IMG/VR virus record: IMGVR_UViG_3300043464_002284 | Coordinates: 124,001-188,000 of that record | Direction: 5' to 3' (one strand) | Length of the DNA stretch: 64,000 bases | Shown: positions 1 to 64,000 of the stretch, one piece after another | Layout: each line of letters opens with the position of its first letter | Numbering within the stretch: position 1 is the first letter of the stretch | Notes under the pieces: generated by a model | What the model was told of the DNA's origin: nothing | Seen by the model: only the letters and a program-made list of their open reading frames with translations | Databases searched by the model: none | Translations under genes and position numbers: made by a program

Positions 1-491
1 GCTAATTTTGGAATATCTCTGTCACTTTCAGGTTTCTCGTATTCTCTATCTACTTGTTTTTGTAGTTTTTCTGTTTCTGCTATGTGTCTCTTACGTTCTT
101 TCATGCTTCTATTAATTAGTATGTCTATGGTAATAAATTGCTTTATTTGCAGTTCTTCTGCTGGTAGAACGTCTTCTCTAAACTGCTTAATAAGTCCTAT
201 CCATGTGTCTTCAAAATATCTTAGTTCCCCAGTGTCTTCATCAAATTGTCTGAGGATTTCTTGCCAGAAGGTTTTAGAGTGTAGCTTTCTGCGCAGTGTC
301 TCGTCATCATTCTTGTCTTCGTCAGAAACTAAGAGTCTATTCTCTTCTATATATCTTTGAATAGGAGGAGGATTTCGATTAAGAGACGACGCAATCTCAG
401 CCACAGAGAGAGTCTCAAAATGTTCTCTTATGAACTGTTCTTCGTCGAGACTTAATTGTCCTCGTTTTCTTGGTACTCGTTTAGATTCCAC
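1..491 (-). CDS. Hypothetical protein, truncated by window edge; N-terminal HTH-like segment
   Basis: Not in ORF track. GTG at 491 opens a frame (MESKRVPRKRGQLSLDEEQFIREHFETLSVAEIASSLNRN...) that runs off position 1 and overlaps the sigma gene end. Confidence 0.7.
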   Translation of the reverse strand, partial: MESKRVPRKRGQLSLDEEQFIREHFETLSVAEIASSLNRNPPPIQRYIEENRLLVSDEDKNDDETLRRKLHSKTFWQEILRQFDEDTGELRYFEDTWIGLIKQFREDVLPAEELQIKQFITIDILINRSMKERKRHIAETEKLQKQVDREYEKPESDRDIPKL

Positions 492-1150
492 TGGTTATCC
501 TTTAATAGTTCTTGAATGTGTTTTTGAAGCTTAACTAATTGTTGTTTAGGAATTTTGGTTCCATGTTTCAGTTTTAAGTAACTCTCACGAAATTCTGCTT
601 GTATGTTCTGATCTAGGAATTTAATGATTTCTTGGTTCTGTATATTAATAAATAGTTTGTCTTTAATCAAAGACTGATGAATATTTTCTTGATCGTTAAT
701 ATACGAGGGTTGCATAATATTCTTTTTAGAATCATTACGGGTTGCCCAAGCAGCATATAGTTCACAATCCTGTTTATTAGTAAATTTGGAGCATTGATTA
801 GATGAGCACTTGTATGTTTTATCAAAAAGAGGACAGGTCAAGCATGGCTTATCTGGTCTTTGATAGTTATTCCTCTTGTAATTAAAAAGACGATTTCTTA
901 CGTGTGTCCATAAAAAATTCTCTAGTGGTCTTTTATGGTCGTATCTTTCAAGGCCTTCCAAAGCAAAAATCGCTGCTTGCTGTTTCATATCATCGAAATC
1001 ATGGTATCCGAATTTAAACTTATTCGCTAATCTTCTACTTATATTATCTAGTACGATTAAAAATTCTTCTTCTGAAACACCATGTAAATTAGGGATATTC
1101 TTTTTGCTTTTCTTAGTCCTTATTTGTATCTTCTTCTTCTTGTTTGGCAT
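452..1150 (-). CDS. Phage RNA polymerase sigma factor (sigma-70 region 2-like) with a Cys-rich insert
   Basis: DFDDMKQQAAIFALEGLERYD...LENFLWTHVRNRLFNYKR matches the sigma region 2 pattern; followed by CLTCP...C...C...C. Confidence 0.72.
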   Translation of the reverse strand: MPNKKKKIQIRTKKSKKNIPNLHGVSEEEFLIVLDNISRRLANKFKFGYHDFDDMKQQAAIFALEGLERYDHKRPLENFLWTHVRNRLFNYKRNNYQRPDKPCLTCPLFDKTYKCSSNQCSKFTNKQDCELYAAWATRNDSKKNIMQPSYINDQENIHQSLIKDKLFINIQNQEIIKFLDQNIQAEFRESYLKLKHGTKIPKQQLVKLQKHIQELLKDNQWNLNEYQENEDN

Positions 1151-1271
1151 CTATTAGTTCTGCTATTGTTTTGGTTTGAACACATTCAAAGTCCGCCGAT
1201 ACGTCCTGTATGCTGCCAACAGCTTTGACTTCCAATATGGAGTCTGTAATATTAATTTCAGGATTTATCAT
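1113..1271 (-). CDS. Small hypothetical protein
   Basis: GGAGAAAAT RBS before ATG at 1271; coupled to the sigma gene. Confidence 0.55.
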   Translation of the reverse strand: MINPEINITDSILEVKAVGSIQDVSADFECVQTKTIAELIDAKQEEEDTNKD

Positions 1272-1359
1272 ATTTTCTCCTTGCACAAAACTTGTCAATA
1301 TGTAGTATAATAGAGTTATATAGTCTTTAGTCAATATTTACACCAAAAGGAACCATTTT

Positions 1360-1593
1360 ATGGCTAATTATAAAAAGTGGACAGACGCTGAATTAAAGTT
1401 CATTAACGAAAACCAAAAACTTCTTAGCGATGACGAATTGGCCAATAAACTTAGCCAAATGACTGGTCAAAATGTTACTACAAGCATGATTCGTAGACAA
1501 AGACGAAAGCTAGGAATTAAGAAGGCTAAGGGTCGAAGGCCTAAGATTAGGGTTGTTGAAAGTCCTGAGGAAAATAACACACAGAATGTTTGA
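1360..1593 (+). CDS. Small Myb/HTH-like DNA-binding protein
   Basis: KKWTDAELKFI...SDDELANKL...TSMIRRQRRKLG three-helix pattern; basic tail; RBS and downstream terminator. Confidence 0.55.
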   Translation: MANYKKWTDAELKFINENQKLLSDDELANKLSQMTGQNVTTSMIRRQRRKLGIKKAKGRRPKIRVVESPEENNTQNV

Positions 1594-1625
1594 CTTACTA
1601 ATAATGGTGAATAAATAATAAATTA

Positions 1626-1655
1626 GGGATAGCCGTAGTGGGCTGTCCCTTTTTT
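1626..1655 (+). terminator. Intrinsic terminator
   Basis: GGGATAGCC/GGCTGTCCC stem followed by T6. Confidence 0.75.
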
Positions 1656-2013
1656 ATTGAACGTTCTTTAAGCCTCGTGTAAAAACAAACCTGCGACCAG
1701 AACCAGAAGAAGACGCAGAAGAAAATCCCATTCTTTCTTGTTTGGTATGTTGAGTTGAAGATGTGTCTATTACAACCCTATTTGGATTGTGTATGTTCGG
1801 TCTTGCTTTATTTATCAATCCTATAAAAGATGTATCTTCTATAGATGGATAGACAGAATCGATATGTTCTTTGTGTTGTTTTGGGGCCCATGTAATAGTA
1901 TCTAATAATTGAATTTCAATGTATGGATAGATTAGCACTGGAATTTGATATAATCCATTATGAAATTGATAAAGAATACGGTGTCCGTAATTATAGTAAG
2001 CTGAATTATTCAT
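1654..2013 (-). CDS. Hypothetical protein
   Basis: ORF continuing the minus-strand run. Confidence 0.5.
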   Translation of the reverse strand: MNNSAYYNYGHRILYQFHNGLYQIPVLIYPYIEIQLLDTITWAPKQHKEHIDSVYPSIEDTSFIGLINKARPNIHNPNRVVIDTSSTQHTKQERMGFSSASSSGSGRRFVFTRGLKNVQ

Positions 2014-2026
2014 AAATATTTCTATA

Positions 2027-3535
2027 TTAATATGGGTAGTTTACTTGACCTGGAATAAATTTACCATCATCTATAACAATTATGTCTCTTGGGGTAGGTG
2101 TTTCTTTAGAAATCTTAAGTATTGGAAAATTGGTCATCGGAACGCCAAAATTAGCATTAAGAGTAAGATTGTTTTTGATTGAAGACGGAATACTCGTATT
2201 AATCATTTGAGCCATGTTTACTGTGGTAGATAAATTACCTTGTATAAAATTAGATCTTGATGGAGTACTGGAATCTGGAACACCAGCTTTAGGAATCCTT
2301 GATCCGTCGTGTTTCATGAACGAACCGTCTGGTAAAAATACTCCATCTGAGTAATTTAATTGTCCATCATTGTCGGATCCTGTCTCGGGACCGCCAGGAC
2401 CGCCAGGACCGCCGCCTGGACCGCCGGGACCACCACCCCCATCGGGGCCTGGATCACATGTCCAGCTTATATCAGAATCACCAAGACCAGCATCATCTAA
2501 AGCATAAGCAAAAGCGTCCCAGCTTGCTGCTCCTATAAAGGCTGCTATAGCTGGAATCTTTCTTAAACACGGACTAACTGTTTTGGCGAGACGTCCTCCA
2601 TTTTTACGGAGTTCGTCAAATAGTTTTCCAACTGGACTAAGCGGATTAAGTTTTAATTTACCGTCTATAATAGTTTTATCAAATGTTTGTTTTATAGTTT
2701 TCATATTATTTAAATATGTATCATAAGTTGTTTTTGACATTCTAGATAAAGATGGATCACTTGGGGGTTTAAAAGCTGGTGTCATTTTACCAGTAACTGG
2801 ATCAAATGTTGTTTTGTCAAAATCTATAATGTCTATAGTTGAAGGATAAGCACCATTTTTAATTAGGGCTTCAAGAAAATTAGCCTTATCTGTAGGGTTA
2901 AGTTTTGTTACATCAATCATATTTTGGTTATTTTTAAAACCAGTTAAAAATGCCGTTAGGCTTATACCAGCAACTGCTGTAGCATCTACGTAAGTGGTAT
3001 CTGTAACATCTGTACATTTAGACTCTTCTCCACCAGAACATTCCCATGAAATATCATAGCTAAAATTAGCAGCAGCTGCTGTTGAACAATCTGCAGAATT
3101 ATCTATTCCGCTAAGATCAGGAGCAGGAGGAGCAGGAGCAGGACCTAAGCCTCCTCGACCTGAACACTCAGCAATGAAATACTCATAGGCTTCTTCTTCT
3201 GTTTGAAAAGAGTTTTGATTACAAGGACGACTATATTCACAATCAGGAATGCAAATGTAGTTATTTTCATGGCAATTCTGGCAATATCCGTCACCGCAGC
3301 AATCACTATTTCCACTACATCCATAGCATATTACTGCCCATGGTCCTTTATATCCATTATTTACACAAGAACAAGTAGGAAGAACTTCCGGCGTACATAC
3401 TGTGCGAGTAGTAGTAATAGGACATTGAGGAGGACTAAATCCTCCACCAGAGTCCGAACAAGAACCGCTACCTCCTGCAGGTTGAATTGAGGTTGGTGGT
3501 TTAATATAAGGATTATCAAATGGTGATATTGGCAT
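2027..3535 (-). CDS. Cys-rich, Gly/Pro-repeat protein, possibly virion-associated
   Basis: N-terminal ~170 aa has many Cys; GGPGGP linker; lies next to a structural-type gene. Confidence 0.4.
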   Translation of the reverse strand: MPISPFDNPYIKPPTSIQPAGGSGSCSDSGGGFSPPQCPITTTRTVCTPEVLPTCSCVNNGYKGPWAVICYGCSGNSDCCGDGYCQNCHENNYICIPDCEYSRPCNQNSFQTEEEAYEYFIAECSGRGGLGPAPAPPAPDLSGIDNSADCSTAAAANFSYDISWECSGGEESKCTDVTDTTYVDATAVAGISLTAFLTGFKNNQNMIDVTKLNPTDKANFLEALIKNGAYPSTIDIIDFDKTTFDPVTGKMTPAFKPPSDPSLSRMSKTTYDTYLNNMKTIKQTFDKTIIDGKLKLNPLSPVGKLFDELRKNGGRLAKTVSPCLRKIPAIAAFIGAASWDAFAYALDDAGLGDSDISWTCDPGPDGGGGPGGPGGGPGGPGGPETGSDNDGQLNYSDGVFLPDGSFMKHDGSRIPKAGVPDSSTPSRSNFIQGNLSTTVNMAQMINTSIPSSIKNNLTLNANFGVPMTNFPILKISKETPTPRDIIVIDDGKFIPGQVNYPY

Positions 3536-3543
3536 AATGTGTC

Positions 3544-4341
3544 CTATTCTAAAGGATCGCCTAATGAAAAGTTATTAATGAATATATAGTTTTTTTTGTT
3601 AGATATGTCATCATGAATTGTCATAAACTTATTTAGTATTGTTTGTCTTTTTCTTGGATCTGGTATAACTTCTTCATGTATATAAGGATCCATAGAAACT
3701 TGAAGAGATAGTCCTGTTGGTTGTGGATTAGATGATCCTTGATTAGAAATAACTATGTTGCGTATTATTCCAGATCCTGTAACCCTATTAAGTGTTTGAT
3801 ATCCAGCACCAATCGAAGTTAAATCTACATAAGTTATAGAAAATTTATCGTTAGATGATATAACTGCAGATGAGTTACCATTAAGAGAAACATAAGGAAG
3901 ACTTGAAGTAGAATTAAGATCCAGAGGTGGTGATAAAACCTCGTAATCTGATATTGATCCATTAATACCAGTACTTGTGATAATAAAATCACCAATAGTA
4001 TTTCCACTATGCATTATATCAAAAGCTTGATAAGCAGAATATCCTGATCCTGGATTATTAATACTAAATGAAGCCTTACTAGGAGTAAACCAAGGCTTAG
4101 CTGTTGCTACAATCCCGCTGGGATGTTCTGGTGATGGTAATGTTGTTGTTGTACTCTTACTATAATTTATTCCAGAGTTAACTACCTTAATTCCTAAGAT
4201 AGAAACAAACTGAGGATCAATACTTAGTCTGATATAATCAAAATATTTATTAGAGTTTTCTGGTCTATGAGCATGTAAACCACTTAACTGTCTATTACGA
4301 ATCAAGCCACTAATAGAAAATTTATTACTGTTATCAGCCAT
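3544..4341 (-). CDS. Putative virion structural (tail/baseplate-type) protein
   Basis: Repeated V/I-x-N-x-G-x-(G/N)-Y beta motifs (VVNSGINYS, INNPGSGYS, LTSIGAGY, ISNQGS) typical of myovirus structural proteins. Confidence 0.5.
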   Translation of the reverse strand: MADNSNKFSISGLIRNRQLSGLHAHRPENSNKYFDYIRLSIDPQFVSILGIKVVNSGINYSKSTTTTLPSPEHPSGIVATAKPWFTPSKASFSINNPGSGYSAYQAFDIMHSGNTIGDFIITSTGINGSISDYEVLSPPLDLNSTSSLPYVSLNGNSSAVISSNDKFSITYVDLTSIGAGYQTLNRVTGSGIIRNIVISNQGSSNPQPTGLSLQVSMDPYIHEEVIPDPRKRQTILNKFMTIHDDISNKKNYIFINNFSLGDPLE

Positions 4342-4547
4342 TATAGGTTTCCTCTAGTAATTCTAATGAGTTGTATTTCATTAAAATATACCCCAAAATA
4401 AGCATAATAAGCTTAAAACTTTATGCTATTCTAAAAAAGTAAGTATAATTTTATATATACACTATTTGTTTTTTTAAAAAGAAGATTTGACCTGAGACGC
4501 CGACGAGTTACAATAAAAATGTTATGTCACCAATCCTGGAGAAAATC

Positions 4548-4859
4548 ATGAAAAACCTACTATGTTCTTTAATGCTATTATTTATGCTGGCTAACTTAGC
4601 TTCTGCTCAATATCCAGTAGTTACTCAAGCATGGGTTCCTATGATGGTTAATACAACCCAATATGTTCCTTACAATTATGCTGTAACTAATTACTATACT
4701 ACTATGGTTCCGGTTAATGTTCCAACGGTTCAATACTATCAAGCTCCATTGTATCGACCAGTATCTGAGGTAACTCCTTATGCTCAAACTTACTTTCCTT
4801 CATGTCGTTGGAATAGACCAACTTATTACAACTATCAGTATTATCCTTATCGGTATTGA
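4548..4859 (+). CDS. Small secreted Tyr/Pro-rich protein (planctomycete-like)
   Basis: Signal peptide MKNLLCSLMLLFMLANLASA; GGAG RBS; Y/P/V-rich low-complexity body. Confidence 0.6.
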   Translation: MKNLLCSLMLLFMLANLASAQYPVVTQAWVPMMVNTTQYVPYNYAVTNYYTTMVPVNVPTVQYYQAPLYRPVSEVTPYAQTYFPSCRWNRPTYYNYQYYPYRY

Positions 4860-4865
4860 AAAACT

Positions 4866-6677
4866 ATGTGTGGTATAGTTGCTTACAAAGGCAAGCAGAA
4901 ATGCTTGTCTTTTTTGCTTGATGGACTTCAAGCTCTGGAATATAGAGGTTATGATAGTGCGGGCGTATGCTATTTGGTGAACCAAACTTTAATAAATGTC
5001 AAACAGACTGGTAGCGTTGAAGATTTAAAAAAGGCCGTTAAAAACCCCGATATCGAAGCCTACAGCGGTATTGGCCACACAAGATGGGCAACACACGGAA
5101 AGCCCTGCAAAAGAAATTCTCATCCTCATCTGACCAGTGACAATAAATTGGCCATAATCCACAATGGCATTATTGAAAATTACCAAGAGTTAAAGGATAG
5201 TCTGGAAAAAAAGTATAAATTCAAAAGCGACACTGATTCTGAGGTGCTGTTGTATCAAATATATGAATTTGTGCAGGAAGGAAAGGATATTTTAACGAGC
5301 GTCAAATGCGCTCTTAGGAAAATTGTCGGGGCCTTTGCTATAGTGGTAATGGGGGAAAGCGGTCAAATGATAGTGGCTCGAAAGGGAAGTCCTTTGGTGA
5401 TAGGATTGGGGGTAAATGAAATAATGGTAGGGAGTGATAGTGGGGCTTTTGGCGATAGGGCAAGTTTGGGGCTTGTATATTTAAAAGATAATAGTGTAGG
5501 GGAAATTACGGATAAGCTAACGGTATATGATTTGCATAACAATATAGAAACTGATTATGAAATTGAGCAGGTATATAATAATAGTTTGAGGGTGGAAAAG
5601 GGATCTTATGACAGTTTCATGCTTAAAGAGATTTTTGAGCAACCAAGAGTGATTGATGATTGTTTGAGGGGGCGACTTGATGGATATCGCATTAAATTGG
5701 GGGGATTGATTGGCTATGAGAATATATTTAAAAAGGCAAAGCATATAACCATAGTGAGTTGTGGGTCAAGTTGGCATTCTTCTTTGATTGCAAAATATTA
5801 TATTGAGGAATTTTGTAAGATTAAAGTTAGTGTAGAGTATGCTAGTGAGTTCCGATATCGAAAGCCATGTATTGAGAAGGGGGATATTGTTATTGGGGTT
5901 AGTCAAAGTGGGGAAACCGCAGATACTATTAGTGCTTTAGAAATAGCAAAAATATATGGGGCGATTATTGTGGGGATTTGTAATGTTCCTAATTCTACCA
6001 TAGCAAGAATGAGTGATTGCGGAATTTATTTACGGGCGGGTGTGGAAGTGGGGGTGGCTAGTACTAAGGCTTTTACTAATCAGGTGGTGGTTTTGTTGAT
6101 GTTAAGTTTGTGGATTGAGCAGAATGTTGGGATTATGGGTTTGGATCACAGAAAAAGAATAATAGATGATTTGAGGGAGTTGCCGGATTTGACTGAGCAA
6201 TGTTTGAGGTGCTATGAGAACGTGGAGTTTTTAGCAGAGAGTATGGTTGGTATGACTAATTGCTTGTTTTTGGGGCGTGGATATAATTTTCCAATAGCTC
6301 TTGAGGGGGCTCTTAAGTTAAAAGAGATAAGTTATGTTCATGCTGAGGGATATCCTGCGGCAGAAATGAAACATGGGCCTATTGCTTTGATAGATAAAAA
6401 TATGCCGGTGATTGTTCTTGCTAATAATCTGGGGCAGTATGGAAAGATGGTAAATAATGTTAGTGAAATAATAGCACGAGATGGTAAGGTGATAAGCATA
6501 TTTTCTGAAAATGCTGGGTTGGGAGATTATAAAATAAGGGTTCCTGTGGTATCTGATGCTTTGAGTCCGTTGATGGGAATAGTTCCTTTGCAGTTATTTT
6601 CTTACTACTCGGCAGTTTTGAGGGGCAAAAATGTTGATAAGCCAAGGAATTTAGCTAAAAGCGTTACTGTCGAATAA
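4866..6677 (+). CDS. glmS: Glutamine--fructose-6-phosphate aminotransferase (isomerizing)
   Basis: MCGIV N-terminal Cys, LEYRGYDSAG, GHTRWATHG, HNGIIENY, SQSGETADT, LKLKEISY, KPRNLAKSVTVE. Confidence 0.98.
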   Translation: MCGIVAYKGKQKCLSFLLDGLQALEYRGYDSAGVCYLVNQTLINVKQTGSVEDLKKAVKNPDIEAYSGIGHTRWATHGKPCKRNSHPHLTSDNKLAIIHNGIIENYQELKDSLEKKYKFKSDTDSEVLLYQIYEFVQEGKDILTSVKCALRKIVGAFAIVVMGESGQMIVARKGSPLVIGLGVNEIMVGSDSGAFGDRASLGLVYLKDNSVGEITDKLTVYDLHNNIETDYEIEQVYNNSLRVEKGSYDSFMLKEIFEQPRVIDDCLRGRLDGYRIKLGGLIGYENIFKKAKHITIVSCGSSWHSSLIAKYYIEEFCKIKVSVEYASEFRYRKPCIEKGDIVIGVSQSGETADTISALEIAKIYGAIIVGICNVPNSTIARMSDCGIYLRAGVEVGVASTKAFTNQVVVLLMLSLWIEQNVGIMGLDHRKRIIDDLRELPDLTEQCLRCYENVEFLAESMVGMTNCLFLGRGYNFPIALEGALKLKEISYVHAEGYPAAEMKHGPIALIDKNMPVIVLANNLGQYGKMVNNVSEIIARDGKVISIFSENAGLGDYKIRVPVVSDALSPLMGIVPLQLFSYYSAVLRGKNVDKPRNLAKSVTVE

Positions 6678-6774
6678 TTAAATTTTCTATTGATTTTTCA
6701 AATTCTTCTACTAAGATTCGTAAAGGTGTAGGAACGCACGATTTAATCCTTTCTCTATTTAGGTAGGACACCAA

Positions 6775-8385
6775 ATGAAAAAAGCATGGAAGTTAACTGG
6801 TCCAGAGTCTCTAGAAAATAAAACATTATTATCAATAACTCCTAATGATCCTAAATTTAACGATCAATGGGGTTTGCAAAGTATATCGGTCCAACAAGCA
6901 TGGCAATATGGCACAGGATCTAAGGATATTGTTGTTGCTGTAATTGATAGTGGTATTGATTTAACTAATCAAGATTTAAAGAATAATTTATGGGTTAATC
7001 CTGGAGAGATAGCAGGCGACGGAATAGATAATGAGAACAATGGATATATAGACGATGTTAATGGGTGGAATTTTGCCAATAATAATAATGATGTTCAGGA
7101 CCGATACGGACATGGAACTCATGTGGCTGGCATAATTGGTGCAGAAGGGGATAATGGTTTGGGGGTCACGGGGATTAATTGGAATGTAAGTTTGATGGCT
7201 TTAAAGTTTATGGATGATAAGGGTGTGGGTGATACCGGTGGAGCTATACGAGCCATGGATTATATAGGTATGATGAAGAATACTTATGGAGTAAATGTGG
7301 TGGTGGCTAATGCTAGTTGGGGAGGTCTTACTGGTTTTAGTAATATGTTATATGGGGCTATTAATAGATTGAATGATGTTGGGGTGGTGCTGACTGTGGC
7401 TGCTGGTAATAGTGGTAGCGATAATGATATTACTCTTAGATATCCTAGCTGTTATGATAGCGATAATATAATTAGTGTGGGAGCTTTGAGTAAATATGAT
7501 GGGGTGAGTTTGGTTGGCTTTTCTAATTATGGAGCGTCCACTGTGGATCTTGCTGCTCCTGGTAGCATGATACTATCTACGATTCCATATAATAATTATG
7601 GATACTTGAGCGGAACCAGTATGGCGGCTCCTATGGTTGCTGGAGCGGTTGCCTTATTGAAGTCTATTAAGTCTAGTCTAACTGTATCAGAAGTTAAAGC
7701 TGCTATTTTTGGATCAGTAGATAAAATTCCGGAACTATTTGGAAAGGTGGCAACAGGAGGAAAGTTGAACGTGGGGGCAGCCATGGCTAATGTATTGGGG
7801 GTTCCTTATGACGGAAACATATTACCAACAGGAGCCATAACGAGTCAGAATTTAAGAAATATTAGTGGATGGGCCAAAGATCTTAACTTTCCAAACTCTA
7901 GTATTCATGTGAGACTAATAATAGATGGTGCAGATAGCGGGTTGGTATGGACTGGGGTTGGTGGGTCATTTGTTTTTAATCTGGGTGGTCTGACAATAGG
8001 GGAGCATGTTATAAGCGTTGAGGCTAGAGACTCTCAAACAGGATCTTGGACCTCTGTAGCATCATCTAAAGTTACTATTCCTCCTCCGATTGTTAGAGTG
8101 GGATATCTAAGATTAGATAGAGTTGCTGGATGGGCTTTTAGTGAAAGATCAGGAGCTTCTCCGGTTCTTGTTAGAGTAGTTATTAATGGAAGAATAGTAT
8201 CTGGTCGGTGGGCTAACTTGTATAGACCAGCGCTAATTCCGGTGGTTGGTAGCTCCAGACACGGATTTAATATTCCGTTGAATAGAAACTGGTTTCATAA
8301 AGGAGCTAATAACATGACGATTCAAGTTTATGATCCAATATCGAAGCAGGTTTCAATAGCTTGGGAGAGAACCATAAATAAATAA
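6775..8385 (+). CDS. Subtilisin-like S8 serine peptidase with C-terminal Ig-like domains
   Basis: Catalytic triad motifs VAVIDSG, HGTHVAG, GTSMAAP; oxyanion AAGN. Confidence 0.95.
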   Translation: MKKAWKLTGPESLENKTLLSITPNDPKFNDQWGLQSISVQQAWQYGTGSKDIVVAVIDSGIDLTNQDLKNNLWVNPGEIAGDGIDNENNGYIDDVNGWNFANNNNDVQDRYGHGTHVAGIIGAEGDNGLGVTGINWNVSLMALKFMDDKGVGDTGGAIRAMDYIGMMKNTYGVNVVVANASWGGLTGFSNMLYGAINRLNDVGVVLTVAAGNSGSDNDITLRYPSCYDSDNIISVGALSKYDGVSLVGFSNYGASTVDLAAPGSMILSTIPYNNYGYLSGTSMAAPMVAGAVALLKSIKSSLTVSEVKAAIFGSVDKIPELFGKVATGGKLNVGAAMANVLGVPYDGNILPTGAITSQNLRNISGWAKDLNFPNSSIHVRLIIDGADSGLVWTGVGGSFVFNLGGLTIGEHVISVEARDSQTGSWTSVASSKVTIPPPIVRVGYLRLDRVAGWAFSERSGASPVLVRVVINGRIVSGRWANLYRPALIPVVGSSRHGFNIPLNRNWFHKGANNMTIQVYDPISKQVSIAWERTINK

Positions 8386-8420
8386 TAAGTGGCTATTAAA
8401 CTGGCCAATTATTTTATAGG

Positions 8421-8454
8421 GGCCGGTATTGTTTATGGACCACCCGGCCTTTTT
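8421..8454 (+). terminator. Probable intrinsic terminator
   Basis: GGCCGG...CCGGCC stem plus T5 after the S8 gene. Confidence 0.55.
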
Positions 8455-8496
8455 CAGCAAAAAAGCCTGAGAGCTTAGTAAAACAGAAAAACCCCC

Positions 8497-8575
8497 TAAG
8501 TCTATATCCCATAAGGACTTATGACGAGTATCGGATGCCCGTATTTGACGTAAGTCCTTTGTTGTAAGGTACTTA
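8497..8575. repeat. Double-palindrome element 1 (period 54)
   Basis: Palindromes start at 8497 and 8551. Confidence 0.85.
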
Positions 8576-8614
8576 GGCAAGTCTGCGAGTCTGGCATGAC
8601 ATTTGCTGCTCAAA

Positions 8615-8632
8615 CCTTACGAAAATGTAAGG
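8615..8632. promoter_or_regulatory. CCTTAC-N6-GTAAGG palindrome upstream of -35 boxes (also at 9039, 10200, 12369, 14500)
   Basis: Five copies, each about 11-22 bp upstream of a TTGCAA/TTGACR hexamer. Confidence 0.7.
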
Positions 8633-8643
8633 AAATTTTCTGC

Positions 8644-8678
8644 TTGCAAGCAAAGTTTGGGTTGGTATAATGTCGATA
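8644..8678 (+). promoter_or_regulatory. Sigma70-type promoter with GTCGATA right after the -10
   Basis: TTGCAA-16-TATAAT-GTCGATA; same layout at 9068, 11253, 14528. Confidence 0.7.
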
Positions 8679-8710
8679 TGAAGAATAAGAGAAAGAAAAG
8701 AGGAAAAAAG

Positions 8711-9037
8711 ATGGAAAATCTGAATTACGATCTGGTTTCTGACTGCTGTGGTGCTGGTTGTGCTTTTGAGACCGGTGAGGGTAAGGATAAAATCGGGATT
8801 TGCATGGATTGCAAGGAATGGTGTGGTGTGGTAGAAGATATTCCGGAAGATGAGGATATGGTGAAAGCATTGAAAGATAATTCCATGACGATGGAAGAAT
8901 ATGATAGCCTGCCCGATTACATCCCCGGTCTTGACGACGGAGAGGGTTGGGACCCCATTATGGGGGATGCTGAAGATCATATCGAAACGGATGATCAGTG
9001 GCTCGACGATTTCTGTGGCGAAGAGGATTTTGCCTGA
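8711..9037 (+). CDS. Acidic hypothetical protein with CC/CxxC motifs
   Basis: SDCCGA...CMDCKEWC then D/E-rich tail; promoter and RBS upstream. Confidence 0.7.
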   Translation: MENLNYDLVSDCCGAGCAFETGEGKDKIGICMDCKEWCGVVEDIPEDEDMVKALKDNSMTMEEYDSLPDYIPGLDDGEGWDPIMGDAEDHIETDDQWLDDFCGEEDFA

Positions 9038-9132
9038 ACCTTACGAAATTGTAAGGAAACTTTCCGCTTGCAACCTACAGAATACTCTGTATAATGTCGA
9101 TATAAGAACAAGAGAACGATAAAGAAAAGGGA

Positions 9133-9381
9133 ATGAAAATGATCACCATCAACAATCGCGACGAACTGAACAACCTCCTCTATGGTGCTGATTCGACCAG
9201 CCCCGAAACTTTGGTTGGAATCGCTCGTATCGGCGGCGAGTTGCTCGCTGAGGCTTTCCACTATTACGAACTGAGCGACGGGACCGCTTCCATCGGAGAT
9301 TTCTTTCCCTGCGGCGATGAGGGTGAGGGGATCAATGTTGATCGCGACGGAAACATTCTTAGCGATTTTCTCTACTACTGA
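9133..9381 (+). CDS. Acidic hypothetical protein
   Basis: Promoter and RBS upstream. Confidence 0.65.
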   Translation: MKMITINNRDELNNLLYGADSTSPETLVGIARIGGELLAEAFHYYELSDGTASIGDFFPCGDEGEGINVDRDGNILSDFLYY

Positions 9382-9412
9382 ACAATGTACAGTAGTGTAC
9401 AATGATTCGACG

Positions 9413-9490
9413 TAAAGCCTTATGCTATAAGGACTTACGACAAATCCGGCCCGCCCCTTTTGACGTAACTCCTTGATGCGTATATACTTA
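9413..9490. repeat. Double-palindrome element 2 (core inverted)
   Basis: Starts 9413/9466; core CCGGCCCGCCCC. Confidence 0.9.
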
Positions 9491-10117
9491 CAGCAAATAT
9501 AAAAAATATTATGTTTGGCATGAAATTATATTTCAAAAATCCAAAGATTTCCCTTGCAACGGTCGATACATACTGTATAATGAAAGCACAAGAGAACGAT
9601 AGGACAAAGGAAAAGAAAATGACCAACGTATCTTTCGACATGGTGATGGCTGGCGTTCGACAGGTGTTCGGCAAGGAATCGTATCGTGTTCGGGTCGTCC
9701 ACTCTGGTGCATATACGAAAGTCGAATCGAAGGATATGTTTCACTCTGTAACGATCAAGTCGAATGAGACGATCATGGAAAAGCTGAATGAGCTGTTCTA
9801 TGATGTGGTGTGTGAGGATTGTGCGTCGGGCATCTAGGCTTGACAACACCATAGCGTATACGGTATAATAGAACCAACACAAGAAAGAAAAGGAAAAAGA
9901 TGTTTCAGACCAACTATAAAACTGTGACGAATAACCTTGACAAGCTTTTCTCTGCTATGCGAGCTGGTAAGTATCACTGCGTGCTCGACCCAAGGGGTAA
10001 CGCTCATGTGGGCCTTATCAATGGTATCATGCGTGAAGATGGTAGCGGAAAGAATTGGATCGTAATAGTGACCAACCGTACAGTAAGCGAAAAGGTCTTC
10101 ATTCACGCCTCATGACC

Positions 10118-10195
10118 TAAAGCCTTACCCTATAAACACTTAGGGCGAGGCCGGGCGCCCGCATCTGATGTAAGTCCTTATCTCATATAGGCTTA
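10118..10195. repeat. Double-palindrome element 3
   Basis: Starts 10118/10171. Confidence 0.9.
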
Positions 10196-10237
10196 TGAAC
10201 CTTACGATATTGTAAGGAAGAAAACTATTGCTAGAGC

Positions 10238-10266
10238 TTGACGTTGGTCGATAATAGGTGTAGAAT
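10238..10266 (+). promoter_or_regulatory. Sigma70-type promoter with CGATA spacer motif
   Basis: TTGACG-TTGGTCGATAATAGGTG-TAGAAT. Confidence 0.8.
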
Positions 10267-10527
10267 AAGAACACAAGAAAGAAAAGGAATCCCAATGATT
10301 ACGACTATCGAATACGTTCAGTTGTTTGCCTTGATTGCTTTTGCTGGTTTCATCTCGTACACTGCCCACGAGGTGGGTAACGCTATTCAATCCATTCTTC
10401 ACGACTGAGGGAATATGTCTAGGTATCTGCCTGATGGTTATGTAGATTATGCTACATACAATATCAAAGAAGTTTTACAGTTTCTTCAACAATTACTAGG
10501 AATCATTAGCGAAAGCTGGTAAACAAA

Positions 10528-10845
10528 ATGACACACTTTGAAGCAGTAAAGATGGTTCGTGGTAAGACTAATAAGGATACTCGCAAGGTTGGCAACAATA
10601 CCTATGCGGAAATTCTTCCCGATGGTAGCGTAGGCATTATGCTGCATAGTACCTATGTGGTAAAGATTCATCCTGACAACTCTGCTACCCTCAATAGTGG
10701 GGGGTGGCATACTGCTACCACTAAGGATAGAATCAACCAGTATTCACCTGTACGGGTATATCAACGCAAGGGACAATGGTATCTGGAATGTGGTCTAGAG
10801 TATGAAGATGGTATGATTGTGGCCGATAATAACCTTATCTACTAA
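10528..10845 (+). CDS. Phage hypothetical protein
   Basis: GNNT...LHST...LNSGGWHTATTKDRIN motif seen in phage early hypothetical proteins. Confidence 0.6.
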   Translation: MTHFEAVKMVRGKTNKDTRKVGNNTYAEILPDGSVGIMLHSTYVVKIHPDNSATLNSGGWHTATTKDRINQYSPVRVYQRKGQWYLECGLEYEDGMIVADNNLIY

Positions 10846-11085
10846 GAAAGAAAAAAGATGAAAAACGTTTTTACCTTTACGATTGCTTGGGGCGTTTCAA
10901 TTTGTTTGCTTGTTGCAGTAATGCAGGCTACTGGTTTGGGGCATCCTAACTGTGAGCCTACTACTGTAGGATATGCTGAATTCTACGCTACACTGTTCGG
11001 ATGTTCAGTGCTCAGTTGTATACTAGGTATGGCTTGCCTTGGGCTGGTCGTTCTGGTATATCCACAAAAAACATAGCACTAGCCG

Positions 11086-11163
11086 TAAACCCTTGCTGCT
11101 AAAGGACTTAGGGCAAGGCGGGCGGGCCGGGATCGACGTAAGTCCTTATGGCGTATGCACTTA
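11086..11163. repeat. Double-palindrome element 4
   Basis: Starts 11086/11139; core GGCGGGCGGGCCGG. Confidence 0.9.
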
Positions 11164-11871
11164 CGACAACTTAGCAAATACTATGCCAATATCAAAGAAA
11201 ATGACGAAAAGTTTTGTCAAATTCTCTTGACATAAAAATATCCGGATTTCTCTTGAAAGCTCAAGATGAGCATGGTATAATGTCGATATAAGAGATAGAG
11301 AAGAAAGAAAGAGAGAGTTGAGATGGAAAAAGTTACGAGTGTGAATGGTTTCATTGCTTCGCTTCCCAAGATTCGGAAGCGTAAGATTTGGAGTGTGACG
11401 ATTGACGGAAAGATTGTTCAAGGCGTGAGTGCTGACGACAATCGTAAGGAAACTGCTGAAGCGTATATCGCCAGCAAGTATCCTGGTCAAGCTTTCACTC
11501 TCAAGTTTGTTGAGTGGAGAATCTGACCCCCATTAGAGGGGATTGACAAGCACAAAAACTTTGATAGAATACCAGAAAGAGAAAGAGAGAAAAGAATGTA
11601 CGAGATTGGCGACAGTGTGATGCTCAAGGGATTCGAGAAACAGATTGTTGGAAAGATTGTTTCCTACCACTATGATGAGGGAAATGTGTGGACGGTTAGG
11701 ATGCCCGGTGGGCAGCAATGGGATTTTGGCGACCATGAGCTTTCGCCCGCGGTTGATGCCTACGGACAACCCTGGACTTATCGACCCACCCATAGTGGGG
11801 GTTGATAGGCAAAAGAATTGTTGATAGAATCCACACACAAGAGAACGATAGACCTTAGAGAGAAAAAGAAA

Positions 11872-12252
11872 ATGAAAACCAAGTTCCCTATCATCGAAAA
11901 TGCCAAGCGTCAAGCCCGTATGATCTTCAAGGGTATCGCCGTGCCGATGCTCGTGGAAATCCCCGATGATAAGGTTGTGGATGATGTCGATTACGTTTAC
12001 GGTGTGACTGACCACAAGCGTTACGTCATGAGCGAAAAGGTTCTCAAGTTCAATCGTACCGCACTGAAGAACATTGGCAAGGTTCGCAAGGAAAAGGCTG
12101 ACCCCCGCTATGTGGGGGGTGAGGATACCATGATCGTTCCGGTTGGCAAGCCGGGAAGTCGTGAGCGTGTCGAGGAACTGACCAGACAGTATGCTGCCAT
12201 TGCTGCTTGTGGTGAAGAAATCAGCCCGTTCAGCTTCAAGAGTGATGAATAA
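11872..12252 (+). CDS. Hypothetical protein
   Basis: RBS; GC-richer codon usage. Confidence 0.65.
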   Translation: MKTKFPIIENAKRQARMIFKGIAVPMLVEIPDDKVVDDVDYVYGVTDHKRYVMSEKVLKFNRTALKNIGKVRKEKADPRYVGGEDTMIVPVGKPGSRERVEELTRQYAAIAACGEEISPFSFKSDE

Positions 12253-12287
12253 ACGCACACTACTGCACAAAGACATAGCAGTTGACC

Positions 12288-12365
12288 TAAAGCGTTACCC
12301 TATAAGGACTTAGGGCAAACGCGCCCGCCCTTATTTGACGTAAGTCTTTATGTCTCAACAACTTA
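12288..12365. repeat. Double-palindrome element 5 (core inverted)
   Basis: Starts 12288/12341; core GCGCCCGCCC. Confidence 0.9.
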
Positions 12366-12692
12366 CAACCTTACAACATTGTAAGGAAACTTTTCCTGCT
12401 CTAACCTGTTGACATTGGACGATAATAGAGGTATAATCGTAAGACAAGAGGGAGAGAATAAAGATGAAAGATATGAACACTCGTACAATGCAAGACATTC
12501 TGAGGAATACCCAGATCAAGCTGGAAACTTGCACAATTCCCGAAGTAAGGGATGGCTATAAGCTGCTGATCAGGCACCTTGCTAGTGAACTTCTGTTTAG
12601 GTATCGTCTAGCCAAATAGCCTAAAGTTTTGCATGGTAGAATGTCGATAATAGGTATAGGGAAAACGAGAACTAACAACAAAGAGGAAAAGT

Positions 12693-12896
12693 ATGGATAA
12701 TCTCACGTTGCCGCAGAGACATGATTGGGTAGCTTTTGACTATAAGGGTAAGAGTTTCAAGGGTGAAGTTCGTAGGGTTTACGATAAGCCCAAGGGTCAT
12801 TTGATGATTGTGAAATTGGGTGAGGGTAAGTATCGTTCGTGCTATCTTGAGCAGTGCGGGAATCTAACTGCTATCTCTACTCAACCGGAGGCTTGA
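12693..12896 (+). CDS. Small SH3/WYL-like beta protein
   Basis: VAFDYKG...GKYRSCYLEQC resembles the WYL F-x-Y...R-x-F-x-x-x-R pattern. Confidence 0.35.
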   Translation: MDNLTLPQRHDWVAFDYKGKSFKGEVRRVYDKPKGHLMIVKLGEGKYRSCYLEQCGNLTAISTQPEA

Positions 12897-13272
12897 ATAT
12901 GAGCGATTTTATTATGGTGTGGGTCTGGGTGGCGGTTATGTGTGGGGTTTTGTTCTTTGCTTATTTTCTCACTATTGTGGGAGAAGTTTGGCAGAGGATA
13001 AACGAGTATGAGAATATGCGGGCCAGGGGTTTTACTCTTATGAAGAATGATGAGGGTGATGATTTCTGGGTAGGATACGGGGATTGACCACTTAAACCAA
13101 AATGGAGATACAGGGATGTATCAGTTTGATTTTATTAGTGTGGCTTTTGGGTATATTGTTGGTATTATTCTGTATGCTAGTATGTCAAATATCATGTATA
13201 TGGAGGAAAATGATGAAAATCAGTGATTATGTTCTATTAGGGGTGTGCTTCATTCTAGGATGTGGCTTAACG

Positions 13273-13350
13273 TATCTCCTTCACCAGTAAGGACTTACGG
13301 CGAGTCCGGCCCGCCCCGCAAAGCGTAAGTCTTTATCTATCAACACTTTA
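13273..13350. repeat. Double-palindrome element 6 (core inverted; overlaps the end of a small ORF)
   Basis: Starts 13273/13326. Confidence 0.85.
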
Positions 13351-13414
13351 CGTCAACTGCAAAATTTTTTCTATTTGGCACGGAATTATATTCTGGAATT
13401 TTCCAAGTTACTGC

Positions 13415-13443
13415 TTGACACTGGCCGATAATAAGAGTATAAT
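13415..13443 (+). promoter_or_regulatory. Consensus sigma70 promoter with GCCGATA spacer motif
   Basis: TTGACA-CTGGCCGATAATAAGAG-TATAAT. Confidence 0.85.
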
Positions 13444-13720
13444 CGCAGCATCACGAACGGAAACCACAGGAACCAGAATCATGCTGAATTTCGACGAGAT
13501 CAATGCTATTCTGAACGACATGGCCGAAGCGGGAATTGTTGAGCCGATGGTTGAGCCTATCGACGACCCCAGTGTAGAAGTCAACTTTTGGGATTGGGCC
13601 GATGTTGTGGGTGCTATTGACGACTTTGTTCCAGAGGAGTATACTAATGCTTAGTGCGATTGCTTTTGTTGTCGGATACGTTGGCCTGTTTTACATCACC
13701 ACCATCGTGAGGGATTGACC

Positions 13721-13996
13721 ATGAGCTACGAGTATGATGATCTTGAAGACTTTTATGGTATCGACGCTGATGATCGTACTAACGATTATTGGGCTGGAGA
13801 TGATGACTTGGAGAATGATTCTAATGATTCGTTTGATGATAGTATGGATGGCGATGCTGAGTCTGCGTTGGCTTCCGCTGGATGGGGAACCGACGAGGAT
13901 TACGGTTACTATGGTGACGATGGAGTAGAAGATTTCCACGCCGATGAGGCTGTGGGATTTGTGGATTACAATGAAGACGGGCCATATAACGACTAA
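13721..13996 (+). CDS. Extremely acidic small protein (DNA-mimic candidate)
   Basis: About one third D/E, one Arg, no Lys, aromatic-rich. Confidence 0.65.
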   Translation: MSYEYDDLEDFYGIDADDRTNDYWAGDDDLENDSNDSFDDSMDGDAESALASAGWGTDEDYGYYGDDGVEDFHADEAVGFVDYNEDGPYND

Positions 13997-14012
13997 TTAA
14001 AAGGAAAGAACA

Positions 14013-14405
14013 ATGCAGTATCGAAAGATTGCGACGGGGATGATCGAAGCTACATATGAGAATTATTCACAGTGGCTAGAAGATGGTGTTCTGGCTGAAG
14101 AATTGAATAAGTATGAAATTCCAGTATGGAATGAAATGAACGATAGTACCAAGTGTTCTGCCATAGAATATGTTTATCTGAACCGAGATACTATTGAGCT
14201 ACATTCTGGACTTGTAGAATCATGGGTACAAGCTACGGCTTACTTTATGATCTATGATTTTGCTACTATCCTAGCACATGACGGAAATCCAGAAATCGAA
14301 ATTTTCTTTGATGATATGGATTTCATGATGGATGAAGATACCCTGAACGATGAAGATGTTCAGGAGCAACTTGGAATTAGTCCAGATTTTGGAGGAAAAT
14401 TCTAA
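14013..14405 (+). CDS. Acidic hypothetical protein
   Basis: AAGGAAAG RBS. Confidence 0.65.
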   Translation: MQYRKIATGMIEATYENYSQWLEDGVLAEELNKYEIPVWNEMNDSTKCSAIEYVYLNRDTIELHSGLVESWVQATAYFMIYDFATILAHDGNPEIEIFFDDMDFMMDEDTLNDEDVQEQLGISPDFGGKF

Positions 14406-14415
14406 GCACTCTCCG

Positions 14416-14493
14416 TAAACCCTTTGTGCATAAGCACTTAGGGCTGGCGGGGCGGGCCGATTTTGATGTAAGTCCTTATACCACAATACTTTG
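14416..14493. repeat. Double-palindrome element 7
   Basis: Starts 14416/14469. Confidence 0.9.
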
Positions 14494-14921
14494 CGACAAC
14501 CTTACGGTATTGCAAGGAGACATCCACTTGACATCTAAAGTTTCTCTGCTATACTTGTCGATATAAGAGATAGAGAAAGAGAGAGTGAAGAATGAGTAGG
14601 TATTACGAAGGTCGTTTCAACCCGTACAATCGTCATGATACGGGAATGTATGTGGTCTATCGCAAGAGCGACAACAAGCACCTTGGAACGGTTGTGGATT
14701 GTCGTAGTGAGAGCGAAGCCAAGCGCAAGGCTGGCTATGAGTTTGGTTGTGAGTGCTATGTGAGTGAAATTGAGGAATAAAATGAAAACGAAAAAGAAAG
14801 AGTTGACAGCACACCAGAAAGCTGTTATACTCATGAATCGTGAAGCTAGTCGTGCAGTGAATCGTGTGAAGATGTTGGAACAGTTGTATCTTGAAACCAT
14901 GAAAGCAAAGGAACTTGTTAA

Positions 14922-15152
14922 ATGAAGTGCGTTGTTACCCATACGGATACTTTTGGTGGTGAAGCTAACTATGGTTGGGTGAATCGTTATGAGTTCATCC
15001 CCAAGAAGAATGCTTCTCAGCGTAGTGTTATTCGTAAGGCCAAGGCTCTGGCTGGTATGACAGCGGTCAAAGCTGAGACTTATGACTATGGTGATGGTTA
15101 TACCGTTAAGCCTCGCGGCTATGCTCAAATCATCTTTGTTGATTTTGAGTGA
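14922..15152 (+). CDS. Hypothetical protein
   Basis: ORF ends just before element 8. Confidence 0.6.
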   Translation: MKCVVTHTDTFGGEANYGWVNRYEFIPKKNASQRSVIRKAKALAGMTAVKAETYDYGDGYTVKPRGYAQIIFVDFE

Positions 15153-15171
15153 AAAAAATAATCTCTCGTCG

Positions 15172-15249
15172 TAAACCCTTTGTGCTCAAACACTTAGGGC
15201 CGACGCGGGGAGCCGGATTTGACGTAAGTCCTTATCTTGCATAGGGTTG
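15172..15249. repeat. Double-palindrome element 8
   Basis: Starts 15172/15225. Confidence 0.9.
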
Positions 15250-15330
15250 TGACGAAAGAGAATTTCTTACCGAATCTATTGACAATAGCCGATACTCCTG
15301 TAGAATGACTCAACCAAAGGAGGACAAGCT

Positions 15331-15876
15331 ATGTTCACGATGAAAGATTTGAGTCGTGTGCTTCCGGAACTCAAAGGATTGAAGCGGCCTGCTATTTTCT
15401 CTCCATCCAAGAGCGAATCAGCATATAAACTCTCTAAGATGGGGTCGCAGTTTCGTGGTCATGCAATTGAAAAGATGGTTAGGGATGGACTGCTGAAGAA
15501 GCACAAGACAAGCTATCATGGTGGATCTCATTCCCACGACATTACCTTGAATAAGGATGTTAGGATTGAAGTGAAATCAGCTTTAGCTACTCCTCTGGTT
15601 AGTAGCAGGACTAAGAAAATTACTAGATATAAATTTTCATTCAAGCATGTGCAATTGTCTAAGTTTGATATTCTTTTTCTGGTATATGTTACTCCTAATG
15701 GGCCTAAAGTCCGATGGATGACCAAAGCGACAGCGAGGGAGTTTGTTAGTAATCATCGTTCTAAGGCAAGCCATATCGATGTTACTACTTCTTCTTTTCG
15801 TAATCTTGAAGGAACAGCTTGGAAAAAGCTCAAGATGCCAGTAACGAAAAAGAAAAAGCAGAAAGCGAAAGCTTGA
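15331..15876 (+). CDS. PD-(D/E)XK nuclease-like protein
   Basis: RGHAIE...HDITL...RIEVKSA...FSF motif order; own promoter (15279-15306) and GGAGG RBS. Confidence 0.6.
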   Translation: MFTMKDLSRVLPELKGLKRPAIFSPSKSESAYKLSKMGSQFRGHAIEKMVRDGLLKKHKTSYHGGSHSHDITLNKDVRIEVKSALATPLVSSRTKKITRYKFSFKHVQLSKFDILFLVYVTPNGPKVRWMTKATAREFVSNHRSKASHIDVTTSSFRNLEGTAWKKLKMPVTKKKKQKAKA

Positions 15877-15878
15877 CG

Positions 15879-15955
15879 CAAGTCCTTGACTCCAAAGAAC
15901 TTGGGGCAAGGGCGGGCGCCCGGATTGTTATAACTCCTTATCGAATAAAGACTTA
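15879..15955. repeat. Double-palindrome element 9 (period 52)
   Basis: Starts 15879/15931. Confidence 0.85.
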
Positions 15956-16035
15956 CGAAAACCTTGCAATACTGAAAGATTCAAGTTCGCCCCTTGCATT
16001 TGCCGATAATATATGGTAGAATGAAGAGACGAGAA

Positions 16036-16120
16036 GAGAGTCGGAGCTATATCCTCCGGTACACGAGGAACCCACGGCAGTGTCTGCAACAGAGCATGGT
16101 CTGTTGTGCTACTGACTCTC
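16036..16120 (+). ncRNA. Putative ~85-nt structured small RNA
   Basis: GAGAGTCGG/CTGACTCTC closing stem and two internal hairpins; directly after promoter 15994-16022; no convincing ORF. Confidence 0.55.
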
Positions 16121-16223
16121 ATATCGTAAAATTTTTCTAAAGTTTCCGCTTGACAAATGTCGATAATTAGTGTAGACTTGTGGTATGGATGTTGTGATCG
16201 GTTTTCAATTTGAAAGGGTTTCT

Positions 16224-16628
16224 ATGAACGATGTGATTCTGTTTGGTTCGATTCTTGCGGCTGCTGCCGTTGCTGTTGTGGGTTTCGTCTTCTATTCGGT
16301 CTATGGTGGATCGAAGGCTAGCTTGGCGAATGCCCAAGAGGGTCAGGTTTTCAACTTTGTTTACGAGCAGCCTTTGCATGGAACGCATGAGCGTTTTCTT
16401 GCTAAGGTGATTGGCAAGCAGACGTTGACTGCTGACCAGATTGCGAGACTGAATCGCAAGAGTCGGTATCGTATCAATGATCCTGAGTTTGTGCGTACTG
16501 CCAATCTGGTAACGTGTCGAACTGCGGATGGTAAGGTGCGTAATTTCTACGCAGAGCGAGTTACGAAGTGCCGAAAGCCGTTGCTGGCCGGTGCTTTGTT
16601 CAAGAGCGGATTTGCTAACCTGTTCTAA
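16224..16628 (+). CDS. Membrane-anchored WYL-like domain protein
   Basis: N-terminal TM helix; FNFVYEQP...CRTADGKVRNFYAERV. Confidence 0.4.
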   Translation: MNDVILFGSILAAAAVAVVGFVFYSVYGGSKASLANAQEGQVFNFVYEQPLHGTHERFLAKVIGKQTLTADQIARLNRKSRYRINDPEFVRTANLVTCRTADGKVRNFYAERVTKCRKPLLAGALFKSGFANLF

Positions 16629-16664
16629 AAACTAGCAGTCTCTGCCTACTAACTGACCAACCCC

Positions 16665-16742
16665 TAACCCTTTGACACCAAAGGACTTAGGGTAAGGTCG
16701 GCCGCCCCGCTTCGTCGTAAGTCTTTATGCCCCAACACTTTA
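16665..16742. repeat. Double-palindrome element 10 (core inverted)
   Basis: Starts 16665/16718. Confidence 0.9.
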
Positions 16743-16826
16743 CGACAATTCTTTTTTGTTGAAGTTTTCCCTATTGACAAGCCGATAATAGTAGTGTAGA
16801 ATACAGGGAATCAAAAGGAGAAAAAG

Positions 16827-17090
16827 ATGCTGTTTACGCCATATGCTTTGACGGATAAGGTTACTCGCAAGGTTAGTGATGAGGGTATGATCGAATTCAG
16901 TGGGTTGTCTACTGGCGGTCGTCCTTTTTCCATAGTCACTCGACTTGACGATGCCCAGCGTTGGGTCAACGGAGAGTTGATTCAAATTGCTTTCCCGTAT
17001 CTCAATGCGGATGATCGTGAGATTCTCAAAACGGGAATTGATGCTCAGGGTTGGGAGGCAATGTTTGCCGGATCGGAGGATGACGAATGA
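16827..17090 (+). CDS. Phage hypothetical protein
   Basis: GELIQIAFPYLNADDREILKTGI motif; promoter 16774-16802; AGGAG RBS. Confidence 0.65.
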   Translation: MLFTPYALTDKVTRKVSDEGMIEFSGLSTGGRPFSIVTRLDDAQRWVNGELIQIAFPYLNADDREILKTGIDAQGWEAMFAGSEDDE

Positions 17091-17223
17091 GTACCGATAC
17101 CTATATGGTCATGAAGGGCAATAAGGTGGTAGGGTATGTTCATGCGTACAGTACCTATCATGCGTTGTCTCAGGCTGAGAAACTTTATGGGAAAAATTTG
17201 CTGATTGAGCGAATTACCCATAG

Positions 17224-17273
17224 TTGTCCCGCCTAACCCTGGCGGGTCGGGCTGAGTGGGTATAGTCAGCCAG
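17224..17273 (+). repeat. 50-bp ungapped motif, copy 1 (divergent)
   Basis: TTGT..C..CTAA...GG..TGG...AGTCAGCCAG. Confidence 0.7.
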
Positions 17274-17539
17274 TAGTCGGGGCTTGACAAAGAGTCTTTA
17301 ATAGAGTATATTGGGCAGAAAGGGAGAGAATTATGTTGAATAATGATGAGCGTATGGCTGTTTGTGACTGTGTGGCTGATTTTTCTATTCGTCTGTTTCG
17401 TGCTGCTACTGTTGATGATCAAGCTGTTCATAATGAATTGGATATTTTTTATGAGTTCTTTTGTAGGGCTCTTGAGATTGCCAAGAGTGAGGGTGCGGTT
17501 AGGGTTCGTGAGTCTATTGGGGCTAGTAACAACTAATCG

Positions 17540-17617
17540 TAAGTCCTTATCCTTAAAGAACTTAGGGATAGGGCGGGCGGACGAATTTGATGTAAGTGCT
17601 TGTGTATCATAGGGTTA
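17540..17617. repeat. Double-palindrome element 11
   Basis: Starts 17540/17593. Confidence 0.9.
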
Positions 17618-17658
17618 TGTAAATGCTAAAAAATTTTTGGAATTCCTACAGAAGCCTC

Positions 17659-17687
17659 TTGACAAGTGACGATAATAGATGTATACT
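17659..17687 (+). promoter_or_regulatory. Sigma70 promoter upstream of the ncRNA cluster
   Basis: TTGACA-AGTGACGATAATAGATG-TATACT. Confidence 0.85.
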
Positions 17688-17695
17688 TAGCACAT

Positions 17696-18177
17696 AAGCA
17701 GATGAGGGCCGCTGGCAGAATGATATCAAAGAAGCCACGGTTAAATGCAAGGCCGAGTATGGCATAACCCAATCTGCTTTACAATACAAAACTCGTGGGT
17801 CCATGCCTTGGACTAGGTTGGGTAACTCATTACGATAAGCCCCGCATGTCGCGGCAGCGATGGGGCTGACAGTGCCGGTTACGCACTGGATAGTAGTGCC
17901 AATCTATGGGGGATCGCGTCCTCACCACGTTATAATACAATCAGTAATCGTTCCCAAGAGCCAGACAGATTGCTTCATGAACAATCTCAGGGAGGTTTCC
18001 GTGGACGGTTTCCACTAGTGTTTACCTGGCCCAAGGGTTAAAAATATCGGGTATTAGTGGAGTATAGAACCGGAGTCGTAAATGGTTCGCTGATTACAAA
18101 CAGGGGTCGGATAGAAACCAAGTTTACTGGCTGGGTTGGATAATGCGTGATACCGGACATTATTCGTAAAACTATCG
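17696..18177 (+). ncRNA. ORF-free multi-domain structured RNA (four domains)
   Basis: Closing stems AAGCAGAT/ATCTGCTT, CGTGG/CCACG, GTAATC/GATTAC, GATAG/CTATC, separated by AC-rich linkers. Confidence 0.65.
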
Positions 18178-18250
18178 CTGGATATAACTCAAATGGCAGA
18201 GTTCCACTCAGAGATGAGAGGAGTTACAGGTTCAAATCCTGTTATCTGGT
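18178..18250 (+). tRNA. tRNA-like RNA with non-canonical anticodon arm (GAGA tetraloop)
   Basis: Acceptor CTGGATA/TATCTGG, D arm ACTC/GAGT, T arm ACAGG-TTCAAAT-CCTGT; no 7-nt anticodon loop. Confidence 0.6.
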
Positions 18251-18474
18251 AAGTCGATCCATTAACAGCCGGTATACAATACAAAGGAGAAGAGATGACT
18301 AAAGAAGAATCAGACAGAAATGCGGCCATAGTTTATGTTCTTAGGGTTCTTAAAAACCCAATGATGATCAGGAGCCCTGCTAAAAAAGACGCATTGACTT
18401 TAGCAGAGCAGTATGGTATAACGGTGACTGATTTGATTAATGAGTACGAAAAGATAGTAATGAGGGTATAAAGT

Positions 18475-18702
18475 ATGAGATGGAATCCTAATGAGCCAAT
18501 TACTCCGGGATATTATCTGTGTGCTGCTGTTGGATATAATAGACCAATAATGCTCTGTTGGGATATTGACAATAAAGAATGGGGTGAATGGACTCATGGT
18601 GAGTATGATGATGGTATACTTCAATGGGAACCGTTTGATAAGTCTATCGTTAAATATCATATGGGACTGAATGAAATTTCTATGCCGGAGGGTTGGGTAT
18701 GA
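18475..18702 (+). CDS. Hypothetical Trp-rich protein
   Basis: ORF in plus-strand run. Confidence 0.55.
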   Translation: MRWNPNEPITPGYYLCAAVGYNRPIMLCWDIDNKEWGEWTHGEYDDGILQWEPFDKSIVKYHMGLNEISMPEGWV

Positions 18703-18993
18703 TCTACTTAAATATTAATGAGATCGAACGGTTGGCCGAAATTGTTGCTGAACTGGTTAAGTTGGATATGTGTGTGATTGCTGAGTTGAAGGGGACTAAG
18801 TGGAGTATTGAGGTAACTAAGGGATGAAAACTACAACGCTTGAGCTGACCAAAACCGAAATTAACTATTTGTATAATCTGGTATGTGAGAATATGGAGCG
18901 TGGAGAATATTGGGGAAATCAGAATCAGTTTATGAAGATGCAAGAACGTGTTTTTAATAAACTGATGGACTGCGAAACAGAGGTGGCATCCTA

Positions 18994-19248
18994 ATGGAAT
19001 GGATTAGTTTCCACGGGCCTCGTCGCCCTATTAATGGACAAAAGATCATCTATTATGGTGAGGCTATTGGTGTGTGGCGTGGAAAGTATAGGATAAACTA
19101 TACTGACCCTTTTTGTATTCACAATATTGATTGTAGTGAAGCTCCCGGCAATGTAGACTATATGGATGCTCCATACTGGCAACCCGATGAGGGGCAACCA
19201 AAACCACCACCACCAGAACAGCCCTACCCACCAGATTATCCTAGTTGA
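18994..19248 (+). CDS. Hypothetical protein with Pro-rich tail
   Basis: ORF ends at element 12. Confidence 0.6.
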   Translation: MEWISFHGPRRPINGQKIIYYGEAIGVWRGKYRINYTDPFCIHNIDCSEAPGNVDYMDAPYWQPDEGQPKPPPPEQPYPPDYPS

Positions 19249-19250
19249 CA

Positions 19251-19328
19251 TAAGTCCTTGCTGCTAAAGAACTTAGCTCAAGGGCGGGCGGCCGGTTTCG
19301 ACGTAAGTCCTTATCTCTAAAGACTTTA
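19251..19328. repeat. Double-palindrome element 12
   Basis: Starts 19251/19304. Confidence 0.9.
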
Positions 19329-19408
19329 CGATTAGCAATATTTTTTCAAGATTTCCTCTTGACTTGTCGATAATAGTAGTGTAAGATAGTGGTAACACGA
19401 AAGGGAAT

Positions 19409-19654
19409 ATGATGACTGTTGCTGAATTGATCGAAGAACTGAACAAGCTGCCCCAAGATATGCTTGTGCTTGTACCGGGTTATGAGGGTGGATACGACAA
19501 TATCGAAGTTCAGAGGAATGGGGCTGTTGTTCTGGACGATAATTGGGATGGACAAGAAAAGTTTTATTGGTATAATGGGCGACACGCAACGTACTACAAG
19601 GATATGGAAGGCGACGAGCCTACGTCCTGCGTCGTTATCGGGAGGGGAAAATGA
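19409..19654 (+). CDS. Phage hypothetical protein
   Basis: MTVAELIEELNKLPQD...GYEGG motif; promoter 19359-19387. Confidence 0.65.
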   Translation: MMTVAELIEELNKLPQDMLVLVPGYEGGYDNIEVQRNGAVVLDDNWDGQEKFYWYNGRHATYYKDMEGDEPTSCVVIGRGK

Positions 19655-20160
19655 AAACGGCAGAAAAACACGCCGAAGTACGATTTCATCTGCTCAATGG
19701 GCAAAACTATCGGAAATGGCAAGTAAATATTATGCAAGGGAAGAAGAGGGTTGACCAATTTTATGTCGATCCGGCCGAATACCAGTTAGAGATGCGTGGT
19801 TGCAAGCTGGTAAATAAGGTGGCTAGGGCAAAATGGGTCAATAAGAAACAGAAAAAGAATGTGAGTGGTTGGGTGCAGTGCGAGGAGGTTATGCTTCGCA
19901 AGGATTTTTATCCCTCTTTGCCTATTGACAATCTTGAGAAGTTGTATTATAATCCCATTCGTGATGTTCACTGGCGACGAGAGAGTGACGGTGGTGAATT
20001 TGTTTGGGATAACAGTGAATATGACACCTTAGTTACTGATGGACGACAGGTTCATATTCTGGAAGAACGTAACGGAAATTTTGACGGTATTTACGAGATC
20101 GACCCTAAATATACAGAAAGTTTTGGAATTTATGATCAAAATCGAACTGAGCGTGCGTGA
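19651..20160 (+). CDS. Hypothetical protein
   Basis: Overlaps the upstream ORF stop (ATGA coupling). Confidence 0.65.
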   Translation: MKTAEKHAEVRFHLLNGQNYRKWQVNIMQGKKRVDQFYVDPAEYQLEMRGCKLVNKVARAKWVNKKQKKNVSGWVQCEEVMLRKDFYPSLPIDNLEKLYYNPIRDVHWRRESDGGEFVWDNSEYDTLVTDGRQVHILEERNGNFDGIYEIDPKYTESFGIYDQNRTERA

Positions 20161-20503
20161 GTCGTTGAACATGATTGCAAATGGTTGCAGTCTCGATATG
20201 TTCGACAAGATTGTGACTTCGTTGGAAGTGGCATTGGGTGTGAACCAGCGTCGTAAGGTAACCATCACGGGTGGGATGACCACGGATAACCGTATCCGCT
20301 GCATCAAAGTCATCCGCGAACACACCGGATGGGGTTTGAAGGAGTCGAAGGATTGGACCGATGTTCTTGTTGGTCGCTACAACGAGAGCGGCTTTTGGAG
20401 TGGTGGTGGACACCCGAACACCATGACTCTGAAAACGCCGGAAGTGGCGGAGCAACTGCTGCGTGACCTGACCAGTCATGGTTGTGTGGGTTATCTCGTA
20501 TGA
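20132..20503 (+). CDS. Ribosomal protein bL12 (L7/L12) C-terminal-domain-like protein
   Basis: NRIRCIKVIREHTGWGLKESKDWTD matches the L12 CTD K-x-x-R-x-x-TGLGLKEAK signature. Confidence 0.7.
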   Translation: MIKIELSVRESLNMIANGCSLDMFDKIVTSLEVALGVNQRRKVTITGGMTTDNRIRCIKVIREHTGWGLKESKDWTDVLVGRYNESGFWSGGGHPNTMTLKTPEVAEQLLRDLTSHGCVGYLV

Positions 20504-20505
20504 CC

Positions 20506-20583
20506 TAAAGCCTTGTCCCTAAAGAACTTAGGGCGAGGCTGGGCGGCCGAATTTGATCTAAGTCCTTATCCCCAAACAACTTA
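20506..20583. repeat. Double-palindrome element 13
   Basis: Starts 20506/20559. Confidence 0.9.
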
Positions 20584-20786
20584 GGACAAAATCAAAAATC
20601 TTTGAGGCCCACTCAAGTTCCTGCTTGACAATGACGATACTATACTGTAGAATGAGAGTATCACAAGTCAAGACTCCGCGATGATGCCAACAAGAAAAAC
20701 CATCACGACGGACTTGACAAGTGGGTAACAGTAACGTATACTGATACTAGAACGATTGGAAACTGTAACATTTTTGGAGAAATGAA

Positions 20787-21047
20787 ATGAAGAAGTTTAG
20801 CTTTGCTGTTGATATTGTTGGCGACGAGATTGACTCTGCGGATGTGGTTGCTACGCTTACAAAGGCTCTGAACGATGAGCTTCCTGGTGATGTTCATGCG
20901 AATGTTAAGCCCGCTGGTATCAAGGCTTTTAGTGAACAGGGTTATAAGGTGTGGCGAGCTAGGGTTACTGGTGTGACTGCCGAGGCTGCGGGAGATGCCC
21001 ACGATGGCAAGGTAGAGAAGGAGACAGAAACCGAAACGGTTGCGTGA
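20787..21047 (+). CDS. Hypothetical protein
   Basis: GGAG RBS. Confidence 0.6.
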   Translation: MKKFSFAVDIVGDEIDSADVVATLTKALNDELPGDVHANVKPAGIKAFSEQGYKVWRARVTGVTAEAAGDAHDGKVEKETETETVA

Positions 21048-21062
21048 GTTAACAAAACTGGA

Positions 21063-21307
21063 CTATGCCAGTATAAAGGGCTAACGCCCCACCGATAAAT
21101 AGGTGAGATTTTAGGCATAGTGCGGCGGGGTCAAACCCGCGTAATGATAGTTCGTTGCAAGACTAAAAGGTGCAACTTAGAGGGTTTAACCAACCAGATA
21201 AGTCGGGTGGTTCCGTCGAAGTTATCGACCTCTAGAGTATATACTAATGACGATGGTAAGACGATAACGCCATCAAACCGTAATGCCTACATGGGACGCC
21301 ATGTGGG
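21063..21307 (+). ncRNA. Putative structured RNA upstream of tRNA-Arg
   Basis: Stems CTATGCC/GGCATAG, GCGGG/CCCGC, GTTGCA/TGCAAC, TAGAGG/CCTCTA, GATGG/CCATC, CCTACATGG/CCATGTGGG. Confidence 0.6.
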
Positions 21308-21344
21308 CTTGCGGCGTTGAGTGGGTACGATATAATAGAGAGAC

Positions 21345-21416
21345 GGCCCCATAGTTAAATGGATATAATAAGTGACTTCTAATCTCTAGTTGCAGGTTCG
21401 ATTCCTGCTGGGGCTA
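21345..21416 (+). tRNA. tRNA-Arg(TCT)
   Basis: Cloverleaf; loop CTTCTAA; T arm GCAGG-TTCGATT-CCTGC. Confidence 0.85.
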
Positions 21417-21421
21417 TTGTT

Positions 21422-21495
21422 GGGGGCGTAGATCAATTGGTTAGATCGCTAGCTTGTCACGCTAGAGGTTGCGGGTTCGAGTCCCGTCGCTCTCG
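21422..21495 (+). tRNA. tRNA-Asp(GTC)
   Basis: Cloverleaf; CTAGC-TTGTCAC-GCTAG. Confidence 0.92.
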
Positions 21496-21502
21496 TTTGT
21501 TG

Positions 21503-21580
21503 TAAACCCTTGCTACTAAAGCACTTAGAGCAAGTTCGCCGGGCCGGGGTCGTCGTAAGTCCTTATCTCACAAGGGTTTG
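21503..21580. repeat. Double-palindrome element 14 (directly after tRNA-Asp)
   Basis: Starts 21503/21556. Confidence 0.9.
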
Positions 21581-21660
21581 CATCAAGAATAATTTTGTGA
21601 AGTTTTTCGCTTGACGTTGCCGATACTATAGTGTAGAATCGGTAGACACAGGAGAAGAAC

Positions 21661-22365
21661 ATGAAAACTGCTGACGGTAATGATAAGTTGGGTAAGGGTT
21701 GTATTGTTGTGAGTCGTCCGGTTGGCGATACTTGCCCACCCGATTGCGATTATCTCGGAAACGGCTGCTATGCCGAAGCTACTGAAAACCAGTATAAAAA
21801 TGCTCGCACTGCCGGGTTTGCTAATATCATAACGGAAAAGAATAAAATCCGCTCTATGATTCTGGAAGCAAAGCGTCGTGAGAAGTCTATCCGTTGGCAT
21901 GAACGTGGCGACTGGTTTCTCAATGGCGAACTTGACCTAGACTATGTTGCGAATGTAACGTGGGCTTGTGAGAGTATTCTTGCCGATGGTGATACGTTGC
22001 CCGATATGTGGTTTTATACTCATATCTACGATTCTCGGCTTGTGAGTCTGGAAAAGTATATGAATGTATACGCTAGTGTGCATGATGATAACGATATGGG
22101 CGAAGCACTATCACAGGGTTTCAAGCTGTTCGCATGGTGTGACAGCGATATGAAGATTGCACCCAAGCGACCCAAGAGCAAGGCAAAGGCCGAAGCATGG
22201 CGACAAGCACTGCCGAAGCTGGTGGTTCTCAATGCGACAAAGTTTGTTGTGTGTCCAGAAATCCGTCGTGGTCGTTCGGAAATCACTTGCACTGGCACAA
22301 AAGATAGTATATCATGCGACTTGTGTGTGCGTGGTTTGGCTAATGTATTGTTTCCCGCACACTAA
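21661..22365 (+). CDS. Gp88-like Cys-motif phage protein
   Basis: TCPPDC...GCYA...IRWHERGD...FYTH pattern; C-terminal CP...C...C..C. Confidence 0.6.
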   Translation: MKTADGNDKLGKGCIVVSRPVGDTCPPDCDYLGNGCYAEATENQYKNARTAGFANIITEKNKIRSMILEAKRREKSIRWHERGDWFLNGELDLDYVANVTWACESILADGDTLPDMWFYTHIYDSRLVSLEKYMNVYASVHDDNDMGEALSQGFKLFAWCDSDMKIAPKRPKSKAKAEAWRQALPKLVVLNATKFVVCPEIRRGRSEITCTGTKDSISCDLCVRGLANVLFPAH

Positions 22366-22368
22366 ACC

Positions 22369-22446
22369 TAAGTCCTTGACCGTAAAGAACTTACGGCAAG
22401 GGCGAGCGGACGGATCGGTCGTAAGTCCTTGACTCATAAGACTTTA
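22369..22446. repeat. Double-palindrome element 15
   Basis: Starts 22369/22422. Confidence 0.9.
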
Positions 22447-22529
22447 GAGATTATTCAAGTTTCACTATTGCATTTGTCGATAAGATACTGTAGAATGGTG
22501 GAGTATCACCAACTTGGAAAGGGAAAGCT

Positions 22530-23096
22530 ATGAGCTATGTTGGATTGTATGATGACGCAGGAAGTAAGAACGCTTTCTACATTGTCAAAGATAAAAAGAT
22601 TGGCCGGAAGCGTGTGGGCTTCAAAGAGTTTGAAAATAAGCAAGAGGCAGAGTTTGCCCATCGGGTTCAAAAGCATCTGGCTCAGTTTGATTTGGCCCCT
22701 ATGGTATATGGGGATGTTGGTTTTATTCGTAGGCATGATGGTGAGTTGACTTGTTATGGTTATTTGACCGAAGTGGCTCGGCCTATGTCTGAATGTCATG
22801 ATGAAGATTGTGATGGTGAATGTTTTCGGAGCGAGTGTAAGAATGGTACTACTATCTCTGAACTAGTTTATGATTTGGGTGAACATGGCTTAGAGTATAA
22901 CGATGCCCATAAGGGTAATTTTGGTTATGTTCGACGTAAGGGTTCATGGGTTCCGGTTGCTATCGACCTTGGAATCGAGAGCTTTACTGATTGGGATGAA
23001 GATATTTATGGAAAGTTTGATTATGCTGCTGACGAGTTTGATGACTATGGACGATGCAATTGTGTTCAATGCAAAAAGTTCCGAGAGGAAGAATAA
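22530..23096 (+). CDS. Protein-kinase-like (ePK/APH fold) protein
   Basis: LAPMVYG, DAHKGNFG (HxxN), AIDLG (DxG); C-terminal CxCxxC. Confidence 0.6.
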   Translation: MSYVGLYDDAGSKNAFYIVKDKKIGRKRVGFKEFENKQEAEFAHRVQKHLAQFDLAPMVYGDVGFIRRHDGELTCYGYLTEVARPMSECHDEDCDGECFRSECKNGTTISELVYDLGEHGLEYNDAHKGNFGYVRRKGSWVPVAIDLGIESFTDWDEDIYGKFDYAADEFDDYGRCNCVQCKKFREEE

Positions 23097-23499
23097 TGAG
23101 CAAATACTATATCAAGTGTGGAACACTAGAATTAATTTATTCCTGCAACAAATGTCCACGGGATGCTGCGATGGATGCTATTTGGGAAACAAATGAAAAT
23201 GATACACTAGATGAGCATTTCTATATAGATGAGCGTGGATATAAAGACTATACAAATGCTGATGGATTAACTTGTGTGTTACATACTAGCCACATTCTAA
23301 AAGATGCCGGATGGAGTATTGAATAATGTGGACAAAAATAGACGATAAAAAAGTAAGACACTTATGGGAATGTGCTGATTGTGATAATCTAGTTTATGTT
23401 GAACCTTGGTTCTATTCCGAAAATGGCGAACCCTTTTGCACAAAGTGTGAGAGGGATATGGAGTATATTCGAACAGAAGTGGATATGTAACACTTTCCG

Positions 23500-23577
23500 C
23501 AAACCCTTGCTGCGTAAGCACTTAGGGTGAGCGGGGGCGGCCGGATTTGACGTAAGTTGTTGCAGGATGCGGACTTA
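23500..23577. repeat. Double-palindrome element 16
   Basis: Starts 23500/23553. Confidence 0.9.
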
Positions 23578-23615
23578 GAGAAATTCCAGAAAACTCCTAA
23601 AGTTTAGGGTGGTGA

Positions 23616-24029
23616 TTGGTCGATAATAAGGATATGAGAACGAGACGAGAATCAACAAGGGGTGAGAGAATGATCCAGTGGGTTGGGATTGTGATTACGA
23701 TTTTGGGTCTGGCGTATACGGGTGTGAAGGACTACCAGAAAGGGGACATAAAATTTCCCAAGATGCCTCAAAAACAGGTCTTGACAAAGGTAGTTTATCC
23801 GATACAATACTGTCTGATGGCTTACGATCCTAACATTGATAGAATTTTTTACCTACACGAAAATGGAATATGGTATGATTACGCTCCACAACAACGACGA
23901 TATTCGACCACGCCGCAACCATATCAAGCTCAAGGTGCGACCGCAGTGGCAGGTTCCTACGGGTCACAAGGAACACCGGCATACCGTTATGGACAATCGC
24001 CCCAAGCGTCAGCGAACCCGATCCGCTGA
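23616..24029 (+). CDS. Membrane-anchored hypothetical protein
   Basis: TM helix WVGIVITILGLAY. Confidence 0.55.
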   Translation: MVDNKDMRTRRESTRGERMIQWVGIVITILGLAYTGVKDYQKGDIKFPKMPQKQVLTKVVYPIQYCLMAYDPNIDRIFYLHENGIWYDYAPQQRRYSTTPQPYQAQGATAVAGSYGSQGTPAYRYGQSPQASANPIR

Positions 24030-24079
24030 AAATCGTAGGGCTTGCGAGAATGGGGACTATTGAGTATAATTAGTAGTAT

Positions 24080-24152
24080 GCCAGTGTAGCTCAGTCAGCA
24101 GAGCGTCAAATTTGTAATTTGAATGTCGCGGGTGCAACTCCTGCCACTGGCT
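24080..24152 (+). tRNA. tRNA-Thr(TGT)
   Basis: GCCAGTG/CACTGGC acceptor; TCAAA-TTTGTAA-TTTGA; atypical D and T loops. Confidence 0.8.
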
Positions 24153-24218
24153 TTATGAGTCGAAAGAAAAAACGTATGTAAACGCTCTATCTGGTGTATA
24201 TATTCGTATCCAGAGGAG

Positions 24219-24746
24219 ATGTCTATGATTGTAAAATGTAGTTGCTGTAATAAAGAGTTTAATAAGCAGAAGTGCGAGGTAATTAAGTCAAAAAATAATT
24301 ACTGCTCACGTTCCTGTGCAGCAAAAATAAACAATAGGTTATTTAAAAAGAGAAACAAAAAAGTTAGACATTGTAGGAACTGTAAGATTGAAATTATTGG
24401 CAAGGGAAAACTTTATTGTAGTATTAAATGTCAAAATGTTTTTCAGTCAGAAATAAAGATAAAGTCATGGCAGCTAGGAATGGACGATGGATACGAAACT
24501 AATGGAACAGTAAGGAGATATATAAAAAAATTCTTACTGGAAAAAAGAGGTCAGAAATGTGAGGAGTGTGGTTGGAATAAAATTAATCCAAATACCAATA
24601 AGTGTCCATTGGAAATACATCATAGGGATGGAAATTATAAAAATAATATAGAAGAAAACTTACAAATACTATGTCCGAATTGCCATTCATTGACAGATAC
24701 ATATAAGAATATGAACAAAGGTAATGGTAGAGAATGCAGAAGATGA
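24219..24746 (+). CDS. HNH endonuclease inserted in the tRNA cluster
   Basis: CEECG...LEIHHRDG...NN...NLQILCPNCH; N-terminal CSxxC repeats. Confidence 0.88.
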   Translation: MSMIVKCSCCNKEFNKQKCEVIKSKNNYCSRSCAAKINNRLFKKRNKKVRHCRNCKIEIIGKGKLYCSIKCQNVFQSEIKIKSWQLGMDDGYETNGTVRRYIKKFLLEKRGQKCEECGWNKINPNTNKCPLEIHHRDGNYKNNIEENLQILCPNCHSLTDTYKNMNKGNGRECRR

Positions 24747-24817
24747 TCCGGGATGGTGAAATGGTATCACAGCAGACTTTGGATCTGCGTTTCTACGTTC
24801 AAGTCGTAGTCCCGGAA
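24747..24817 (+). tRNA. tRNA-Gln(TTG)
   Basis: TCCGGGA/TCCCGGA; GCAGA-CTTTGGA-TCTGC. Confidence 0.9.
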
Positions 24818-24821
24818 TTAT

Positions 24822-24893
24822 TGGCGAGTAGCACAACGGTTGTGCAAGCGGCTGTTAACCGCTAGGTTACAGGTTCGAATCCTGTCTCGCCAG
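24822..24893 (+). tRNA. tRNA-Asn(GTT)
   Basis: TGGCGAG/CTCGCCA; AGCGG-CTGTTAA-CCGCT. Confidence 0.9.
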
Positions 24894-24898
24894 CTTGA

Positions 24899-24985
24899 GG
24901 AAGAATGGCAGAGTGGTCTAATGCATCTGATTACTAATCAGAAGAAGCGTAAAAACTTCCGTGGGTTCGAATCCTACTTCTTCCG
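24899..24985 (+). tRNA. tRNA-Ser(ACT)
   Basis: GGAAGAA/TTCTTCC, G73, long variable arm, TCTGA-TTACTAA-TCAGA. Confidence 0.85.
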
Positions 24986-24988
24986 CTC

Positions 24989-25070
24989 GGTAGATTACTC
25001 AAGTGGACAACGAGGGCAGACTGTAAATCTGCTGGCATTGCCTTCGCTGGTTCGAATCCAGCATCTACCA
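24989..25070 (+). tRNA. tRNA-Tyr(GTA)
   Basis: GGTAGAT/ATCTACC; GCAGA-CTGTAAA-TCTGC; long variable arm. Confidence 0.92.
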
Positions 25071-25071
25071 C

Positions 25072-25149
25072 TAAGTTGTTGGTATGAAAGGACTTAGGAC
25101 AAATTCGGCGGGCCGCGTTCGACGTAAGTGATTACAGAGTAACGACTTA
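25072..25149. repeat. Double-palindrome element 17 (directly after tRNA-Tyr)
   Basis: Starts 25072/25125. Confidence 0.9.
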
Positions 25150-25234
25150 GGATTTGTTTAAAGTTTGTTCTTGACAGCTGCCGATAACTAGTGTATGATT
25201 GCTAATCGGAGGCTGATGTTTGAGTTGCGAGTGC

Positions 25235-25306
25235 GGCCCCATAGTATAGTAGTTAGTACGCTGGCCTTTCACGCCGGAGACCTGGGAGCGTAACCCAGTG
25301 GGGTCA
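25235..25306 (+). tRNA. tRNA-Glu(TTC), atypical T loop
   Basis: GGCCCCA/TGGGGTC; CTGGC-CTTTCAC-GCCGG; T loop AGCGTAA. Confidence 0.75.
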
Positions 25307-25307
25307 T

Positions 25308-25357
25308 TTGTTTCTGCTAATCCTACGGATTTGGAAGTTGTGGAAGTAGTCAGCGAG
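25308..25357 (+). repeat. 50-bp ungapped motif, copy 2 (immediately after tRNA-Glu)
   Basis: TTGTTTCTGCTAATCCTACGGATTTGG...TAGTCAGCGAG. Confidence 0.85.
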
Positions 25358-25613
25358 AATTTCTAAACATTTGCCTCTTGACAAGCCGATAATGGTATGG
25401 TAGACTATTGGAATAAGAAAGGAACCTAAGATGAAGAACCTTCGCATCTATGATATTGTGACCGAGGACGGTCAAACCCTGGCTGACATTCAACTCTCTA
25501 TGCAAGAGGATTTTGATTGGGCTGATGTTTTTGATAAGCTCTATGATTTTACCACAGAAAACGTCCAAAGTTATTCCTACCAAGAAATTACCGTACAAAC
25601 TGAATAACTAGAT

Positions 25614-25686
25614 GGGCCTTTAGCTCAATTGGCAGAGCAAGGAGCTTTTAACTCTTAGGTTCGGGGTTCGAGTCCCCGAGGGCCCA
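25614..25686 (+). tRNA. tRNA-Lys(TTT)
   Basis: GGGCCTT/AGGGCCC; AGGAG-CTTTTAA-CTCTT. Confidence 0.92.
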
Positions 25687-25740
25687 CTTGACAATGGTTG
25701 GTTGTTGGTGTAGAATATGGGTAAGAAAGGGAGTAGAAAT

Positions 25741-25917
25741 ATGAGATATGAAGATTATTATGATGGCTACAACTATGACTATGATGAATTGGTAGAAAAT
25801 ACCGAGGATCTTGGTCTGGATGAAGAACCTTGGATGAATGATATTGAGGAAGAAGATGACGAGGTTCCATCTTACGGTAAGAATTATTATCCAAGTATTG
25901 AAGATGAAGATGAATAA
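25741..25917 (+). CDS. Very acidic small protein
   Basis: D/E/Y-rich; RBS GGGAG. Confidence 0.6.
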   Translation: MRYEDYYDGYNYDYDELVENTEDLGLDEEPWMNDIEEEDDEVPSYGKNYYPSIEDEDE

Positions 25918-25922
25918 TTTTT

Positions 25923-26003
25923 GTGTGTGCTTCTAGGTGGGACTAGAACCTTTTCTTTATTCCTTTCTTATAATGGGCTGTTGGTTCAAATCCAACCACA
26001 CAC
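25923..26003 (+). pseudogene. tRNA-like element with degenerate anticodon arm
   Basis: GTGTGTG/CACACAC acceptor; GTTGG-TTCAAAT-CCAAC T arm; TTCTAG/CTAGAA D-like arm; pyrimidine tract in place of the anticodon arm. Confidence 0.55.
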
Positions 26004-26006
26004 TTT

Positions 26007-26513
26007 ATGAACGCTTGGCAACAAGAGCTTGATGACTTCCGGCGTACCCCAGATGGTAAGATTATCCAAGGTGCTGCTCACACTAGCCGAGTATTAAATC
26101 ACAAATATCGGAATGGTGTGATTATCAAGGCTGTTTGTTCTCTGCGTAAAATTGAGAATAATTTCGATAGCATTGCTTGTTGTGGCGTAAGTGGTTTGAT
26201 GGTAGTGCCACAGATTGCAGAGATTCTCAATAAGAATATTATAGTTGTTCGTAAGGATGAAAAGCGATATAGCGAATTCTTTCTTGAGGGTGTCTCTCCG
26301 TCTCGATATATTATTGTAGATGATTTGATCTGTTCTGGAAATACTCTTAAGCATATTATTGCTAGTATTTCTGATGATACTCCAAGAGCAAAGTGTATCG
26401 GGGCGTACTTCTATCTCGGTGAGGAATGTTCTTTCAATGCTTCCACCGATTCTAAATTTTTTGAGAAGCAGTTTGGGACGATTATCCTAAACCCTTACCA
26501 GCCAAAGACTTAG
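26007..26513 (+). CDS. Type I phosphoribosyltransferase-family protein
   Basis: PRPP-binding motif IIVDDLICSGNT. Confidence 0.8.
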   Translation: MNAWQQELDDFRRTPDGKIIQGAAHTSRVLNHKYRNGVIIKAVCSLRKIENNFDSIACCGVSGLMVVPQIAEILNKNIIVVRKDEKRYSEFFLEGVSPSRYIIVDDLICSGNTLKHIIASISDDTPRAKCIGAYFYLGEECSFNASTDSKFFEKQFGTIILNPYQPKT

Positions 26514-26565
26514 GACGAATCCGGACGCCCCGGCCAGCCGTAAGTCCTTATCCTGAAACAACTTA
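26488..26565. repeat. Double-palindrome element 18 (core inverted; overlaps the PRTase 3' end)
   Basis: Starts 26488/26541. Confidence 0.9.
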
Positions 26566-26667
26566 CGACCTGCGGAATTTTTCCAAGGTTTTCGCTTGAC
26601 AGTGACGATAACATAGTGTAGAATCAGCGTATAAGAACGATTGAACAGCAACACGAAAGGGATGATT

Positions 26668-27618
26668 ATGGCTCATGCAGTTGAACAGATGATGTTTGTT
26701 GGTGCGACCCCGTGGCACGGTCTGGGCAACCAGCTCGACGAGGCTCCCACGGTTTCGGAGGCGATGACTGCCGCCGGTTTGGATTGGGAAGTTGGTCTGA
26801 AGGATTTGGTCACGGTGGACGGTCAACCAGTTCCGGCCCGTGCGACCTATCGCAAGACCGACGACAGTATTCTGGGCGTTGTCGGCCCGCGATACACTCC
26901 GCTGCAAAACAGCGAAGCGTTCGATTGGTTCCAGCCGTTTCTGGACGCTGGTGAGTGTGCGTTGCATACTGCCGGTTCGCTCCACAGCGGTCAGAAAGTT
27001 TGGGTTCTGGCCCAACTGAACCGCGACAATAGCGAGATCGTGAAGGGCGACGAGGTTGGGAAGTTTATTCTTCTCAGCAACTCGCACGATGGCACGACTG
27101 CTATCCGGGTTGGCTATACGCCGATCCGCGTTGTGTGTGCTAATACTATGGCAATGGCCCATAGCAAGAGCAGTGGTTCCAAGTTGATCCGTATTCGTCA
27201 CACACGTTCCAGCAAGACGAATCTGGAAAACGTGCGAGACATTATGGACAACATCAACATGGAGTTTGAGGCGACTGCGGAGCAATTCAAGTTCCTCGCG
27301 TCGAAGAACTTCAATCAGGCCGACGTTCGTCGCTATGTCAAGGTGATGCTCGACATCGACGGTACGCCGGACGATCAGATCAAGACTCGTACCAGAAACA
27401 TCATGGACGAGATTCTGAATCTGGTCGAAGGCCCGAAGCAGAGTGCTACGGGCGTTCGCGGAACGTGGTGGGCCGCTTATAACGGCTTCAACGAGTATCT
27501 GAATTACAACAAGGGTCGCACCGAAGATAATCGGCTCGACAGTCTGTGGTTCGGATCGAACGCGAATGACAACACCAAGGCTCTGGAAAAGGCCATGCAG
27601 TTCGCTCAGGCACTCTAA
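26668..27618 (+). CDS. DUF932 family phage/plasmid-like protein
   Basis: TPWHGLG...AGLDWEV...YTPLQN...TAGSL..GQKVW...LLSNSHDG...TPIRVVCANT...RHT...W.AYN...EY. Confidence 0.9.
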   Translation: MAHAVEQMMFVGATPWHGLGNQLDEAPTVSEAMTAAGLDWEVGLKDLVTVDGQPVPARATYRKTDDSILGVVGPRYTPLQNSEAFDWFQPFLDAGECALHTAGSLHSGQKVWVLAQLNRDNSEIVKGDEVGKFILLSNSHDGTTAIRVGYTPIRVVCANTMAMAHSKSSGSKLIRIRHTRSSKTNLENVRDIMDNINMEFEATAEQFKFLASKNFNQADVRRYVKVMLDIDGTPDDQIKTRTRNIMDEILNLVEGPKQSATGVRGTWWAAYNGFNEYLNYNKGRTEDNRLDSLWFGSNANDNTKALEKAMQFAQAL

Positions 27619-27642
27619 TACCTCGTAGTGGGGGTAATGTGG

Positions 27643-27677
27643 GAGCCGCCACTCAGCAATGGGTGGCGGTTCTTTTT
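27643..27677 (+). terminator. Strong intrinsic terminator
   Basis: GAGCCGCCACTCA-GCAA-TGGGTGGCGGTTC followed by T5. Confidence 0.9.
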
Positions 27678-27696
27678 ACTCCTAGACCACTTGACG

Positions 27697-27774
27697 TAAA
27701 CCCTTATCTGACAAGGACTTACGACAAGGCGGGGCGCCCGAAATTTCTCTAAGTTATTTGATACCAACGACTTA
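27697..27774. repeat. Double-palindrome element 19
   Basis: Starts 27697/27750; further solo palindromes at 27799, 27850, 28013 and 28562. Confidence 0.9.
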
Positions 27775-27929
27775 CGTCAATTTAGTAAAAGAATCTCGTA
27801 AGCCCAGTGTTGCCAACGGGTTGGGATGTCGATATACTGTATGTGGACGTAAGTGATTGAGTGGCAAGGGGTTAGGTTAAAATAGTAATAGAATTGTAAT
27901 AATGGATTGTATATTTTACCAGCCCTTTT

Positions 27930-27979
27930 TTGTCTCGCCTAATCCAGCGGATTTGCTGCCGTTGCTGTTAGTCAGCGAG
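27930..27979 (+). repeat. 50-bp ungapped motif, copy 3
   Basis: TTGTCTCGCCTAATCCAGCGGATTTGC...TAGTCAGCGAG. Confidence 0.85.
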
Positions 27980-28181
27980 AATATTCACTATAATAACACG
28001 AGCCTCTGTTCCTAAGTTCTTATGTTTCAACCACTTGCGACAAGTCTTGGGGTGTGGTATACTAAACAGTGTAACAACGATAGTAACAAAACGACTAATA
28101 GTTGAGATTTATTCTCAATAGATAAAGTTAGTTAGATTTTGTTGTATAATCTTATAGTCAGGCAAAAACTGGGAGCCCTTT

Positions 28182-28397
28182 GTGATGCAGAAAGAAAAAA
28201 TTATTGTAACTGATGAAAATCGACAGGATATTACTAACATCTATTGTCACAGACTTTTGGATGACATGGACTTTAATACTCTGTGGACTTTTGCTTATGA
28301 TATGTTGAGAGATAATAAAGCGGGTTTGACTAATAAAATGTTGGAAGATCAAATCTCTGACTACTACCCTGATATTCTGGAGAACCAATGGAAATAG
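28182..28397 (+). CDS. Hypothetical protein (paralog of 29254-29511)
   Basis: NR.DI...Y...L..DF...LE.QI....PD.L shared. Confidence 0.55.
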   Translation: MMQKEKIIVTDENRQDITNIYCHRLLDDMDFNTLWTFAYDMLRDNKAGLTNKMLEDQISDYYPDILENQWK

Positions 28398-29031
28398 ATA
28401 TTACAAAACAAGAAGCCTGGAAACTAATAGATGCTATCAAGGCATATATGAAGGACTATACTGTTACGGGAGCAGTTCATAAAACGTTCGACAATATTAC
28501 TAAAAAACTAAAGGAGGTTGTCAAAGAATAGTAACTGGTGGTGAGAGACCGGTTAGTATTGTAAGTTGTTTGTTCTCAAGGCTTTGCGTCAACAGAGCCG
28601 ATATGGTATACTAGGACGGTGGCGTGAGTGGTCAACTTTTCTCTTTCTAAGGAATTCTTATGCTAGGCCTAATCTTTGGTAGTTGTGTTGTTTTTGGACT
28701 TATCCAAGGTTTTAGCAGCAAGTAAGATTTTATGAATAATAATCAGACTATTCGGGTCGTTACCATACAAATGGAATTGGCTATACCAAATGATGATTGT
28801 ACTTGTCTAGATAGAGATGACATCTGCAATTATCTAAATAATAAACTGTATGAGGACCCTGAATTTTTTGGTGAGTTTGGCCCTGAGAATATTGTAAAGG
28901 TAGCCTCACTAGAATCATAGATACTATCTATTGTAGTATACCCTTCTCTAACTTCTTAACTCTTATTTATCATACGCACCTGCATAATACATATTCTTTT
29001 CTCTGGGGTGTGTCAAGAAATAAAAATCTTA

Positions 29032-29081
29032 TTGTCCAATCTAATCCTTCGGATTTGGCGGTCATGGCGATAGTCAGCGAG
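29032..29081 (+). repeat. 50-bp ungapped motif, copy 4
   Basis: TTGTCCAATCTAATCCTTCGGATTTGG...TAGTCAGCGAG. Confidence 0.85.
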
Positions 29082-29253
29082 TAATGAGGGGTCAGTTAAC
29101 AAACCAATAAGAAGTTATGTTTGGTCCTTCAACCTCCTTCTGGTATAATACAAGAGTCAACGGAGCCAGTAGTCAAGCATGTGGTGAGACAGATGCGGGA
29201 CTAAGGGAATCATGGGCAAAAGTGTTTTTAACTTTTAAACCATGAGGTGATTT

Positions 29254-29511
29254 ATGAAAAGTAGATTTATAGGTTCGGATAATCGAGTCGAGATTCAAAG
29301 AAAGTATATTGATCAGATCTTGGGTGAATTAGATTTCATGCAGATCAAAGATCGATTAAGAGATTATCTGACCAAGGAAAAGGATAAAGAATCTAACTAT
29401 GCTTTGGAAGCTGAGATACGAAAAGAAGCTCCAGATGTTTTAGTAGATAATTGGGATAGTTCAGATGGGCCAACTACCTTGATAGAGGAAGAAGGGTATC
29501 ATCATGCTTAA
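29254..29511 (+). CDS. Hypothetical protein (paralog of 28182-28397)
   Basis: GAGGTG RBS; shared motif. Confidence 0.6.
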   Translation: MKSRFIGSDNRVEIQRKYIDQILGELDFMQIKDRLRDYLTKEKDKESNYALEAEIRKEAPDVLVDNWDSSDGPTTLIEEEGYHHA

Positions 29512-29909
29512 AACTTTCCACAGAATAATTTCTTTTGAAGTAGAGGGTGAAATTTATGATAGCTCTACTACTCCAGAGAGTATTCTAAAAAGCTATGACT
29601 GGCACTTTAAAGGATTTCATGACAATCATGAGGACAAATGTTTCTTAGAATCATCTCATGATAACAGTCATGGACGCATTACTAAAATTGTGCGAAAGAA
29701 TAAGATCAGTAAAACTGACAAAGCAGATACAGAAACTTTCACAATTAATAATAGGTGACTTATGAATTATACATTAGTTTATTGGAGCGTTGGAACACTA
29801 GTAACATTGTTAGCATTAGTGTCATTATACTATTTCTCTTGTCGCTGTTCTCCTCCAGCTATTAAATAGTAAATAATAGTAATTTGGTATTAATTTAATC
29901 CGGTGAGGT

Positions 29910-29959
29910 TAGTCTCGGCTAATCTCCCGGATTTGGCTTTAGTGGTAATAGTCAGCGAG
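29910..29959 (+). repeat. 50-bp ungapped motif, copy 5
   Basis: TAGTCTCGGCTAATCTCCCGGATTTGG...TAGTCAGCGAG. Confidence 0.85.
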
Positions 29960-30077
29960 TTAGTGGGGTCAGTTAAAAAAGAGTATATCGGTGGAACTTG
30001 CCTCCTAGTCCGCATAGCCTATTATAGGTCAAATGACAGTCGCAGGGACGCGACATTACTTCAACAGGAGAAAGTTT

Positions 30078-30293
30078 ATGATTAAGTTTGTTCTTGTGTT
30101 TGCTCTAATGGTTCTTGGTTCGTCAACCTATGCTGGTGAGTGTGCTAGTGGACATTGTACTCTACGAAGTCGAGTTGTCAATGTTACACAAGAAATTGTT
30201 GCTGTTCCAGTAGCAGTTACACGCCGAACAGTTGAGGCTACTCGTAATGTTGGTCGAAGAACTGTAGCTCGCGTTCGCAGCGTTGTTCGTTAA
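30078..30293 (+). CDS. Small secreted protein (planctomycete-like)
   Basis: Signal peptide, ECASGHC, Arg/Val-rich tail. Confidence 0.6.
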   Translation: MIKFVLVFALMVLGSSTYAGECASGHCTLRSRVVNVTQEIVAVPVAVTRRTVEATRNVGRRTVARVRSVVR

Positions 30294-30441
30294 TATTCAT
30301 GGTCGATAATCAAAAGGATCATAGGACAGATTTGTTTGATTATAGGTCATAAAGAAAAGATAACCCCCGATGCCTCTTAGCAATGCACACTTTCGGGGGT
30401 CTTTTCTTAAAATAGGACTAACTTTATTCAAGGAGGAATTT

Positions 30442-30786
30442 ATGAAAGTTTTCATGATGGTATTTGCAATTTGTTTTTGTACTATGTTTGCCGCATCGGC
30501 TGCTGGGCCAAAGTATTATTACTCTCAGCCAACAAGGGTTGAAAGTTATGCTAATAATTACTCTGGTGGAGATGACCAAAGTCGATGTCAAGCCGAAGCT
30601 AATCATATGGCAGCTAATAACATTACTGGTCATGTGTGGGGAGTTATTGGTAGTTTTGAAGGAGTAGGTTATGGTTCTAGTCCCAATTGTAACACTTGTA
30701 CTCCAGGTAACAATATGAGACTAACAGGAGATGCGTCAGCACAAGGTCGCAATGGTAAATGGTATAGAGTAAGGTCTTGGAGATAA
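30442..30786 (+). CDS. Small secreted Cys-containing protein (minimal CAP-like, planctomycete-like)
   Basis: Signal peptide; EANHMA...GH...FEGVGYG...GDASAQG..GKWY...W. Confidence 0.5.
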   Translation: MKVFMMVFAICFCTMFAASAAGPKYYYSQPTRVESYANNYSGGDDQSRCQAEANHMAANNITGHVWGVIGSFEGVGYGSSPNCNTCTPGNNMRLTGDASAQGRNGKWYRVRSWR

Positions 30787-30795
30787 TATCTTCAG

Positions 30796-30868
30796 GCAAG
30801 AGTAGCTCAATTGGCAGAGCGTCAGGTTTCCAACCTGAATGTTGAGGGTTCGATTCCCTTCTCTTGCT
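30796..30868 (+). tRNA. tRNA-Gly(TCC)
   Basis: GCAAGAG/CTCTTGC; TCAGG-TTTCCAA-CCTGA. Confidence 0.92.
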
Positions 30869-30883
30869 TTTAATAGTAACAGA

Positions 30884-30933
30884 TTGTATCAGCTAATAGT
30901 ATCGGGTTGGTTTTTATGGTAACAGTCAGCGAG
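30884..30933 (+). repeat. 50-bp ungapped motif, copy 6 (15 nt after tRNA-Gly)
   Basis: TTGTATCAGCTAATAGTATCGGGTTGG...CAGTCAGCGAG. Confidence 0.8.
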
Positions 30934-31177
30934 ATTTAGTATGATAACAACTATAAAAATTCAACCCCAAATGGACTGTAATTACATTTGTCAAAGAATT
31001 CACCAAGCTATCCTCCAATATCAAAAGGATAACCAGAACGTAAACGATACTATGCTAGTGATAGATATTCGTAAACCTTATGACGATGATAATCTTATCT
31101 CCAAGTTAGAATTTAAGGAAGAATAAACTTGCTAAAGTAGTCAGGCGCTTTTATAATACCATTGAGATACTCTGTAT

Positions 31178-31227
31178 ATGTCTCACCTAAAATTCCGGGT
31201 TTGGAATTTATGGAAACAGTCAGCGAG
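31178..31227 (+). repeat. 50-bp ungapped motif, copy 7
   Basis: ATGTCTCACCTAAAATTCCGGGTTTGG...CAGTCAGCGAG. Confidence 0.8.
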
Positions 31228-34018
31228 TTTATCATGTTAAAACATACTATAATCAATATTGATAATAAGTGTCTTGATCTATTGTTAACAGAAGAAGAAA
31301 TTCAAGGTGCTTTTGCCCGAGCTTTAGATCATAATAATGCTCAATATATTAACCAAAATATTTGCTGCAAATGCTGGCCCATAGATAGTAATAAGGAATG
31401 TTGTCCGTTCTGGAAAAAGATTTTTGGACTATGTGAAAGTTGTCAAGAAAATCCCCCAGAGTCAAAGGAGAACTGTGATGGCTAAGAAAAAAGCCTGTAA
31501 GAAAACTTGTGGGAAAAAATGTAGCAAGAAAAAGTGCGACCAAGTTCCACAAGAAAATCAAGATACTGGATTTGAAGTTAAGCCGTTAACAAAGGCAGAT
31601 TATTTTTTTGGAATGATTAAGAAAGCCTTTGGTTATGAATGAGATATTCAGCAACTTAGGATTTTTATTGATGAGTTTGATTCTGGTAGAGTCTATAGTA
31701 TATATTACAGGACTATGGTTCGTCTCCTATCTGTCAAGGAAAGATGACGATGACTCAAATAATTTCCATAGTTAGTCGGCCAATTTGCCCCACCTTCATT
31801 CATGATGACATAACCAGAATATTCATTTCCCTCATAGGATTACTAGTCCTCTCTGCCATCTTTTACCAAATAGTTAGATATTATGGTCGTTGAAAATAAT
31901 AATCTCATTATATATGGCCCACATATCATTCTTTCCTGCATCATAGTTAGATCACTGCTGATCTGGTATTTAGAGCATTTTTTATATGAGGACTATAATG
32001 AGTAAAATTTCAAGAAATGATGATTTTCATGTTCCTTTCATTAAGAATCTAGCTTTTGTGGGGCTAGTTACTATAGTTTCTATGATTACTACTCACTTTT
32101 TAGTAGTAAATTATCTTCCAAAACTTATTCAAACCCAAGAATATACCATTCAGCAATCCCAGATTCAGCCCAAGTAGGTCTTTCTTTAGCTAATACGACC
32201 TATTTAACGGCTAAAAGAATTAATATTCACTTATTATCTTATCTCGTGGTGAAATTTGAGTAAAGTCTATTCTCTGATAGGGTGAATTATACCATATCGG
32301 CCTAAAGTTGTCAAGCCCTCATTGTCGATACTTGACAGAGAGGAAACTATGATGTATACTGGTACTACTGATAGGGGTAGAAAACTTAATTTGGGGCTGA
32401 AAAAGATGTATAAACAGATTCAATTGACTGATAAGGAACTAGAACTTTTAGCCTCTATGATCCGGTATTATATTGGTGAAAAGAAGGACAAACCGGGCTT
32501 TGAAATCAATAATGCTCACATTATGTTACGTCACATTAGTGGGGTAAATGCCCGTAAAGGTAGTAATCAAATAGTCTTTAGTGGGAAATGAACCCATTCC
32601 ATTTATCAAATGAAAAAGAAATCAAAACAAATGAAAATCAATGATTATATGTCGCTCGTTGCTGACTATATTGAGAATGAGTATGGGCCAGATGACGATT
32701 TTAAGGAATTAACTATGGACGAAAAATATGCAGTTAAAATGATGCTGGCATTTCATTACCAAGAAAATAATAGTATCAATAATGCGGCTAGTGATGTTAT
32801 TAGTTATATTCGTGACAATAGAGAATGGATGAGGGAGAATATCAAATGAGTAGTATTGTAATCAAAGATAGTTATAAGGCTGATGTTTTCAATTTCGATA
32901 TGGAATGTTGGAAACAAGAAATTCCTAATGAGATACTGTTTAATGAAGATGGAACAGTCAAGGACGGGCCTTGTACTAAATGGGCTGAACTATATAATCT
33001 GACTATTAATAATGTGATCAGTTGGGAATGGACTAAGATGAAGTTGACAAGAAATGAACTCAAAGGTTTGGCCGATTTTCTTAACCAATTTTTGGAGGAC
33101 AACCCATGAACGATAAACTGAAAAGTAATATCAGGAACTTTATTGTGGATTATGATAATACTGTGAGTGATTTTAATATGGCTGATTATGATTTGTGGCT
33201 TGAGACTGCCGTTAATCTTTTGAAAGAAGTTTTGGAGAATAAATAATGACTAAACCCACAATCCTTACAGACAAAGAAATTGAGGCGATTAAGGAATCCA
33301 TGAGACAAATATGGGAGAGCGACTGCATTTCCATAGAGGATGCACAAGAAGTAAATACCATTCTCAATAATCTACTTGAAAGGACAAAGGAAAACTAATG
33401 GTAATTCAAAAAACTTGGACAGACCTTTTGGGCAAGCCTCAAGGTAATGAGAGTGTTGATGGTAATGATATTGTGAGGGAAGTTAGTCTTCATCAATTTA
33501 GAATATTGTGGTCATTTAATAGTAATCAAGAAGCTAATCGGATTTATACTTATTGGACAACTATGGAGAATAACTAATGACTAGATTAAATTTGGATTTG
33601 ACAACTAAACAGATCAATCTTCTATTTGTGGCTTTGGAAAATCTTGAGAAAAGTGATAGGATGGGCGATCCTGAGCGTGCAGATATTATGAAGTTGACGA
33701 GATATTTGGATAGTGTAGTATTTGTTGAGAAATGGTATGTGGAAAACAAATAATGGAAAACGGGACAGTTGTCGTATTTGAACCCAAAAATTTTAATCCA
33801 GAGTTTTGGAACAATCTTCCAGAAAAAGATAGGGCTGAATATTACGGGCCTTTGGGTTATGGATCGGACAAGAAGAAGTTTTTTGTATTTTTGACCGAAA
33901 TTAAAAATGCTCCCGGCCATTGTGTTCTTGTTGATCTTGACGATGGACATATAGAGGTTATGCGTCATGTTTCTGATTTTAGAGAAGTTAATGAAGAAGA
34001 ATTTTAGGAGAATAAATA

Positions 34019-34303
34019 ATGAGAGTAAGAATTACTACCAAAGGTGGTAGGCCAGCTAGGGATCATACCCTTAAAAGGAATATTGAGCAGGAAAATGCAA
34101 GAAAAAATCGTCCGATAACAGATGAGGTTAAAAAAATAACATTTGGCAAGTATAAGGGCATTTCTATTACAGATATAGATTCCAAGTACCTGTTGTGGTG
34201 TTGTAATAATCTTGATAAGTGCCCATCATATATTACTGATGAGCTAAAATATCGGGGCCACAACCCACCAGATATTCCTCCGTGGGAAGATCGTATACAT
34301 TAA
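34019..34303 (+). CDS. DUF3820-like (FGKY-motif) protein
   Basis: ITFGKYKGISITDIDSKYLLW. Confidence 0.65.
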   Translation: MRVRITTKGGRPARDHTLKRNIEQENARKNRPITDEVKKITFGKYKGISITDIDSKYLLWCCNNLDKCPSYITDELKYRGHNPPDIPPWEDRIH

Positions 34304-35794
34304 TATCTTTCAAAGGAGTATAAATAATGGCTGGACTTGTATTGTTTGCTATATTAGGATATATGGCTTGTGTACGAATTTATGATTGGTGGAATGGATA
34401 TGGGGAGTTATTTTAATGACTAATGAAGATAAAGCAGATTGTCTTACTTTACTAAAAGAAATGAAAGAACTATGTAGGGTATTCGCCAAACATAAAGTCG
34501 ATGACCCTGCTATGGCATCCTTCATTTATGCTGTGAATCAATCTACTGATGTTCTTATTGAGATTATTGAAAACAAACCACTAGAAATCAAAAGGATGTT
34601 TTAATGATAGTTAATCTTAAAACAGAATTACAAAATCTTGACCGTAATGATTTTATGGCAGTTGCCAATCTCGTTGATAAAATAGTTTTTGATCTTAGTG
34701 ATCTTCTGATTGATGTGGGCGATGAAATCATGTTAGCTGCTGCAAAAGACTATATGATTGACCTTATTAATCCTGACCTATTGGATTTTGACAATGACCA
34801 AAGCTGAATACAAAAAACATCATTGTAAGGTAGTAGAGTATATTTATGCAGAATATAGTGATTTTCATTTTACTAGAATGAAGAATGGATCGTTACTTAT
34901 TCAATTAAGTCCAATAGATAAACACCTATTTCATTTACTTATTAAAACTTTATCTAATCATCCTGATCCTAAAAATAGTATTAATAATATTGCTGGCAAT
35001 GTAGTGGAAGAAATGTGGCAATGTTTGTGGGGAAAGTCTAAGATAAGGTCTTGAAAAATAAGTATACCATATAAAGGAAACTGTGAACATCTTAAAGAAG
35101 GATATTGTATAGCTTGCGTATCCAAGATTAGAGATAATTGGGGTGCTACTGCTATGACTTTTTCTAAAGATTCAAAATGCTATATTAATGTGTGGGATGG
35201 TGATTATCCAAAGTGGATTGAGATAACTAATGACACTAGTAAGAACCCTAATTCTTGAATATGATATTGTTGAGATTCATTACAATGAACTTTTGAAGAA
35301 TAAACCTTACTTGATCAGGGTTTTTAGCTATAATAGTAGTGACCCTACTGAACTCAGAGTGGATGAAAATCAAGTCAACAATCTATATCAAACTCTTAAA
35401 GAATACTATCTATTATGAAAATTCAAAACAAGAAAGAAATTGTTCTCAGCGTCCAAGATATTCAAAATATTCTGTTTGATCATTTAACAAGACAATACAG
35501 GCTTGACGGGGATTTTAATTTTGACTTTATTGTTATCAATAAACCATATTCATGTGGAATGTATGATTCTTGTGATCGTCATGAATTTGATGGTGTGAAG
35601 ATTGTGGTGACTCATGATTAACTCAGAAATTTTGGAAAAAATGAAAGAACAGTATGAAAAAGCTAAAATTTTAGCTAAACAAGCTTGGCAAGACGGAGAT
35701 CATGAGGGAAGTCTTTATGATCAGTATTATTTTGAGGCCGGATTTTTTGCTGGTTTAGCGTGTGGACTGAAAAAGAATTTAGAAGAGAAATAAT

Positions 35795-36253
35795 ATGAGA
35801 AAAAAAGAATTAGCCGTTGACAATATCATGCTGTTTGGTGGATTAGTTATACTTACAGCAGCATTATGCACCCTTGTTCTTAATCCTATCCACAAAAAGA
35901 ATATACAAAAACTATCAGAACCACCACTGATAACTTGCAATCAATGTAAAGGCTCTGGAGAAGAGCTAACAGATATTAATAAACTTATGATGGATGCTAG
36001 TTTGGCATTATTCATAAATCATCATCTTATGGTTGACAAGTGCGATAAGTGTGTTAAACTACCCTACGGTGATGGTTACGATTATTGCGATATTGTTCAG
36101 AACAAATACAAGATTTTGCTTCAAGAATATGGTGCTGCTGGGCCGAAAATAGATATGGCGGCTTGTGAAAAATGTATGGGGATGGGCCAATTTACCACAG
36201 TAAAAAAAGATGGGTCATATATGACTCAAGAAGAATATAATGAAACCCATTGA
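35795..36253 (+). CDS. Membrane-anchored protein with DnaJ-type CxxCxGxG zinc-finger motifs
   Basis: CNQCKGSG and CEKCMGMG; N-terminal TM helix. Confidence 0.55.
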   Translation: MRKKELAVDNIMLFGGLVILTAALCTLVLNPIHKKNIQKLSEPPLITCNQCKGSGEELTDINKLMMDASLALFINHHLMVDKCDKCVKLPYGDGYDYCDIVQNKYKILLQEYGAAGPKIDMAACEKCMGMGQFTTVKKDGSYMTQEEYNETH

Positions 36254-36500
36254 AGTTGGATTTGATGGAACTATACAGATTTATAATGGAACTAGTAGTC
36301 CATATAAAATCATATTTGCACGATCAACACATGATGATAAGGGGCCAGATGTTTGGTCAGCTAGTTGGAATCCGAACATAAATAACAAAATTAAGAATAC
36401 ATTTATTTGGTGGACAAAGACAGATGGGCCAGAATTATTTTATCGAAATAAAGATGGTGAACTGTTTACTGTAAATTTTGAGCCTTTTGGGGAATAATTC

Positions 36501-36881
36501 GTGATCGGTTTAAATGTACGGTCGCCTTGGTCTACCCTTTTAATTAATGGTCAGAAAAGTGTCGAAACCCGCTCCTATCGACTCCCCACAAGATTAGAGG
36601 GGGTTGAGTTAGCACTTATTGAAACCCCGGGGAAATCGGCTAAGTTTAAGAGTAGAATTATCGGAACAATTACTTTTAGTTCTTGTGTTCAATACTCTTC
36701 TAAAGAGCAGTGGGAATCTGATGAGAGTAAGCATAAGGTGAGTATTGATGATAAGACTTATGGCTGGAAAGATAAGCCTAAGTTTGGGTGGATTGTAAAA
36801 TCCGTTAAAAGGTTTGAAAATCCTATTGACCCTCCAGCTAAACGTGGTATAATTTACGCAAGAGACTGTGTTTGTTATTAG
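36501..36881 (+). CDS. ASCH/PUA-like domain protein
   Basis: GLNVRSPWSTLLINGQKSVETR...GTITF. Confidence 0.8.
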   Translation: MIGLNVRSPWSTLLINGQKSVETRSYRLPTRLEGVELALIETPGKSAKFKSRIIGTITFSSCVQYSSKEQWESDESKHKVSIDDKTYGWKDKPKFGWIVKSVKRFENPIDPPAKRGIIYARDCVCY

Positions 36882-38435
36882 GAGATTAAGAGTGAGCGAA
36901 ATATATAAAACAGAATATGCTAATCTAGAACTAGACAATACTAGAGTAGGAAAATTTGAATATGAGCTAGGTATTTCTCTGTATAAAAAGAAATTGGTAC
37001 TAATTTTTTCTGAGGAAGAACTTAAGGGCTTTGCTGATTTTATCAATAACTTTTTGGAGAGTAAATCATGAGATGGGTTTTTATTGTGGCTAGAGGATCA
37101 ACCATCGAAAAAATTAAAGTTTTTGATGACTATTTTGTAGGAGAAGCCTATACCAATGAATATCTAAGGATAGGATTTGGAGTAAACGAAGTAGATTTTC
37201 CAGAATATCGCAAAGGGGAATATTATGAAGGAGGAATAAGTGTTGGTCTTTACAAAGACAATGGGTAATTTTGTAAAGTGTCTGTTGACAAACGCCGATA
37301 ACACAGTATACTTGGGTATCCCTTGGAGAAAGTTTATGAGTCCAACAGTTCAACAAAAAGTTCAAAATTTGATTGATAAGTATTTCATTGGTCAGAACAA
37401 CCATGAACTATCTATCAAACAAGATAACCTAGACAAATTCTTGTCGGAATACAACAAGATTATTATTACTCGTACCGTGGAAGTTTGTGGCATACATTAA
37501 TTGGAGAAAAACATGACAGTTCAACAGCTTCGTAATAGTGGATATAAGGTTAGGGTTCTTCACAATCGTCTTTACAACGGCTATTATAAATGGCAAGTAG
37601 GTAGCAAACCTAATCAGAGCGTTCATGGTTATGCTCCTATTGATCCAGATACTAAAGGTGGATCAACCCAAATTATAATTGATGGCCCATCTGGCGATCA
37701 TTATGATGGACTCGCTATTTGTAGTAAGAAAGAGAACTATAATAAAAAACTGGGAGTTAGAATTGCTCTTGGACGTTGTAACATTAAACAGCCAGCATAT
37801 ATTCCAGTCGAGGTAGAAAATGACTAAAGAAGAAAAATTGGAAGAGATTAGGCGAATGTGCTTGGGTATTATGCAAGTTTGGAGTCAAAAGTCTAGTTAT
37901 AATGATCCTTATGAGGATGGAAGAATTGTAGGTCGTTCAACACTAGCAGAAACTATTCTGGAGATTATTAATCATGGCTAAGAGTTTTGAAGATTTGTTG
38001 AAGAAAACTTGTTCTAAAGACGTTATTATTGATGGATATAAGAAAACTATGGACTACTTTGCAGAGTATATTGGAATGTCTCCAAAACAAGCCAACGTAT
38101 TGCCAGATGGTTTTTCAACGGTTAGAATTAAAGGGAAACAATTCAAGAGGCGTGATCCAGCACGAAGATGGTAATGAGAACATATAAAGAAGAATTAAGA
38201 AAAGTTCTTGATGACGTTTCATGTGATGTCTGTGGTAAAAGTACCACTAACTATCCAGATGTTGGGCCAGATTATGCCACTCTTGAATCTTGTTGGGGAT
38301 ATGGCTCAAAGAATGATGGATCAAGATTTGAGGTTGATCTGTGCGAGTCGTGTTTTAATGATGTAATTAATTTACTGAAAGAAAAAAGAAAAAGTGTTTT
38401 GGGGCCATTCGTCTATCCATATTCTCCAGACCCAC

Positions 38436-38990
38436 TCAATGGGCAGGAATATCTTTAGTCCAATCTAACTGATTATTTTTAGTTAAATTATCTTTAGCCC
38501 ATAAAGGCTGTAGGTTAGTATAGTGAGATAGTTTTATTTTTTCTTCTAAGGTTTTTGCAGACGATAATGGGATTATATGATCTATATGCCACTCCCCATG
38601 ATTTTTTCTTGTCATCCCTTCCGTAAATTGTTTTTCTAAATGTTGCCAAAATTCTTCAGATGAACAACCTATAATTTCTATTGTTCTTTTACTTTTGGTT
38701 TCACCCTTTAATGCTCGACCAACTAATTTTCTGAGAGTATAATCCATTTTAAAATTTGGATCTTTTTGTCTGCGTTCCTTTTGATATCTTCTACCATTTT
38801 CACGATATTTATCTCTATTATCTTTGTAATACTGTTTACCGTAATCAGGATTAATTTCTCTATATTTTTCACACTGCTTACTACCACACTTTTTGCAATA
38901 TGATCGTATATTACATGGGCGATCCTTACGAACATAAAATTCGTTAAAACTTTTTTTAATTCCACATTTACTACAAACTTTCTTTTTCAT
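38436..38990 (-). CDS. HNH endonuclease on the opposite strand
   Basis: CSKC...F...CKKC; WHIDHIIPLS...HYTNLQPLWAKDNLTK. Confidence 0.85.
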   Translation of the reverse strand: MKKKVCSKCGIKKSFNEFYVRKDRPCNIRSYCKKCGSKQCEKYREINPDYGKQYYKDNRDKYRENGRRYQKERRQKDPNFKMDYTLRKLVGRALKGETKSKRTIEIIGCSSEEFWQHLEKQFTEGMTRKNHGEWHIDHIIPLSSAKTLEEKIKLSHYTNLQPLWAKDNLTKNNQLDWTKDIPAH

Positions 38991-39122
38991 ATTAATACCT
39001 AAACACAGAAAGCCCAAATGTTGTCAAATTGCGGTTGACAAACACTCAGGCTTCTGGTATGATAATTGTATGGTTTTCAGAAATGTCCGCAATACATTTC
39101 TATTATAGATAATACACCAAAA

Positions 39123-39734
39123 ATGACAAACAAAATATCACTTCTGGGGGATGTGCATGGTAAATATAAACGGATGCACGAAATTATTCGTGAGAAAGAT
39201 AAGCACGAATATATAGTTGCTCTAGGAGATGTAGGATTTGATTATGGCACACTATTCAATGTTAATTCAGATAAATTTAAAATTGTAGGAGGAAATCATG
39301 ACCATTATGATAGGATTATTCATATTCCTCATTACCTTGGGGATTTTGGTTACTCATGCTTGAATGGGGTGAATTTTTTCTATTACAGAGGGGCTTATAG
39401 TATTGATCGTGGATATAGAACAGTCGGAATAGACTGGTGGGAGCAAGAGCAACTTACTATAGATCAATTTATGAAAGCCAGAGAGCTTTATAGAGAAATT
39501 AAACCAGATATCGTTTTAACTCATGATTGTCCAGACGAGGTTAGTTTAAAGATATTAGATGCTAACCAAAGAAAATATGAGAACCTAACAGGGTGGGCTT
39601 TGCAAGAGCTATTTAATATTCATCAACCTAAGAAGTGGCGATTCGGTCATTATCATAAGAGTTGGAATATGAATATAAGTGGCACTGACTTTAGATGTTT
39701 AAATGAATTGGAAACGGAACTATTGACAGTCTAG
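39123..39734 (+). CDS. Calcineurin-like metallophosphoesterase
   Basis: GDVHG, GDVG, GNHD, THDCP, GHYH. Confidence 0.88.
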   Translation: MTNKISLLGDVHGKYKRMHEIIREKDKHEYIVALGDVGFDYGTLFNVNSDKFKIVGGNHDHYDRIIHIPHYLGDFGYSCLNGVNFFYYRGAYSIDRGYRTVGIDWWEQEQLTIDQFMKARELYREIKPDIVLTHDCPDEVSLKILDANQRKYENLTGWALQELFNIHQPKKWRFGHYHKSWNMNISGTDFRCLNELETELLTV

Positions 39735-40566
39735 TATCGGGTAGTATAATTAAAATGTTGATGCCGAAAGGTTGGGGTCGCGGGTATCCTCACAATCAAC
39801 AATCCGTAGGTTTTGTTTGCAGAAAAGTTTTCGTAAATGACCAAAACCAATTCTGCTTTAACATAAGGATTAGATCATGTGGAATCATAGAATAATTAGG
39901 CATATTGACCCAAGAGCTAACATGGATGATAGTATTTATTATGCTATCCATGAAGTTTATTATGATGAAGATGGGAAAGTAAAAGGCTGGACAGAAGAAC
40001 CTATTAGAATTATGGAAGAAAGCTTAGAAGATCTTAAAGTTACACTACAAAGACTAATAGAATCTTTTGATAATCCTGTTCTTGATGAGGAAACCAAGGA
40101 GGCTATTCTGTGACAGAAAATGAAAAGTTTGTCATATTCTGGCTATATAATACAGTTGCTAAAAGGATGCCAGATAATCCTTATGGTTCAAACGATATTT
40201 TAGTCAATGGTATCAACGTAACAGAAACCGTTAGGAAACTATTACAAGATAGACTATTTGTATGAATGAAATAGAAAAAGCGAACATACTTGAAATTATC
40301 AAACTATGTAATCGAAAAATTAAAGATCAAAAAGATCATGAGTCTACATCTGGATACGGTGAAGATTATAATGATGGTAGGATTGTTGGTGGTGCTGCAT
40401 TAGCACGAAGAATACTAACCATACTAAAACATATCGAGTTTTAATTATGAATGAATTACCAGATAGTAAAATTCCTTGGTGGGATAATCACTATGAAGAT
40501 ACTTATAGTGAAGAAGTAGAAGATGGTTATCCTTATGATATGGGAACTAAAATACAGGAATAAATT

Positions 40567-41349
40567 ATGTGGTTCAGACCAAAAACAAGAACTTATTACT
40601 GGAGTTGTTCTAAGTTCGCTGACTTTGTTCGTGGAGAGAAGAAACCCTTTGCTTTAGAGTGGGGCAAATGGGACGAATGGTATAAAGAACAAAAAAAGAA
40701 AAGACCAATAAGATATTGGTTGGCAGAAGAAGGACTATCAAAACTCCAAGACATTCTATTCTTCCCTTGTGATGTTTATACGGAGATTAGATACTATGTT
40801 AATAACCGTTGGATAACTAAAACACATTATCTAAAAACTGGACTAAAACCGGGACATTACTATGAGCTTGACTACAGAATTCTTCATGGTTTGTTTAATG
40901 AGCTTGTGGATTTTGTAGAGATTGAATATGCACACCTAGCAAAATGGTCTCTTAAAAAAGGTACTAAAAAATACAAGTTCAAACATGGTCGATCAATTGA
41001 AGCAGGATTAGCTTATCTAAAGTGGGCTTGTTCTTTAAAGTATACCAAAGATTGGGGAGTAGATAAAAAAGACCCAAAGTACGGAAAACCAACCCACCAA
41101 GCCATCTCTGCACAAAAGATTAAAGAACTTTATCTCTGGTGGAAAGATCGTCCTAATCGACCAGAACCAATGACTGTTGCTGGATTAAACTGGGATCAGA
41201 ATAAAGAAGACAACTTGATGGGTGGAAAGATATCTAAAAAAGAACTACTGGAATTTAAAAAGCTTGAAAAGATCGAAGCGGACTACGAAAAAGAAGATAC
41301 AAAAATGCTTATTGAACTTATTAAAATCCGTAAGGAGTTGTGGTCATGA
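40567..41349 (+). CDS. Phage hypothetical protein
   Basis: 260-aa ORF in plus-strand run. Confidence 0.7.
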   Translation: MWFRPKTRTYYWSCSKFADFVRGEKKPFALEWGKWDEWYKEQKKKRPIRYWLAEEGLSKLQDILFFPCDVYTEIRYYVNNRWITKTHYLKTGLKPGHYYELDYRILHGLFNELVDFVEIEYAHLAKWSLKKGTKKYKFKHGRSIEAGLAYLKWACSLKYTKDWGVDKKDPKYGKPTHQAISAQKIKELYLWWKDRPNRPEPMTVAGLNWDQNKEDNLMGGKISKKELLEFKKLEKIEADYEKEDTKMLIELIKIRKELWS

Positions 41350-41693
41350 GAAAAGTTAATCTAGAACATGATCTTATCAAATCAGATTATATCACAGATA
41401 AATGTATAAACAGTGATTCATATAGCCAAAATCTTTATGCGGCTATGTGCAACAATTTATTCTATAAGAATGATGAAGAATGGAGTTGTTCTTGGAGATA
41501 TGCTGGGGGTGTTTTAGCAGACATACGAAATATGGGAGAGAGTTATATTGATTGGTATTGTTCTGGAATAGGTAGTCATCATGATGGATATGTTGGAGAG
41601 AGTTTTGTTACGGATGAAATTCGATCAGACCTACTTCAACTAGGATGGACTATCAAAGAATATCCTCAGAGTGAACAGGTTGATGCTATCTAG
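41340..41693 (+). CDS. Phage hypothetical protein
   Basis: LYAAMCNN...WSCSWRYAGG...YIDWYCSG motif. Confidence 0.65.
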   Translation: MVMRKVNLEHDLIKSDYITDKCINSDSYSQNLYAAMCNNLFYKNDEEWSCSWRYAGGVLADIRNMGESYIDWYCSGIGSHHDGYVGESFVTDEIRSDLLQLGWTIKEYPQSEQVDAI

Positions 41694-42815
41694 GGAGTTC
41701 CTATTAAAAAGAGGGTACTGCTGCCCCTTGGATGCTTCAACTGCCCTTATAACGAGCAACCAGAGGGCTTGACAAAGGAACCAGAGGACGTTAAACTAGA
41801 AGTGAACGACGAATCATCCACTCAAAAGGAAAAGCAATGAACGAGTCAGTAAATCAAGCTATTTGTGATTTCTATAATAGTGTTTGGAATTATATGAAAG
41901 CTGAATATAAGCCAAAGTGGGCCAGACTTTATAATGCTGAAGATACTTTGGATGAAATGATTCAGATTACTGGACAGTATTATCTTGGCGGGAACAATGT
42001 TGTAGATACTGCCGGAGATATTGTGACTCTTCTTAAAAAGAGAAGCAAGTGACCTACTCTGATTTTAGAAATAAAATTGATCATGATCTTAAAAAGTATG
42101 GTTTAAGGTATGGTCAAACAGTGATGAATACTTTGTCAGAAGTTTGGCCGGAAAAAAATAGAGAATTAACATCAACAGATTGGGACTGTTTCTATAATGA
42201 TAACAAAGCAGACACTCTACTAAATTACTTAGAAAAAATATGGAACCATGAAACAACTTGAAAAGAAAGATCCTCTCTTTGATATAGACAATTATATTAA
42301 TAGCTTAGAAAAGACCATAGAGCAACAGAAATACACAATAGAGTCTCTTAAAAACGAGATTAGAACTCAAAGAAAAGAAATAGGTTCTTTGCGAGAAGAA
42401 CGCGGATCGCTATTAGATCAAGACAAGCCGCCGATGTTTGACCACAACCTATGGATAGAAAATGGAGATAATAATGAAAGATAAGACAGAAGTTTTTGCT
42501 ATTGGTACTGACGTTAAACTGGCTGAAGATGTATTCGGCAAGGTAACAGGGATTAATATTCGTGGAAATAATTCGATCAGCTATGAAATTGGCTGGTGGA
42601 ATGGACGAAGTTATGACTGCAAGAGTTTTGCTGACTATGAAATTGAAAGCACTCTATCTACAACAAAGCAAAGAATTGGTTTTGCTTGAAGTCTTGACAA
42701 GAGAAAACCGATAAGATAGAATGAGGAACTGGATGGATTGGGATTTTACTTGGTTAATCGAACTAACTTTAGTGATTATTGTGTTTTTTGTTTTTGGTTA
42801 TTTTTTAGGGGTTAA

Positions 42816-43145
42816 TTGGTGAACTCTACAGCTACTAATTTTCATGACCATATTAACATATGGTTAGATGCTCTTGAAATAAAAGCTAAACAGCAAACTT
42901 ATGGAGATGAACAAACCGTTTATTATTTCTTCAAAGAAAACAAGAAATACTACAAAATTACTCAAGTTTGGGAAGGTGTTGAGACTATTCATGCTTTCGT
43001 AGATAAAAATACCGGAGATATTTATAAGCCAGCAAGCTATAAGGCTCCATATAAAGATGCTAGATACAACTTATTCCATGACCACAAAAAACTGATTGAT
43101 GAATGTGATTGGGCAGGAAGTTATTTATACAAGAGGACTGGATGA
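42816..43145 (+). CDS. Phage hypothetical protein
   Basis: KYYKI...HAFVDKNTGDIYKPASYKAP motif seen in large-phage hypothetical proteins. Confidence 0.65.
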   Translation: MVNSTATNFHDHINIWLDALEIKAKQQTYGDEQTVYYFFKENKKYYKITQVWEGVETIHAFVDKNTGDIYKPASYKAPYKDARYNLFHDHKKLIDECDWAGSYLYKRTG

Positions 43146-44622
43146 CTAATAAAGACCAAATTAAAAAAGCGCTAGAAACAATAGGCACAGAAAAAGCATT
43201 GCAGTGTTTGATTGAAAGTATTGACGAGAGTACAGAATGGAACAAGGCTCCTATCTGGAAGTTTAAACTCATCGAAAATTTAGAAGATGCCTATAATTCA
43301 TACATGGATCAATTTAGCAAGGAGACAACTAATGCGTCTTGATTTGGCTATGGGATTAAAGGTTGGAGACAAGATTGTTAATGTGTTTATGGATGAGCTT
43401 GTTATATCAGCAATAGACCATAGTTATGATCCAAAACCACCAGTATTTATCGCATTAGATACTATGCTACAAAAACACTACTTGTGGTTTGATGATATTT
43501 ATTATCCAGATTTGTCTGATATTTGCGACGAAGAAAAGAGTTTTGTTCTTTGGGCTAAAGACAACAGACAATTTGTTGGAGAAAATTCGCGTCTACTCAA
43601 GACTGTTTATATGCAAGGATTCTCTATGGGCTTTGAACACAGAAGAAGGATCACGCACGAAGAGGCTATGCAAAAATGAGCGAGACATATGATCCCAACT
43701 GGAATCCAGACGATTACGATATGGCACTCAAGTATGAGCCTATGAATTTATCTAAAGTCAGCATTATCCTGTCACAATATAAAGGACAGCAGGTTTTAGA
43801 TTACATCATTGAGCTATATAAGTTAATTGAATATCAAAAGAAAAGAATATTTGAGCAAGAAAAAGAGATCATTGCTTTGAGACATGAGAAAGCATGGAAG
43901 CATTATGATAAACCTATAGAAAATTATGATCCAACCACAAGAAAGTATGTTGACAAACCACCCAAGTCTGGTAACATGAGTTGTTAATATGATGATCTCC
44001 GAAATCAAAAAATGGGCTAAAACACAGGGTTATGAAGTAATTAAAGACAAGGAAGATGGTCTTTATTATTGGGCTAAGTTAGATGCTGGGCCGGATGCCA
44101 GCGGAGTAGCCAAAAGTGTGAGTAAAGTAGCTACCGCTATTTTTAATCATATCACAGAAGATAAGTGGGTTGAGCATCAAACCAAGTTTAAGGAAGAACA
44201 AGTCGATATTCAATTCACTGTGAGCGATTATGGAAAATAAAGAAGAAGTTAAAACACAAATGATACCAGTAGTTCCAGCACTAACTTTTGGAGGTATAAT
44301 TAATGCCTCTGTAAGTGGTATTGTTAGTTTTATAGCTGTATACTTCTTTACTCCAGTATGGAATAAGATTACTAATTATTGGAACAATAATGAAATACAT
44401 TAAGTTTGTTTCTAAGACAGATGAATGGTTTGATGCTGGTACGGAAGTTTTTGATGCTACAATATGCGATTGGGGAAGAACTTTAAAGAGAATGGCTGTT
44501 GATGACTATGCCGTTTGGCTAAAAGCTGGACATATTCTTGGTAGAGGACTAAAGAATGGATTTTGGGATGAGGAACTTTGTCCATTAGAAGAGTTTGAAA
44601 TATCATATACAGAGGATCAAGT

Positions 44623-45270
44623 ATGAGTGTAAAACTAATTTCAGTGACTCCAGACGCAGAAAAGTTAATGGCATATTGTGCCAGAGTAAGTAATCCAAGT
44701 AATCAAGACAACGACAATTATTCAAAGCTATTGGCTTATTGCATTAAGCATCAGCACTGGAGTATTTTTGAACAAGCTTTTATGACCGTTGAAATCAACA
44801 CCACAAGAGGATTAGCTGCTCAAATTCTCAGACATAGAAGTTTTACTTTTCAGGAATTTAGTCAAAGATATGCTGATACTACATTACTAGCTGAAGATAT
44901 TCCAACTTTTGAATTGCGAAGACAAGACAATAAAAATAGACAGAATAGTATTGATGATATATCTGATGAGACTAAAGTAAAATGGAATACTAAAATTCGT
45001 GAACATTTTGCAAAAGCTAAGTCTATCTATGATGGTATGATAGCTGACGGCATAGCTAAAGAATGTGCTAGATTTGTTTTGCCATTAGCAACTCCCACTA
45101 GACTTTATATGAGTGGTTCTATTCGTAGTTGGATTCACTATATTGAATTACGATCCTCAAATGGAACTCAAAAAGAACATAGACTTATTGTAGAAGAAAT
45201 CAAGAAAGTTTTTTCAGAACAATTCCCCACAGTTTCAGAAGCACTAGGATGGAATAATGGAAATGTATAA
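44623..45270 (+). CDS. thyX: FAD-dependent thymidylate synthase
   Basis: [23 protein letters not shown] (RHR-x7-S), KECARFVLP. Confidence 0.97.
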
Positions 45271-45428
45271 TATCACAGCACAGGTGTATGAATTACATGA
45301 CGCTTCTAAGCAACATCTTTTAATTAATCAAGTTATAGATGCTGATTCAGAAGAGGATGCTATTTTTCAATTTAAGAATCAATATCGTATTAAATTTCAG
45401 GTAGTTAAAATCCATTCAGTAGAACAGT

Positions 45429-46070
45429 TTGAATATGGAAACCAAACCTAACTTAACTCTTAAAATTGTTAGAGAATTACTTGATCATGGATTCTCTGTA
45501 CTATTATATAACGTAGAACAACTACCAGATGCTTGTGGTGGATGGTGTTCTATTGATGAAAATGAGAGAGAATTTGTGGTGGCTATGAAGCATCACATGG
45601 GCTTTGAGATTCTGATTCATGAATATTGTCATTTCTTACAATGGAAAACTGATCGTAAATTATGGGATAAAAGTATGTCTACTTATGATATTCTTTTTGA
45701 CTGGATTAGTTTCCCCTCACTGGTTCATAATGCTTTTATTAAGGATAATAAGTTTACTCAACAAGAACTAGATCAAAGTTTGCATGATATTCTAGAGATA
45801 GAACATGATTGTGAAAAAAGAGTTCTGAAATTAGTTAAGAATTGTCCTATTGAGGATTTTGATACAGATAAATATATTCGTGCTGCCAACGCTTATTTGT
45901 GGTCTTATCATTTAAATAGAGAATTAAGAATGAGACCTAAGAATCCTATTTATTCAGAAAGAGTGCTGGAGCATATGCCGAATACTTTTAATTCCGATCT
46001 ATCTTTTTATCTAGATCGTTATAATCTTACCGATTCTATTCGACAAGCATTGCTGGTTGAATACGAATAA
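45429..46070 (+). CDS. Zincin-like metallopeptidase-motif protein
   Basis: LIHEYCHFLQW...EIEHDCE. Confidence 0.55.
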   Translation: MNMETKPNLTLKIVRELLDHGFSVLLYNVEQLPDACGGWCSIDENEREFVVAMKHHMGFEILIHEYCHFLQWKTDRKLWDKSMSTYDILFDWISFPSLVHNAFIKDNKFTQQELDQSLHDILEIEHDCEKRVLKLVKNCPIEDFDTDKYIRAANAYLWSYHLNRELRMRPKNPIYSERVLEHMPNTFNSDLSFYLDRYNLTDSIRQALLVEYE

Positions 46071-46131
46071 TTCTCAAGTCTGGCTTGACAACTTGACGAT
46101 ACTAGGATATAATCTCAGCACAGGAGACACT

Positions 46132-47043
46132 ATGAATAAACTTGGATTATGTTGTATATCCCTCAATCTGAAAGAACAGGGATTTAGTCATCAGACTATG
46201 ACTTTTAAACGATTCAATTCTTTGCCGCGAGAAGAAGCACTAGACATTCTTGGTGATAGAATCCAAAACAATCTGGAAGTAACCAATAAAACAATTCAAT
46301 TTTGTGCAGAAAACAACTATGTTTATCGTGTTAGTAGCGACATTTTTCCTCTTATTACTTACGATGAGGCTAATGTAAGTCTTGAAGATTTGCCTAATTA
46401 TGACGAAATACAAGATGCGTTTGACAATCTTTCAGAAACTATTTCCTCTACTAGCGTTCGTGTTTCTGCTCATCCAAGTGAATTTAACAGTCTGGCTAGT
46501 CTCAACGAAAAAGTTATCGAAAAAACCATTACAGAACTCAATTTCTACAGCAGTTTCTTTGACAGAATTGGACTTCCAGCAGATCGTAGATCGCCAATGA
46601 ATTTCCATATTCATAATAATAATGGAACCAGAGAAGAAATCGCCCACAGGTTCTACAACAACTTTAAGAAACTGGACAATAACTGTCAGGCTCGCATCAC
46701 AATCGAAAACGATGACAAACTTAACTGCTGGAGTGTGAAAGAATTAGTAGATATCTTCCATCCGATTACTCGTATTCCAATATGTTTCGACTATTTACAT
46801 CACAAGTGCCACCCAAATGGTCTGACAGAACGCGAAGCGATTAATATGTGTTGGGATACTTGGCAAACCAGACCACTTTTTCATTATAGTGAAAGTAGAG
46901 AGGGAAATAATCCACGGGCGCACGCAGATTATCCAGAAAATACTTTTGATAATTATGGTCTTGAGTTTGATATTGATCTAGAACTAAAAGCAAAAGACTT
47001 GGCTCTTGCAAAATATGATTCGTTACTAAACTGTGTTTCTTAA
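46132..47043 (+). CDS. uvsE: UV-damage endonuclease (UvsE/UvdE)
   Basis: LGLCCI, YRVSSDIFP, SAHP, TIENDD, FDYLHH, HYSES, HAD, ELKAKD. Confidence 0.93.
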   Translation: MNKLGLCCISLNLKEQGFSHQTMTFKRFNSLPREEALDILGDRIQNNLEVTNKTIQFCAENNYVYRVSSDIFPLITYDEANVSLEDLPNYDEIQDAFDNLSETISSTSVRVSAHPSEFNSLASLNEKVIEKTITELNFYSSFFDRIGLPADRRSPMNFHIHNNNGTREEIAHRFYNNFKKLDNNCQARITIENDDKLNCWSVKELVDIFHPITRIPICFDYLHHKCHPNGLTEREAINMCWDTWQTRPLFHYSESREGNNPRAHADYPENTFDNYGLEFDIDLELKAKDLALAKYDSLLNCVS

Positions 47044-47531
47044 ATATAAGGAGATAATTATGGCTCAAATCGGTGCAATTTCAATTAGTCCCAATGTTAA
47101 TACTCAAGCAATCATTAACTTGCTAAAGGAAGATAAGAAGATTACTATTGGTCAGGAACAGACTGCTCCCGATGGCTCTCGCTATATCCCCATAGAGAAG
47201 AACTAAAATGTCGGCTAACCTTATTCTTATTACTGGTATAATATATCTTTATATAGCCATTGAACAAGGTTATCTACATAATAATTATGGTATGTTTATT
47301 GCATATCTTGGTTATGCGGCGGCGAATGTTGGATTATATATCTTAGCTTCTAAGTAGGAGGTCTTATGAAAGAACCTAAAAGAATTAAACTTGATCCAGA
47401 AACTCCAACACCAAAAGAACCAACCAAACGCCCATTACCTCCGCTGATTAAACCGGAGTGGAATGTAACTGGTCAAGATAATGATGATGTTTATACTCCA
47501 CTAGACCTAGATAAGATTAATAGATTATTGG

Positions 47532-47993
47532 ATGAAACGAATGAAGATAATTCATAAAACAATCAAGAAATCTTATGATAATTGGAGTCCTAGTTCTTTG
47601 ATTCGCTGCTATCATTATGCTGCTGCTTTTGATGGCACAAAAATGATTGAGTTTGCACAAAATAATCCTATCAAGATGAGTACAAAGGCTTTCAGAATAG
47701 GAAAAAGATTTAATATCCCCAAATATTTGGAGTATCCTTATGTTCATAGTGAGTCTCATCTTATTTCTAAATTACTTGATCGCTATAACTCCATTGATCC
47801 TAATTGGAGCATATGTGTCTTACGAATTAACAGACAGGGATTAATACTTGGAAGTAAACCTTGTGTTAATTGTTCTAAGCTATTAAATGCTGTGGGATTA
47901 AATAACGTCTATCATAGTGATGATGATGGAAACTTTGTTTGTCCTACTAAAACCATCAAGATTGAACGCATGGTAGATATTCCCCATGTTTGA
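47532..47993 (+). CDS. Cytidine/dCMP-deaminase-fold protein
   Basis: VHSESHLI...SKPCVNC zinc motif. Confidence 0.7.
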   Translation: MKRMKIIHKTIKKSYDNWSPSSLIRCYHYAAAFDGTKMIEFAQNNPIKMSTKAFRIGKRFNIPKYLEYPYVHSESHLISKLLDRYNSIDPNWSICVLRINRQGLILGSKPCVNCSKLLNAVGLNNVYHSDDDGNFVCPTKTIKIERMVDIPHV

Positions 47994-48367
47994 ACCAGAG
48001 TGGATGGAATATTTTGAGAGAGAAGCTCCGTTTTCCTATTACTGTATTATTTGTTTGGGATACTTAGGTAAAATACTATTTTATTTCTCGTATGTTATAC
48101 TCTTGATATTTTTATTTGTTCCTCTTTTCATGATATACTCTGGCACAAAAGCTATTAAAATCAAATTAGTAGAGGATAAAAAGCATAAAAAACTACGCAA
48201 AGAAAAAGAGAAACAAGAACAGCTTCATCAGAACCTATATTTAGATCATCTAGACAGAAATATAAAAAAGAAAAAGAAACACAAATAGTTTCTAAAGTCT
48301 GCCTGTTGACAACTCCGATACTTGTGGTATAAAACATGAGTTGTCACCGTGTCATTTTGGAGAAACT

Positions 48368-48586
48368 ATGAATTGCATTTATTGCAAAAATTGTGTTGGT
48401 GTTGAAAGATATGAGTTTCTTATAGAAACCAATAGAAATATTGTATGTAAAGAATGTTCAGCAGAACAAAAAGCTGTTGGATATATGGATTGGGGACATA
48501 AGACCGCACCAAGCTTGGTTATGGTTCCAAGCAATGCTAAAGAGACTATTAGGATTTTGAACAGAGCAAACAGGAGAGCTAGATGA
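48368..48586 (+). CDS. DksA/TraR-like C4 zinc-finger protein
   Basis: CIYC...ERYEFL...CKEC; own promoter 48306-48333. Confidence 0.5.
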   Translation: MNCIYCKNCVGVERYEFLIETNRNIVCKECSAEQKAVGYMDWGHKTAPSLVMVPSNAKETIRILNRANRRAR

Positions 48587-49328
48587 CTAATGAATTTGAG
48601 CTTGAGGGACTATTGTTTAAGCAGGTTGAGAAGCCTAAAAATCATTTGATGACTAAAGTTATTAATGTATTCCATGACTATTATCGAATTAATGTTTATA
48701 CTCAGATTGAAGAAGAGGGATTGTTGAAGCGAAAAATTTCTCAAAGCTACATGACAACTTTTAGAAACAATGTTTTGACTATTATTCCAGATCCAGATAA
48801 AAAGCCAGACGATCTTAAAAAGAAAAGGTGAGTTATGCCGATAGCAACTTTAAAATTTAAACTACCAGAAGAACAATACGAGTTTGATACTGCTATTCAA
48901 GCTGGTGATGCTAAAAGAATGTTGTGGGATTTTTCTCAACAACTACGATCTTGGCAGAAATACAGCAATGATTTTACCGACGCGGGCGATGCTCTTGACA
49001 AGATTAGATCAGAATTTCACAGATTAGTTACAGAATATAATATCAACATAGACTAAGGAGATTATTATGCCACTATTTGAAGTTAATACCGTTTCTTTGT
49101 TTCGTCATAAGTATGTTATTGAGGCTAAGAGTCTTGAACACGCATATGATACTGTATTGATTGATAAGCCAGAAGAATTGACCCAAAAACATCTTGAAGA
49201 AACTATTCTTGATGGTCGAAAGATTGGTCGAAAAGAATTTGAAAGACTTTGCGATGAATCTCTTAACGATAGTACAGAATTGAGTAATGCTCATCTTGGA
49301 ACACGAATTATACACAAGGTAGACTATA

Positions 49329-49736
49329 ATGAGTCCTGAACTAACAGCTAAATTAATTTCAGCCTATCCTGAACAGTTTAAAAATCTTACATGGATAGAA
49401 TGTGGGGATGGTTGGTTTAATATCCTATCCAAGCTATGTTATATTGTAGATAATCGTCTTCATTACAAGCAAAAGATTAATGAGCCTCTAGATTTTTTCT
49501 ATTGGAGTCAGATTAAAGAAAAGTTTGGCGGACTAAGAGCCTATGCTTATGGTGCTGATGACTTTATTAGAGGAGCAATAGAAATGGCAGAAAGTATGAG
49601 TTATATCACTTGTGAAGTAACTGGTGAAAGAGGAAAACTTCGCAAACAAAGAATAGACGATGAAGGAGAGCCAGTTATGGCATGGATTAAAACTCTTTGT
49701 GACACTGAGGCTAAGAAAGAAGGATATGTAGTATGA
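49329..49736 (+). CDS. Phage hypothetical protein
   Basis: ECGDGW...QIKEKFGGLR...CEVTG motif. Confidence 0.65.
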   Translation: MSPELTAKLISAYPEQFKNLTWIECGDGWFNILSKLCYIVDNRLHYKQKINEPLDFFYWSQIKEKFGGLRAYAYGADDFIRGAIEMAESMSYITCEVTGERGKLRKQRIDDEGEPVMAWIKTLCDTEAKKEGYVV

Positions 49737-50419
49737 CTTTTGATGCTATAGTTATTAGCGATATTCATTTAGGAAGTAATGTTTGTCAAGCTAAAACTCT
49801 GGCATCTTTTTTGTCTAGGATTGAACTTGGAGAGACTGATACTGACACTTTGATTATTAACGGTGATTTGTTTGATAGTTGGGATTTTCGCAAACTTAAA
49901 AAAGATCATTGGAAAATACTATCTCAAATCCGTAAAATATCTGACATTATTAAGGTTATCTGGATTAGAGGCAATCATGATGGGCCTGCTGATATGGTGA
50001 GTCATTTGATTGGGGTTGATTTTATGAATGAGTATAGTTTTATCAGCGGAGATGAAAAAATACTAATCTTGCATGGTGACATTTTTGATAATGTGATTTC
50101 AAAACATCCTAGATTGACGAAAATAGCTGACTATGTTTACCGATGGCTACAGATTTATGCTGGGCTATATTTCTCCAACCTTGCTAAACGCAGCAGTAAA
50201 ACCTTTTTAAGATGTTCTCAGGAAGTTTGTGATAGGGCTAAGTCTTATTGTTCTATTAAGAAATGTGACTCAATAATTTGTGGTCATACTCATTTAGCTA
50301 CAACTGATGTTTCTGGATCAACCCATTACTATAATAGCGGATGCTGGACAGATCATCCATGTTCATATATTTCAATTAAAGATGGTCACATTAAAATAAA
50401 TTATGTGGATATCCTGTAG
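49733..50419 (+). CDS. LpxH/YbbF-like metallophosphoesterase
   Basis: ISDIHLG, GDLFD, GNHD, HGD, CGHTH, NSGCW. Confidence 0.88.
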   Translation: MTFDAIVISDIHLGSNVCQAKTLASFLSRIELGETDTDTLIINGDLFDSWDFRKLKKDHWKILSQIRKISDIIKVIWIRGNHDGPADMVSHLIGVDFMNEYSFISGDEKILILHGDIFDNVISKHPRLTKIADYVYRWLQIYAGLYFSNLAKRSSKTFLRCSQEVCDRAKSYCSIKKCDSIICGHTHLATTDVSGSTHYYNSGCWTDHPCSYISIKDGHIKINYVDIL

Positions 50420-50520
50420 ATTTTGAAAAAATCTCAGAACCACTAAAGAATCCCTCTTGACAGTGCCGATAATTGAGTTATACTTAGGATGTAACGTCAA
50501 CAAACACAGGAGAAAAGAAA

Positions 50521-50925
50521 ATGGGTAAGGGTCAAAAAACTTGTGAAAAATGTGGAGCTACCACAGGCCCGCGAGCTTATCTGTGTCCTAAATGCAATGC
50601 TCCGTTCGTCTTTAAGGCAAAGAGCAAAGAGGCAAAGAACACAAAGATTATTCGTGACTTTAATTGGAAGGAACTGATCAAGGGAGACAGAATCAGGGTT
50701 GGTGGAGGCCCATACTTTGCTAAGGGTGCTGAATTCATCCCGATGGGTTATAGGGGTCGTTTTGTTGTCGAGGGGATCGACCAGCATGGAATTAAAGCAT
50801 GGGGTCTGGACAAGCATCAAGGCTTCTGCCATATTTATATGGGGCCGGATATTCAGAACAAAGAGACTGGCGTTTGGAAGATTAAGCACAAGCTTATGAA
50901 ACTCAAACAAAAGGTGGAGGCATAA
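50521..50925 (+). CDS. Zinc-ribbon protein
   Basis: CEKCG...CPKCN; own promoter 50457-50484. Confidence 0.6.
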   Translation: MGKGQKTCEKCGATTGPRAYLCPKCNAPFVFKAKSKEAKNTKIIRDFNWKELIKGDRIRVGGGPYFAKGAEFIPMGYRGRFVVEGIDQHGIKAWGLDKHQGFCHIYMGPDIQNKETGVWKIKHKLMKLKQKVEA

Positions 50926-51206
50926 TGTCTCTCACCCAAGAACAAAAAGATCAGATCAATAGTCTGCTTGATAATAGAGACAAGATAGTCAATAGTCTCT
51001 ATCATATCGAACGTATTCTGAAAACCTATTTTCCAGAAGAATTTGAACGAGCAATCCAATTCTATCTACCTCAAATTACCACTGCTCTTTATGAGGATAA
51101 AAAGTGGCTAAGTAGGGGCGAATACAGTTTGCAGAACACTATTGACAATCTGCTTGAGCGGTGTAAAATTGATAGTGACGGTAAGGGTACTACAAAATAT
51201 CTTTAA

Positions 51207-51933
51207 TTGGAACAAATAATGGAAAGCTATAGCGTTATTGATTTGGAAGGTTATGCAAAAGCTATGAGGGATGGGGCAGCATCTTCTTTTGAGAAGGATT
51301 ATACTGAGAATTTGGATGAGTTTATCACTATTGGTCAGGTGATCAACATGATTAAAAAGAACAACCTGGGTCTGGATGAGGAAGGACACTATCTAATCAA
51401 TGAGGATATTTTTGAAGATGTATTCAACAATATCAGAACTTGGCTTTATGAAGTAGGTTTATGTAAACTAGCAGCAAAAGGCTTCGTAGACTGCTCATGG
51501 GATGATGAATCTAACGAAATGGTATTCTGGTTGGCTAACAAAGATAAGACAGAAATTCCTGCTAAACCCTCAAAGGATAATGATGACTAATTATATTAAG
51601 ATTAGAAACCTGAAGCTTTTTATTAATAGCATTAGAAAAAATGCCGCTATGGTTTTCCCAGAATCATATTATGAACAAATAGATCATTTAATTTCTTTGT
51701 CTCAAACAGAAAATCTAGCTAGACAATATATTGAGCCTGGATATAATAATGAATTTATTCTTAGCGATGAGAATTATGATCTTCTTTGTGAAGAAATTAA
51801 AAAGTGGATTTATAACTCAAGTTTGAGCTTGGTGGCTTCATCTGGAAATATAGAGTGTGCTTGGGATGATGACTCTAATGAGATGATTTTTTGGCATCCA
51901 GAATCACACGAAACATTCAACACTATTAAATAA
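51207..51933 (+). CDS. Two tandem paralogous hypothetical proteins (51207-51590, 51578-51933)
   Basis: Shared C-terminal DCSWDDESNEMVFW / ECAWDDDSNEMIFW. Confidence 0.65.
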
Positions 51934-52137
51934 TATGTCTCAACAAGAAATACAAGAACTTAAAGAGCAAATACATGACTTAAAGGAATATCTATATTCT
52001 GACTTGTGTAAGGCTTGTGGAGACGCAGCATTAGCTCTAGATAAAATTAGTGAAAGACTAAATCAGCTAGAGTCTCAACAAAATTCCTAAAGGTCTTGAC
52101 AGTGGTTGGTCGATATGATACAATAGAAAAATAACAC

Positions 52138-52210
52138 GGGGCGTTCGTCTAATGGTCTAAGACGCTAGTCTTATTAACTAGCTAAGGGAGTTCGATTCTC
52201 TCACGCCCTA
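52138..52210 (+). tRNA. Atypical tRNA, anticodon TAT (Ile-AUA by anticodon) with U37
   Basis: GGGGCGT/ACGCCCT; GTCT/AGAC D stem; CTAGT-CTTATTA-ACTAG; T arm GGGAG-TTCGATT-CTCTC; own promoter 52096-52124. Confidence 0.7.
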
Positions 52211-52696
52211 TTTTTGCTTTATAGTAAACTTTCTAGTGCTATTCCCAATATTCCTTCCTTTAAAAGTAGGAAGCTGACTATCACAATTAGGACACACTAA
52301 ACGAATATTAGATACAGACCAGTTATCTGCCTTACCATCTATATGATCTACAATTAATGTCAACTGCTTTCCGTTCCAATTCTCTCCAGACTGATTACAA
52401 ACGAAGCAATTATTTCCATGTTTTTTTATTAGATATTCTCTAATACTTTTGTTATTGTTCCAACTACTAGCAAAGCTACCACTTGTTTCAATTTTTTCTA
52501 TCTTATATTCGTAATGACATTGTTTAGAACAAAATTTTCTATTGCGTAGCCTATATGGATATTCTTTATTGCAAAACAAACAGAATTTTACTCTTTTCGT
52601 TCTTTTAGGTTTGGCCTTATTGTTATAAGAAACTCCACAAGAACGAGAGCAAAATTTAGGGTTATCAGTTAATTTATCACAATTTACACATTTCAT
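52208..52696 (-). CDS. HNH endonuclease between tRNA and tmRNA
   Basis: CFVC...LIVDHIDG...N.RLVCPNCD; CSxxC repeats. Confidence 0.88.
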   Translation of the reverse strand: MKCVNCDKLTDNPKFCSRSCGVSYNNKAKPKRTKRVKFCLFCNKEYPYRLRNRKFCSKQCHYEYKIEKIETSGSFASSWNNNKSIREYLIKKHGNNCFVCNQSGENWNGKQLTLIVDHIDGKADNWSVSNIRLVCPNCDSQLPTFKGRNIGNSTRKFTIKQK

Positions 52697-52963
52697 AAAT
52701 ACCTCTCAAAAATGAATCGAACTTGACATAATATACACCGAAACTATAATATAGTATTCGATTCTTGATTGAAAGCAAGCAATGAAACTTCAACCACTAA
52801 CGGCTATTTTTGCAGGATTATTTCTAACATCATTAGGATTTAACATTCTTTTGAATGTAGAGATACAAAAACTAAAAAAGCTGGCAAACAAACCAGCAAG
52901 AATTATTATAGAAAGAGAACCGGAAATTCACATCAAACCAAAAGTTTGGGGGTATACTAAATA

Positions 52964-53315
52964 GGGCTAGTAAAGGTATCGACAGGTAAAATAGATATAG
53001 ATGGCATCGACTGGTTAATCGACCGGCCAGTTTAAAAGTCGATTAAAATTGTTAATTGGCGAAGTTTCAACTCTCGCTCTCGCTGCCTAATTAGTTAGGT
53101 ACGAGTGGGGCGGCATGAGCCTTATTACCAAATCATGCTGACTCCGATATTCGGATATGGTAGTCCTACCAGACATAAATAGGAATGATGATTGTACTCA
53201 ATCTGACTCAGATAATTCTGATAGCTTTGTTGGTAGTGCGATAACAACTAAATAACGATGTAGAAGTTTATATTGATGTTTATTCTGGACGCGGGTTCGA
53301 CTCCCGCCTAGTCCA
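52964..53315 (+). ncRNA. ssrA: tmRNA; tag reading frame (A)GEVSTLALAA at 53058-53090
   Basis: 5' GGGCTAGTAAAGGTATCGAC; 3' GACGCGGGTTCGACTCCCGCCTAGTCCA; internal frame ends ALAA-stop. Confidence 0.92.
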
Positions 53316-53323
53316 CTTATATT

Positions 53324-53869
53324 ATGATAAGCTCTAATGATGTACTAACACATACAGTAGATCCAAAATTTGTAGACTTAATAATTACCAATGCTAAAAA
53401 AGCAGAAATTGGTGGCAGGTCTCAAATTAGGAACTCTAAAAGCAGAGTATCCAATCTATCAGAAGATCAATTGGTTGGTCAAATATCCACCTACTGTGCT
53501 TCAATGATCCTTACTGGTTCTCCAGAAGGATATATACAAGCAAGAGATAAAGCAAACGCTAATCCTCTGGCTGGAGATAATGGTGTAGATATATCTGGTC
53601 TACCCAATATGGATATCAAAGGTAGCCTAATGAGATATTCAAATAACCCATTAAACTATAGATTATTGGTTAGGCCAAAAGAAAGACACGATAATTGGAT
53701 TTATGTGTTGGCATTAGTACCAAAAGAAAGACCTTATAAGACTTATCTTGTTGGCTGGGCTAATGATAATGATTTACCTTTAAAGCCCTATGATGGAGAA
53801 ATAAAGTCTTTACATGGAGCATACGTTATAGAAGCTAAGAACCTAAGAAAGATTGCGGAACTAAGATGA
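53324..53869 (+). CDS. Hypothetical protein, possible PD-(D/E)XK fold
   Basis: GDNGVDI...MDIKGS. Confidence 0.35.
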   Translation: MISSNDVLTHTVDPKFVDLIITNAKKAEIGGRSQIRNSKSRVSNLSEDQLVGQISTYCASMILTGSPEGYIQARDKANANPLAGDNGVDISGLPNMDIKGSLMRYSNNPLNYRLLVRPKERHDNWIYVLALVPKERPYKTYLVGWANDNDLPLKPYDGEIKSLHGAYVIEAKNLRKIAELR

Positions 53870-55110
53870 ACCGAAGACATTTTTTAAATCACTGTGCCGC
53901 AACATCTTCTCTGGTAGCATCTTCGTCTTTTTTTACTCAGTCTATTTTAGCTAATGCTAATGATTTAAAGAAAAGACATAAGAGTGCTATTCTTTTATGG
54001 ATGGGTGGTGGCCCAAGCACTATTGATCTATGGGATTTAAAGCCGGGTGCTGCTACTGGTGGAATTTTTAAGCCAGTATCTACTAGTGCTGATGGTATTC
54101 AGATTTGCGAACATCTGCCACTAATGGCACAGCAAATGCACCACATGAATATTGTACGATCTATGAGTACAAGAGAAGCAGACCACATGAGAGGTCGCTA
54201 TTATATGCACACAGGATATGTTCCTAATCCTAATGTTGAGCATCCTAGTTATGGATCAGTCATTTCTCATGAATTAATGTCTAGCATACCACAACTTGAT
54301 ATTCCTCCATTCGTTAGTATTGGAGGAACCAGTATTGGTGCTGGATTTTTGGGAACATCTTATTCTCCATTCGTAGTTAATTCTAATGGAACAGTTCGTG
54401 ATCTTGATATGGGCATAGATCAGTCTAGATTAGACCAAAGACTCAATATGCTTAAAACTATCGAAGATAAGTTTGTAAATGAAAAACGTGGAGACTATGC
54501 TTCTGACCACTCTAAACTTTTGACTAAAACAGTCAAGCTAATGACTAGTCCTCAGATGGAAGTATTCAAAGTATCTAAAGAACCAAAAGAAGTTCAAGAA
54601 AGATATGGTAATACAGGATTTGGCCGAGGTTGTTTGATGGCACGAAGATTGGTGGAAATGGGTGTTCCATTTATTGAGGTTGATCTTGGCGGATGGGATA
54701 ATCATACTGATATTTTTAAGACTCTACAGGATCAAAAACTTCCAGAACTAGATAAGGCTATGAGTGCCTTGATAAGCGACCTTAGCGATAAAGGACTGTT
54801 GCAGGATACTGCTATTATTTGGATGGGTGAATTTGGACGAACGCCAAATATTAATGGTAATGGTGGGCGAGATCATTGGGCTAGAAGTTGGAGTGTCGTT
54901 GTTGGTGGAGCAGGATTTAAGGGTGGTATTGTTGTTGGAGAAACTAGCAGTGATGGTAAGGAAGTAATTACGGAACCATACTCATCTCAAGACTTAATGG
55001 CTAGTGTTCTTAAATCATTAGGAATATCTTTAGAAACCAATTTTACTGCTAAAAATGGACGACCAATGAGAATTGCTAATAGTGGCAAACTTATTAAAGA
55101 ACTATTTTAA
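53866..55110 (+). CDS. DUF1501 family protein with Tat signal (Planctomycetota-type)
   Basis: MNRRHFL Tat motif; ILLWMGGGPS..D.WD.KP; GCLMARRLVE.GV.F; GGWDNH; GEFGRTP..N..GGRDHW. Confidence 0.92.
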   Translation: MNRRHFLNHCAATSSLVASSSFFTQSILANANDLKKRHKSAILLWMGGGPSTIDLWDLKPGAATGGIFKPVSTSADGIQICEHLPLMAQQMHHMNIVRSMSTREADHMRGRYYMHTGYVPNPNVEHPSYGSVISHELMSSIPQLDIPPFVSIGGTSIGAGFLGTSYSPFVVNSNGTVRDLDMGIDQSRLDQRLNMLKTIEDKFVNEKRGDYASDHSKLLTKTVKLMTSPQMEVFKVSKEPKEVQERYGNTGFGRGCLMARRLVEMGVPFIEVDLGGWDNHTDIFKTLQDQKLPELDKAMSALISDLSDKGLLQDTAIIWMGEFGRTPNINGNGGRDHWARSWSVVVGGAGFKGGIVVGETSSDGKEVITEPYSSQDLMASVLKSLGISLETNFTAKNGRPMRIANSGKLIKELF

Positions 55111-55460
55111 TGTCTAGAAAAATTTGTACTTATTGTGAGAAACGTAAAAACTTAGCAAGTTTTCCCAAACATAGTATGTACAAAGACAATCTTGACAGTA
55201 GATGTAGAAAATGTGTCAAGAAACATTCTAAGATACGAGTTAAGCTACATAAAAAAGCGCCACCAAAACCAGAAGTATGTGAGTGCTGTAAAAAGGTTCC
55301 CTACAAATGGGCCTTAGATCATGATCATGATGATAATAGTTTTAGGGGTTGGCTCTGCGAACCTTGCAATACTGGTATAGGTAAATTGGGTGATGATTTT
55401 CAAAGCATCGTTAACGCTATGAATTATTTTCTTTCAAGACAAAAACGATATGAAAAATAA
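55110..55460 (+). CDS. Recombination endonuclease VII-like nuclease
   Basis: CECC...LDHDH....RGWLCEPCNTGIGKLGDD. Confidence 0.85.
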   Translation: MSRKICTYCEKRKNLASFPKHSMYKDNLDSRCRKCVKKHSKIRVKLHKKAPPKPEVCECCKKVPYKWALDHDHDDNSFRGWLCEPCNTGIGKLGDDFQSIVNAMNYFLSRQKRYEK

Positions 55461-55665
55461 GATTAAAGAACACCTAGCAGAAAACAATATGACATACTAT
55501 CAACATTTTAAATTTGCTGTATTTTTTGGATGCTTATCTTTATTGGCTGGATTTTGTTTGATAATTCATGCGTTTTTTCCATGTTGGTTTCAAACTTCTG
55601 GCAGCGATTTGGTTCAGTCTATGGCGATAGTATTTAAGAAACGAAACCGATTAGACGATACTTGA
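55450..55665 (+). CDS. Small membrane hypothetical protein (DUF6356-like)
   Basis: HLAENNMTYYQHFKFA...IIHAFFP. Confidence 0.5.
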   Translation: MKNKIKEHLAENNMTYYQHFKFAVFFGCLSLLAGFCLIIHAFFPCWFQTSGSDLVQSMAIVFKKRNRLDDT

Positions 55666-55715
55666 CAAAGGGACTACCGTATGGTAGAGTTGGGACAACA
55701 CAGGAGAAAATAAAA

Positions 55716-57017
55716 ATGTCGTTTGAGCATCTTAATGGTTTTGTTCGTGATTTGAAGTCAACTAGCAGCACACTTGATAAAGTTGGCATTATTGAGGATT
55801 ATACTTCCTCTAATGAGAGTGGAGCAAATTTTCTTAAAAAGATTCTGCTCTATACTTATCATCCTCTTTGGCAGTACAATGTAACTAGTGATAATCTTAA
55901 AAAGAAAAGTCATCTGCGTGGTAAAGTATACAAGTCTATATTTGATCTGTTGGATGCTTTGAAGAATAGAGAAATCACAGGTCATGATGCTATTGGAGCA
56001 GTTAATAGCTTTATTGACAACCAAAGAGAATACGAAGAACTCGTTCATTGCATCATTGACAAGGATTTGAAAACCCGTGCTGGAGATAAGCTGATTAATA
56101 AGGCTATTCCAGATCATATCCCAACATTTAGTGTTGCTCTAGCGGACAAGTATGTTCCTAAAATCGTAGACTGGAAGGATGGATGGTATGTTAGCAGGAA
56201 GATCGACGGTGCTAGATGTATTGCTATTGTTGATAGTAATGGCAATACTACCTTTTATTCCCGCACGGGAAAAATCTTTGATACTCTTGATATTGTTAGC
56301 GGTGGGATTAAAGCTTTGGGACTTACTAATGTAGTTCTTGATGGAGAGCTTTGTCTTGTTGATAAAGATGGTAATGAAGATTTTCAGGGAGTAATGAAAG
56401 AACTTCGCAAAAAAGATCATACTATTCCTAATCCTTCCTACAAGATTTTTGATATGATTACCCATGACGAATTCTATAGTCAGAAAGGCGAAAAGAATAG
56501 GCCGTTCAGTATCAGACTCAAGAATCTTACAGAAATTATGAAGAAAAATGAGTGTCCTTGTTTGACACTTCTGGAACAGTCTTTGGTCAAGGATGAAAAC
56601 CATTTTCAAGAGTTCGTGACTGAATCCAATCAAAATGGATATGAGGGGCTTATGCTTCGATCTGACGCTCCATATAAAGGTAAGCGATCCAAAGACCTAT
56701 TGAAGTATAAAGCGTTTTCTGACGATGAATACGAGGTTGTGGATGTTGAAATGGGGCCATTTCGCTATGTTAAAGATGGTGCAGAGTGTGAGGAGACTAT
56801 GCTCAGTTGCGTAACCATTAAACATAAGGGTTACGATGTTAGGGTTGGGTCTGGTTTTAGTATCGAACAAAGACAAGAGTTTTATAAGAATCCTAAGAAA
56901 ATTCTTGGAAAGCAAATAACTGTACAATATTTTCAAGAGACAGAAAACGAGAAGGGTGGGCTTAGTCTTCGCTTCCCCACTTTTAAGATTCTTCATGGAG
57001 AAGAAAGAGATATATAA
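55716..57017 (+). CDS. lig: ATP-dependent DNA ligase
   Basis: SRKIDGAR (motif I), LDGEL, KIFD, EGLMLR, LLKYK, VGSGF, SLRFPTF. Confidence 0.95.
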   Translation: MSFEHLNGFVRDLKSTSSTLDKVGIIEDYTSSNESGANFLKKILLYTYHPLWQYNVTSDNLKKKSHLRGKVYKSIFDLLDALKNREITGHDAIGAVNSFIDNQREYEELVHCIIDKDLKTRAGDKLINKAIPDHIPTFSVALADKYVPKIVDWKDGWYVSRKIDGARCIAIVDSNGNTTFYSRTGKIFDTLDIVSGGIKALGLTNVVLDGELCLVDKDGNEDFQGVMKELRKKDHTIPNPSYKIFDMITHDEFYSQKGEKNRPFSIRLKNLTEIMKKNECPCLTLLEQSLVKDENHFQEFVTESNQNGYEGLMLRSDAPYKGKRSKDLLKYKAFSDDEYEVVDVEMGPFRYVKDGAECEETMLSCVTIKHKGYDVRVGSGFSIEQRQEFYKNPKKILGKQITVQYFQETENEKGGLSLRFPTFKILHGEERDI

Positions 57018-57022
57018 TAATT

Positions 57023-58018
57023 ATGCCACCAGCATGGAAAGAGCTAGGTTTTAGGAGTTATGATGCCTATATAAAATCTAGGCTCTGGTGGAACATAAGG
57101 CAACTAGTCTTAGAACGAGATGGTAAATGTTGTCAAGTTTGTGGCTCTCCATCTAAAATGGTTCATCATATTGATTACACAAAAATTATCATGCTGGGTC
57201 AAGGAGATCAGCATGAATTAATTACGTTATGTGAGCCATGTCATAATTTTGTTGAACAAGATAAAAGAGTTTCTGAAAAGAAAAGCTTGTTGAATAAACT
57301 ATTTGGTCAGCATAGCAAAAATACTTTAGATGAATGGCAAATTTGGGCTGAAAAATTTAATAGCGATATTGGTTATAATAGATCTCAAATACTAGAGCCA
57401 AAAAATAACCGCAAGAAAAAATATAAGAAAAAGCCTATTGTTTTATCAGATAAAGGAACAATAGAAAAACAAAAAGAACAACCAAAACCTGAAATTAAAT
57501 CTCTTAGAGATGATATTGATTCTTATATCAAGACACATAAACGTAAAAGAAATAAGCAATACAAAACTCTTGCTCCTGCTACTGATGAAAACAGGAAAGA
57601 ATTTATTACCAATACGGTTCGCAAATACAGTAGAAAAAGCAAAAAAAATATTAGGAGATATTTAGATAATCATAGACCGCTAATAGAATTACTGTTTAAT
57701 CATCCTGAGGCAAGTGATAAGCTAAAAAAAACTATTGCTGAACATCCATATTTCATTAAAGAATCAAGAAAAAATAATGACACAGAGGAACAAAAAAGAC
57801 AACGCAGAGACGAAGAATATCGAAAGAAAAAACAAATAGAACAGGAAGAAATTGTTCAGATTCTTCACCAACAAGAATATAAAAAACAGAAACCTAGAAA
57901 AAGGGTAAATCCGTTTGGCAAATTGCCAGTATGGACAAAAAATCATAAGACCACAATACCAAAACAAGAAAATCCATTAATGAAATATGTAAGGGAAGTA
58001 AAAGATAAGACCAATTGA
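57023..58018 (+). CDS. HNH endonuclease with long basic C-terminal extension
   Basis: CQVCG...VHHIDY...LITLCEPCH. Confidence 0.75.
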   Translation: MPPAWKELGFRSYDAYIKSRLWWNIRQLVLERDGKCCQVCGSPSKMVHHIDYTKIIMLGQGDQHELITLCEPCHNFVEQDKRVSEKKSLLNKLFGQHSKNTLDEWQIWAEKFNSDIGYNRSQILEPKNNRKKKYKKKPIVLSDKGTIEKQKEQPKPEIKSLRDDIDSYIKTHKRKRNKQYKTLAPATDENRKEFITNTVRKYSRKSKKNIRRYLDNHRPLIELLFNHPEASDKLKKTIAEHPYFIKESRKNNDTEEQKRQRRDEEYRKKKQIEQEEIVQILHQQEYKKQKPRKRVNPFGKLPVWTKNHKTTIPKQENPLMKYVREVKDKTN

Positions 58019-58069
58019 CCAGTTTCCAGTATGGTGTATAAAATTATCCCGCCTTACTGGAGAAATTAA

Positions 58070-58480
58070 ATGATCAAAGTTATTCTTCGCTCTCTTATAT
58101 ATCCGTGGTTTATCTTATTTGTAGGATTTTCTATAGGTTTTATTTGCAATTCAGAATGGTTTGGCTACAAATATGTACTTGTGGAAAGATCAGTACGAAA
58201 TATATTTTTTCCAATCAAATATGACGAAAAAGTAGAAGAATGGGTTAAATCTAATGGACGATTAAGATTATGGGCAAGCCTAGACTGTCCAAAAGATTTT
58301 GAGATTGTTCATGAGTTTGTAAAAGGAGAAGAGCATTATTGGGCTGTTTATAAGATCAAAGACAAAAACGGAAAAGAAATTAAAGATATTGGCAGTGTTA
58401 GAGTGAAATGGAAAACATGGGAATACTACTATAAATTAGATGAGATTTTAGATAAGTCTGGCGTTACGAAATTGGATTGA
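58070..58480 (+). CDS. Membrane-anchored hypothetical protein
   Basis: N-terminal TM helix; GGTGTATA motif upstream. Confidence 0.6.
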   Translation: MIKVILRSLIYPWFILFVGFSIGFICNSEWFGYKYVLVERSVRNIFFPIKYDEKVEEWVKSNGRLRLWASLDCPKDFEIVHEFVKGEEHYWAVYKIKDKNGKEIKDIGSVRVKWKTWEYYYKLDEILDKSGVTKLD

Positions 58481-58561
58481 TTCAAGAACCGGGGCTTGAC
58501 AAGACGATAGGACTAGTGTAGAATGTGAGCATACACTTTGGAACCAACCTTTGAGGACATT

Positions 58562-59260
58562 ATGACAGAGATTGTTGTTGAGAAAAAGCCGATTGTTATG
58601 AGTACCAGCAAGGCCGATGAGTTTTTCAAGAATTTTCCGAAGGATAAGGTAGTTGCCTATAAAGACTATTGGGAGAGTGTTCGCCCCAAGACTGACGAAG
58701 ATATTTTCCGTCGCTATCTCTTTGCCTATTGTTCAGTGCATACCACTTGGCAGGGTAATGTCAAGGGATACAATGCTATCAAGAATTTTAGCGAATGGGT
58801 AGATAGTAAAGAAATTCTTTTGACAAAACTCCACAAGAGCGGCGTCGGTCTGCACAATAATCGTACCAATTATATCTGGGATTTTAGTACCAAGTTTTGG
58901 GCTAATCCTAAAGATTTTTATCTGACTACTAAGAAGTATCATGTTAAGAAGCGAGACAGTATTCTGAATAAGATTAGCGGAATTGGTCTGGCTAAAATTA
59001 GCTTTGCTCTTGAGATGATTCATCCCAATGAGGCAAGAGTATTGTGTGGAGATATTCATCAGCTTCGACTTTACGATGTTGAGGCTCTTAAATATAATAA
59101 AAGCAAGACTGGTTCGGCAATCTATAAGAAGATGGAGCGTCACTGGATGGTCAATTGTGGCAAATTGAAAGTTCCATCTTATGTAGCAAGGTCGATCTAT
59201 TGGGATGATCTTCAAAAGAAAGAAGATAGTCGTTACTGGAGCTATGTTCTGGAGAGTTAA
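58562..59260 (+). CDS. HhH-GPD-superfamily DNA glycosylase/lyase-like protein
   Basis: ISGIGLAKISFAL (HhH) followed by LCGDIHQLR; own promoter 58496-58524. Confidence 0.65.
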   Translation: MTEIVVEKKPIVMSTSKADEFFKNFPKDKVVAYKDYWESVRPKTDEDIFRRYLFAYCSVHTTWQGNVKGYNAIKNFSEWVDSKEILLTKLHKSGVGLHNNRTNYIWDFSTKFWANPKDFYLTTKKYHVKKRDSILNKISGIGLAKISFALEMIHPNEARVLCGDIHQLRLYDVEALKYNKSKTGSAIYKKMERHWMVNCGKLKVPSYVARSIYWDDLQKKEDSRYWSYVLES

Positions 59261-60251
59261 TTATGCGGAATGGTAAAGGTTCTAAAAGACGAGAGAGTTT
59301 GGTTTCTCAAGAGACTTGGGATAAAAACTACGAAAGAATTTTTAGAAAGAAAAAAGATGGGAAGCGTAACAAATCTAAAGGAAAATAAAACACTGTTCAT
59401 CCCTTGTTCTTGCAAGAGCGAAATTTTAGTGATCGAATATGATCATGAAATTCAATTGGCTGATTTGGCAATATTTGAACATTACACAAACTATAGTCAT
59501 AAGATGTCATTATGGCAGAGATTAAGGTATTGTTTTAAGGTATTGTTTGAAAAAAAACCATACGCCGATCAGATGGTACTTGACAATAAACAGCTTAAAG
59601 ATTTGCAAAAATTCCTAAATGAACTTAATCTCTAAGGTGTATATTATAGGGTTATCAAACTCATCTTAAGGAGGCTAATCATGGTTGTCAGAACAGCAAC
59701 AGAATACATGAACGATCAGTTAGCTAACAGAGTTAAATCTCTTCAGAAAGCTTTAAATCAAGCTGAAAAAATAATGAATACCCTTGAGATAGAAAATCAA
59801 AGACTAAAAGACGTTCTTGCTAACCTAACGTCAGAAAATAATCAAGGTTATATTCTCAATAGTGAGACCTTTAATGAGCCAGTGCTTACAGTCTAAGAAC
59901 AAGAACAAAAGAATAATAACACAAATTGGCGAATACGAATATTTGATTGAGGGCGAGAGCGATTGGGCGAAATTTGGTTGTCAATCAGATATTTCAATAA
60001 TAACTTCTGCTAACTTAGACGGCGGGCCATTCTTATTGGTTGGTGATTCTTTCTTGGGTAAAGGAAGAATATCCTCAATACTAAATATTGACAGTGGGCG
60101 GGATGGGTATATAATAATTAAGGTTACTCTATACTCACCAAAGGAAACATCATGATTTCAGAACTCATTCCCGTTATCGGTTATCATCAAGCAATGTTAA
60201 TGTCTGGCTATTCAGAATATCAGATTCAACAAATTATTAAAGGATCTACTT

Positions 60252-60437
60252 ATGAACCAATTTCACAAGAGTAATAAGAATAGAGTTTTCTTTGGTGTTT
60301 GTGGAGGACTAGCAGAAAGTCTAGGATTAGATGTTTCTGTAGTTAGGCTGGGATTTGTTGCTGGTGCGATTTTCACCGGAAGTATTCTTTTCTGGGCATA
60401 TTTACTAATGGCTCTGGTTCTTCCAACAGAGGATTGA
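60252..60437 (+). CDS. PspC domain protein
   Basis: NRVFFGVCGGLAESLGLDVSVVRLGFV...AYLLMALVLP. Confidence 0.85.
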   Translation: MNQFHKSNKNRVFFGVCGGLAESLGLDVSVVRLGFVAGAIFTGSILFWAYLLMALVLPTED

Positions 60438-60441
60438 TCTA

Positions 60442-61062
60442 ATGGATAAGATAGTGGGTGGTCAGAAAGTATTTTTTACTGCTGATCTTCACCTTGGACA
60501 TAAGAATATCATAGGATATTGTAATCGTCCATTTTCTACTGGTGGAGAGATGGACGCTAAAATTATTTCTTCTATAAACGAAACAGTTGGACAAAACGAT
60601 ATTCTTTACGTTATAGGAGATTTCTGCCATAAAGGCGGAACGGCTCTATCTTATAGAGAAAGAATAGCTTGCCAAAATGTGCATATTATTCTTGGCAATC
60701 ATGACGAACCAACTAAATTCACTAGCGGATTCTCTAGTGTCTCTGATCAAAAAATGATTCTGTATATCAATCAAAAAATATTCATGTGTCATTATCCTAT
60801 GAGAAGTTGGTCTGGTAGCTATAGAAAAAGTTGGATGCTCTATGGTCATGTTCATGGCAGGCTGCATCGTGAGGACGTTGCTTCTGGAACCCTCACGCTT
60901 GATGTAGGCGTTGATAATAAAAGAGATGGGGTAGGGTTTGGTACTCCTTGGAGTTTTAAAGACGTTCAACAGGAATTTCTGGCGAGAACGAAAAAAAAAT
61001 CAAGGTCGCCCATTGACATTGACGATACCATACTGTATAATCGAAGGAACAACGCGAGGTAA
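60442..61062 (+). CDS. Phage calcineurin-like metallophosphoesterase
   Basis: FFTADLHLGH.NII..C.RPF, GDF, GNHD, CHYP, GHVH, DVGVD. Confidence 0.88.
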   Translation: MDKIVGGQKVFFTADLHLGHKNIIGYCNRPFSTGGEMDAKIISSINETVGQNDILYVIGDFCHKGGTALSYRERIACQNVHIILGNHDEPTKFTSGFSSVSDQKMILYINQKIFMCHYPMRSWSGSYRKSWMLYGHVHGRLHREDVASGTLTLDVGVDNKRDGVGFGTPWSFKDVQQEFLARTKKKSRSPIDIDDTILYNRRNNAR

Positions 61063-61120
61063 GATCAGTCGCTCGACTGAGCCTAGCTTGTAAGATTGGT
61101 TAAGAATTTGGAGGTTGATT

Positions 61121-61405
61121 ATGGCTGAAGTTACTACTACTGAGAAGCAGAGTCGTGTTCGTTGCAGTGATGACCAGTTCCTTGAGGCAGTTTTTTCCAG
61201 CAAGACTTATGCTGAGATTGCCGCTAAGACTGGTCAGAAGATTGCTAGTACGATGGCTCGTTACGCTCGTACCAAGGCTTCTCTGGCTAAGAAGGGTGAG
61301 GAATTGCCCGCGATGGAGCGAGCAAAGCCCACAAAGACAGTGGATAATGTCGAGGCTATGGCTGAGACAGTTCGCCGTCTAAAGGCCGCTCATTCTAACG
61401 GCTGA
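61121..61405 (+). CDS. Small helical, possibly DNA-binding protein
   Basis: SDDQFLEAVFSSKTYAEIAAKTG HTH-like; strong promoter 61013-61041; GGAGG RBS. Confidence 0.5.
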   Translation: MAEVTTTEKQSRVRCSDDQFLEAVFSSKTYAEIAAKTGQKIASTMARYARTKASLAKKGEELPAMERAKPTKTVDNVEAMAETVRRLKAAHSNG

Positions 61406-61514
61406 GTCTTAGTTTAAACCAAATGCTTCCAACTACATCCCTCATAAATATTAGTAGAGACAACATAGTCAACCATCTAACTAATCGTTATGATATGTAG
61501 TTCGGAAGTGTTAT

Positions 61515-61589
61515 GGGAGCGTAGTCCAATTGGCAGCAGACAAAGGACTTAAAATCCTTCCAGTGTGGGTTCGAGTCCCACCGCTCCTA
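61515..61589 (+). tRNA. tRNA-Leu(TAA) with short variable loop
   Basis: GGGAGCG/CGCTCCT; AAGGA-CTTAAAA-TCCTT; variable loop CCAGT. Confidence 0.85.
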
Positions 61590-62878
61590 CTTAATCCTTT
61601 TTAAAATGAGTTTACTCTTATGACTTTTGACCACTGGATAAACGAAATCGAAGGATATAGCGTCAGACACGAAAGAGCTATAAGCGACATAAGAAACTGT
61701 GTTGCAAAAGGAAAAACCGACGATATAATCAAATGGTTGATGGCAGCTTATGCTATGGGCCATGAACAAGGTTATGATGTTGGATATTATGACGCTAATG
61801 AAGAATGTCAAGAAAAGTTTGATGAATATCGAATGGGAGATGACTTTTAATTATGCCATACAATCTATATAGCCTAACTACTGAAGAAATTAAAACAGCA
61901 ATCATTCAATATATTGTTGAGAACAAAAAGATTTCTACTACTTCAGAACTTTACATAATGGAAAATAAGTATGACATTAGATTCATTCTTGAAGATACTT
62001 ATCAGAAGGACAGTTTGACAGGATATTATAAGCCTGAATTGAAGGGCGTAGAAATTTCTATCTTAGAATGATCGAAGAATATGAAAACTGGGAAGATGGT
62101 ATAAGAAGAACCTTTATAGAACTAGCTAATTATATGGAAAAACACGCTAACCCTCTTGAATCTATTATTGATTTTGCTTGGGCTTCTGGAGCTGATCTTT
62201 TCTTTGTGCAAAATGCCAAAGATGAACTAAAGAAACTAAAAGACAAGAATAAAGAGTGGGCTGAAGAAGTCTATAGGGCTAATGAGTTCGCCACTGAACA
62301 GATGAATCTATATCTGGAGAAAGTAGAAGAGCTAGAAAAATTTAAAAAACAAAGGATGGAAACATGACAGAATATGAGAGACAATTAATAAAAAATCAAA
62401 TAGTGGTTTTAGAAAAGAAGATTAAGCTTTTAGAAGAATCTTTTGACAAGCCTGTTGCTTGGGCTAGGATTAATGGTCGTGGTGATTTGTTTGATCTGAG
62501 AACTCAAAATAATCCGTATATTGATCAAAATACTGTAGTTCCTCTTTATAGGAAAAATCATGAGTAATAGTTTGTGTAATGGGAGGGTTAAGAACAATAA
62601 TCCAAAATCTCCAATAGAATATTTCTTGTTGGTTACTGTAAGAGAGTTCAGCGACTATGAGGGTGGGTCTTATATAGACGAAATTAAGAGTGCTGAACAT
62701 TTTCTAGATTCAGGAGAAGAAGCTCTTGATGATCCTTATTACCAAATCTATGGAGAAAGATACTCTCACGATACCGAATACAAATCTATTTTTCTTGGGG
62801 AATTTTATACCTTAGATAAGGCAAAAGAGTTTTTGTATAATTTAACTGGCGAAGTTCCAGACATTATCTCTTATTGAT

Positions 62879-63403
62879 ATGGTTAATACTAAACATAAGA
62901 TTGATTTGTCTAACTACTATAGTGACAATGGTGGTTACTGCACTCTGTTTAAAATATCTAATCAGCCATTTTTAGGCTTTAAAGAATTTATTTCCAAGTC
63001 TAGGGCAGAATATGCTAGAAAAATTCAGATCAAATTAAGTAAGTACGATCTCTCTCCCAAGGTATGTTCTGAATTATGTAAGATGGAGTATGAGCCATTC
63101 TTTCCTAATCAAATAAGTGGATGGGGATATATTACAGAATTAGCCAAGCCTACTAATACAAATATACAATCATGGAAAATACAAAGACTAGTCGATACTA
63201 TTTACGATACAACAAAGTTAAAATTTTGGGACTGTCATTCGGCTAATCTTGGATATATCATAAGAGAAGGAAAGAAAAAGTTGGTTTGTATTGATACTGG
63301 TAAAGAAACTTGGGATGGATATGCTAATTATTTTGGAAATTCTGATCCTGGCCCAAAGTGTTCGTATTGTTTAAGATATCAATGTAAGTGTGAAGGAATT
63401 TAA
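62879..63403 (+). CDS. Protein-kinase-like protein (paralog of 22530-23096)
   Basis: LSPKV, GWGYITELAKP, DCHSANLG, CIDTG, C-terminal CxxC..CxC. Confidence 0.6.
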   Translation: MVNTKHKIDLSNYYSDNGGYCTLFKISNQPFLGFKEFISKSRAEYARKIQIKLSKYDLSPKVCSELCKMEYEPFFPNQISGWGYITELAKPTNTNIQSWKIQRLVDTIYDTTKLKFWDCHSANLGYIIREGKKKLVCIDTGKETWDGYANYFGNSDPGPKCSYCLRYQCKCEGI

Positions 63404-63404
63404 A

Positions 63405-63755
63405 ATGCCATATATAAAAGAAGAAAATAGATTATCTTTAGATGAATGTATAGACCATATGGTAATTTGTCTAAAAAACAGCGCTTTTAGATCATCATTT
63501 GATCCAAATAAAAATAATTATCTGAATGAAGAACTGTGTAATGAAGATGTTCTAGCTATTCTTGGTGATATTAATTATGCTTTTAGTCGTATTTTAGGGG
63601 GTGTTATGGGAGATGTTTCATACTCTAAGATTGCTATGATTACTGGTGTATTAGAGAATATTAAGCAAGAACATTATCGTCGCGTGGCAGCACCATACGA
63701 AGATAAGAAAATCATTGAAAATGGTGATATTAAAGAGTATAAACGCCTAAAATAA
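63405..63755 (+). CDS. Phage hypothetical protein
   Basis: MPYIKEENR...GDINY...EHYRRVAAPYEDKKI.ENGD motif. Confidence 0.65.
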   Translation: MPYIKEENRLSLDECIDHMVICLKNSAFRSSFDPNKNNYLNEELCNEDVLAILGDINYAFSRILGGVMGDVSYSKIAMITGVLENIKQEHYRRVAAPYEDKKIIENGDIKEYKRLK

Positions 63756-63765
63756 AGAGGCCAAA

Positions 63766-64000
63766 ATGTCTAAAAATATTGATGATGTAATTAAAGAAGT
63801 AATGAAAAGCAATAAAGAAATCCACAATATGGATAATCATTTAACTAAAGATATTACTGAGGTTAAGAAAAGCATCAAAAATATTGAGAATAAGATCAAG
63901 ACCTTAGAAAACAAGATTGATCAAGCAATAGATATTTTAAATACATTCACCATTCTAATTTCTGACATGGACGATATGAATGATTCCGATATAGATGATG
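63766..64000 (+). CDS. Coiled-coil hypothetical protein, truncated by window edge
   Basis: GAGG RBS; open frame to the end of the window. Confidence 0.6.
   Translation, partial: MSKNIDDVIKEVMKSNKEIHNMDNHLTKDITEVKKSIKNIENKIKTLENKIDQAIDILNTFTILISDMDDMNDSDIDD

What the first reader, a model, noticed from the sequence alone, without database searches (positions are those of the whole stretch)
4488..61041. Conserved CGATA motif in about 30 sigma70-type promoters, at two alternative positions
Seen: G(C/T/A)CGATA-like sequence in the -35/-10 spacer at 9554, 10238, 12409, 13415, 15279, 15994, 16150, 16774, 17659, 19359, 20625, 21611, 22468, 25171, 25378, 26596, 37285, 42694, 46085, 48306, 50457, 52096, 58496 and 61013. 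In other promoters it lies right after the -10 (8644, 9068, 11253, 14528). Spacer sequence is not normally conserved at sigma70 promoters. Known analogy: the MotA box in T4 middle promoters. Inference: a site for a phage or host factor, or a methylation mark, that lets the phage switch its promoters together.
Basis: partly seen in the sequence, partly recalled or inferred. Interest (0 to 1): 0.6.

Follow-up and report, generated by a model that had tools for sequence, protein, structure and literature searches.

The report
Second, sigma-28-like promoter inside phage promoters
The repeated CGATA is the downstream half of a second two-part promoter-like signal that matches the flagellar sigma-28 consensus with a longer gap, interleaved with about 30 ordinary early promoters of an uncultured lake jumbo phage and found in many of its relatives.

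Summary
All 28 listed sites carry CGATA, and 20 of 61 sigma-70-type promoters in the early region have it in the spacer, against 0.8 expected (p about 8e-23).

CGATA is not a spacer element sitting at two alternative positions. It is the core of G(C/T/A)CGATA(A/C/T). A second box, (C)TAAAGTTT, lies a fixed 13 (sometimes 12) bases upstream of it. The TTGACA/TATAAT promoter slides relative to this pair:
- CGATA 3-5, 6 or 9 nt after the -35
- directly after the -10
- upstream of the -35
- with no sigma-70 promoter at all (win 23598-23626)

Both boxes equal the sigma-28/FliA consensus TAAAGTTT-N11-GCCGATAA, but the spacer is 1-2 bp longer. All roughly 30 sites are on the + strand, only in genome 132.6-191 kb.

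The spacing peak recurs in related uncultured phages: 175 further unique sites after masking the seeded matches.

Most likely this is a second promoter class read by an alternative sigma holoenzyme that competes with the host primary sigma on the same DNA. A diverged 232-aa phage sigma co-occurs with the motif. The host's FliA is the other candidate. The 222-aa phage sigma looks SigA-like at its -35-reading helix. Methylation and a MotA-box-type mechanism are not supported. No transcript data exist.

The parts
8651..8679 (+). bipartite element CAAAGTTT-N13-GTCGATAT; class B (CGATA just after the -10 of the TTGCAA/TATAAT promoter at 8644)
9076..9103 (+). element with weak upstream box (TACAGAAT-N12-GTCGATAT); class B, promoter at 9068
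9542..9569 (+). CAAAGATT-N12-GTCGATAC; class A (flanks the -35 at 9554)
10226..10254 (+). GTCGATAA in spacer of promoter 10238; upstream box poor (4/8)
11261..11289 (+). TCAAGATG-N13-GTCGATAT; class B, promoter at 11253
12397..12425 (+). GACGATAA in spacer of promoter 12409; upstream box absent (2/8)
12622..12650 (+).
13403..13431 (+). CCAAGTTA-N13-GCCGATAA; class A, promoter 13415
14536..14564 (+). TAAAGTTT-N13-GTCGATAT; class B, promoter 14528
15268..15295 (+). GCCGATAC in spacer of promoter 15279; upstream box weak (4/8)
15981..16009 (+). TCAAGTTC-N13-GCCGATAA; class A, TTGCAT promoter 15994
16138..16166 (+). TAAAGTTT-N13-GTCGATAA; class A, promoter 16150 (best-scoring site)
16760..16788 (+). 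TGAAGTTT-N13-GCCGATAA; class A, promoter 16774
17647..17675 (+). GACGATAA in spacer of promoter 17659; upstream box weak
19346..19373 (+). TCAAGATT-N12-GTCGATAA; class A, promoter 19359
20613..20640 (+). TCAAGTTC-N12-GACGATAC; class A, promoter 20625
21598..21626 (+). TGAAGTTT-N13-GCCGATAC; class A, promoter 21611
22455..22483 (+). TCAAGTTT-N13-GTCGATAA; class A, TTGCAT promoter 22468
23598..23626 (+). stand-alone TAAAGTTT-N13-GTCGATAA with no sigma-70-type promoter; follows the usual intergenic hairpin repeat; 45 nt upstream of a small ORF starting at 23671; conserved in many relatives
25159..25187 (+). TAAAGTTT-N13-GCCGATAA; class A, promoter 25171
25364..25392 (+). TAAACATT-N13-GCCGATAA; class A, promoter 25378
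26584..26611 (+). CAAGGTTT-N12-GACGATAA; class A, promoter 26596
28576..28604 (+).
32303..32331 (+). TAAAGTTG-N13-GTCGATAC lying upstream of, and abutting, the TTGACA at 32332 (class C); orthologous site in relative G005
37274..37301 (+). TAAAGTGT-N12-GCCGATAA; class A, promoter 37285
42687..42714 (+). TGAAGTCT-N12-ACCGATAA; CGATA 9 nt after the -35 at 42694
46074..46102 (+). TCAAGTCT-N13-GACGATAC; CGATA 6 nt after the -35 at 46085
48293..48321 (+). TAAAGTCT-N13-TCCGATAC; class A, promoter 48306
50444..50472 (+). TAAAGAAT-N13-GCCGATAA; class A, promoter 50457
52088..52116 (+). TAAAGGTC-N13-GTCGATAT; CGATA 9 nt after the -35 at 52096
58482..58510 (+). TCAAGAAC-N13-GACGATAG; class A, promoter 58496 (weak boxes)
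61000..61028 (+). TCAAGGTC-N13-GACGATAC; class A, promoter 61013
452..1150 (-). 232-aa diverged sigma-like protein (weak Sigma70_r2; short helical C-terminus); candidate phage-encoded reader, because it co-occurs with the motif among relatives

Best explanation
CGATA is the core of the -10-like half of a second, independent bipartite promoter element, (C)TAAAGTTT - 13 (sometimes 12) nt - G(C/T/A)CGATA(A/C/T). Both halves equal the consensus of flagellar sigma-28 (FliA/SigD) promoters, but the gap is 1-2 bp longer. About 30 copies lie on the + strand in the early-gene region of a 238-kb uncultured lake jumbo phage. Nearly all are interleaved with a sigma-70-type TTGACA-17-TA(G/T)AAT promoter, so two holoenzyme forms would compete for the same roughly 60 bp and start transcripts about 13-15 nt apart. 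Shown: the element, its fixed internal spacing, its variable register relative to the sigma-70 promoter, its stand-alone copies, and its recurrence in related phages. Inferred: that an alternative sigma holoenzyme reads it as a promoter. My split is about 45% a phage-encoded sigma (the 232-aa protein at win 452-1150 is the better candidate), about 35% the host's own FliA-type sigma, and the rest other factors. The likely function is to keep or shift expression of the early-region genes when the primary-sigma holoenzyme is no longer available or has been replaced.
For: Internal phasing:
- Anchored on CGATA, positions -24 to -17 read cT.AAG.T and position -2 is G in 26 of 28 sites. Anchored on the -35 the upstream box blurs.
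- Genome-wide, T.AAG-N18-CGATA occurs 18 times on the + strand against about 1 at other spacings and 0 on the - strand.
- A PWM scan finds 30 sites, all on +, all at 132.6-191.1 kb, against 0-1 in reversed-sequence controls.
- The box-to-CGATA gap is 13 (13 sites) or 12 (4 sites), while the -35-to-CGATA offset ranges from -33 to +31.

Independence from the sigma-70 promoter:
- Four registers exist, plus a stand-alone copy sitting in the usual hairpin-then-promoter slot upstream of an ORF.

Match to the published FliA consensus TAAAGTTT-n11-GCCGATAA (PMC2859248; PMC7286023).

Replication in other phages:
- With the seeded matches masked, related phage loci hold 121 (N18) and 54 (N17) further unique sites against about 6 at other spacings. 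Loci with no detectable homology hold 26 and 16 against about 5.
- In 153 such sites G at -2 is present in 134, and 47 have no TTGAC nearby.
- The complete relative G005 has 15+5 sites on one strand, in the same classes.

Reader:
- The motif is present in all 4 genomes or fragments that carry a homologue of the 232-aa sigma (G000, G005, G001, G004). It is at background in 3 genomes that carry only the 222-aa sigma (G006, G007, G008).
- N13 spacing was 0 of 28 exact FliA-consensus matches in 401 Gammaproteobacteria genomes, where N11 gave about 19 and N12 about 7. This argues for a reader with a different geometry from canonical FliA.
Against: - No transcript 5' ends are available: no RNA run holds this phage. 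Promoter function is therefore inferred.
- No phage ORF resembles FliA. A FliA HMM gives only E 4e-5 on region 4 of the 222-aa sigma.
- The 222-aa sigma has a SigA-type -35 recognition helix (V-S/T-R-E-A-V/I-R-Q), not the FliA type (V-S-E-S-R-V-S-Q).
- The 232-aa protein is only weakly sigma-like: Pfam r2 at 23 bits, AF2 pLDDT 69, Foldseek E >= 0.07. It is close in size to a region-2-only late sigma, and it could instead read the (T)GGTGTAT(A/T) motif found outside the early region.
- The co-occurrence rests on effectively one phylogenetic split.
- The spacer is 2 bp longer than any sigma-28 spacing I could document, which also weakens the host-FliA version.
- The host is unknown.
Confidence: 0.6

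Rival explanations
1. The bipartite element is an operator for a phage or host DNA-binding regulator, not a sigma. This could be a repressor that shuts off the overlapping sigma-70 early promoters, or an activator or appropriator in the manner of T4 MotA. It would bind two unlike half-sites about two helical turns apart.
For: The element overlaps the sigma-70 promoter in nearly every copy, in any register, which is what promoter occlusion needs. The box centres are 21 bp apart, so they lie on the same helix face. One recurrent bacterial hit of the composite pattern turned out to be an operator-type promoter between a TetR-family gene and an RND efflux operon in Desulfobacterales.
Against: The two boxes are neither direct nor inverted repeats of each other. 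Both equal the two halves of a known sigma consensus. All copies are co-oriented with the downstream gene. Stand-alone copies occupy promoter slots with no sigma-70 promoter to regulate: win 23598-23626, and 47 of 153 sites in relatives. The Desulfobacterales sequence is a near-palindrome, unlike the phage element.
Confidence: 0.18
2. The boxes are extra contacts of the same primary-sigma holoenzyme, with TAAAGTTT as a UP-like element for alpha-CTD and GCCGATAA as a spacer element. That would make a single unusually elaborate sigma-70-type promoter typical of the unknown host.
For: In distant relatives the arrangement is very regular: TAAAGTTT-n4/5-TTGACA-n2/3-GCCGATAA-n5/6-TATAAT. Sigma-70 can sense spacer sequence (PMC3130263, listed).
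Against: The pair keeps its own spacing while shifting by -6 to +31 nt relative to the -35. Class B and class C sites and stand-alone copies cannot be UP or spacer elements. Related phage G006 has strong TTGACA-16-TATAAT early promoters without the boxes.
Confidence: 0.05
3. The similarity is inherited, not selected. On this view the promoters are copies of one promoter-plus-hairpin cassette spread by duplication or recombination, like the mobile early-promoter/stem-loop cassettes of T4-type phages, and CGATA merely rides along.
For: Intergenic regions share further repeats (a hairpin element and CCTTACG...GTAAGG) upstream of the promoters. The four class B sites also share downstream leader sequence.
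Against: Positions between the boxes carry little information, apart from the interleaved TTGACA where one is present. The boxes persist with diverged spacers at orthologous sites in phages of 25-80% protein identity. The register varies while the internal spacing is kept.
Confidence: 0.05
4. CGATA is a DNA-modification or restriction-related mark.
For: None beyond the repetition of a short word.
Against: The sites show strict strand bias and need a partner box. CGATA elsewhere in the genome is not above a reversed-sequence control: 239/190 against 284/309. No N6/N4 or Dam-type methyltransferase domain was found in the genome.
Confidence: 0.02

Closest known systems
Sigma-28 (FliA / SigD / WhiG) dependent promoters, consensus TAAAGTTT-N11-GCCGATAA
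   Same: Both boxes match the consensus: -35 (c)TAAAGTTT and extended -10 G(C/T)CGATA(A). The element is bipartite, asymmetric and co-oriented with the downstream gene.
   Different: The spacer is 13 (or 12), not 11 (or 12). N13 gave 0 of 28 exact matches in 401 Gammaproteobacteria genomes. The element drives phage early-region genes, not flagellar genes. It is systematically interleaved with sigma-70-type promoters. No FliA homologue is encoded by the phage, and the host is unknown.
Phage-encoded sigma factors with their own promoter classes (SPO1 gp28 and gp33/34; phiEco32/7-11 ECF-like gp36; T4 gp55)
   Same: The phage carries two diverged sigma-family genes and at least three promoter classes: sigma-70-type early, this element, and a (T)GGTGTAT(A/T) class outside the early region. 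Genes can carry promoters of two classes, as in SPO1 and T4.
   Different: The consensus is not that of any of those phage sigmas (from my knowledge of their published consensuses). The elements are interleaved base-for-base with the early promoter rather than placed in tandem.
   Same: A phage-specific extra motif near -30 at many promoters of pre-replicative genes.
   Different: The MotA box replaces the -35 and sits at a fixed distance from a sigma-70 -10. Here the -35 is retained, the register varies, a second box is required, and stand-alone copies lack any sigma-70 -10.
ECF-type promoters (-35 ..AAC, 16-17 nt, -10 CGT..)
   Same: A two-box layout with a CG-initial -10 and an A-rich -35, about 17-18 nt from the end of AAG to CGA. 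JGI labels some homologues of the 232-aa protein 'sigma24 family'.
   Different: The -35 reads AAAG(TTT), not AAC, and the -10 reads CGATA, not CGT(C/A). The gap is 1-2 nt longer.

Membership tests
sigma-28/FliA-dependent promoter | -35 element TAAAGTTT (TAAA core) | tested here: met
   CGATA-anchored profile reads cT.AAG.T. Six of 32 sites are exact TAAAGTTT, and the consensus cTaAAGtt holds in 153 sites of relatives. Consensus taken from PMC2859248.
sigma-28/FliA-dependent promoter | extended -10 element GCCGATAA | tested here: met
   G at -2 in 26/28 and 134/153 sites. C or T at -1, CGATA invariant by selection, then A/T/C.
sigma-28/FliA-dependent promoter | 11-nt (occasionally 12-nt) gap between the two 8-mers | tested here: not met
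   The gap is 13 (about 70-75% of sites) or 12, with no excess at 11. In 401 Gammaproteobacteria genomes N11 gave about 19, N12 about 7 and N13 0.
sigma-28/FliA-dependent promoter | transcription by FliA-containing RNA polymerase | not testable with these tools
   The host is unknown and no RNA runs exist. The phage encodes no FliA-like ORF and no FlgM.
T4-type MotA-dependent middle promoter | box centred near -30 that replaces the -35, at a fixed distance from a sigma-70 -10 | tested here: not met
   TTGACA is retained. CGATA lies 3-9 nt after the -35, after the -10, or upstream of the -35. Stand-alone copies have no sigma-70 -10.
T4-type MotA-dependent middle promoter | MotA and AsiA homologues in the phage | not tested
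   No specific search was made. The genome is not T4-like (DnaE-type split polymerase, DnaB-type helicase).
ECF-sigma promoter | -35 AAC and -10 CGT separated by 16-17 nt | tested here: inconclusive
   Here the layout is AAG-17/18-CGA. The layout is similar but the key bases differ. The 232-aa protein hits ECF/sigma-B region 2 only weakly.
DNA methylation or restriction motif | cognate methyltransferase present and motif used on both strands genome-wide | tested here: not met
   No PF01555 or PF02086 match. Sites number 18 on + and 0 on -, and are confined to one 60-kb region. C5-methyltransferase families were not searched.
Mobile early-promoter/stem-loop cassettes of T4-type phages | repeated early promoter with an adjoining conserved stem-loop between small early genes | tested here: inconclusive
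   Conserved hairpin repeats precede most promoters. Mobility and a role in recombination were not tested.

The most novel reading that the evidence does not exclude
A large, abundant lineage of uncultured aquatic jumbo phages encodes a minimal, highly diverged sigma that uses the sigma-28 promoter consensus with a spacer 2 bp longer. That spacing would insulate its regulon from the host's flagellar regulon. Its promoters are interleaved base-for-base with sigma-70 early promoters, so each early promoter becomes a sigma-competition switch.
Probability: 0.3. Interest if true: 0.8.

Novelty: new variant of a known kind. Interest (0 to 1): 0.62.

Why it matters
If the element is a promoter, it defines a previously undescribed promoter class for a very large family of uncultured lake and marine phages. 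Each of the two sigma-like proteins has more than 1,300 homologue clusters at 90% identity.

- If the host FliA reads it, early genes would be wired to the host's motility state, and the motif becomes a clue to the host.
- If a phage sigma reads it, the same consensus with a different spacing would be a natural example of insulating a regulon by spacer length.

The systematic interleaving of two promoter types on one stretch of DNA is also a compact design for handing genes from one holoenzyme to another. It can be tested directly in vitro.

I found no paper in the searchable library describing TAAAGTTT/GCCGATAA-type promoters in phage genomes. Subscription literature was not covered.

Tried and rejected
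- **Named relatives:** none found by DNA or protein search.
- **Host identification failed:** GlmS is nearest to Cytophagales at only 51%. That clashes with the strong Shine-Dalgarno use and TTGACA promoters. Cluster names were uninformative.
- **Genome-contig scan with the composite pattern:** returned mostly chance hits and mis-binned phage contigs. The recurrent Desulfobacterales hit is a near-palindromic operator-type promoter between a TetR-family gene and an RND efflux operon, unrelated to the phage element.
- **RNA evidence:** 24 lake or freshwater DNA runs hold the phage and none is RNA.
- **222-aa sigma as reader, disfavoured:** it has a SigA-type recognition helix, it is present in three genomes without the motif, and its fold is that of a generic sigma.
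- **Cryptic FliA or FlgM in the phage:** none found.
- **Sigma homologues in four distant motif-bearing contigs:** uninformative, because they are 10-27% fragments.
- **Protein atlas look-up of the 232-aa protein:** added nothing.
- **Late-type motif GGTGTAT:** not significant by whole-genome counts but clearly enriched in intergenic regions.

Full report
**What the window is.** The window is bases 124,001-188,000 of a 237,915-bp IMG/VR virus record. GC is 38% and the + strand is strongly purine-rich. The "direct terminal repeat" is only 225 bp. The genome encodes tail, baseplate and portal-like proteins, giant ORFs of up to 6,560 aa, ribonucleotide reductase, a DnaB-type helicase and a split DnaE-type polymerase. 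The window itself holds GlmS, a ligase and 12 tRNAs. It has no close named relative. Its DNA is found in 24 lake-water or freshwater metagenome runs from 24 studies, and none is RNA. Genes use clear Shine-Dalgarno sites. The host is unknown.

**Checking the observation.** Every coordinate in the finding is the first base of a TTGNNN -35 hexamer. Each is followed by CGATA in the spacer (24 sites) or two bases after the -10 (4 sites).
- CGATA is over-represented in the window: 159 against 95.8 +/- 9.4.
- Sigma-70-type promoters are concentrated on the + strand of genome 130-190 kb: 59 there, against about 2-3 per 10 kb elsewhere.
- Of 61 such promoters, 20 carry CGATA in the spacer against 0.8 expected (p = 7.8e-23). 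CGATA is the commonest spacer 5-mer.

**What the motif really is.** With a constant 17-nt spacer, CGATA starts 3, 4 or 5 nt after the -35, and in outliers 6 or 9 nt. A contact of the same sigma would not float like that.

Aligning on CGATA instead of on the -35 reveals a second conserved block, cT.AAG.T, at -24 to -17, and a G at -2 in 26 of 28 sites. Aligned on the -35, this upstream block blurs.
- Genome-wide, T.AAG-N18-CGATA occurs 18 times on the + strand against about 1 at any other spacing, and 0 times on the - strand.
- A two-block weight-matrix scan finds 30 sites, all on the + strand, all between 132.6 and 191.1 kb. Reversed-sequence controls give 0-1.
- The element is therefore (C)TAAAGTTT - 13 nt (sometimes 12) - G(C/T/A)CGATA(A/C/T).

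Their TAAAG box lies inside the spacer of the sigma-70-type promoter.

Further registers exist:
- The element at win 32303-32331 ends just before a TTGACA.
- The element at win 12622-12650 follows a -10 whose -35 has decayed here but is TTGACA in relatives.
- The element at win 23598-23626 has no sigma-70-type promoter at all. It sits in the usual slot after the intergenic hairpin repeat and 45 nt before a small ORF.

The "two alternative positions" are thus a by-product. Two independent bipartite signals are superimposed in different registers.

**Identity of the signal.** Both boxes equal the published consensus of sigma-28 (FliA) promoters, TAAAGTTT-n11-GCCGATAA (PMC2859248; PMC7286023). 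The one mismatch is the gap, which is 13 (or 12) instead of 11. As a check I counted exact TAAAGTTT-N(10-14)-GCCGATAA matches in 401 Gammaproteobacteria genomes. This gave about 19 at N11, about 7 at N12, one each at N10 and N14, and none at N13. The phage sites show no excess at N11.

**Recurrence elsewhere.** Of the 136 matches, 59 had TTGAC between the boxes. Most of these contigs are relatives, with 50-80% protein identity in the homologous early region. Others are distant.

I then masked the seeded matches so that the search pattern could not create the result.
- Related loci still contain 121 unique T.AAG-N18-CGATA and 54 N17 sites, against about 6 at other spacings.
- Loci with no detectable homology contain 26 and 16, against about 5.
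- In 153 such sites G at -2 is present in 134.
- TTGAC lies mostly 9-11 nt upstream of CGATA, but also 31 nt upstream or 6-12 nt downstream. It is absent in 47.

The complete relative G005 (186.5 kb) has 15+5 sites on one strand, including the same register classes and an orthologous copy of the win-32303 site with a diverged spacer. The boxes and their spacing are therefore under selection. The sequence between them is not, apart from the interleaved TTGACA where one is present.

**Who reads it.** The phage has two sigma-family genes.

*The 222-aa (probably 196-aa) protein at genome 221.9 kb.*
- It has a strong region 4 and a confident sigma fold, with pLDDT 94.
- Its family profile matches region 3.2-4 of primary sigmas better than FliA: 3e-13 against 1e-8.
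- Its -35 recognition helix reads V-S/T-R-E-A-V/I-R-Q. This is like SigA/RpoD (V-T-R-E-R-I-R-Q) and unlike FliA/SigD (V-S-E/T-S-R-V/I-S-Q).
- It is present in three genomes (G006, G007, G008) where the motif is at background.
- It is therefore a poor candidate.

*The 232-aa protein at win 452-1150.*
- It has only a weak region 2 and a short helical C-terminus.
- Its homologues are present in all four motif-bearing genomes or fragments examined (G000, G005, G001, G004). They are undetectable, even with a profile, in the three motif-poor ones.
- The same clade also differs in its structural module and in a second motif, (T)GGTGTAT(A/T). That motif precedes replication and structural genes and could equally be this protein's target.

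No cryptic FliA-like ORF and no FlgM exist in the phage. The alternative reader is the host's own FliA-type sigma. The perfect box match speaks for this and the +2 spacer speaks against it. I cannot decide between the two with these tools.

**Mechanism proposed.** Shown: about 30 early-region promoters carry two interleaved promoter-like signals.
- In class A the order is [TAAAGTTT][TTGACA][GnCGATAA][TAGAAT].
- In class B the order is [TTGACA][TAAAGTTT][TAGAAT][GnCGATAA].

Inferred: two holoenzyme forms bind mutually exclusively and start about 13-15 nt apart. The same genes can then be transcribed first by the host primary-sigma enzyme and then, or under other conditions, by the alternative holoenzyme. 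A few genes, such as the ORF at win 23671, depend on the second form alone.

**Rivals.**
- *An operator for a non-sigma regulator* remains possible. It is disfavoured by the lack of any repeat symmetry, the match of both halves to one sigma consensus, the strict co-orientation with genes, and the stand-alone copies.
- *A single elaborate sigma-70 promoter* is excluded by the variable register.
- *Inherited cassette similarity* does not explain conserved boxes with diverged spacers.
- *Methylation* is contradicted by the strand bias and by the absence of N6/N4 or Dam-type methyltransferase domains.

**Novelty.** Full-text searches found the consensus only in flagellar-regulation papers, never in phage genomes. 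I rate this a new variant of a known kind. Phage promoters for alternative sigmas and dual-class promoters are already known. New here are the sigma-28-like consensus, the longer spacer and the systematic interleaving across a large uncultured lineage.

Noticed in passing
window about 8500-27900 (e.g. 11090-11170, 19255-19340, 23500-23560): A 60-70 nt repeat precedes at least 20 promoters: GGACTTAgGG, then a GC-rich core (GCGGGCGGGCCGG or its reverse complement), then CGTAAGTCC-TTAT...ACTTACGAC. The outer arms form a hairpin, and the GC-rich core occurs in both orientations among copies. The 8-mers GACTTACG and CGTAAGTC occur 16 times against 1.7 expected, and related 8-mers (GACGTAAG/CTTACGTC, GACTTACG) are also enriched in relative G005. 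It could be a terminator, a processing site or a small mobile element.
   Followed up: partly
genome outside the early region, e.g. G000:C1 13193, 26722, 30658, 39916, 43364 (+) and 72804, 104551, 109861 (-); in the window at 1344 (-): A third promoter-like motif, (T)GGTGTAT(A/T), is enriched in intergenic regions upstream of replication and structural genes: 12-13 regions against about 1 expected. It is shared with G005 and absent from G006.
   Followed up: partly
window 452-1150 (-): The 232-aa sigma-like protein carries a Cys-rich insertion (C-x2-C ... C ... C ... C, about residues 103-129). The insertion is conserved in the close clade but missing from the roughly 175-aa homologues of distant relatives G001 and G004.
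   Followed up: partly
window 4866-6677 (+) and 6775-8385 (+): The phage encodes a full-length GlmS (glutamine-fructose-6-phosphate aminotransferase). It is conserved at 60-95% in many related contigs, and its nearest cellular homologues are Cytophagales at about 51%. A protease-like ORF lies next to it.
   Followed up: partly
window 21345-25687, 30795, 52138, 61515: Twelve tRNA genes lie in the early region. ARAGORN calls one tRNA-Ile with anticodon TAT and one tRNA-Ser with anticodon ACT. Several sit directly downstream of composite promoters.
   Followed up: no
G000:C1:81201-100883 (-), outside the window: A single open reading frame of 6,560 aa, with neighbours of 2,591, 2,232 and 1,833 aa, lies in the structural module.
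   Followed up: no
L165:2096-2140 and seven other Desulfobacterales loci (L159, L166, L170, L214, L248, L252, L262): A conserved bacterial sequence, TAAAGTTTtcgcTTGACAtagcCGATAAacgtcTATAAT, lies between a TetR/CecR-family gene and an HlyD/AcrB efflux operon. It is a near-palindrome (GTTTTCG ... CGATAAAC) around a -35, probably a repressor operator. It resembles the phage composite only by chance.
   Followed up: yes
window 36033-36060: TTGACA-AGTG-CGATAAG...TAAACT lies inside the ORF 35795-36253. It has CGATA in the spacer but no upstream TAAAG box. It is either an internal promoter or a chance match.
   Followed up: no

What the first reader, a model, noticed from the sequence alone, without database searches (positions are those of the whole stretch)
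8497..27774. Array of 19 helically phased double-palindrome elements tiling a 19-kb early region
Seen: each element is TAAGTCCTT-N7-AAGGACTTA, a 28-bp GC-rich core, then a second copy of the palindrome. The period is 53 bp (five turns of B-DNA) in 17 of 19 copies, and 54 and 52 in the other two. The N7 centres vary freely while TAA, CTT, AA and CTTA positions are held. Copies recur every 0.7-1.7 kb (mean about 1.07 kb) and paired copies stop at 27.8 kb. Two overlap ORF 3' ends (13273, 26488). Inference: variable centres with fixed phasing point to two dimers of one DNA-binding protein on the same helix face, possibly with a third factor on the core. That would be a nucleoprotein lattice over the early DNA. 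Possible roles: protecting or pulling in first-entering DNA, insulating or switching all early modules together, tethering/partitioning, or titrating a host protein. The 9-7-9 geometry also resembles tyrosine-recombinase core sites. I do not recognise this as a described phage system.
Basis: partly seen in the sequence, partly recalled or inferred. Interest (0 to 1): 0.92.

Follow-up and report, generated by a model that had tools for sequence, protein, structure and literature searches.

The report
Phased double operators before phage promoters
A large uncultivated phage, probably of Planctomycetota, places the same 78-bp double palindrome in a fixed helical register upstream of about 19 strong early promoters, which looks like binding sites for one DNA-binding protein that controls or insulates all these small gene units together.

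Summary
There are 19 double-palindrome elements, all in + orientation, between 8497 and 27774. The pal1-to-pal2 period is 53 bp in 17 copies and 54 and 52 bp in the other two.

The family is widespread. I found 248 copies on 56 IMG/VR loci, in syntenic arrays with about 1 kb spacing.

It is not an RNA or ssDNA hairpin under selection. No pairing register shows more base pairs than independent columns would give. There is no U-tract and no Rfam match. The conserved features are:
- sequence: TAA..CCTT-N7-AAGG..TTA, with the inner half-sites strongest;
- spacer length, and its G+C-richness around a fixed GG-N4-CC.

Each element starts 0-36 nt after a stop codon or tRNA 3' end in most copies. It lies upstream of a near-consensus sigma70-type promoter.

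New result: the distance from pal2 to the -35 is quantised at about 20, 30.5, 41.5, 52 and 63.5 nt, a 10.5-11 bp period (0 of 20000 random sets match). So pal1, pal2 and the promoter share one helical register.

Best reading: phased double operators for an unidentified dimeric DNA-binding protein that co-regulates or insulates about 19 early units. The elements also serve as recombination linkers, as PeSL cassettes do in T4-type phages.

Verdict: a new variant of a known kind. The binder and the sign of regulation are unknown.

The parts
8497..8575 (+). Element 1 (period 54), first of the array, 111 nt after the subtilase ORF end (8385)
   Evidence: A sigma54-like TGGCATGACATTTGC lies at 8592. 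A promoter TTGCAA-16-TATAAT lies at about 8644-8671.
9413..9490 (+). Element 2
   Evidence: The promoter -35 is at 9554, 63 nt after pal2.
10118..10195 (+). Element 3; starts 2 nt after the stop of ORF 9900-10115
   Evidence: The -35 is at 10238 (42 nt).
11086..11163 (+). Element 4
   Evidence: A sigma54-like motif lies on the minus strand at 11188. The -35 is at 11253 (89 nt).
12288..12365 (+). Element 5
   Evidence: The -35 is at 12409 (43 nt).
13273..13350 (+). Element 6; pal1 overlaps the end of ORF 13102-13290
   Evidence: The -35 is at 13415 (64 nt).
14416..14493 (+). Element 7
   Evidence: The -35 is at 14528 (34 nt, off-phase, 16-nt promoter spacer).
15172..15249 (+). Element 8
   Evidence: The -35 is at 15279 (29 nt). 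The following module m08 is absent in several relatives.
15879..15955 (+). Element 9 (period 52; pal1 ends C..G instead of T..A)
   Evidence: The -35 TTGCAT is at 15994 (38 nt, off-phase).
16665..16742 (+). Element 10
   Evidence: The -35 is at 16774 (31 nt).
17540..17617 (+). Element 11; starts 3 nt after the stop of ORF 17333-17536
   Evidence: The -35 is at 17659 (41 nt).
19251..19328 (+). Element 12; starts 2 nt after the stop of ORF 18994-19248
   Evidence: The -35 is at 19359 (30 nt).
20506..20583 (+). Element 13; starts 2 nt after the stop of ORF 20039-20503
   Evidence: The -35 is at 20625 (41 nt).
21503..21580 (+). Element 14; starts 6 nt after the tRNA-Asp 3' end (21496)
   Evidence: The -35 is at 21611 (30 nt).
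22369..22446 (+). Element 15; starts 3 nt after the stop of ORF 21661-22365
   Evidence: The -35 TTGCAT is at 22468 (21 nt).
23500..23577 (+). Element 16; no good -35 downstream, only the CGATA spacer motif and a degenerate -10
25072..25149 (+). Element 17; starts at the base after the tRNA-Tyr 3' end (25071)
   Evidence: The -35 is at 25171 (21 nt), and this promoter precedes tRNA-Glu.
26488..26565 (+). Element 18; pal1 lies inside the end of ORF 26007-26513 (PRTase-like)
   Evidence: The -35 is at 26596 (30 nt).
27697..27774 (+). Element 19, last full copy, the most symmetric one; follows the DUF932 gene
   Evidence: (+ strand 78.9 bits, minus strand 61.5 bits).
28011..28063 (+). Degenerate single pal2-like copy fused to a promoter; CTTGCGACAA supplies the -35
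28559..28612 (+). Second single pal2-like copy fused to a promoter (TTGCGT-17-TATACT, with CGATA in the spacer)

Best explanation
Each element is a pair of operators on duplex DNA. Each 9-7-9 palindrome would bind one dimer of a sequence-specific DNA-binding protein. The inner half-sites (TAAGTCCTT) are strong and the outer ones weak. The two dimers sit five helical turns apart across a stiff G+C-rich spacer whose length matters but whose sequence does not.

The pair lies a whole number of turns upstream of a near-consensus sigma70-type promoter (TTGACA, CGATA in the spacer, TGnTAGAAT). The centre of pal2 falls near -69, -79, -90, -100 or -111. The bound protein therefore faces RNA polymerase from a fixed side.

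One factor could then set the activity of about 19 independent early transcription units together. Because these promoters are already close to consensus, shut-off or holding of polymerase is more likely than activation.

The element begins within a few bases of the preceding stop codon or tRNA end. The bound complex would therefore also mark the boundary of the upstream unit.

As a side effect, the 78-bp repeats act as linkers for homologous recombination that adds, removes and swaps gene modules, as PeSL cassettes do.

Shown here: the anatomy, the absence of pairing constraint, both phasings, the position, family-wide conservation and module mosaicism. Inferred: protein binding, two dimers per element, contact with polymerase, and the sign of regulation. 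The binder is not identified and may be phage- or host-encoded.
For: Copies and anatomy:
- There are 19 copies, against 0.05 palindrome matches expected by chance.
- 248 copies lie on 56 viral loci in syntenic arrays.

No selection for pairing:
- The top mutual-information pairs are all neighbouring columns.
- RNAalifold gives no structure on either strand.
- Observed pairing equals that expected under column independence in every register.
- On 67 sequences less than 80% identical, paired cells are 75.1% against 76.1% shuffled for two hairpins, and 77.5% against 79.3% for one long hairpin.
- Stem-centre pairs are mostly mismatched: pal1 pairs 18:36 and 19:35 are paired in 24% and 29% of copies, pal2 pairs 73:87 and 74:86 in 29% and 22%.
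- The core is no more stable than shuffles, z = +0.3.

What is constrained:
- The period is 53 bp in 192 pairs, 52 in 13 and 54 in 2, although 129 of 164 cores are different sequences.
- The N7 and core centres drift among orthologues at about the rate of other unconstrained patches.

Promoter link:
- A consensus promoter follows 17 of the 19 elements.
- The pal2-to-(-35) distances fall at 19-21, 29-31, 39-45, 52, 63-64 and 80 nt. Counting 28 unrelated spacer-sequence clusters once each gives Rayleigh R = 0.76 at 10.5-11 bp, reached by 0 of 20000 random sets. The window alone gives R = 0.61, p about 0.008.

Context:
- Elements start 0-10 nt after stop codons or tRNA ends in about ten of the 19 cases.
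- In relatives lacking module m08, the junction element pairs the pal1 and core of one neighbour with the downstream flank of the other.
Against: - No DNA-binding protein was identified.
- The 9-7-9 layout puts half-site centres 16 bp apart, which is unusual for helix-turn-helix dimers.
- The same promoter type works without the element at 16161, 25387, 25688, 36043, 37296, 46097, 50467, 58505 and 61023, so the element is not needed for promoter function.
- Five window spacers are off-phase (34, 35, 38, 68 and 89 nt).
- In Planctomycetota genomes the same extended palindrome lies at the 3' ends of tRNA and tmRNA genes and between convergent genes. That fits a terminator or boundary role better than a promoter-proximal one.
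- Spacer length classes could partly reflect shared ancestry that my clustering missed.
Confidence: 0.5

Rival explanations
1. RNA-level element. The palindromes fold in the transcript as terminator or 3'-end-protecting hairpins for each early unit and for the tRNA clusters. This is the stem-loop role in a classical PeSL.
For: - The element lies right after stop codons and tRNA 3' ends and before the next promoter.
- PeSL stem-loops are tested terminators (PMC2839356).
- In bacterial genomes the perfect palindrome follows tRNA and tmRNA genes by 0-7 nt, often with a T-run.
- Palindrome regions fold better than shuffles, z = -0.8 to -1.6.
Against: - No excess of base pairs and no compensatory changes appear in any register.
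- The stem centres are mostly mismatched on the transcribed strand.
- No U-tract follows either palindrome; CGACAA follows pal2.
- Two independent hairpins give no reason for a fixed 28-nt spacer or for helical phasing with the promoter.
- There is no Rfam match even at a lax threshold.
Confidence: 0.15
2. Architectural or topological site for a general host protein (gyrase, an IHF/HU-like protein), acting as a supercoil insulator between strongly transcribed tandem units.
For: - The element is a doublet of inverted imperfect palindromes between tandem strong promoters.
- The spacer is stiff, G+C-rich and of fixed length.
- The behaviour is DNA-level with no pairing constraint.
Against: - Strict base-specific conservation of TAA, TT, AA and TTA across deep divergence is not typical of gyrase or nucleoid proteins.
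- Phasing to the -35 points to a promoter-linked role.
- The palindrome is not high-copy in Planctomycetota loci: 1 extra site in 177 kb.
Confidence: 0.08
3. Selfish or passive repeat. Either a REPIN/MITE-like doublet that spread through the region, or a homology linker kept only because it promotes module shuffling, with no regulatory role.
For: - The inverted doublet of imperfect palindromes resembles REPINs.
- Modules are mosaic, with identity jumps of 6.6% across elements against 4.4% within modules, p = 0.008.
- Modules are gained, lost and reordered among relatives.
Against: - All 19 copies have one orientation and sit at equivalent places, and none lies elsewhere in the 64 kb.
- Positions are conserved in syntenic arrays of distant relatives.
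- Base-specific constraint coexists with freely drifting N7 and core.
- The element is phased to the promoters.
- No transposase-like gene was seen among the ORFs scanned.
- The excess of breakpoints at elements is modest.
Confidence: 0.1
4. Site-specific recombination sites. Each 9-7-9 palindrome would be a core site for a tyrosine recombinase, making the array an integron-like set of exchangeable cassettes.
For: - The 9-7-9 geometry fits.
- The one-long-hairpin form (outer stem, 7x7 loop, inner stem, variable apex) is laid out like a folded attC.
- Elements follow ORF ends, and modules come and go.
- One Planctomycetota copy lies between a tRNA and an integrase gene.
Against: - No integrase was found in the window.
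- N7 centres are nearly all different, which would block recombination between sites.
- Sequence is conserved and structure is not, the reverse of attC.
- Every module has its own promoter.
- Phasing with promoters is unexplained by this model.
Confidence: 0.07

Closest known systems
PeSL (promoter-early stem-loop) cassettes of T4-type phages (Arbiol et al. 2010, PMC2839356; Comeau et al. 2014, PMC4122927)
   Same: Both are repeated intergenic cassettes running from stop codon to start codon. Both lie in a region of small ORFans and contain a palindrome, then an AT-rich stretch, then a near-consensus sigma70 early promoter and a Shine-Dalgarno sequence. PeSL stems are often G-run/C-run, and here the core is G+C-rich with GG..CC. 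Both are associated with module gain, loss and replacement between relatives.
   Different: Here the palindromic part is a 78-bp double 9-7-9 palindrome with a fixed 53-bp register. It is conserved in sequence rather than in pairing, lacks terminator features, and is helically phased with the promoter. I found no description of such phasing or of conserved half-sites in the parts of the two PeSL papers that I read. Whether this phage is T4-type is unknown.
Face-of-helix-dependent upstream sites (CRP class I sites, Fis sites at rRNA/tRNA promoters, phi29 p4 sites)
   Same: All are dyad-symmetric sites upstream of -35 whose allowed positions differ by whole helical turns. Several sites lie in register. 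phi29 p4 is a phage protein that represses strong early promoters from such a site. This comparison rests on established knowledge, not on a test here.
   Different: Here there are 19 copies in one genome region. The site is 25 bp long (9-7-9). The phase differs from CRP's by about 3-4 bp. The binder is unknown and the sign of regulation is unknown.
Dispersed operator regulons of mobile elements (KorB OB sites of RK2, P1 C1 operators, cluster A mycobacteriophage stoperators)
   Same: One short conserved site is repeated many times through a replicon and ties many transcription units to one protein.
   Different: Those sites are single, 13-17 bp long and not paired in register. Stoperators are asymmetric and act inside transcription units.
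REP/BIME/REPIN elements
   Same: Both are inverted doublets of imperfect palindromes in extragenic space, conserved in sequence rather than by compensatory change.
   Different: Here the copies are confined to one 19-kb region, all have one orientation, and all are phased to promoters. No RAYT-type gene was seen.
Integron attC sites / tyrosine-recombinase core sites
   Same: Both have 9-7-9 inverted arms, a position at ORF 3' ends and a variable central part.
   Different: Here there is no integrase. The conserved motif is TAAG/CTTA, not RYYYAAC/GTTRRRY. Structure is not conserved, and the cassettes carry their own promoters.

Membership tests
PeSL-type regulatory cassette | Repeated intergenic motif between small ORFs, spanning stop codon to next start | tested here: met
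PeSL-type regulatory cassette | Strong sigma70-like early promoter with an AT-rich upstream stretch | tested here: met
   17 of 19 elements are followed by TTGACA-type -35 and TAnAAT -10 boxes. Timing of expression was not tested.
PeSL-type regulatory cassette | Stem-loop that terminates upstream transcription | tested here: inconclusive
   Palindromes are present but show no pairing constraint and no U-tract. Termination itself cannot be tested with these tools.
PeSL-type regulatory cassette | Association with indels and replacements between related phages | tested here: met
   Modules are absent, duplicated or reordered in relatives. Identity jumps are larger across elements than within modules, p = 0.008, a modest effect.
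Intrinsic (rho-independent) terminator | G+C-rich stem followed directly by a U-tract | tested here: not met
   The stems are A+T-rich and are followed by GGGC or CGACAA. The G+C core is no more stable than shuffles.
Structured RNA / ssDNA hairpin | Base pairs kept by compensatory change | tested here: not met
Upstream operator / activator site acting on RNA polymerase | Dyad symmetry with conserved half-sites and a free centre | tested here: met
Upstream operator / activator site acting on RNA polymerase | Helical phasing relative to the promoter | tested here: met
Upstream operator / activator site acting on RNA polymerase | Cognate DNA-binding protein | tested here: inconclusive
   No Pfam DNA-binding domain was found in the ORFs scanned. 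Only 64 kb of the genome is visible, and a host factor is possible.
REP/REPIN | Dispersed extragenic copies in either orientation with an associated RAYT transposase | tested here: not met
   The copies form one cluster in one orientation. No transposase was found among the scanned ORFs, though the scan was not exhaustive.
Integron cassette array | IntI integrase, attI and Pc next to the array | tested here: not met
   Neighbouring genes are a sigma-like ORF, two unknown ORFs, GlmS and a subtilase. A phmmer search with a Planctomycetota integrase found nothing.
Integron cassette array | attC with conserved structure and variable sequence; promoterless cassettes | tested here: not met
Tyrosine-recombinase core site | Inverted arms around a 6-8 bp overlap that is identical between partner sites | tested here: inconclusive
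   The geometry is met. N7 is unique in 19 of 19 pal2 copies and 15 of 19 pal1 copies.

The most novel reading that the evidence does not exclude
The same extended palindrome (TTGTCG-TAAGTCCTT-N7-AAGGACTTA-CGACAA) lies 0-7 nt after tRNA and tmRNA genes in Planctomycetota genomes, and perfect copies of the core palindrome lie between convergent genes there. It could therefore be the site of a sequence-specific, DNA-bound boundary or termination factor of the host. These phages would have copied that site and doubled it to wall off and co-regulate each early unit. That would be a protein-dependent transcription boundary system not described in bacteria.
Probability: 0.1. Interest if true: 0.85.

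Novelty: new variant of a known kind. Interest (0 to 1): 0.6.

Why it matters
If the reading is right, one protein-DNA interaction governs about 19 promoters of a large phage's early, fast-evolving gene region. That would be a compact handle on early gene timing in a phage group with no cultured member that I could find.

The element is easy to recognise. It could be used to find and delimit early regions and gene cassettes in metagenomic phage contigs, and it links these phages to Planctomycetota hosts.

It also sharpens the PeSL idea. The repeated linkers that let phages shuffle small genes may be kept by a regulatory function rather than by recombination alone.

The two phasings give a clean and cheap experimental test: insert 5 bp versus 10 bp.

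Tried and rejected
- RNA or ssDNA structure was rejected. I tested mutual information, RNAalifold on both strands, observed against expected pairing in all registers, per-sequence folding against shuffles, and the pair-count tool on two explicit structures.
- Rfam gave only tRNAs and the tmRNA, at both gathering and lax thresholds.
- A sigma70 promoter inside the element (TTGACG before each palindrome) was rejected, because no -10 lies at 16-19 bp. The TGA of this motif is often the stop codon of the upstream ORF.
- An oriented G-rich core motif was rejected. Flipping C-rich cores adds only 0.6 bit.
- Hypervariability of N7 and the core as a hotspot was rejected. The rate is similar to other unconstrained patches, and my flank filter biased the comparison.
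- A megablast search of the INPHARED phage records found no relative.
- A high-copy REP family in the host was rejected: 1 extra site in 177 kb.
- The host regulon idea gave nothing. Genes next to genomic copies are unrelated: groEL, atpC, a tRNA methylthiotransferase-like radical SAM gene, prmC and an integrase.
- The binder search found nothing, and the integrase search found nothing.

Full report
**1.
The palindrome TAAGTCCTT-N7-AAGGACTTA, allowing 3 mismatches, occurs 28 times in the window against 0.05 expected. All hits lie in 8497-27774. A profile built from the copies recovers 19 full double elements, each scoring best on the + strand. The rest of the 64 kb contains only three weak single palindromes just past the array.

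The pal1-to-pal2 period is 53 bp in 17 copies, 54 bp at 8497 and 52 bp at 15879. Elements are 705-1711 bp apart, mean 1067.

**2. Setting.**
The window belongs to a large phage. It carries 12-13 tRNA genes and a tmRNA. It also encodes nucleotide-metabolism genes, a DNA ligase, GlmS, a subtilase and a DUF1501 protein. To my knowledge that family is typical of Planctomycetota.

The array region has 40-48% G+C against 32-39% elsewhere. Its ORFs are almost all small and have no known domains. No close relative exists among deposited phage genomes.

**3. A widespread family.**
An exact-pattern scan of IMG/VR returned 56 loci from contigs up to 244 kb. These hold 248 elements, 164 of them distinct, in arrays with about 1 kb spacing. 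Most arrays are syntenic with the window's modules at 65-100% identity. More distant lineages keep the same doublet.

Over all loci the period is 53 bp in 192 pairs, 52 in 13 and 54 in 2.

**4. Anatomy.**
The consensus is TTGACG | TAAaccCTT-N7-AAGGACTTA | GGGCAAG-(G+C-rich, with fixed GG-N4-CC)-TTTGACG | TAAGTCCTT-N7-AAcaaCTTA | CGACAA.

- The whole 90 bp has dyad symmetry.
- The two half-sites facing the core are nearly invariant, while the outer two are degenerate in their middle four bases.
- The N7 columns carry almost no information.
- 129 of the 164 cores are different sequences, made almost only of G and C.
- Among orthologous copies, N7 and the core centre drift at about the rate of other unconstrained positions.

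**5. Not a hairpin under selection.**
- The strongest mutual information is between neighbouring columns only.
- RNAalifold returns no consensus structure on either strand.
- For the two small hairpins, for one long hairpin and for every register within the core, the fraction of standard pairs equals that expected from independent columns.
- On 67 sequences less than 80% identical, the pair-count tool gives 75.1% paired against 76.1% in shuffles for two hairpins, and 77.5% against 79.3% for one long hairpin. Covariation scores are below the shuffles.
- The centres of both stems are mismatched in most copies.
- The core is no more stable than shuffled sequence.
- No U-tract follows either palindrome, and Rfam has nothing on the elements even at a lax threshold.

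What is conserved is therefore base identity at symmetric positions, spacer length and spacer composition. That is the signature of a protein recognising duplex DNA.

**6. Position.**
About ten of the 19 elements start 0-10 nt after a stop codon or a tRNA 3' end. Examples are 10115 to 10118, 15876 to 15879, 19248 to 19251, 20503 to 20506, and tRNA-Tyr ending at 25071 with the element starting at 25072.

Seventeen are followed by a near-consensus promoter with a TTGACA-type -35, a conserved CGATA in the spacer, and often an extended -10 (TGnTAGAAT). A Shine-Dalgarno sequence and start codon, or a tRNA gene, follow.

The same promoter type, with the same AT-rich proximal region, occurs without any element at nine other places in the window. 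The element is therefore an add-on to a subset of promoters and not part of the promoter.

**7. Phasing with the promoter (new).**
The number of bases between pal2 and the -35 is not free. In 101 distinct family members it falls at 19-21, 29-31, 37-46 (mode 41), 52 and 63-64, with a few longer values.

I clustered the intervening sequences and counted each of the 28 unrelated clusters once. This gives 19-21 (five clusters), 29-31 (nine), 39-45 (ten), 52, 63, 64 and 80. Rayleigh R is 0.76 at 10.5-11 bp, and none of 20000 random sets reaches it. The window alone gives R = 0.61, p about 0.008, with 34 nt (element 14416) and 35 nt (27697) off-phase. The spacers of elements 15879 (38 nt) and 8497 (68 nt) are also off-phase but were left out of this test because their promoters scored lower. 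The 89-nt spacer of element 11086, which was included, is off-phase too.

Spacers within one length class are unrelated in sequence. Length, not ancestry, seems to be what is kept.

With pal1 and pal2 five turns apart, all three sites share one helical register. Assuming a start site 7 nt after the -10, the pal2 centre lies near -69, -79, -90, -100 or -111. An RNA hairpin, a selfish repeat or a recombination site gives no reason for this.

**8. Evolutionary behaviour.**
Modules show mosaic identity to relatives. Jumps across elements (mean 6.6%) are somewhat larger than within modules (4.4%), p = 0.008, although the data points are not independent.

Module m08 is missing in several relatives. 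The remaining junction element combines the pal1 and core of the upstream neighbour with the downstream flank of the other neighbour. Recombination therefore occurs within the elements, as described for PeSL cassettes.

**9. Bacterial genomes.**
Of these, 26 are from Planctomycetota and 41 from Spirochaetota.

Many hits, especially the spirochaete ones, look like ordinary terminators. Their N7 extends the stem and a T-run follows. Part of the excess is one orthologous tRNA locus. A palindromic query is expected to pick up such hairpins.

The Planctomycetota hits are more specific.
- Twelve of the 26 are associated with a tRNA or tmRNA gene. The eleven gaps I measured (four tmRNA, seven tRNA) are 0-7 nt after the 3' end.
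- Six to nine carry the phage-type flanks TTGTCG...CGACAA.
- One has the family's consensus N7.

Other Planctomycetota copies lie between convergent genes, after atpC, 39 bp from groEL, or next to an integrase. The palindrome is not high-copy there, and the phage promoter motif is not enriched there.

This supports a Planctomycetota host. It leaves open a host-encoded binder or a boundary role. Two MAG contigs binned as Rhodobacteraceae and Enterobacterales carry whole arrays and are probably phage contigs.

**10. Interpretation.**
The best-supported model is a phased double operator. Two dimers of one sequence-specific protein would be held in register with RNA polymerase at each of about 19 near-consensus early promoters. 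This would allow joint control of these units and mark unit boundaries. Shut-off is the more likely direction, because the promoters are already strong.

A recombination-linker role would come as a by-product. The binder is unknown. No DNA-binding domain was found in the visible ORFs, and no integrase was found.

The closest known kind is the PeSL cassette of T4-type phages. The differences are the double 9-7-9 palindrome, sequence rather than pairing conservation, and the two helical phasings. I therefore rate this as a new variant of a known kind, of moderate to high interest, with a mechanism that is still inferred.

Noticed in passing
window 8592-8606 (+), 11174-11188 (-); many in L012, L019, L031, L041, L049: A sigma54-type promoter motif, TGG[CT]A[CT]-N5-TTGC, occurs 55 times in 573 kb of window plus viral loci and 0 times in a shuffle. 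36 copies lie within 200 bp of an element. 25 of these are on the opposite strand, most just 3' of pal2 and pointing into the element. L019 has three in tandem. It is unclear whether these are real promoters, polymerase parking sites or another protein's sites.
   Followed up: partly
window, 24 sites, e.g. 19359-19387, 21611-21639, 26596-26624, 58496-58525: This is a promoter family with a conserved CGATA(A/C) block inside the -35/-10 spacer and a TGnTAGAAT extended -10. The spacer block suggests an extra contact by a sigma or accessory factor.
   Followed up: partly
window 8000-28000 versus the rest: The array region has 40-48% G+C against 32-39% elsewhere. The elements are too small to explain this. 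The early genes may be tuned to a G+C-richer host codon pool, or the region may have a separate origin.
   Followed up: no
window 8620-8645, 10200-10222, 12369-12392, 14499-14521: A second small conserved hairpin, CCTTAC-N6-GTAAGG, follows pal2 in four elements and in several relatives (L011, L029, L049).
   Followed up: no
window 28011-28063 and 28559-28612: Single pal2-like copies past the array are fused to promoters, so that the arm-flank junction (CTTGCGACAA / CTTTGCGTCAA) provides the -35 hexamer.
   Followed up: partly
window 52964-53318; 18178-18250: The phage carries a tmRNA gene (Rfam 91.5 bits). A tRNA-like sequence at 18178-18250 is called by Rfam (37.8 bits) but not by ARAGORN.
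   Followed up: no
window 452-1150 (-): This ORF has a weak sigma70 region 2 match (E = 7e-5), so it may be a phage sigma factor. The two large ORFs next to it (2027-3535 and 3544-4341, minus strand) have no Pfam or PHROG match.
   Followed up: no
L105:3495-3576 (Thermoguttaceae MAG SKYB124); L122:6520-6600: L105 has a variant palindrome doublet, TAACTCCTT-N7-..GGAGTTA, with a 57-bp period. L122 has the phage-type palindrome next to a tRNA 3' fragment, with the same N7 and left flank as the copy beside the tRNA-Asn and integrase in L105. These may be ends of an integrated element.
   Followed up: partly
L084 (binned Rhodobacteraceae), L111 (binned Enterobacterales): Short MAG contigs carry 3 and 5 double elements. 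They are probably phage contigs placed in the wrong bins.
   Followed up: partly
L019, L020, L041, L053 downstream of elements: Distant lineages carry a different motif after the element, TTGACC-N3-ACGTGTCA(C), in place of the CGATA-type promoter.
   Followed up: no

What the first reader, a model, noticed from the sequence alone, without database searches (positions are those of the whole stretch)
8576..27696. Promoter-ORF-element cassettes suited to modular shuffling
Seen: nearly every interval between elements starts with its own near-consensus sigma70 promoter(s) and holds 1-5 tiny ORFs, tRNAs or an ncRNA, ending at the next element. Known analogy: repeated promoter-stem-loop (PeSL) cassettes mediate modular shuffling in some T4-type phages. 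Inference: recombination between elements could excise, duplicate or swap self-expressing modules, making this an accessory (host-takeover/anti-defence) cassette array with no integron integrase in this window.
Basis: partly seen in the sequence, partly recalled or inferred. Interest (0 to 1): 0.6.

Follow-up and report, generated by a model that had tools for sequence, protein, structure and literature searches.

The report
Palindrome-punctuated phage early-gene array
A 19-kb block of tiny, self-promoted early genes in an uncultivated 238-kb lake phage is punctuated by 19 copies of a conserved 90-bp double palindrome that behaves like a protein-binding site, marks some but not most gene gain/loss breakpoints, and is replaced slot-for-slot by an unrelated palindrome in sister phages.

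Summary
Window 8493-27785 holds 19 full copies (plus 3 half copies) of a ~90-nt element found nowhere else in the 237,915-bp phage genome. 16 of 18 intervals open with a sigma70-like promoter and hold 1-8 tiny ORFs or tRNAs.

The element is a dyad-symmetric double palindrome with four CGTAAGTCCTT-like half-sites around a GC-rich core. Some positions are invariant in 94/94 copies from six genomes, and there is no base-pair covariation. This fits a dsDNA protein site, not an RNA hairpin or an attC.

It fills a fixed slot: the upstream stop codon lies in its left edge, and the next -35 lies just downstream.

The shuffling idea is only partly supported. Hybrid elements and at least 6 junctions where homology ends inside an element exist. 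However, gene turnover is mostly single-gene and about as frequent at promoter gaps and tight junctions. The right two-thirds of the array is collinear in all relatives. The genome has no tyrosine or serine recombinase.

The unexpected result is that sister phages carry the orthologous array with a different element (CTGCCAAAATGGCAG, GC core, CTGCCAAAATGGCAG) in the same slots. One relative has chimeric elements. The binding factor and the function remain inferred.

The parts
8493..27785 (+). The whole array: 19 elements, 18 intervals, about 55 small + strand ORFs, 9 tRNAs. It is a GC3 island (GC 0.44 against 0.36 for the rest of the genome).
8493..8578 (+). Type-1 element e01 (weakest copy, 41.5 bits)
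   Evidence: nhmmer
9403..9502 (+). Type-1 element e02. Together with its promoter and the ORF at 9619-9837 it is absent from relative G002.
10108..10204 (+). Type-1 element e03
11073..11174 (+). Type-1 element e04
12276..12373 (+). Type-1 element e05
13261..13363 (+). Type-1 element e06
14404..14504 (+). Type-1 element e07. Population variants break at its edge (14405, 14413, 14416) and in its core (14454, 14469).
15160..15259 (+). Type-1 element e08, left parent of the hybrid element in genomes that lack module m8
15260..15867 (+). Module m8: promoter at 15279 plus the ORF at 15331-15876 (181 aa, net charge +28). It is present in G000, G002 and G003 and absent from G001, G004 and G005.
15868..15966 (+). 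Type-1 element e09, right parent of the hybrid element
16661..16751 (+). Type-1 element e10
17529..17629 (+). Type-1 element e11
19241..19336 (+). Type-1 element e12
20494..20595 (+). Type-1 element e13
21492..21592 (+). Type-1 element e14. The orthologous slot in G006 holds a type-2 element.
22358..22457 (+). Type-1 element e15. The element plus its promoter (about 155 nt) is an indel between two genes that abut directly in G001, G004 and G005.
23488..23588 (+). Type-1 element e16
25061..25161 (+). Type-1 element e17
26477..26574 (+). Type-1 element e18. The orthologous slot in G006 holds a type-2 element, while the stop codon, promoter, UTR and gene stay aligned.
27685..27785 (+). Type-1 element e19 (last full copy)
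27845..27881 (+). Single palindromic unit (half element)
28010..28046 (+). Single palindromic unit (half element)
28559..28598 (+). Single palindromic unit (half element)
8613..8671 (+). PeSL-like unit: hairpin CCTTAC-N6-GTAAGG followed by a promoter (TTGCAA-16-TATAAT)
   Evidence: (D16, D18)
9037..9095 (+). PeSL-like unit inside a module, with no element: hairpin + promoter + UTR before the ORF at 9133-9381
10198..10266 (+). PeSL-like unit: hairpin + promoter
12367..12437 (+). PeSL-like unit: hairpin + 12/12 promoter
14498..14555 (+). PeSL-like unit: hairpin + 11/12 promoter
13415..13443 (+). Module-leading promoter, 12/12, with CGATAA in the spacer. It is representative of the family at 10238, 11253, 15279, 16150, 16774, 17659, 20625, 21611, 25171 and 26596.
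   Evidence: (D11, D13, D15)
24219..24746 (+). HNH endonuclease gene inserted in the tRNA cluster; among the six type-1 genomes compared it is found only in G000

Best explanation
The region is the densest part of the phage's early, host-RNA-polymerase-transcribed block (genome 130-190 kb).

Each repeated element is a dyad-symmetric stretch of double-stranded DNA. It consists of two palindromic units, each 11 bp - 7 bp - 11 bp with half-site about CGTAAGTCCTT, flanking a GC-rich core (GGSSSSCC).

It most likely is the binding site of a sequence-specific, oligomeric DNA-binding protein that has not been identified. It sits in a fixed slot: flush against the stop codon of the last gene of one transcription unit, and a few tens of bases upstream of the -35 of the next.

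I infer that the bound site punctuates the array, acting as an insulator, a roadblock terminator, or a common regulatory site for the tandem strong promoters. The array has no intrinsic terminators that could do this.

Because the elements, and equally the promoter/5'UTR sequences, are repeated about 20 times in direct orientation, they also serve as patches of homology. Recombination at these patches occasionally deletes, inserts or swaps genes.

They are not integron-like sites, and they are not the main boundaries of gene flux.

Shown: the anatomy, the conservation without covariation, the slot position, the hybrid junctions, and the slot-for-slot replacement by a second element type in sister phages.

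Inferred: protein binding, the insulator/terminator role, and homology-driven rather than enzyme-driven recombination.
For: - Conservation: 94 copies from six genomes have invariant ACTT, TAA.T..TT, G51 and TT positions. The symmetry is perfect about model positions 54/55.
- No structure signal: at every variable i/109-i pair the paired fraction equals the expectation. RNAalifold finds 6 pairs and no compensatory change. Fold z-scores are mostly non-significant. The local hairpins show 74.2% paired cells against 75.2 +/- 0.7 in shuffles.
- Slot position: the upstream stop ends 40-44 nt from the element centre in 36 cases. The -35 starts 50-90 nt after the centre in 53 of 94.
- Terminator-like sites are at chance level.
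- Restriction to the array: elements occur only in the array in G000 and in five complete relatives.
- Second element type: G006 and G019 carry the orthologous array with a different 47-nt double palindrome and no type-1 copies. The four type-1 genomes checked (G000, G002, G003, G005) carry no type-2 copies.
- Slot-for-slot replacement: upstream of the DUF932 gene and of gene 43, the stop codon, promoter, UTR and gene align between G000 and G006 while the element is swapped.
- Type-2 spacing: the -35 starts 24-26 nt after the element end in 6 of 13 cases.
- Chimeric elements (type-2 unit, core, type-1 unit) exist in G008.
- Recombination: a hybrid element at the m8 indel, homology ending 0-44 nt from element centres in at least 6 independent junctions, and population variants.
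- No tyrosine or serine recombinase in the genome.
Against: - No binding protein was found. Differential gene content between four type-1 and two type-2 genomes gave only weak candidates.
- Tested over 13 genomes, the HNH/EndoVII-like and the 87-aa candidates do not track element type. The one protein that does track type 1 (138 aa) has a signal peptide.
- No transcript data exist: no RNA run holds the sequence. Termination or insulation is therefore untested.
- For type 1 the distance from element to -35 varies by about 40 nt, which argues against direct contact with RNA polymerase.
- G008 mixes unit types in one genome, which complicates a model with one cognate factor per genome.
- A few elements are followed by a sigma54-like -24/-12 motif. 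This hints at another role in a subset of modules.
Confidence: 0.5

Rival explanations
1. The elements exist chiefly as recombination linkers, as an enlarged PeSL. Homologous recombination between them, through excised mini-circles, is what shuffles self-expressing modules, and selection keeps them for that purpose.
For: - A hybrid element lies exactly at the m8 indel.
- Homology breaks inside elements.
- Variant joints are seen in lake contigs.
- The first gene after an element/promoter is the most variable: 42% occur in 2 or fewer of 6 genomes, against 20% for middle and 16% for last genes.
- True PeSL-like hairpin-promoter units are present.
- PeSL precedent: PMC2839356, PMC4122927.
Against: - Element junctions are barely more labile than other junctions: adjacency retention 70% against 76% and 85%, and presence/absence boundaries 42% against 46% and 39%.
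- There is no excess of identity shifts at elements.
- Copies within a genome are only 60-75% identical, with exact runs of 15 nt or less. That makes them a poor substrate for homologous recombination.
- Invariant, dyad-symmetric positions and the wholesale type switch point to recognition by a protein rather than to mere homology.
Confidence: 0.2
2. The elements are sites of a dedicated site-specific recombinase, making the array integron-like or res/dif-like. Each 11-7-11 unit would be a core site.
For: The 11-7-11 geometry resembles the core sites of tyrosine recombinases. Breakpoints cluster 0-25 nt from the centre. Chimeric elements are joined at the core.
Against: - There is no Phage_integrase or Resolvase domain in the complete genome, while positive controls gave hits.
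- The 7-nt spacers differ between copies.
- Sequence, not structure, is conserved, which is the opposite of attC.
- Cassettes carry their own promoters.
- Most indels are not bounded by elements.
Confidence: 0.05
3. The element acts as RNA: a terminator, an RNase processing site or a 3' stabiliser at the end of each transcript.
For: It lies at the 3' end of each unit, directly after the stop codon. PeSL stem-loops are terminators (PMC2839356). Some copies fold with z about -2.
Against: There is no covariation in either the local or the long-range pairing scheme. There is no U-tract. Three of six copies fold no better than shuffles. Central stem positions are mismatched in most copies.
Confidence: 0.07
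4. The element, with or without its promoter, is a selfish MITE-like or homing-associated insertion that spreads into the stop-codon/promoter slot.
For: - Element + promoter is a clean 155-nt indel between two abutting genes.
- Element + promoter + ORF at 9380-9839 is an indel relative to G002.
- The element has terminal inverted repeats.
- Two element types and chimeras look like competing elements.
- HNH and PD-(D/E)XK-like genes lie in or near the array.
Against: - No transposase was found.
- Copies are old and diverged, with conserved motif positions only.
- Orthologous copies are kept across genomes at 70-90% identity.
- No target-site duplication is seen.
- No copies lie outside the array, nor in 185,579 prokaryote genomes apart from two short lake MAG contigs.
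Confidence: 0.1
5. The paired palindromes are upstream activator sites for a sigma54 enhancer-binding protein.
For: TGGCAY-N5-TTGCT motifs lie just after some elements: window 8592, G006 (4 copies) and G008 (3 copies). The type-2 unit spacing of about 32 bp equals three helical turns. From my own knowledge, this is like the NtrC sites at glnAp2.
Against: Only 1 strict match on the + strand and 1 on the - strand in the whole G000 genome. Orientation is inconsistent. Nearly all modules have sigma70-type promoters instead.
Confidence: 0.04

Closest known systems
PeSLs (promoter-early stem-loops) of T4-type phages (Arbiol et al. 2010, PMC2839356; Comeau et al. 2014, PMC4122927)
   Same: Repeated composite regulatory sequences lie between small ORFan genes in an early, plastic region. 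They have near-consensus sigma70 promoters and an element just upstream of the promoter. Some indels and replacements have a junction inside the repeat. Five small hairpin + promoter units in the window fit the PeSL description directly.
   Different: - The main element is a 90-bp, four-half-site, dyad-symmetric sequence with invariant positions and no RNA-structure signal. It is not a short GC stem-loop terminator.
- It is confined to one 19-kb array.
- It exists in at least two unrelated sequence types that replace each other slot for slot between sister phages.
- The phage is not T4-type: its terminase is about 25% identical to any deposited phage.
- Breakpoints are not concentrated at the elements.
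Integron cassette arrays (attC sites)
   Same: A direct array of short genes, each followed by an imperfect palindrome that begins at or next to the stop codon. The promoter-proximal position is the most variable.
   Different: There is no integrase. Sequence rather than folded structure is conserved. There are no RYYYAAC/GTTRRRY core sites. The cassettes have their own promoters. Gene flux is not cassette-wise.
REP/BIME and Correia-type intergenic palindromes of bacteria
   Same: Repeated intergenic palindromes lie at gene 3' ends and may bind proteins or carry promoter parts.
   Different: Those are scattered genome-wide in bacteria and act partly as RNA hairpins. Here the copies are phage-borne, in one array, all in one register with promoters, and show no covariation.
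Host-takeover module of Bacillus phage SPO1 / early regions of T4 and T5 (from my own knowledge)
   Same: A dense run of very small early genes behind strong host-type promoters.
   Different: To my knowledge, none of those has a conserved double-palindrome between the units.

Membership tests
PeSL (T4-type promoter-early stem-loop cassette) | Strong sigma70-like early promoter followed by a Shine-Dalgarno sequence and ATG | tested here: met
   81 sites against 39.6 +/- 5.6 expected. 16 of 18 intervals open with a site of at least 9/12. Shared spacer and UTR motifs (D9-D15).
PeSL (T4-type promoter-early stem-loop cassette) | Stem-loop (effective terminator) directly upstream of the promoter | tested here: not met
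   For the 90-nt element there is no covariation, no U-tract, and fold z-scores are mostly non-significant. Only 5 small CCTTAC-N-GTAAGG hairpins (8613, 9037, 10198, 12367, 14498) fit, and one of them is terminator-like in the scan.
PeSL (T4-type promoter-early stem-loop cassette) | Indels and replacements between close relatives have junctions in the repeats | tested here: inconclusive
   Some do. Overall, element junctions are only slightly more labile than others.
PeSL (T4-type promoter-early stem-loop cassette) | Mini-circles formed by recombination between neighbouring repeats | not testable with these tools
   Only assembled contigs of DNA runs were available. No circle junction was seen, but contigs cannot show rare forms.
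Integron (attC cassette array) | IntI tyrosine recombinase | tested here: not met
   PF00589 gives no match in the complete genome, while controls gave hits in 14 of 14 genomes.
Integron (attC cassette array) | attC: conserved folded structure with variable sequence, and R''/L''-L'/R' boxes with GTTRRRY | tested here: not met
   Sequence is invariant at many positions, pairing is at the level of shuffles, and the consensus has no GTTRRRY.
Integron (attC cassette array) | Promoterless cassettes read from a common Pc promoter | tested here: not met
   Nearly every interval has its own promoter.
Serine-resolvase res site | Cognate resolvase or invertase | tested here: not met
   PF00239 gives no match in the genome.
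MITE / selfish palindromic insertion | Near-identical dispersed copies, target-site duplication, and a transposase in trans | tested here: not met
   Copies are 60-75% alike and occur only in the array. There is no duplication at the e15 indel. No copies were found in prokaryote genomes apart from 2 short lake MAG contigs.
Rfam RNA families | Match at the gathering threshold | tested here: not met
   Only tRNAs and a tmRNA were found in the window.

The most novel reading that the evidence does not exclude
The double palindromes are a new class of phage cis-element. In this reading they are interchangeable 'punctuation' sites, each read by its own still-unknown DNA-binding protein, that insulate about 20 tandem early transcription units. 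Their specificity can be switched across a whole array: type 1, type 2, and chimeras joined in the GC core. On the terminase tree the switch has happened at least twice in one abundant clade of lake jumbo phages. This would work like an incompatibility or specificity system for an exchangeable early-gene block.
Probability: 0.3. Interest if true: 0.8.

Novelty: new variant of a known kind. Interest (0 to 1): 0.62.

Why it matters
Repeated regulatory cassettes have been proposed as the linkers of phage modular evolution, but they are documented mainly in T4-type phages.

This case is in an unrelated, very abundant clade of uncultivated freshwater jumbo phages. At least 580 viral contigs encode relatives of its terminase. 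The array here is large and clean, and the data allow a quantitative test.

The test shows that the conspicuous repeat is not the main driver of gene flux.

The slot-for-slot replacement of one palindrome type by another, with chimeras, gives a concrete handle on an unknown DNA-protein recognition system that organises early phage transcription. The system is directly testable with synthetic DNA.

Tried and rejected
- **RNA or ssDNA structure.** RNAalifold, single folds, my own pair statistics on 94 copies and the count of structure pairs all gave no support.
- **Known relatives.** Megablast and blastn of the array or element against 50,697 phage records found nothing beyond a 64-bp chance-like hit. 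The terminase is only about 25% identical to deposited phages.
- **Recombinases, T7-like RNAP, ParB.** None was found in the genome. The PF00940 control gave no hits anywhere, so that blank is uninformative.
- **Sigma54 idea.** There is only one strict motif per strand in G000.
- **Identity-shift test.** Identity shifts across elements (mean 0.101) are not larger than within modules (mean 0.122).
- **Search for the trans factor by differential gene content.** I compared four type-1 with two type-2 genomes.
  - The HNH/EndoVII-like protein (38436-39017, - strand) and the 87-aa protein (16827-17090) do not track element type over 13 genomes.
  - The 138-aa protein (30370-30786) tracks type 1, but it carries a signal peptide.
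  - The protein at 23670-24029, the most type-discriminating shared protein, has an N-terminal membrane helix and a Q/G/Y-rich tail and 511 unnamed homologues.
  - No fold prediction was run because no candidate looked DNA-binding.
- **Read laying artefacts.** Several 'joints' and loose ends (12393>11275; loose ends at 11293 and 15213) are cross-mapping of paralogous hairpin, promoter or element copies from window 8509-9590. They are not rearrangements.
- **Host.** Two short MAG contigs (Alphaproteobacteria, Hyphomicrobium) and one 'Candidatus Planktophila' protein name disagree with each other, so no host is claimed.

Full report
**What the genome is.** The window is bases 124,001-188,000 of a 237,915-bp IMG/VR virus record with terminal repeats.
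- It has a tape-measure-like 6,560-aa ORF, RIIA, a DNA polymerase, and weak portal and terminase matches.
- It has its own sigma factor, 13 tRNAs and a tmRNA.
- Near-identical DNA occurs in 24 lake or freshwater metagenome runs.
- Its terminase is about 25% identical to that of any deposited phage. Yet at least 580 viral contigs encode relatives, the best 80 at 77-100% identity.
- It therefore belongs to an abundant, uncultivated clade of freshwater jumbo phages, not to the T4 type.

**Checking the observation.**
- A repeat search, then an nhmmer profile, give 19 full copies of a ~90-nt element between window 8493 and 27785, plus three half copies just to the right. No copy lies anywhere else in the genome.
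- Sigma70-like sites are twice as frequent as in shuffles (81 against 39.6 +/- 5.6). Every site scoring 10/12 or better but one lies on the + strand. Genome-wide, such sites cluster at 130-190 kb and are densest in the array.
- 16 of 18 intervals open with a promoter. The intervals hold 1-8 small + strand ORFs, nine tRNAs and one tRNA-like sequence.
- Terminator-like sites are at chance level.

**Anatomy of the element.** I aligned 94 copies from six genomes.
- The element is symmetric about model positions 54/55. Its layout is: outer half-site CnTAAanCCTT, 7 nt, inner half-site AAGnACTTAGG, 9 nt, core GGSSSSCC, 9 nt, CGTAAGTCCTT, 7 nt, AAcnnnTTAcg.
- ACTT, TAA.T..TT, one G of the core and the outer TT are invariant in 94 of 94 copies.
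- At every variable pair of mirror positions, the fraction of Watson-Crick or G-U pairs equals what independent columns would give.
- RNAalifold finds six invariant pairs and no compensatory change. Three of six single folds are no better than shuffles.
- The two local hairpins score 74.2% paired cells against 75.2 +/- 0.7 for shuffles.
- So what is conserved is sequence with dyad symmetry, not pairing. That is the signature of a double-stranded site read by an oligomeric protein. It is the opposite of an attC site or a terminator.

**Position of the element.** In 36 cases the stop codon of the upstream ORF ends 40-44 nt before the centre, inside the element's TTGAC edge. In 53 of 94 cases the -35 of a promoter scoring at least 10/12 starts 50-90 nt after the centre. 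The element therefore fills a defined slot between the end of one unit and the promoter of the next.

**Relatives and synteny.**
- A pattern scan of viral contigs found arrays of the element in about 45 contigs.
- Five complete genomes (G001-G005, 230-244 kb) each hold one array of 15-18 copies.
- I fetched the arrays and compared them by blastn and by heuristic gene families.
- Modules m9-m18 are collinear in all six genomes.
- The left third (m1-m8) is reshuffled, but gene by gene. For example, families 12, 14, 15, 19, 24 and 103 occur in different combinations.

**Quantifying the breakpoints.**
- Two genes adjacent in one genome and both present in another stay adjacent across 70% of element junctions, 76% of other gaps of at least 40 nt, and 85% of tight junctions.
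- Presence/absence boundaries are 42%, 46% and 39% for the same three kinds of junction.
- The first gene after an element/promoter is the most variable: 42% occur in 2 or fewer of 6 genomes, against 20% of middle and 16% of last genes.
- Shifts in pairwise identity are no larger across elements than inside modules.
- These counts rest on my own gene calls and on six related genomes. They are descriptive, not independent samples.

**Evidence that elements can be recombination joints.**
- Module m8 (15260-15867) is absent from G001, G004 and G005. In its place they have a single element whose left part matches e08 and whose right flank matches e09.
- A scan of all element pairs with homology on one side only found at least 6 independent junctions where homology ends 0-44 nt from the element centre, and fewer in the promoter/UTR zone.
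- In four lake runs, contigs of variant strains break at the edge or in the core of e07, delete gene 14013-14405 up to the element edge, or start exactly at an ATG behind a foreign promoter/UTR.

**Evidence against elements being the main boundaries.**
- Elements are themselves indels. e15 plus its promoter (about 155 nt) is inserted between two genes that abut in three relatives.
- e02 + promoter + ORF (9380-9839) is missing from G002.
- Gene family 12 is joined to different upstream regions at its UTR. This is the PeSL pattern described by Arbiol et al. (PMC2839356) and Comeau et al. (PMC4122927).
- Five small hairpin-promoter units in the window are PeSL-like in the strict sense.
- The genome has no tyrosine or serine recombinase.

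**A second element type.**
- One complete relative, G006 (terminase 81% identical), has no type-1 element. It does have the homologous, GC-enriched, collinear array.
- Its units are separated by a different 47-nt element: CTGCCAAAATGGCAG, a GC-rich core of about 15 nt, and CTGCCAAAATGGCAG. There are about 18 copies at a spacing of roughly 0.4-1.6 kb.
- The -35 starts 24-26 nt after the element in 6 of 13 cases.
- Upstream of the DUF932 gene and of gene 43, the stop codon region, promoter, 5'UTR and gene align between G000 and G006, while the element between them is swapped.
- Type 2 occurs in 95 stretches of DNA spanning several dozen viral contigs.
- The four type-1 genomes checked (G000, G002, G003, G005) hold no type-2 unit. 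The two type-2 genomes hold no type-1 element in their arrays.
- G008 holds chimeras: a type-2 unit, a core and a type-1 unit, followed by the usual promoter.
- On a terminase tree of 15 genomes, type 2 falls in two clades nested among type-1 lineages. This needs 2 changes, and the AU test against type-2 monophyly gives p = 0.0495.
- The common architecture with interchangeable recognition sequences is the strongest argument that the elements are sites of a specific binding protein, and that their job is tied to the slot rather than to their sequence as such.

**Search for the binding protein.** Differential gene content and co-occurrence over 13 genomes gave no convincing candidate. The factor may be a host protein or a diverged homologue.

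**Other properties of the array.**
- It is a GC3 island in all six type-1 genomes (0.42-0.47 against 0.24-0.31 in the flanks).
- Between G000 and G002 the whole early block (130-190 kb) is the best conserved part of the genome: median 82-95% amino-acid identity per 10-kb bin, against 32-84% elsewhere.
- The array's DUF932 gene is 98/93/91/88/78% identical to its homologues in G002, G001, G004, G003 and G005, while the terminase is a uniform 78-81%.
- So shared array genes are not fast-evolving, and their relationships differ from those of the terminase. This fits exchange of early-region segments between lineages, but I did not test that formally.
- Almost all ORFs are without family. The exceptions are DUF932, a PRTase-like protein, DUF7227/GP88, a Kyanoviridae Gp96-like match just below cut-off, and an HNH endonuclease.

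**Verdict.**
- The PeSL analogy is apt for the promoter/UTR repeats and partly apt for the element.
- The cassette-array (integron-like) reading fails.
- The element is best read as a protein-binding punctuation site of early transcription units that also serves as an occasional recombination joint.
- Its existence in two interchangeable types, with chimeras, is not described in any paper I could find.

Noticed in passing
window 52964-53318 (+): A full-length tmRNA gene (Rfam RF00023, 91.5 bits) in the phage early block. It sits beside 13 tRNAs spread over the window.
   Followed up: no
window 452-1150 (-): A phage-encoded sigma-70-family factor (Sigma70_r2, 25.3 bits, over the cut-off), transcribed away from the early block. 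It is presumably for later transcription.
   Followed up: no
window 8493-27785, and the arrays of G001-G005: The array is a compositional island. GC3 of its ORFs is 0.42-0.47 against 0.24-0.31 in flanking genes, in all six type-1 genomes. Possible causes are codon adaptation of the earliest genes to the host, a different origin, or biased gene conversion.
   Followed up: partly
G000:C1:130001-190000 compared with the rest of the genome: Between G000 and G002 the early block is the most conserved part of the genome (82-95% amino-acid identity against 32-84% elsewhere). Array-gene identities rank the relatives differently from the terminase. This suggests exchange of early segments between lineages.
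   Followed up: partly
G000:C1:81201-100883 (-), locus L151: A 6,560-aa ORF with a minor-tail/tape-measure domain and an ADP-ribosyltransferase domain (PF03496, 24.9 bits). It may be an injected enzyme that modifies a host protein, as T4 Alt does (from my own knowledge).
   Followed up: no
window 8592-8607 (+); window ~11188 (-); L248 (D9; 4 copies); L384 11695, 12738, 14487: Good sigma54-type -24/-12 motifs (TGGCAY-N5-TTGCT) lie directly after some elements in several genomes, in both orientations. Their meaning is unexplained.
   Followed up: partly
L384 14410-14472 and 16585-16645 (G008): Chimeric elements made of one type-2 unit, a GC core and one type-1 unit, each followed by a sigma70-like promoter. 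G008 also has ordinary type-1 copies.
   Followed up: partly
window 24219-24746 (+): An HNH endonuclease gene sits between tRNA-Thr and tRNA-Gln and is absent from that position in the relatives. It is probably a homing insertion in the tRNA cluster.
   Followed up: no
window 18178-18250 (+): A tRNA-like sequence (Rfam tRNA, 37.8 bits) that ARAGORN does not call. G003 has an untyped tRNA at the matching place.
   Followed up: no
window 15331-15876 (+) and 14013-14405 (+): The ORF of the element-bounded module m8 is very basic (net charge +28) and has a D...EVK motif, so it could be a nuclease. The ORF at 14013-14405 is very acidic (net charge -22), like DNA-mimic proteins. Both are without family.
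   Followed up: no
G021:C1:20162-23224: The terminase homologue matches in two pieces within one 1,031-aa open frame, so it appears to carry an insertion (an intein or a similar element).
   Followed up: no
G005:C1:179535-180500: The DUF932 homologue of G005 has an in-frame TAG. The homologues of the ORF at window 30370-30786 in G003 and G005 also carry in-frame stops. These may be pseudogenes or sequencing errors; I did not check for recoding.
   Followed up: no
L149, L150 (genome contigs): Two short lake MAG contigs, labelled Alphaproteobacteria and Hyphomicrobium, carry the type-1 element. They are probably phage contigs binned with bacteria. One protein homologue is labelled Candidatus Planktophila. 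The host remains unknown.
   Followed up: no

What the first reader, a model, noticed from the sequence alone, without database searches (positions are those of the whole stretch)
9413..26565. The GC-rich core flips orientation between copies while flanking genes do not
Seen: the asymmetric core reads GGCGGGCCG-like in copies 4, 7, 11, 12, 16 and 17, and as its reverse complement (CGGCCCGCCC-like) in copies 2, 5, 6, 10 and 18. All surrounding genes stay on the + strand. Inference: function is orientation-independent, which argues for DNA rather than transcript action, or the core is or was inverted by recombination between the flanking palindromes as a micro-invertible switch next to each promoter.
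Basis: partly seen in the sequence, partly recalled or inferred. Interest (0 to 1): 0.6.

Follow-up and report, generated by a model that had tools for sequence, protein, structure and literature searches.

The report
Phage intergenic palindrome with flippable GC spacer
An uncultivated 238-kb lake phage carries 19 copies of a ~90-bp four-box palindromic DNA element between its small early genes. The GC-rich middle of the element does occur in both orientations, but it looks like an orientation-neutral spacer that was inverted rarely in the past, not a working genetic switch.

Summary
The window holds 19 copies of a ~90-bp intergenic element (8.5-27.8 kb) and the rest of the genome holds none. 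GGCGGGCCG-type cores read forward in some copies and as the reverse complement in others, while the boxes, promoters, tRNAs and genes keep + polarity.

In about 420 copies from related lake phages, a motif-plus-reverse-complement model fits far better than column-shuffled controls. Only the 19-nt spacer between the inner inverted boxes flips.

An active switch is not supported:
- The genome has no tyrosine recombinase, serine recombinase or Y1 transposase.
- Contigs from four lake samples (2016-2024) carry identical cores at copies 5, 6, 8 and 9.
- Close orthologues keep the orientation.
- Mixed orthologue groups inspected so far show recombination junctions inside the element, not in-place inversion.

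Function looks DNA-level. Base pairing shows no covariation, and the -35 hexamer lies at quantised distances of about 110, 121, 131.5, 142.5 and 154, a period of roughly 11 bp. The element starts at the upstream stop codon, and homology breakpoints cluster there.

My best reading is a PeSL-like junction and regulatory module whose GC core is a fixed-length, orientation-neutral spacer. The bound protein and any effect on transcription are inferred, not shown.

The parts
8486..8585 (+). Element copy 1. The core is degenerate (ATCGGATGCCCG) and its orientation cannot be called.
9402..9501 (+). Element copy 2. Core reversed (CCGGCCCGCCCC), P(forward)=0.03. The flipped spacer is about 9443-9461.
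10107..10206 (+). Element copy 3. Near-palindromic core GGCCGGGCGCCCGC with forward-type flanks. The stop codon TGA of the upstream ORF lies at 10113-10115, inside the element.
11075..11174 (+). Element copy 4. Core forward (GGCGGGCGGGCCGGG).
12277..12376 (+). Element copy 5. The GC cluster is reversed (CGCGCCCGCCC) but the A/T flanks are forward-type, so the copy is chimeric.
13262..13361 (+). Element copy 6. Core reversed (CCGGCCCGCCCCGC), the exact reverse complement of copy 7 over 13 nt.
14405..14504 (+). Element copy 7. Core forward (GGCGGGGCGGGCCG).
15161..15260 (+). Element copy 8. Core forward (GCGGGGAGCCGG).
15868..15967 (+). Element copy 9. Near-palindromic core GGGCGGGCGCCCGG. The stop codon TGA of ORF 15331-15876 lies inside the element.
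16654..16753 (+). Element copy 10. The GC cluster is reversed (CGGCCGCCCCGC), but the mixture model is ambiguous (0.42).
17529..17628 (+). Element copy 11. Core forward.
19240..19339 (+). Element copy 12. Core forward. The stop codon TGA of ORF 18994-19248 lies inside the element.
20495..20594 (+). Element copy 13. Core forward. All 21 members of its orthologue group are forward.
21492..21591 (+). Element copy 14. Core ambiguous (CGCCGGGCCGGGG). It follows tRNA-Asp.
22358..22457 (+). Element copy 15. Core forward.
23489..23588 (+). Element copy 16. Core forward.
25061..25160 (+). Element copy 17. The GC cluster is forward (GGCGGGCCG) with reversed-type flanks (AAATTC), so the copy is chimeric. 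It follows tRNA-Tyr.
26477..26576 (+). Element copy 18. Core reversed (CCGGACGCCCCGGCC).
27686..27785 (+). Element copy 19. Near-palindromic, forward-type core. A canonical intrinsic terminator at 27645-27677 precedes it.
27845..27880 (+). Half-element: a single box pair (one 29-bp palindrome) just downstream of a promoter.
28009..28045 (+). Half-element directly upstream of a TGGTATACT extended -10 box.
28559..28594 (+). Half-element directly upstream of CCGATA-TGGTATACT.
10238..10266 (+). Example of the downstream sigma70-like promoter (TTGACG-17-TAGAAT). Its -35 hexamer lies at model distance 132 from copy 3. Similar promoters follow most copies, for example at 12409, 13415, 14528, 15279, 16774, 17659, 20625, 21611, 25171, 26596 and 27810.

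Best explanation
The repeats are a family of ~90-bp intergenic junction modules of an uncultivated lineage of freshwater jumbo phages.

Each module is a large imperfect DNA dyad. It has two 29-bp palindromes of the form CGTAAGTCCTT-N7-AAGGACTTACG, which give four TAA-N4-TTA boxes. The palindrome centres lie 53 bp apart, and a GC-rich spacer of fixed length separates them.

The module begins at or within a few bases of the stop codon of the upstream small gene. An A/T tract and a strong sigma70-type early promoter follow it, at a distance that comes in steps of about 11 bp.

I infer that the boxes are bound as double-stranded DNA by a dyad-symmetric protein of the phage or the host, not identified here. 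This protein would sit on one face of the helix relative to RNA polymerase at the next promoter and modulate or insulate it.

Because the same 90 bp recur every ~1 kb, the modules also serve as homology patches where promoter-plus-ORF cassettes are exchanged, as PeSLs do in T4-type phages.

The GC core would be a spacer constrained in length, G+C content and a small central palindrome (GGCnnGCC), but not in strand orientation. The reversed form would then arise from rare inversion of the spacer between the inner inverted boxes, by hairpin- or template-switch-type events that need no recombinase. It is then inherited and spread by duplication and cassette exchange.

Shown: the anatomy, the fixed box polarity, the flipped segment, its heritability, the absence of recombinases, the absence of covariation, the helical phasing, and the junctions at the elements. 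Inferred: protein binding, any effect on transcription, and the mechanism of inversion.
For: - Anatomy and restriction to one 20-kb array.
- Family: about 420 copies in 118 loci of related IMG/VR contigs, several of 229-244 kb.
- Fixed spacer: 27 nt between the inner boxes in 322 of 358 copies. 377 of 420 copies are ungapped against the 100-column model.
- Flipped segment: columns 42-60 flip, while columns 37, 39 and 64 stay. The mixture gain is 86.7 lnL against 0.3 in shuffles.
- Both orientations coexist under independently verified polarity: 122 forward, 39 reverse and 58 ambiguous among 219 copies with positive flank skew and a downstream promoter.
- Heritable: core identity rises with box identity, while reverse-complement identity stays at background. 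18 of 24 orthologue groups do not contain both clearly forward and clearly reverse members.
- Junctions inside elements in several of the mixed groups. HSP ends are enriched about 4-fold at the element start.
- DNA-level action: 72% of cells pair, but shuffles give 73%, so there is no covariation. Folding energies are equal on the two strands.
- Phasing: -35 distances peak at 110, 120/121, 131/132, 142/143 and 154. This holds in 51 independent linker clusters, with resultant 0.63 at a period of 10.8-11 and Rayleigh p of about 2e-9.
- The stop codon sits at model position 7, 6, 0 or 12.
- A canonical terminator is present in addition to copy 19.
- No recombinase. Cores are identical in contigs of four lake runs.
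- PeSL precedent: PMC2839356 and PMC4122927.
- Hairpin-associated minute inversions: PMC12371153, citing Kelchner and Wendel 1996.
Against: - No binding protein is identified, and the phage encodes no HU/IHF-like protein.
- The distance classes could partly reflect descent from a few paralogous linker types, although linkers within a class are largely unrelated in sequence.
- If inversion used the 9-bp box arms, columns 37, 39, 62 and 64 should sometimes flip too, and they do not. So either crossovers are confined to 1-3 bp next to the spacer, or selection restores the arms, or the asymmetric core has a function of its own.
- No clean in-place inversion between close orthologues was found, so no inversion event is observed directly.
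- No RNA data exist for this phage, so an additional role in the transcript cannot be excluded.
Confidence: 0.5

Rival explanations
1. The element acts in the transcript. It would be a 3'-end hairpin set that terminates, attenuates or stabilises the upstream mRNA, or an RNase III-type processing site, like the stem-loop of PeSLs or the T7 early intergenic sites. The core would be a loop whose sequence does not matter.
For: - The element starts at the upstream stop codon.
- The array has no excess of canonical terminators: 14 found against 15.4 expected.
- Copies 2, 6 and 13 fold better than shuffles, with z of -2.2 to -3.3.
- The box polarity is fixed relative to transcription.
- PeSL stem-loops are proven terminators.
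Against: - There is no covariation in any of the tested pairings.
- Mismatches inside the helices are frequent: A.C, C.A and C.C at columns 15-17/31-33 and 70-71/83-84.
- No U tract follows the element.
- Fold z-scores are near 0 for copies 4, 12 and 18.
- The + and - strands fold equally well.
- A transcript role would not require helical phasing to the next promoter.
- Copy 19 is preceded by a separate canonical terminator.
Confidence: 0.2
2. The asymmetric core is itself a functional site that works in either orientation. It could be the preferred crossover or nicking point of a still unrecognised recombination protein. That would make the array an integron-like cassette system without a classical integrase.
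For: - The GGCGGGC 7-mer occurs in 96 of 322 cores and its complement in 37.
- The reversed profile mirrors the forward one in exact register.
- Crossovers map inside or next to the core in mixed orthologue groups.
- The PeSL authors speculated that GGGG...CCCC and GGGC motifs are recombination targets.
- The layout resembles attC: outer and inner inverted boxes, a variable centre, and a position at the 3' end of each ORF.
Against: - No integrase, resolvase or HUH enzyme is present.
- Cores are highly variable, with a few hundred different sequences.
- Crossovers in a GC-rich shared patch are also expected from ordinary homologous recombination.
Confidence: 0.15
3. The core is an active micro-invertible switch next to each promoter.
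For: Inverted boxes flank the flipped 19 nt, and both states exist among copies.
Against: - No site-specific recombinase is found in a complete genome.
- Cores are identical in contigs from four lake samples taken between 2016 and 2024.
- Orientation is stable among orthologues.
- The flipped piece carries no promoter or coding part, and the promoter lies 50-100 bp further on.
Confidence: 0.03
4. Whole elements are mobile MITE-like insertions that landed in either orientation, and the near-symmetry of the boxes hides this.
For: The element is a quasi-palindrome, and whole copies align to each other in reverse at 70-75% (I1-I9).
Against: - Asymmetric box columns (37, 39, 64, 74, 75) and the outer boxes do not flip with the core.
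- Box polarity follows transcription in about 90% of copies.
- No transposase is present.
- No copies occur elsewhere in the genome or in bacterial chromosomes.
Confidence: 0.02

Closest known systems
PeSLs (promoter-early stem-loops) of T4-type phages: 'mobile regulatory cassettes' (Arbiol et al. 2010, PMC2839356; Comeau et al. 2014, PMC4122927)
   Same: - It is an intergenic composite repeated between small, mostly ORFan early genes.
- A dyad element rich in G and C runs is followed by an A/T-rich tract, a near-consensus sigma70 promoter, an SD and an ATG.
- Breakpoints between related phages fall at the repeats.
   Different: - The element is far larger and more ordered: four conserved boxes in two 29-bp palindromes plus a fixed 27-nt GC spacer, rather than a short G(n)-loop-C(n) hairpin.
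- There is no evidence that it terminates transcription.
- Its distance to the promoter follows the helical repeat.
- The phage is not demonstrably T4-like. It has direct terminal repeats, and its ligase is at most 33% identical to that of any cultured phage.
Minute inversions of hairpin loops in chloroplast non-coding DNA (Kelchner and Wendel 1996, as cited in PMC12371153)
   Same: A short spacer (4-50 bp) lying exactly between two inverted arms occurs in both orientations, and no recombinase is involved.
   Different: In plastids the flips recur among close relatives. Here the orientation is stable among orthologues and varies mainly among paralogous copies.
Integron attC sites and cassette arrays (for example Vibrio VCRs)
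   Same: - The repeat is an imperfect dyad with outer and inner inverted boxes and a variable centre.
- It sits right after the stop codon of each of many co-oriented small ORFs.
- The spacing is 0.7-1.7 kb.
   Different: - There is no IntI.
- The box sequences are unrelated to RYYYAAC/GTTRRRY.
- Every cassette has its own promoter.
- The centre has a fixed length.
REP/BIME and Correia-type intergenic palindromic repeats of bacteria
   Same: These are extragenic palindromic units arranged in pairs around a linker. Some carry an IHF-type YAA-N4-TTR word, as all four boxes do here.
   Different: - The element is found only in phage contigs.
- There is no RAYT transposase.
- The polarity is fixed.
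- The element is coupled to a promoter.
Phase-locked upstream activator or architectural sites of strong promoters (Fis at rrn P1, CRP class I, IHF). This comparison rests on my own knowledge.
   Same: Dyad sites lie upstream of an UP-like A/T tract, at distances from the promoter that differ by whole helical turns.
   Different: The binding factor is unknown, and the site is four boxes spread over 80 bp. No experiment exists.

Membership tests
PeSL-type regulatory cassette | Intergenic composite of a dyad or stem-loop, an A/T-rich tract, a sigma70-like early promoter and an SD | tested here: met
   225 of 337 copies have a promoter matching at least 10 of 12 positions within 160 nt downstream.
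PeSL-type regulatory cassette | Concentrated in a hyperplastic region of small genes of unknown function | tested here: met
   All 19 copies lie in one 20-kb array. Most array ORFs have no Pfam or PHROG hit.
PeSL-type regulatory cassette | Insertions, deletions and replacements between related phages break at the repeats | tested here: met
   HSP ends are enriched about 4-fold at the element start. Junctions lie inside elements in mixed orthologue groups.
PeSL-type regulatory cassette | The stem-loop is an effective transcription terminator | tested here: inconclusive
   There is no U tract, no covariation and weak fold z-scores. No RNA runs exist.
PeSL-type regulatory cassette | Mini-circles form by recombination between neighbouring repeats | not testable with these tools
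   This needs inverse PCR or raw long reads. Only assembled contigs were served.
PeSL-type regulatory cassette | The host phage belongs to the T4-like myoviruses | tested here: inconclusive
   The PF07068 search found nothing, but its control rang nowhere either. The genome has direct terminal repeats.
Invertible DNA switch (fim, hin, inverton type) | A site-specific tyrosine or serine recombinase is encoded by the replicon | tested here: not met
   PF00589 and PF00239 are absent from six-frame searches of the complete record, and the controls were positive.
Invertible DNA switch (fim, hin, inverton type) | Inverted repeats bound the invertible segment | tested here: met
   The ACTTA..C and G..TAAGT boxes flank columns 42-60.
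Invertible DNA switch (fim, hin, inverton type) | Both orientations are present at one locus within a population | tested here: inconclusive
   Contigs of four runs show one orientation and no strand-change joints, but contigs drop rare variants.
Invertible DNA switch (fim, hin, inverton type) | The inverted segment carries a promoter or a coding part whose direction matters | tested here: not met
   The flipped piece is a 19-nt GC spacer, and the promoter lies 50-100 bp downstream and never flips.
Integron attC / cassette array | An IntI integrase is present | tested here: not met
Integron attC / cassette array | An imperfect dyad of R''-L''...L'-R' type with a variable centre follows each ORF | tested here: met
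   in form only. The box sequences differ from the attC consensus.
REP/BIME | Associated RAYT (Y1 transposase) and chromosomal spread | tested here: not met
   PF01797 is absent. In genome contigs, real copies occur only on phage-like contigs inside bins.
Intrinsic terminator | A GC-rich hairpin followed at once by a U tract | tested here: not met
   The consensus after box 4 is ACAAATTAA. The scan found no elements as terminators apart from a reverse-strand artefact in copy 9.
Hairpin-loop minute inversion | The inverted segment equals the spacer between the two inverted arms | tested here: met
Hairpin-loop minute inversion | Recurrent flips occur among close relatives | tested here: not met

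The most novel reading that the evidence does not exclude
The four-box dyad and its GC core could be the cis-site of an unrecognised phage system. In it, one protein would both organise a phased nucleoprotein complex upstream of every early promoter and catalyse or target the exchange of promoter-ORF cassettes at the core. That would be a phage 'integron without an integrase', in which the core orientation records the strand on which past exchanges were resolved.
Probability: 0.1. Interest if true: 0.8.

Novelty: new variant of a known kind. Interest (0 to 1): 0.5.

Why it matters
Large uncultivated phages carry long arrays of small early genes of unknown function, and how these arrays are regulated and reshuffled is poorly understood.

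This element family gives a precise and easily recognised landmark for cassette boundaries in a widespread freshwater jumbo-phage lineage. It extends the PeSL idea beyond T4-type phages.

The helical phasing to the promoter makes a concrete and testable prediction: a DNA-binding factor acts on the boxes.

A motif found in both orientations between inverted repeats need not be a switch. Here it behaves as a neutral spacer state that is inherited stably.

Tried and rejected
- Rfam scan of 8-29 kb at E<=1: only tRNAs and chance hits, and no family for the element.
- Megablast of the array against 50,697 phage records: only one 63-bp hit.
- G-quadruplex idea: a G3x4 motif occurs in only 12 of 345 copies.
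- Hairpin H1 (tail of box 1 pairing with the left flank of the core): this looked compensatory by eye in window copies, but over the family pairing equals the expectation from column composition, 0.57 against 0.56.
- Mutual information over all column pairs: the strongest signals are same-letter couplings inside the core (G/G against C/C), not Watson-Crick pairs.
- Strand asymmetry of folding energy: none.
- Phage-encoded HU/IHF (PF00216): absent.
- Scan of bacterial and archaeal genomes for the element, to find a host: mostly chance single hits. Real copies occur only on short contigs binned into unrelated MAGs.
- A first ungapped PSSM test of 'whole element against core only' was misleading, because the core columns included non-flipping flanks. 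It was replaced by the mixture model.
- Apparent exact inversion between orthologues of copy 13 (L027 against L038): it reduces to two symmetric G-to-C differences in a near-palindromic 12-mer, so it is not proof of an inversion event.
- The Gp23 search was uninformative because its control failed.
- The search for homologous proteins, the large representative search, structure prediction and complex prediction were not used. No claim here rests on them.

Full report
**Source and context.** The window is bases 124,001-188,000 of a 237,915-bp IMG/VR virus record with direct terminal repeats, rated complete. It comes from lake water. Near-identical DNA is held by contigs of many lake and freshwater metagenome runs from 2016 to 2024. 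No cultured phage is close: megablast finds one 63-bp hit, and the ATP-dependent DNA ligase is at most 33% identical to that of any phage record.

Window 8-28 kb is an array of small + strand ORFs, ten tRNA genes and many near-consensus sigma70-type promoters, all on +. Its G+C content is 42-48%, against 32-37% elsewhere in the window. Most array ORFs have no Pfam or PHROG family.

**The repeat.** The repeat finder returns a 16-copy family of 86 nt. A printed register and an nhmmer search of the whole genome give 19 full copies, all between window 8486 and 27785. There are three half-copies just downstream and none elsewhere in the 238 kb.

Several of these contigs are 229-244 kb long and share 80-93% identical segments with the array.

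The 100-column consensus reads:

TTGAC GTAAaCCCTT - N7 - AAGGACTTAGGGC - aAG - [GC core] - TTTGAC GTAAGTCCTTA - N7 - CAAcgACTTACGAC

- Seven columns are invariant in 110 diverse copies (A13, T34, T35, A66, A67, T87, T88) and 13 more are at least 90% conserved.
- Each of the four boxes is itself a small palindrome, TAA-N4-TTA.
- Boxes 1+2 and boxes 3+4 form two 29-bp palindromes whose centres are 53 bp apart.
- The whole element is an imperfect dyad about column 50.5, and the centre of the core is itself palindromic. G47-C54 pair in 83% of copies and G48-C53 in 74%.
- The spacer between the inner boxes is 27 nt in 322 of 358 copies.

- Exact GGCGGGCCG is on + in copies 4, 7 and 17 and on - in copies 2 and 6.
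- With one mismatch allowed there are 16 hits against 1.5 expected, most of them in cores.
- Copy 6 is the reverse complement of copy 7 over 13 nt, in exact register about the dyad.

Over the family, I fitted a mixture of one position matrix and its reverse complement about the dyad (columns 43-58). It improves the log-likelihood by 86.7 units, against 0.3 +/- 0.6 when columns are shuffled. Of 345 unique copies, 206 are forward, 58 reverse and 81 ambiguous.

I then restricted the count to 219 copies whose polarity is fixed independently, by positive flank GC skew and a strong promoter downstream. That gives 122 forward, 39 reverse and 58 ambiguous.

Within the window:
- clearly reverse: copies 2, 6 and 18;
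- clearly forward: copies 3, 4, 7, 8, 11, 12, 13, 15, 16 and 19;
- chimeric, with the GC cluster and its A/T flanks disagreeing: copies 5 and 17;
- ambiguous: copies 10 and 14.

**What flips.** Comparing the profile of the reverse class with the forward profile and with its reverse complement shows that columns 42-60 flip. The asymmetric columns of the inner boxes (37, 39, 64) and of the right spacer (74, 75) do not flip.

The idea that whole quasi-palindromic elements were inserted both ways is rejected. The boxes have a fixed polarity relative to transcription:
- 368 of 419 copies agree with the flank GC skew.
- Among copies with a strong promoter on one side only, 258 agree and 27 disagree. 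The disagreeing copies have nearly equal scores on the two strands.

**Is it a switch?** Four lines of evidence argue against one.

1. Six-frame searches of the complete genome find no tyrosine recombinase, no serine recombinase and no Y1 transposase, with positive controls.
2. Only Logan contigs, not raw reads, were available. Laid on window 11000-16900, which respects the 6-kb limit, contigs of four runs span copies 5, 6, 8 and 9 with 0-1 differing letters, and no strand-change joint is listed. The four runs include three that are not the likely source sample. This shows that the dominant sequence is the same across samples and years. It cannot exclude rare variants.
3. Among pairs of copies with similar boxes, direct identity of the core rises with box identity, from 12.6 of 19 at 75% to 17 of 19 at 95%. 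Reverse-complement identity stays at background, about 7 of 19. Almost none of the 646 pairs at 75% or above match better in reverse.
4. I grouped copies by the upstream gene. Of 24 groups with three or more members, 18 do not contain both clearly forward and clearly reverse members. In several of the six mixed groups, the differing members keep the left half of the element but have a different core, right half and downstream sequence. This holds for the copy 5, copy 6 and copy 19 groups. The change of orientation there comes with a recombination junction inside the element, not an in-place inversion.

I did not observe a single clean inversion event. The one candidate reduces to two symmetric substitutions in a near-palindromic 12-mer.

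**RNA or DNA?** I tested three pairings: the two-hairpin structure, the single long hairpin, and a hairpin seen by eye in window copies.

- About 72% of cells form standard pairs. Shuffling the 3' letters among sequences gives 73%, and the covariation score is below the shuffled mean.
- The helices contain frequent A.C, C.A and C.C cells.
- No U tract follows the element.
- Fold z-scores range from 0 to -3.3.
- The two strands fold equally well.

The palindromy is therefore kept as sequence, as in dyad protein sites, and not through compensatory change.

A second, positive argument is the spacing to the next promoter. The first base of the -35 hexamer lies at model distance 110, 120/121, 131/132, 142/143 or 154, with almost nothing in between. 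After collapsing the linkers into 51 clusters of unrelated sequence the peaks remain. The resultant is 0.63 at a period of 10.8-11 bp, with a Rayleigh p of about 2e-9. Linkers within one class are largely non-homologous beyond a shared A/T tract.

The two 29-bp palindromes are themselves 53 bp apart, which is five turns. A transcript-level element has no reason to be in helical phase with the next promoter.

Finally, copy 19 is preceded by a textbook intrinsic terminator. The phage does use ordinary terminators, and it places the element in addition to one.

**Junction role.** The stop codon of the upstream ORF most often lies at model position 7 (the TGA of TTGAC, 57 cases), or at 6, 0, -1 or 12. 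The element carries stop codons in all three frames.

Ends of homology between the window and its relatives pile up within 20 nt of the element start: 58 of 376 ends in 3.9% of the length. Mixed orthologue groups show crossovers in or next to the core.

This is the behaviour described for PeSLs of T4-type phages. Those are composite stem-loop plus sigma70 promoter cassettes in hyperplastic regions that mediate modular shuffling, with G- and C-run stem-loops.

**Best explanation.** The element is a DNA-level junction and regulatory module. Its four boxes would be bound by a dyad-symmetric protein in helical register with the downstream early promoter. Its repetition provides homology for cassette exchange.

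The GC core would be a spacer constrained in length (phasing of the two palindromes), G+C content and a small central palindrome, but not in orientation. A non-palindromic GC centre would also make a long quasi-palindrome harder to extrude as a cruciform or hairpin; this last point is my inference.

The reversed state is best explained by rare inversion of the spacer between the inner inverted boxes, as known for minute hairpin-loop inversions in plastid DNA. It would then be inherited and spread among paralogues.

One weakness is that the mismatched arm columns never flip with the core. So crossovers would have to lie within 1-3 bp of the spacer, or selection restores the arms, or the asymmetric core has a function of its own that works both ways (rival 2).

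**What could not be done.** There are no raw reads and no RNA runs for this phage, and no host is known. The binding factor is unknown, and the phage has no HU/IHF homologue.

Noticed in passing
window 10238-10266, 12409-12437, 16774-16802, 20625-20653, 26596-26624 and relatives: The promoter spacers carry a conserved CGATAAT / CCGATA word 6-7 nt after the -35 hexamer. A second promoter type (9074, 11260, 12621, 14535) reads TGGTATAAT-GTCGATATAAGAGA, with the same word after the -10. This may be a second regulatory site or a start-site motif.
   Followed up: partly
window 8615-8632, 9039-9056, 10200-10217, 12369-12386, 14500-14517: Five CCTTRC-N6-GYAAGG mini-palindromes, with 0 expected by chance. 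Those at 10200, 12369 and 14500 lie just downstream of elements 3, 5 and 7, ahead of the next promoter. They reuse the words of the boxes in the opposite order.
   Followed up: partly
window 27645-27677: A canonical intrinsic terminator (GCCGCCAC...GTGGCGG followed by TTCTTTTT) lies after the DUF932 gene 26641-27618 and directly before element copy 19.
   Followed up: yes
window 27845-27880, 28009-28045, 28559-28594: Single half-elements, each one 29-bp palindrome. Two of them sit about 10 nt upstream of TGGTATACT extended -10 boxes, as if one palindrome could replace a -35 region.
   Followed up: partly
window 18178-18250 and 24899-24986: Rfam finds a weak tRNA (37.8 bits) at 18178-18250 that ARAGORN does not report. 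ARAGORN assigns the unusual anticodon ACT to the tRNA-Ser at 24899-24986.
   Followed up: no
window 8000-28000: The early-gene array is 42-48% G+C against 32-37% in the rest of the window. The GC cores and tRNAs explain only part of this.
   Followed up: no
window 24219-24746: An HNH-endonuclease-like ORF (PHROG 1271, E=2e-19) lies inside the tRNA cluster.
   Followed up: no
relatives, model column 57 (e.g. L100:5159, L106:6088, L109:11128): The word GCGAAGC, known as an unusually stable DNA mini-hairpin, sits at the right edge of the core in 13 reverse-core copies and in no forward-core copy.
   Followed up: partly
L141, L210, L124, L234, L223, L231 (genome contigs): Real copies of the element occur on short contigs binned into unrelated MAGs (Planktophila, Alphaproteobacteria, Planctomycetaceae, Cytophagales, Bathyarchaeia). 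These are probably phage contigs caught in bins and give no host clue.
   Followed up: partly
window 4866-6677, 6775-8385, 46057-47043, 53866-55110, 55662-57017, 20039-20503: Auxiliary genes in the window: a GlmS-like amidotransferase, a subtilase, the UV endonuclease UvdE, a DUF1501 protein and an ATP-dependent DNA ligase. An array ORF also has a weak, sub-threshold match to the ribosomal L7/L12 C-terminal domain.
   Followed up: no
window 11000-16900 in runs X1, X3, X4, X6: Assembled contigs of the lake runs break or branch at the elements, with loose ends at 11108, 11147, 13288, 14469 and 15213. This is expected for a 90-bp repeat, and it means that metagenome assemblies of such arrays may be chimeric.
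   Followed up: partly
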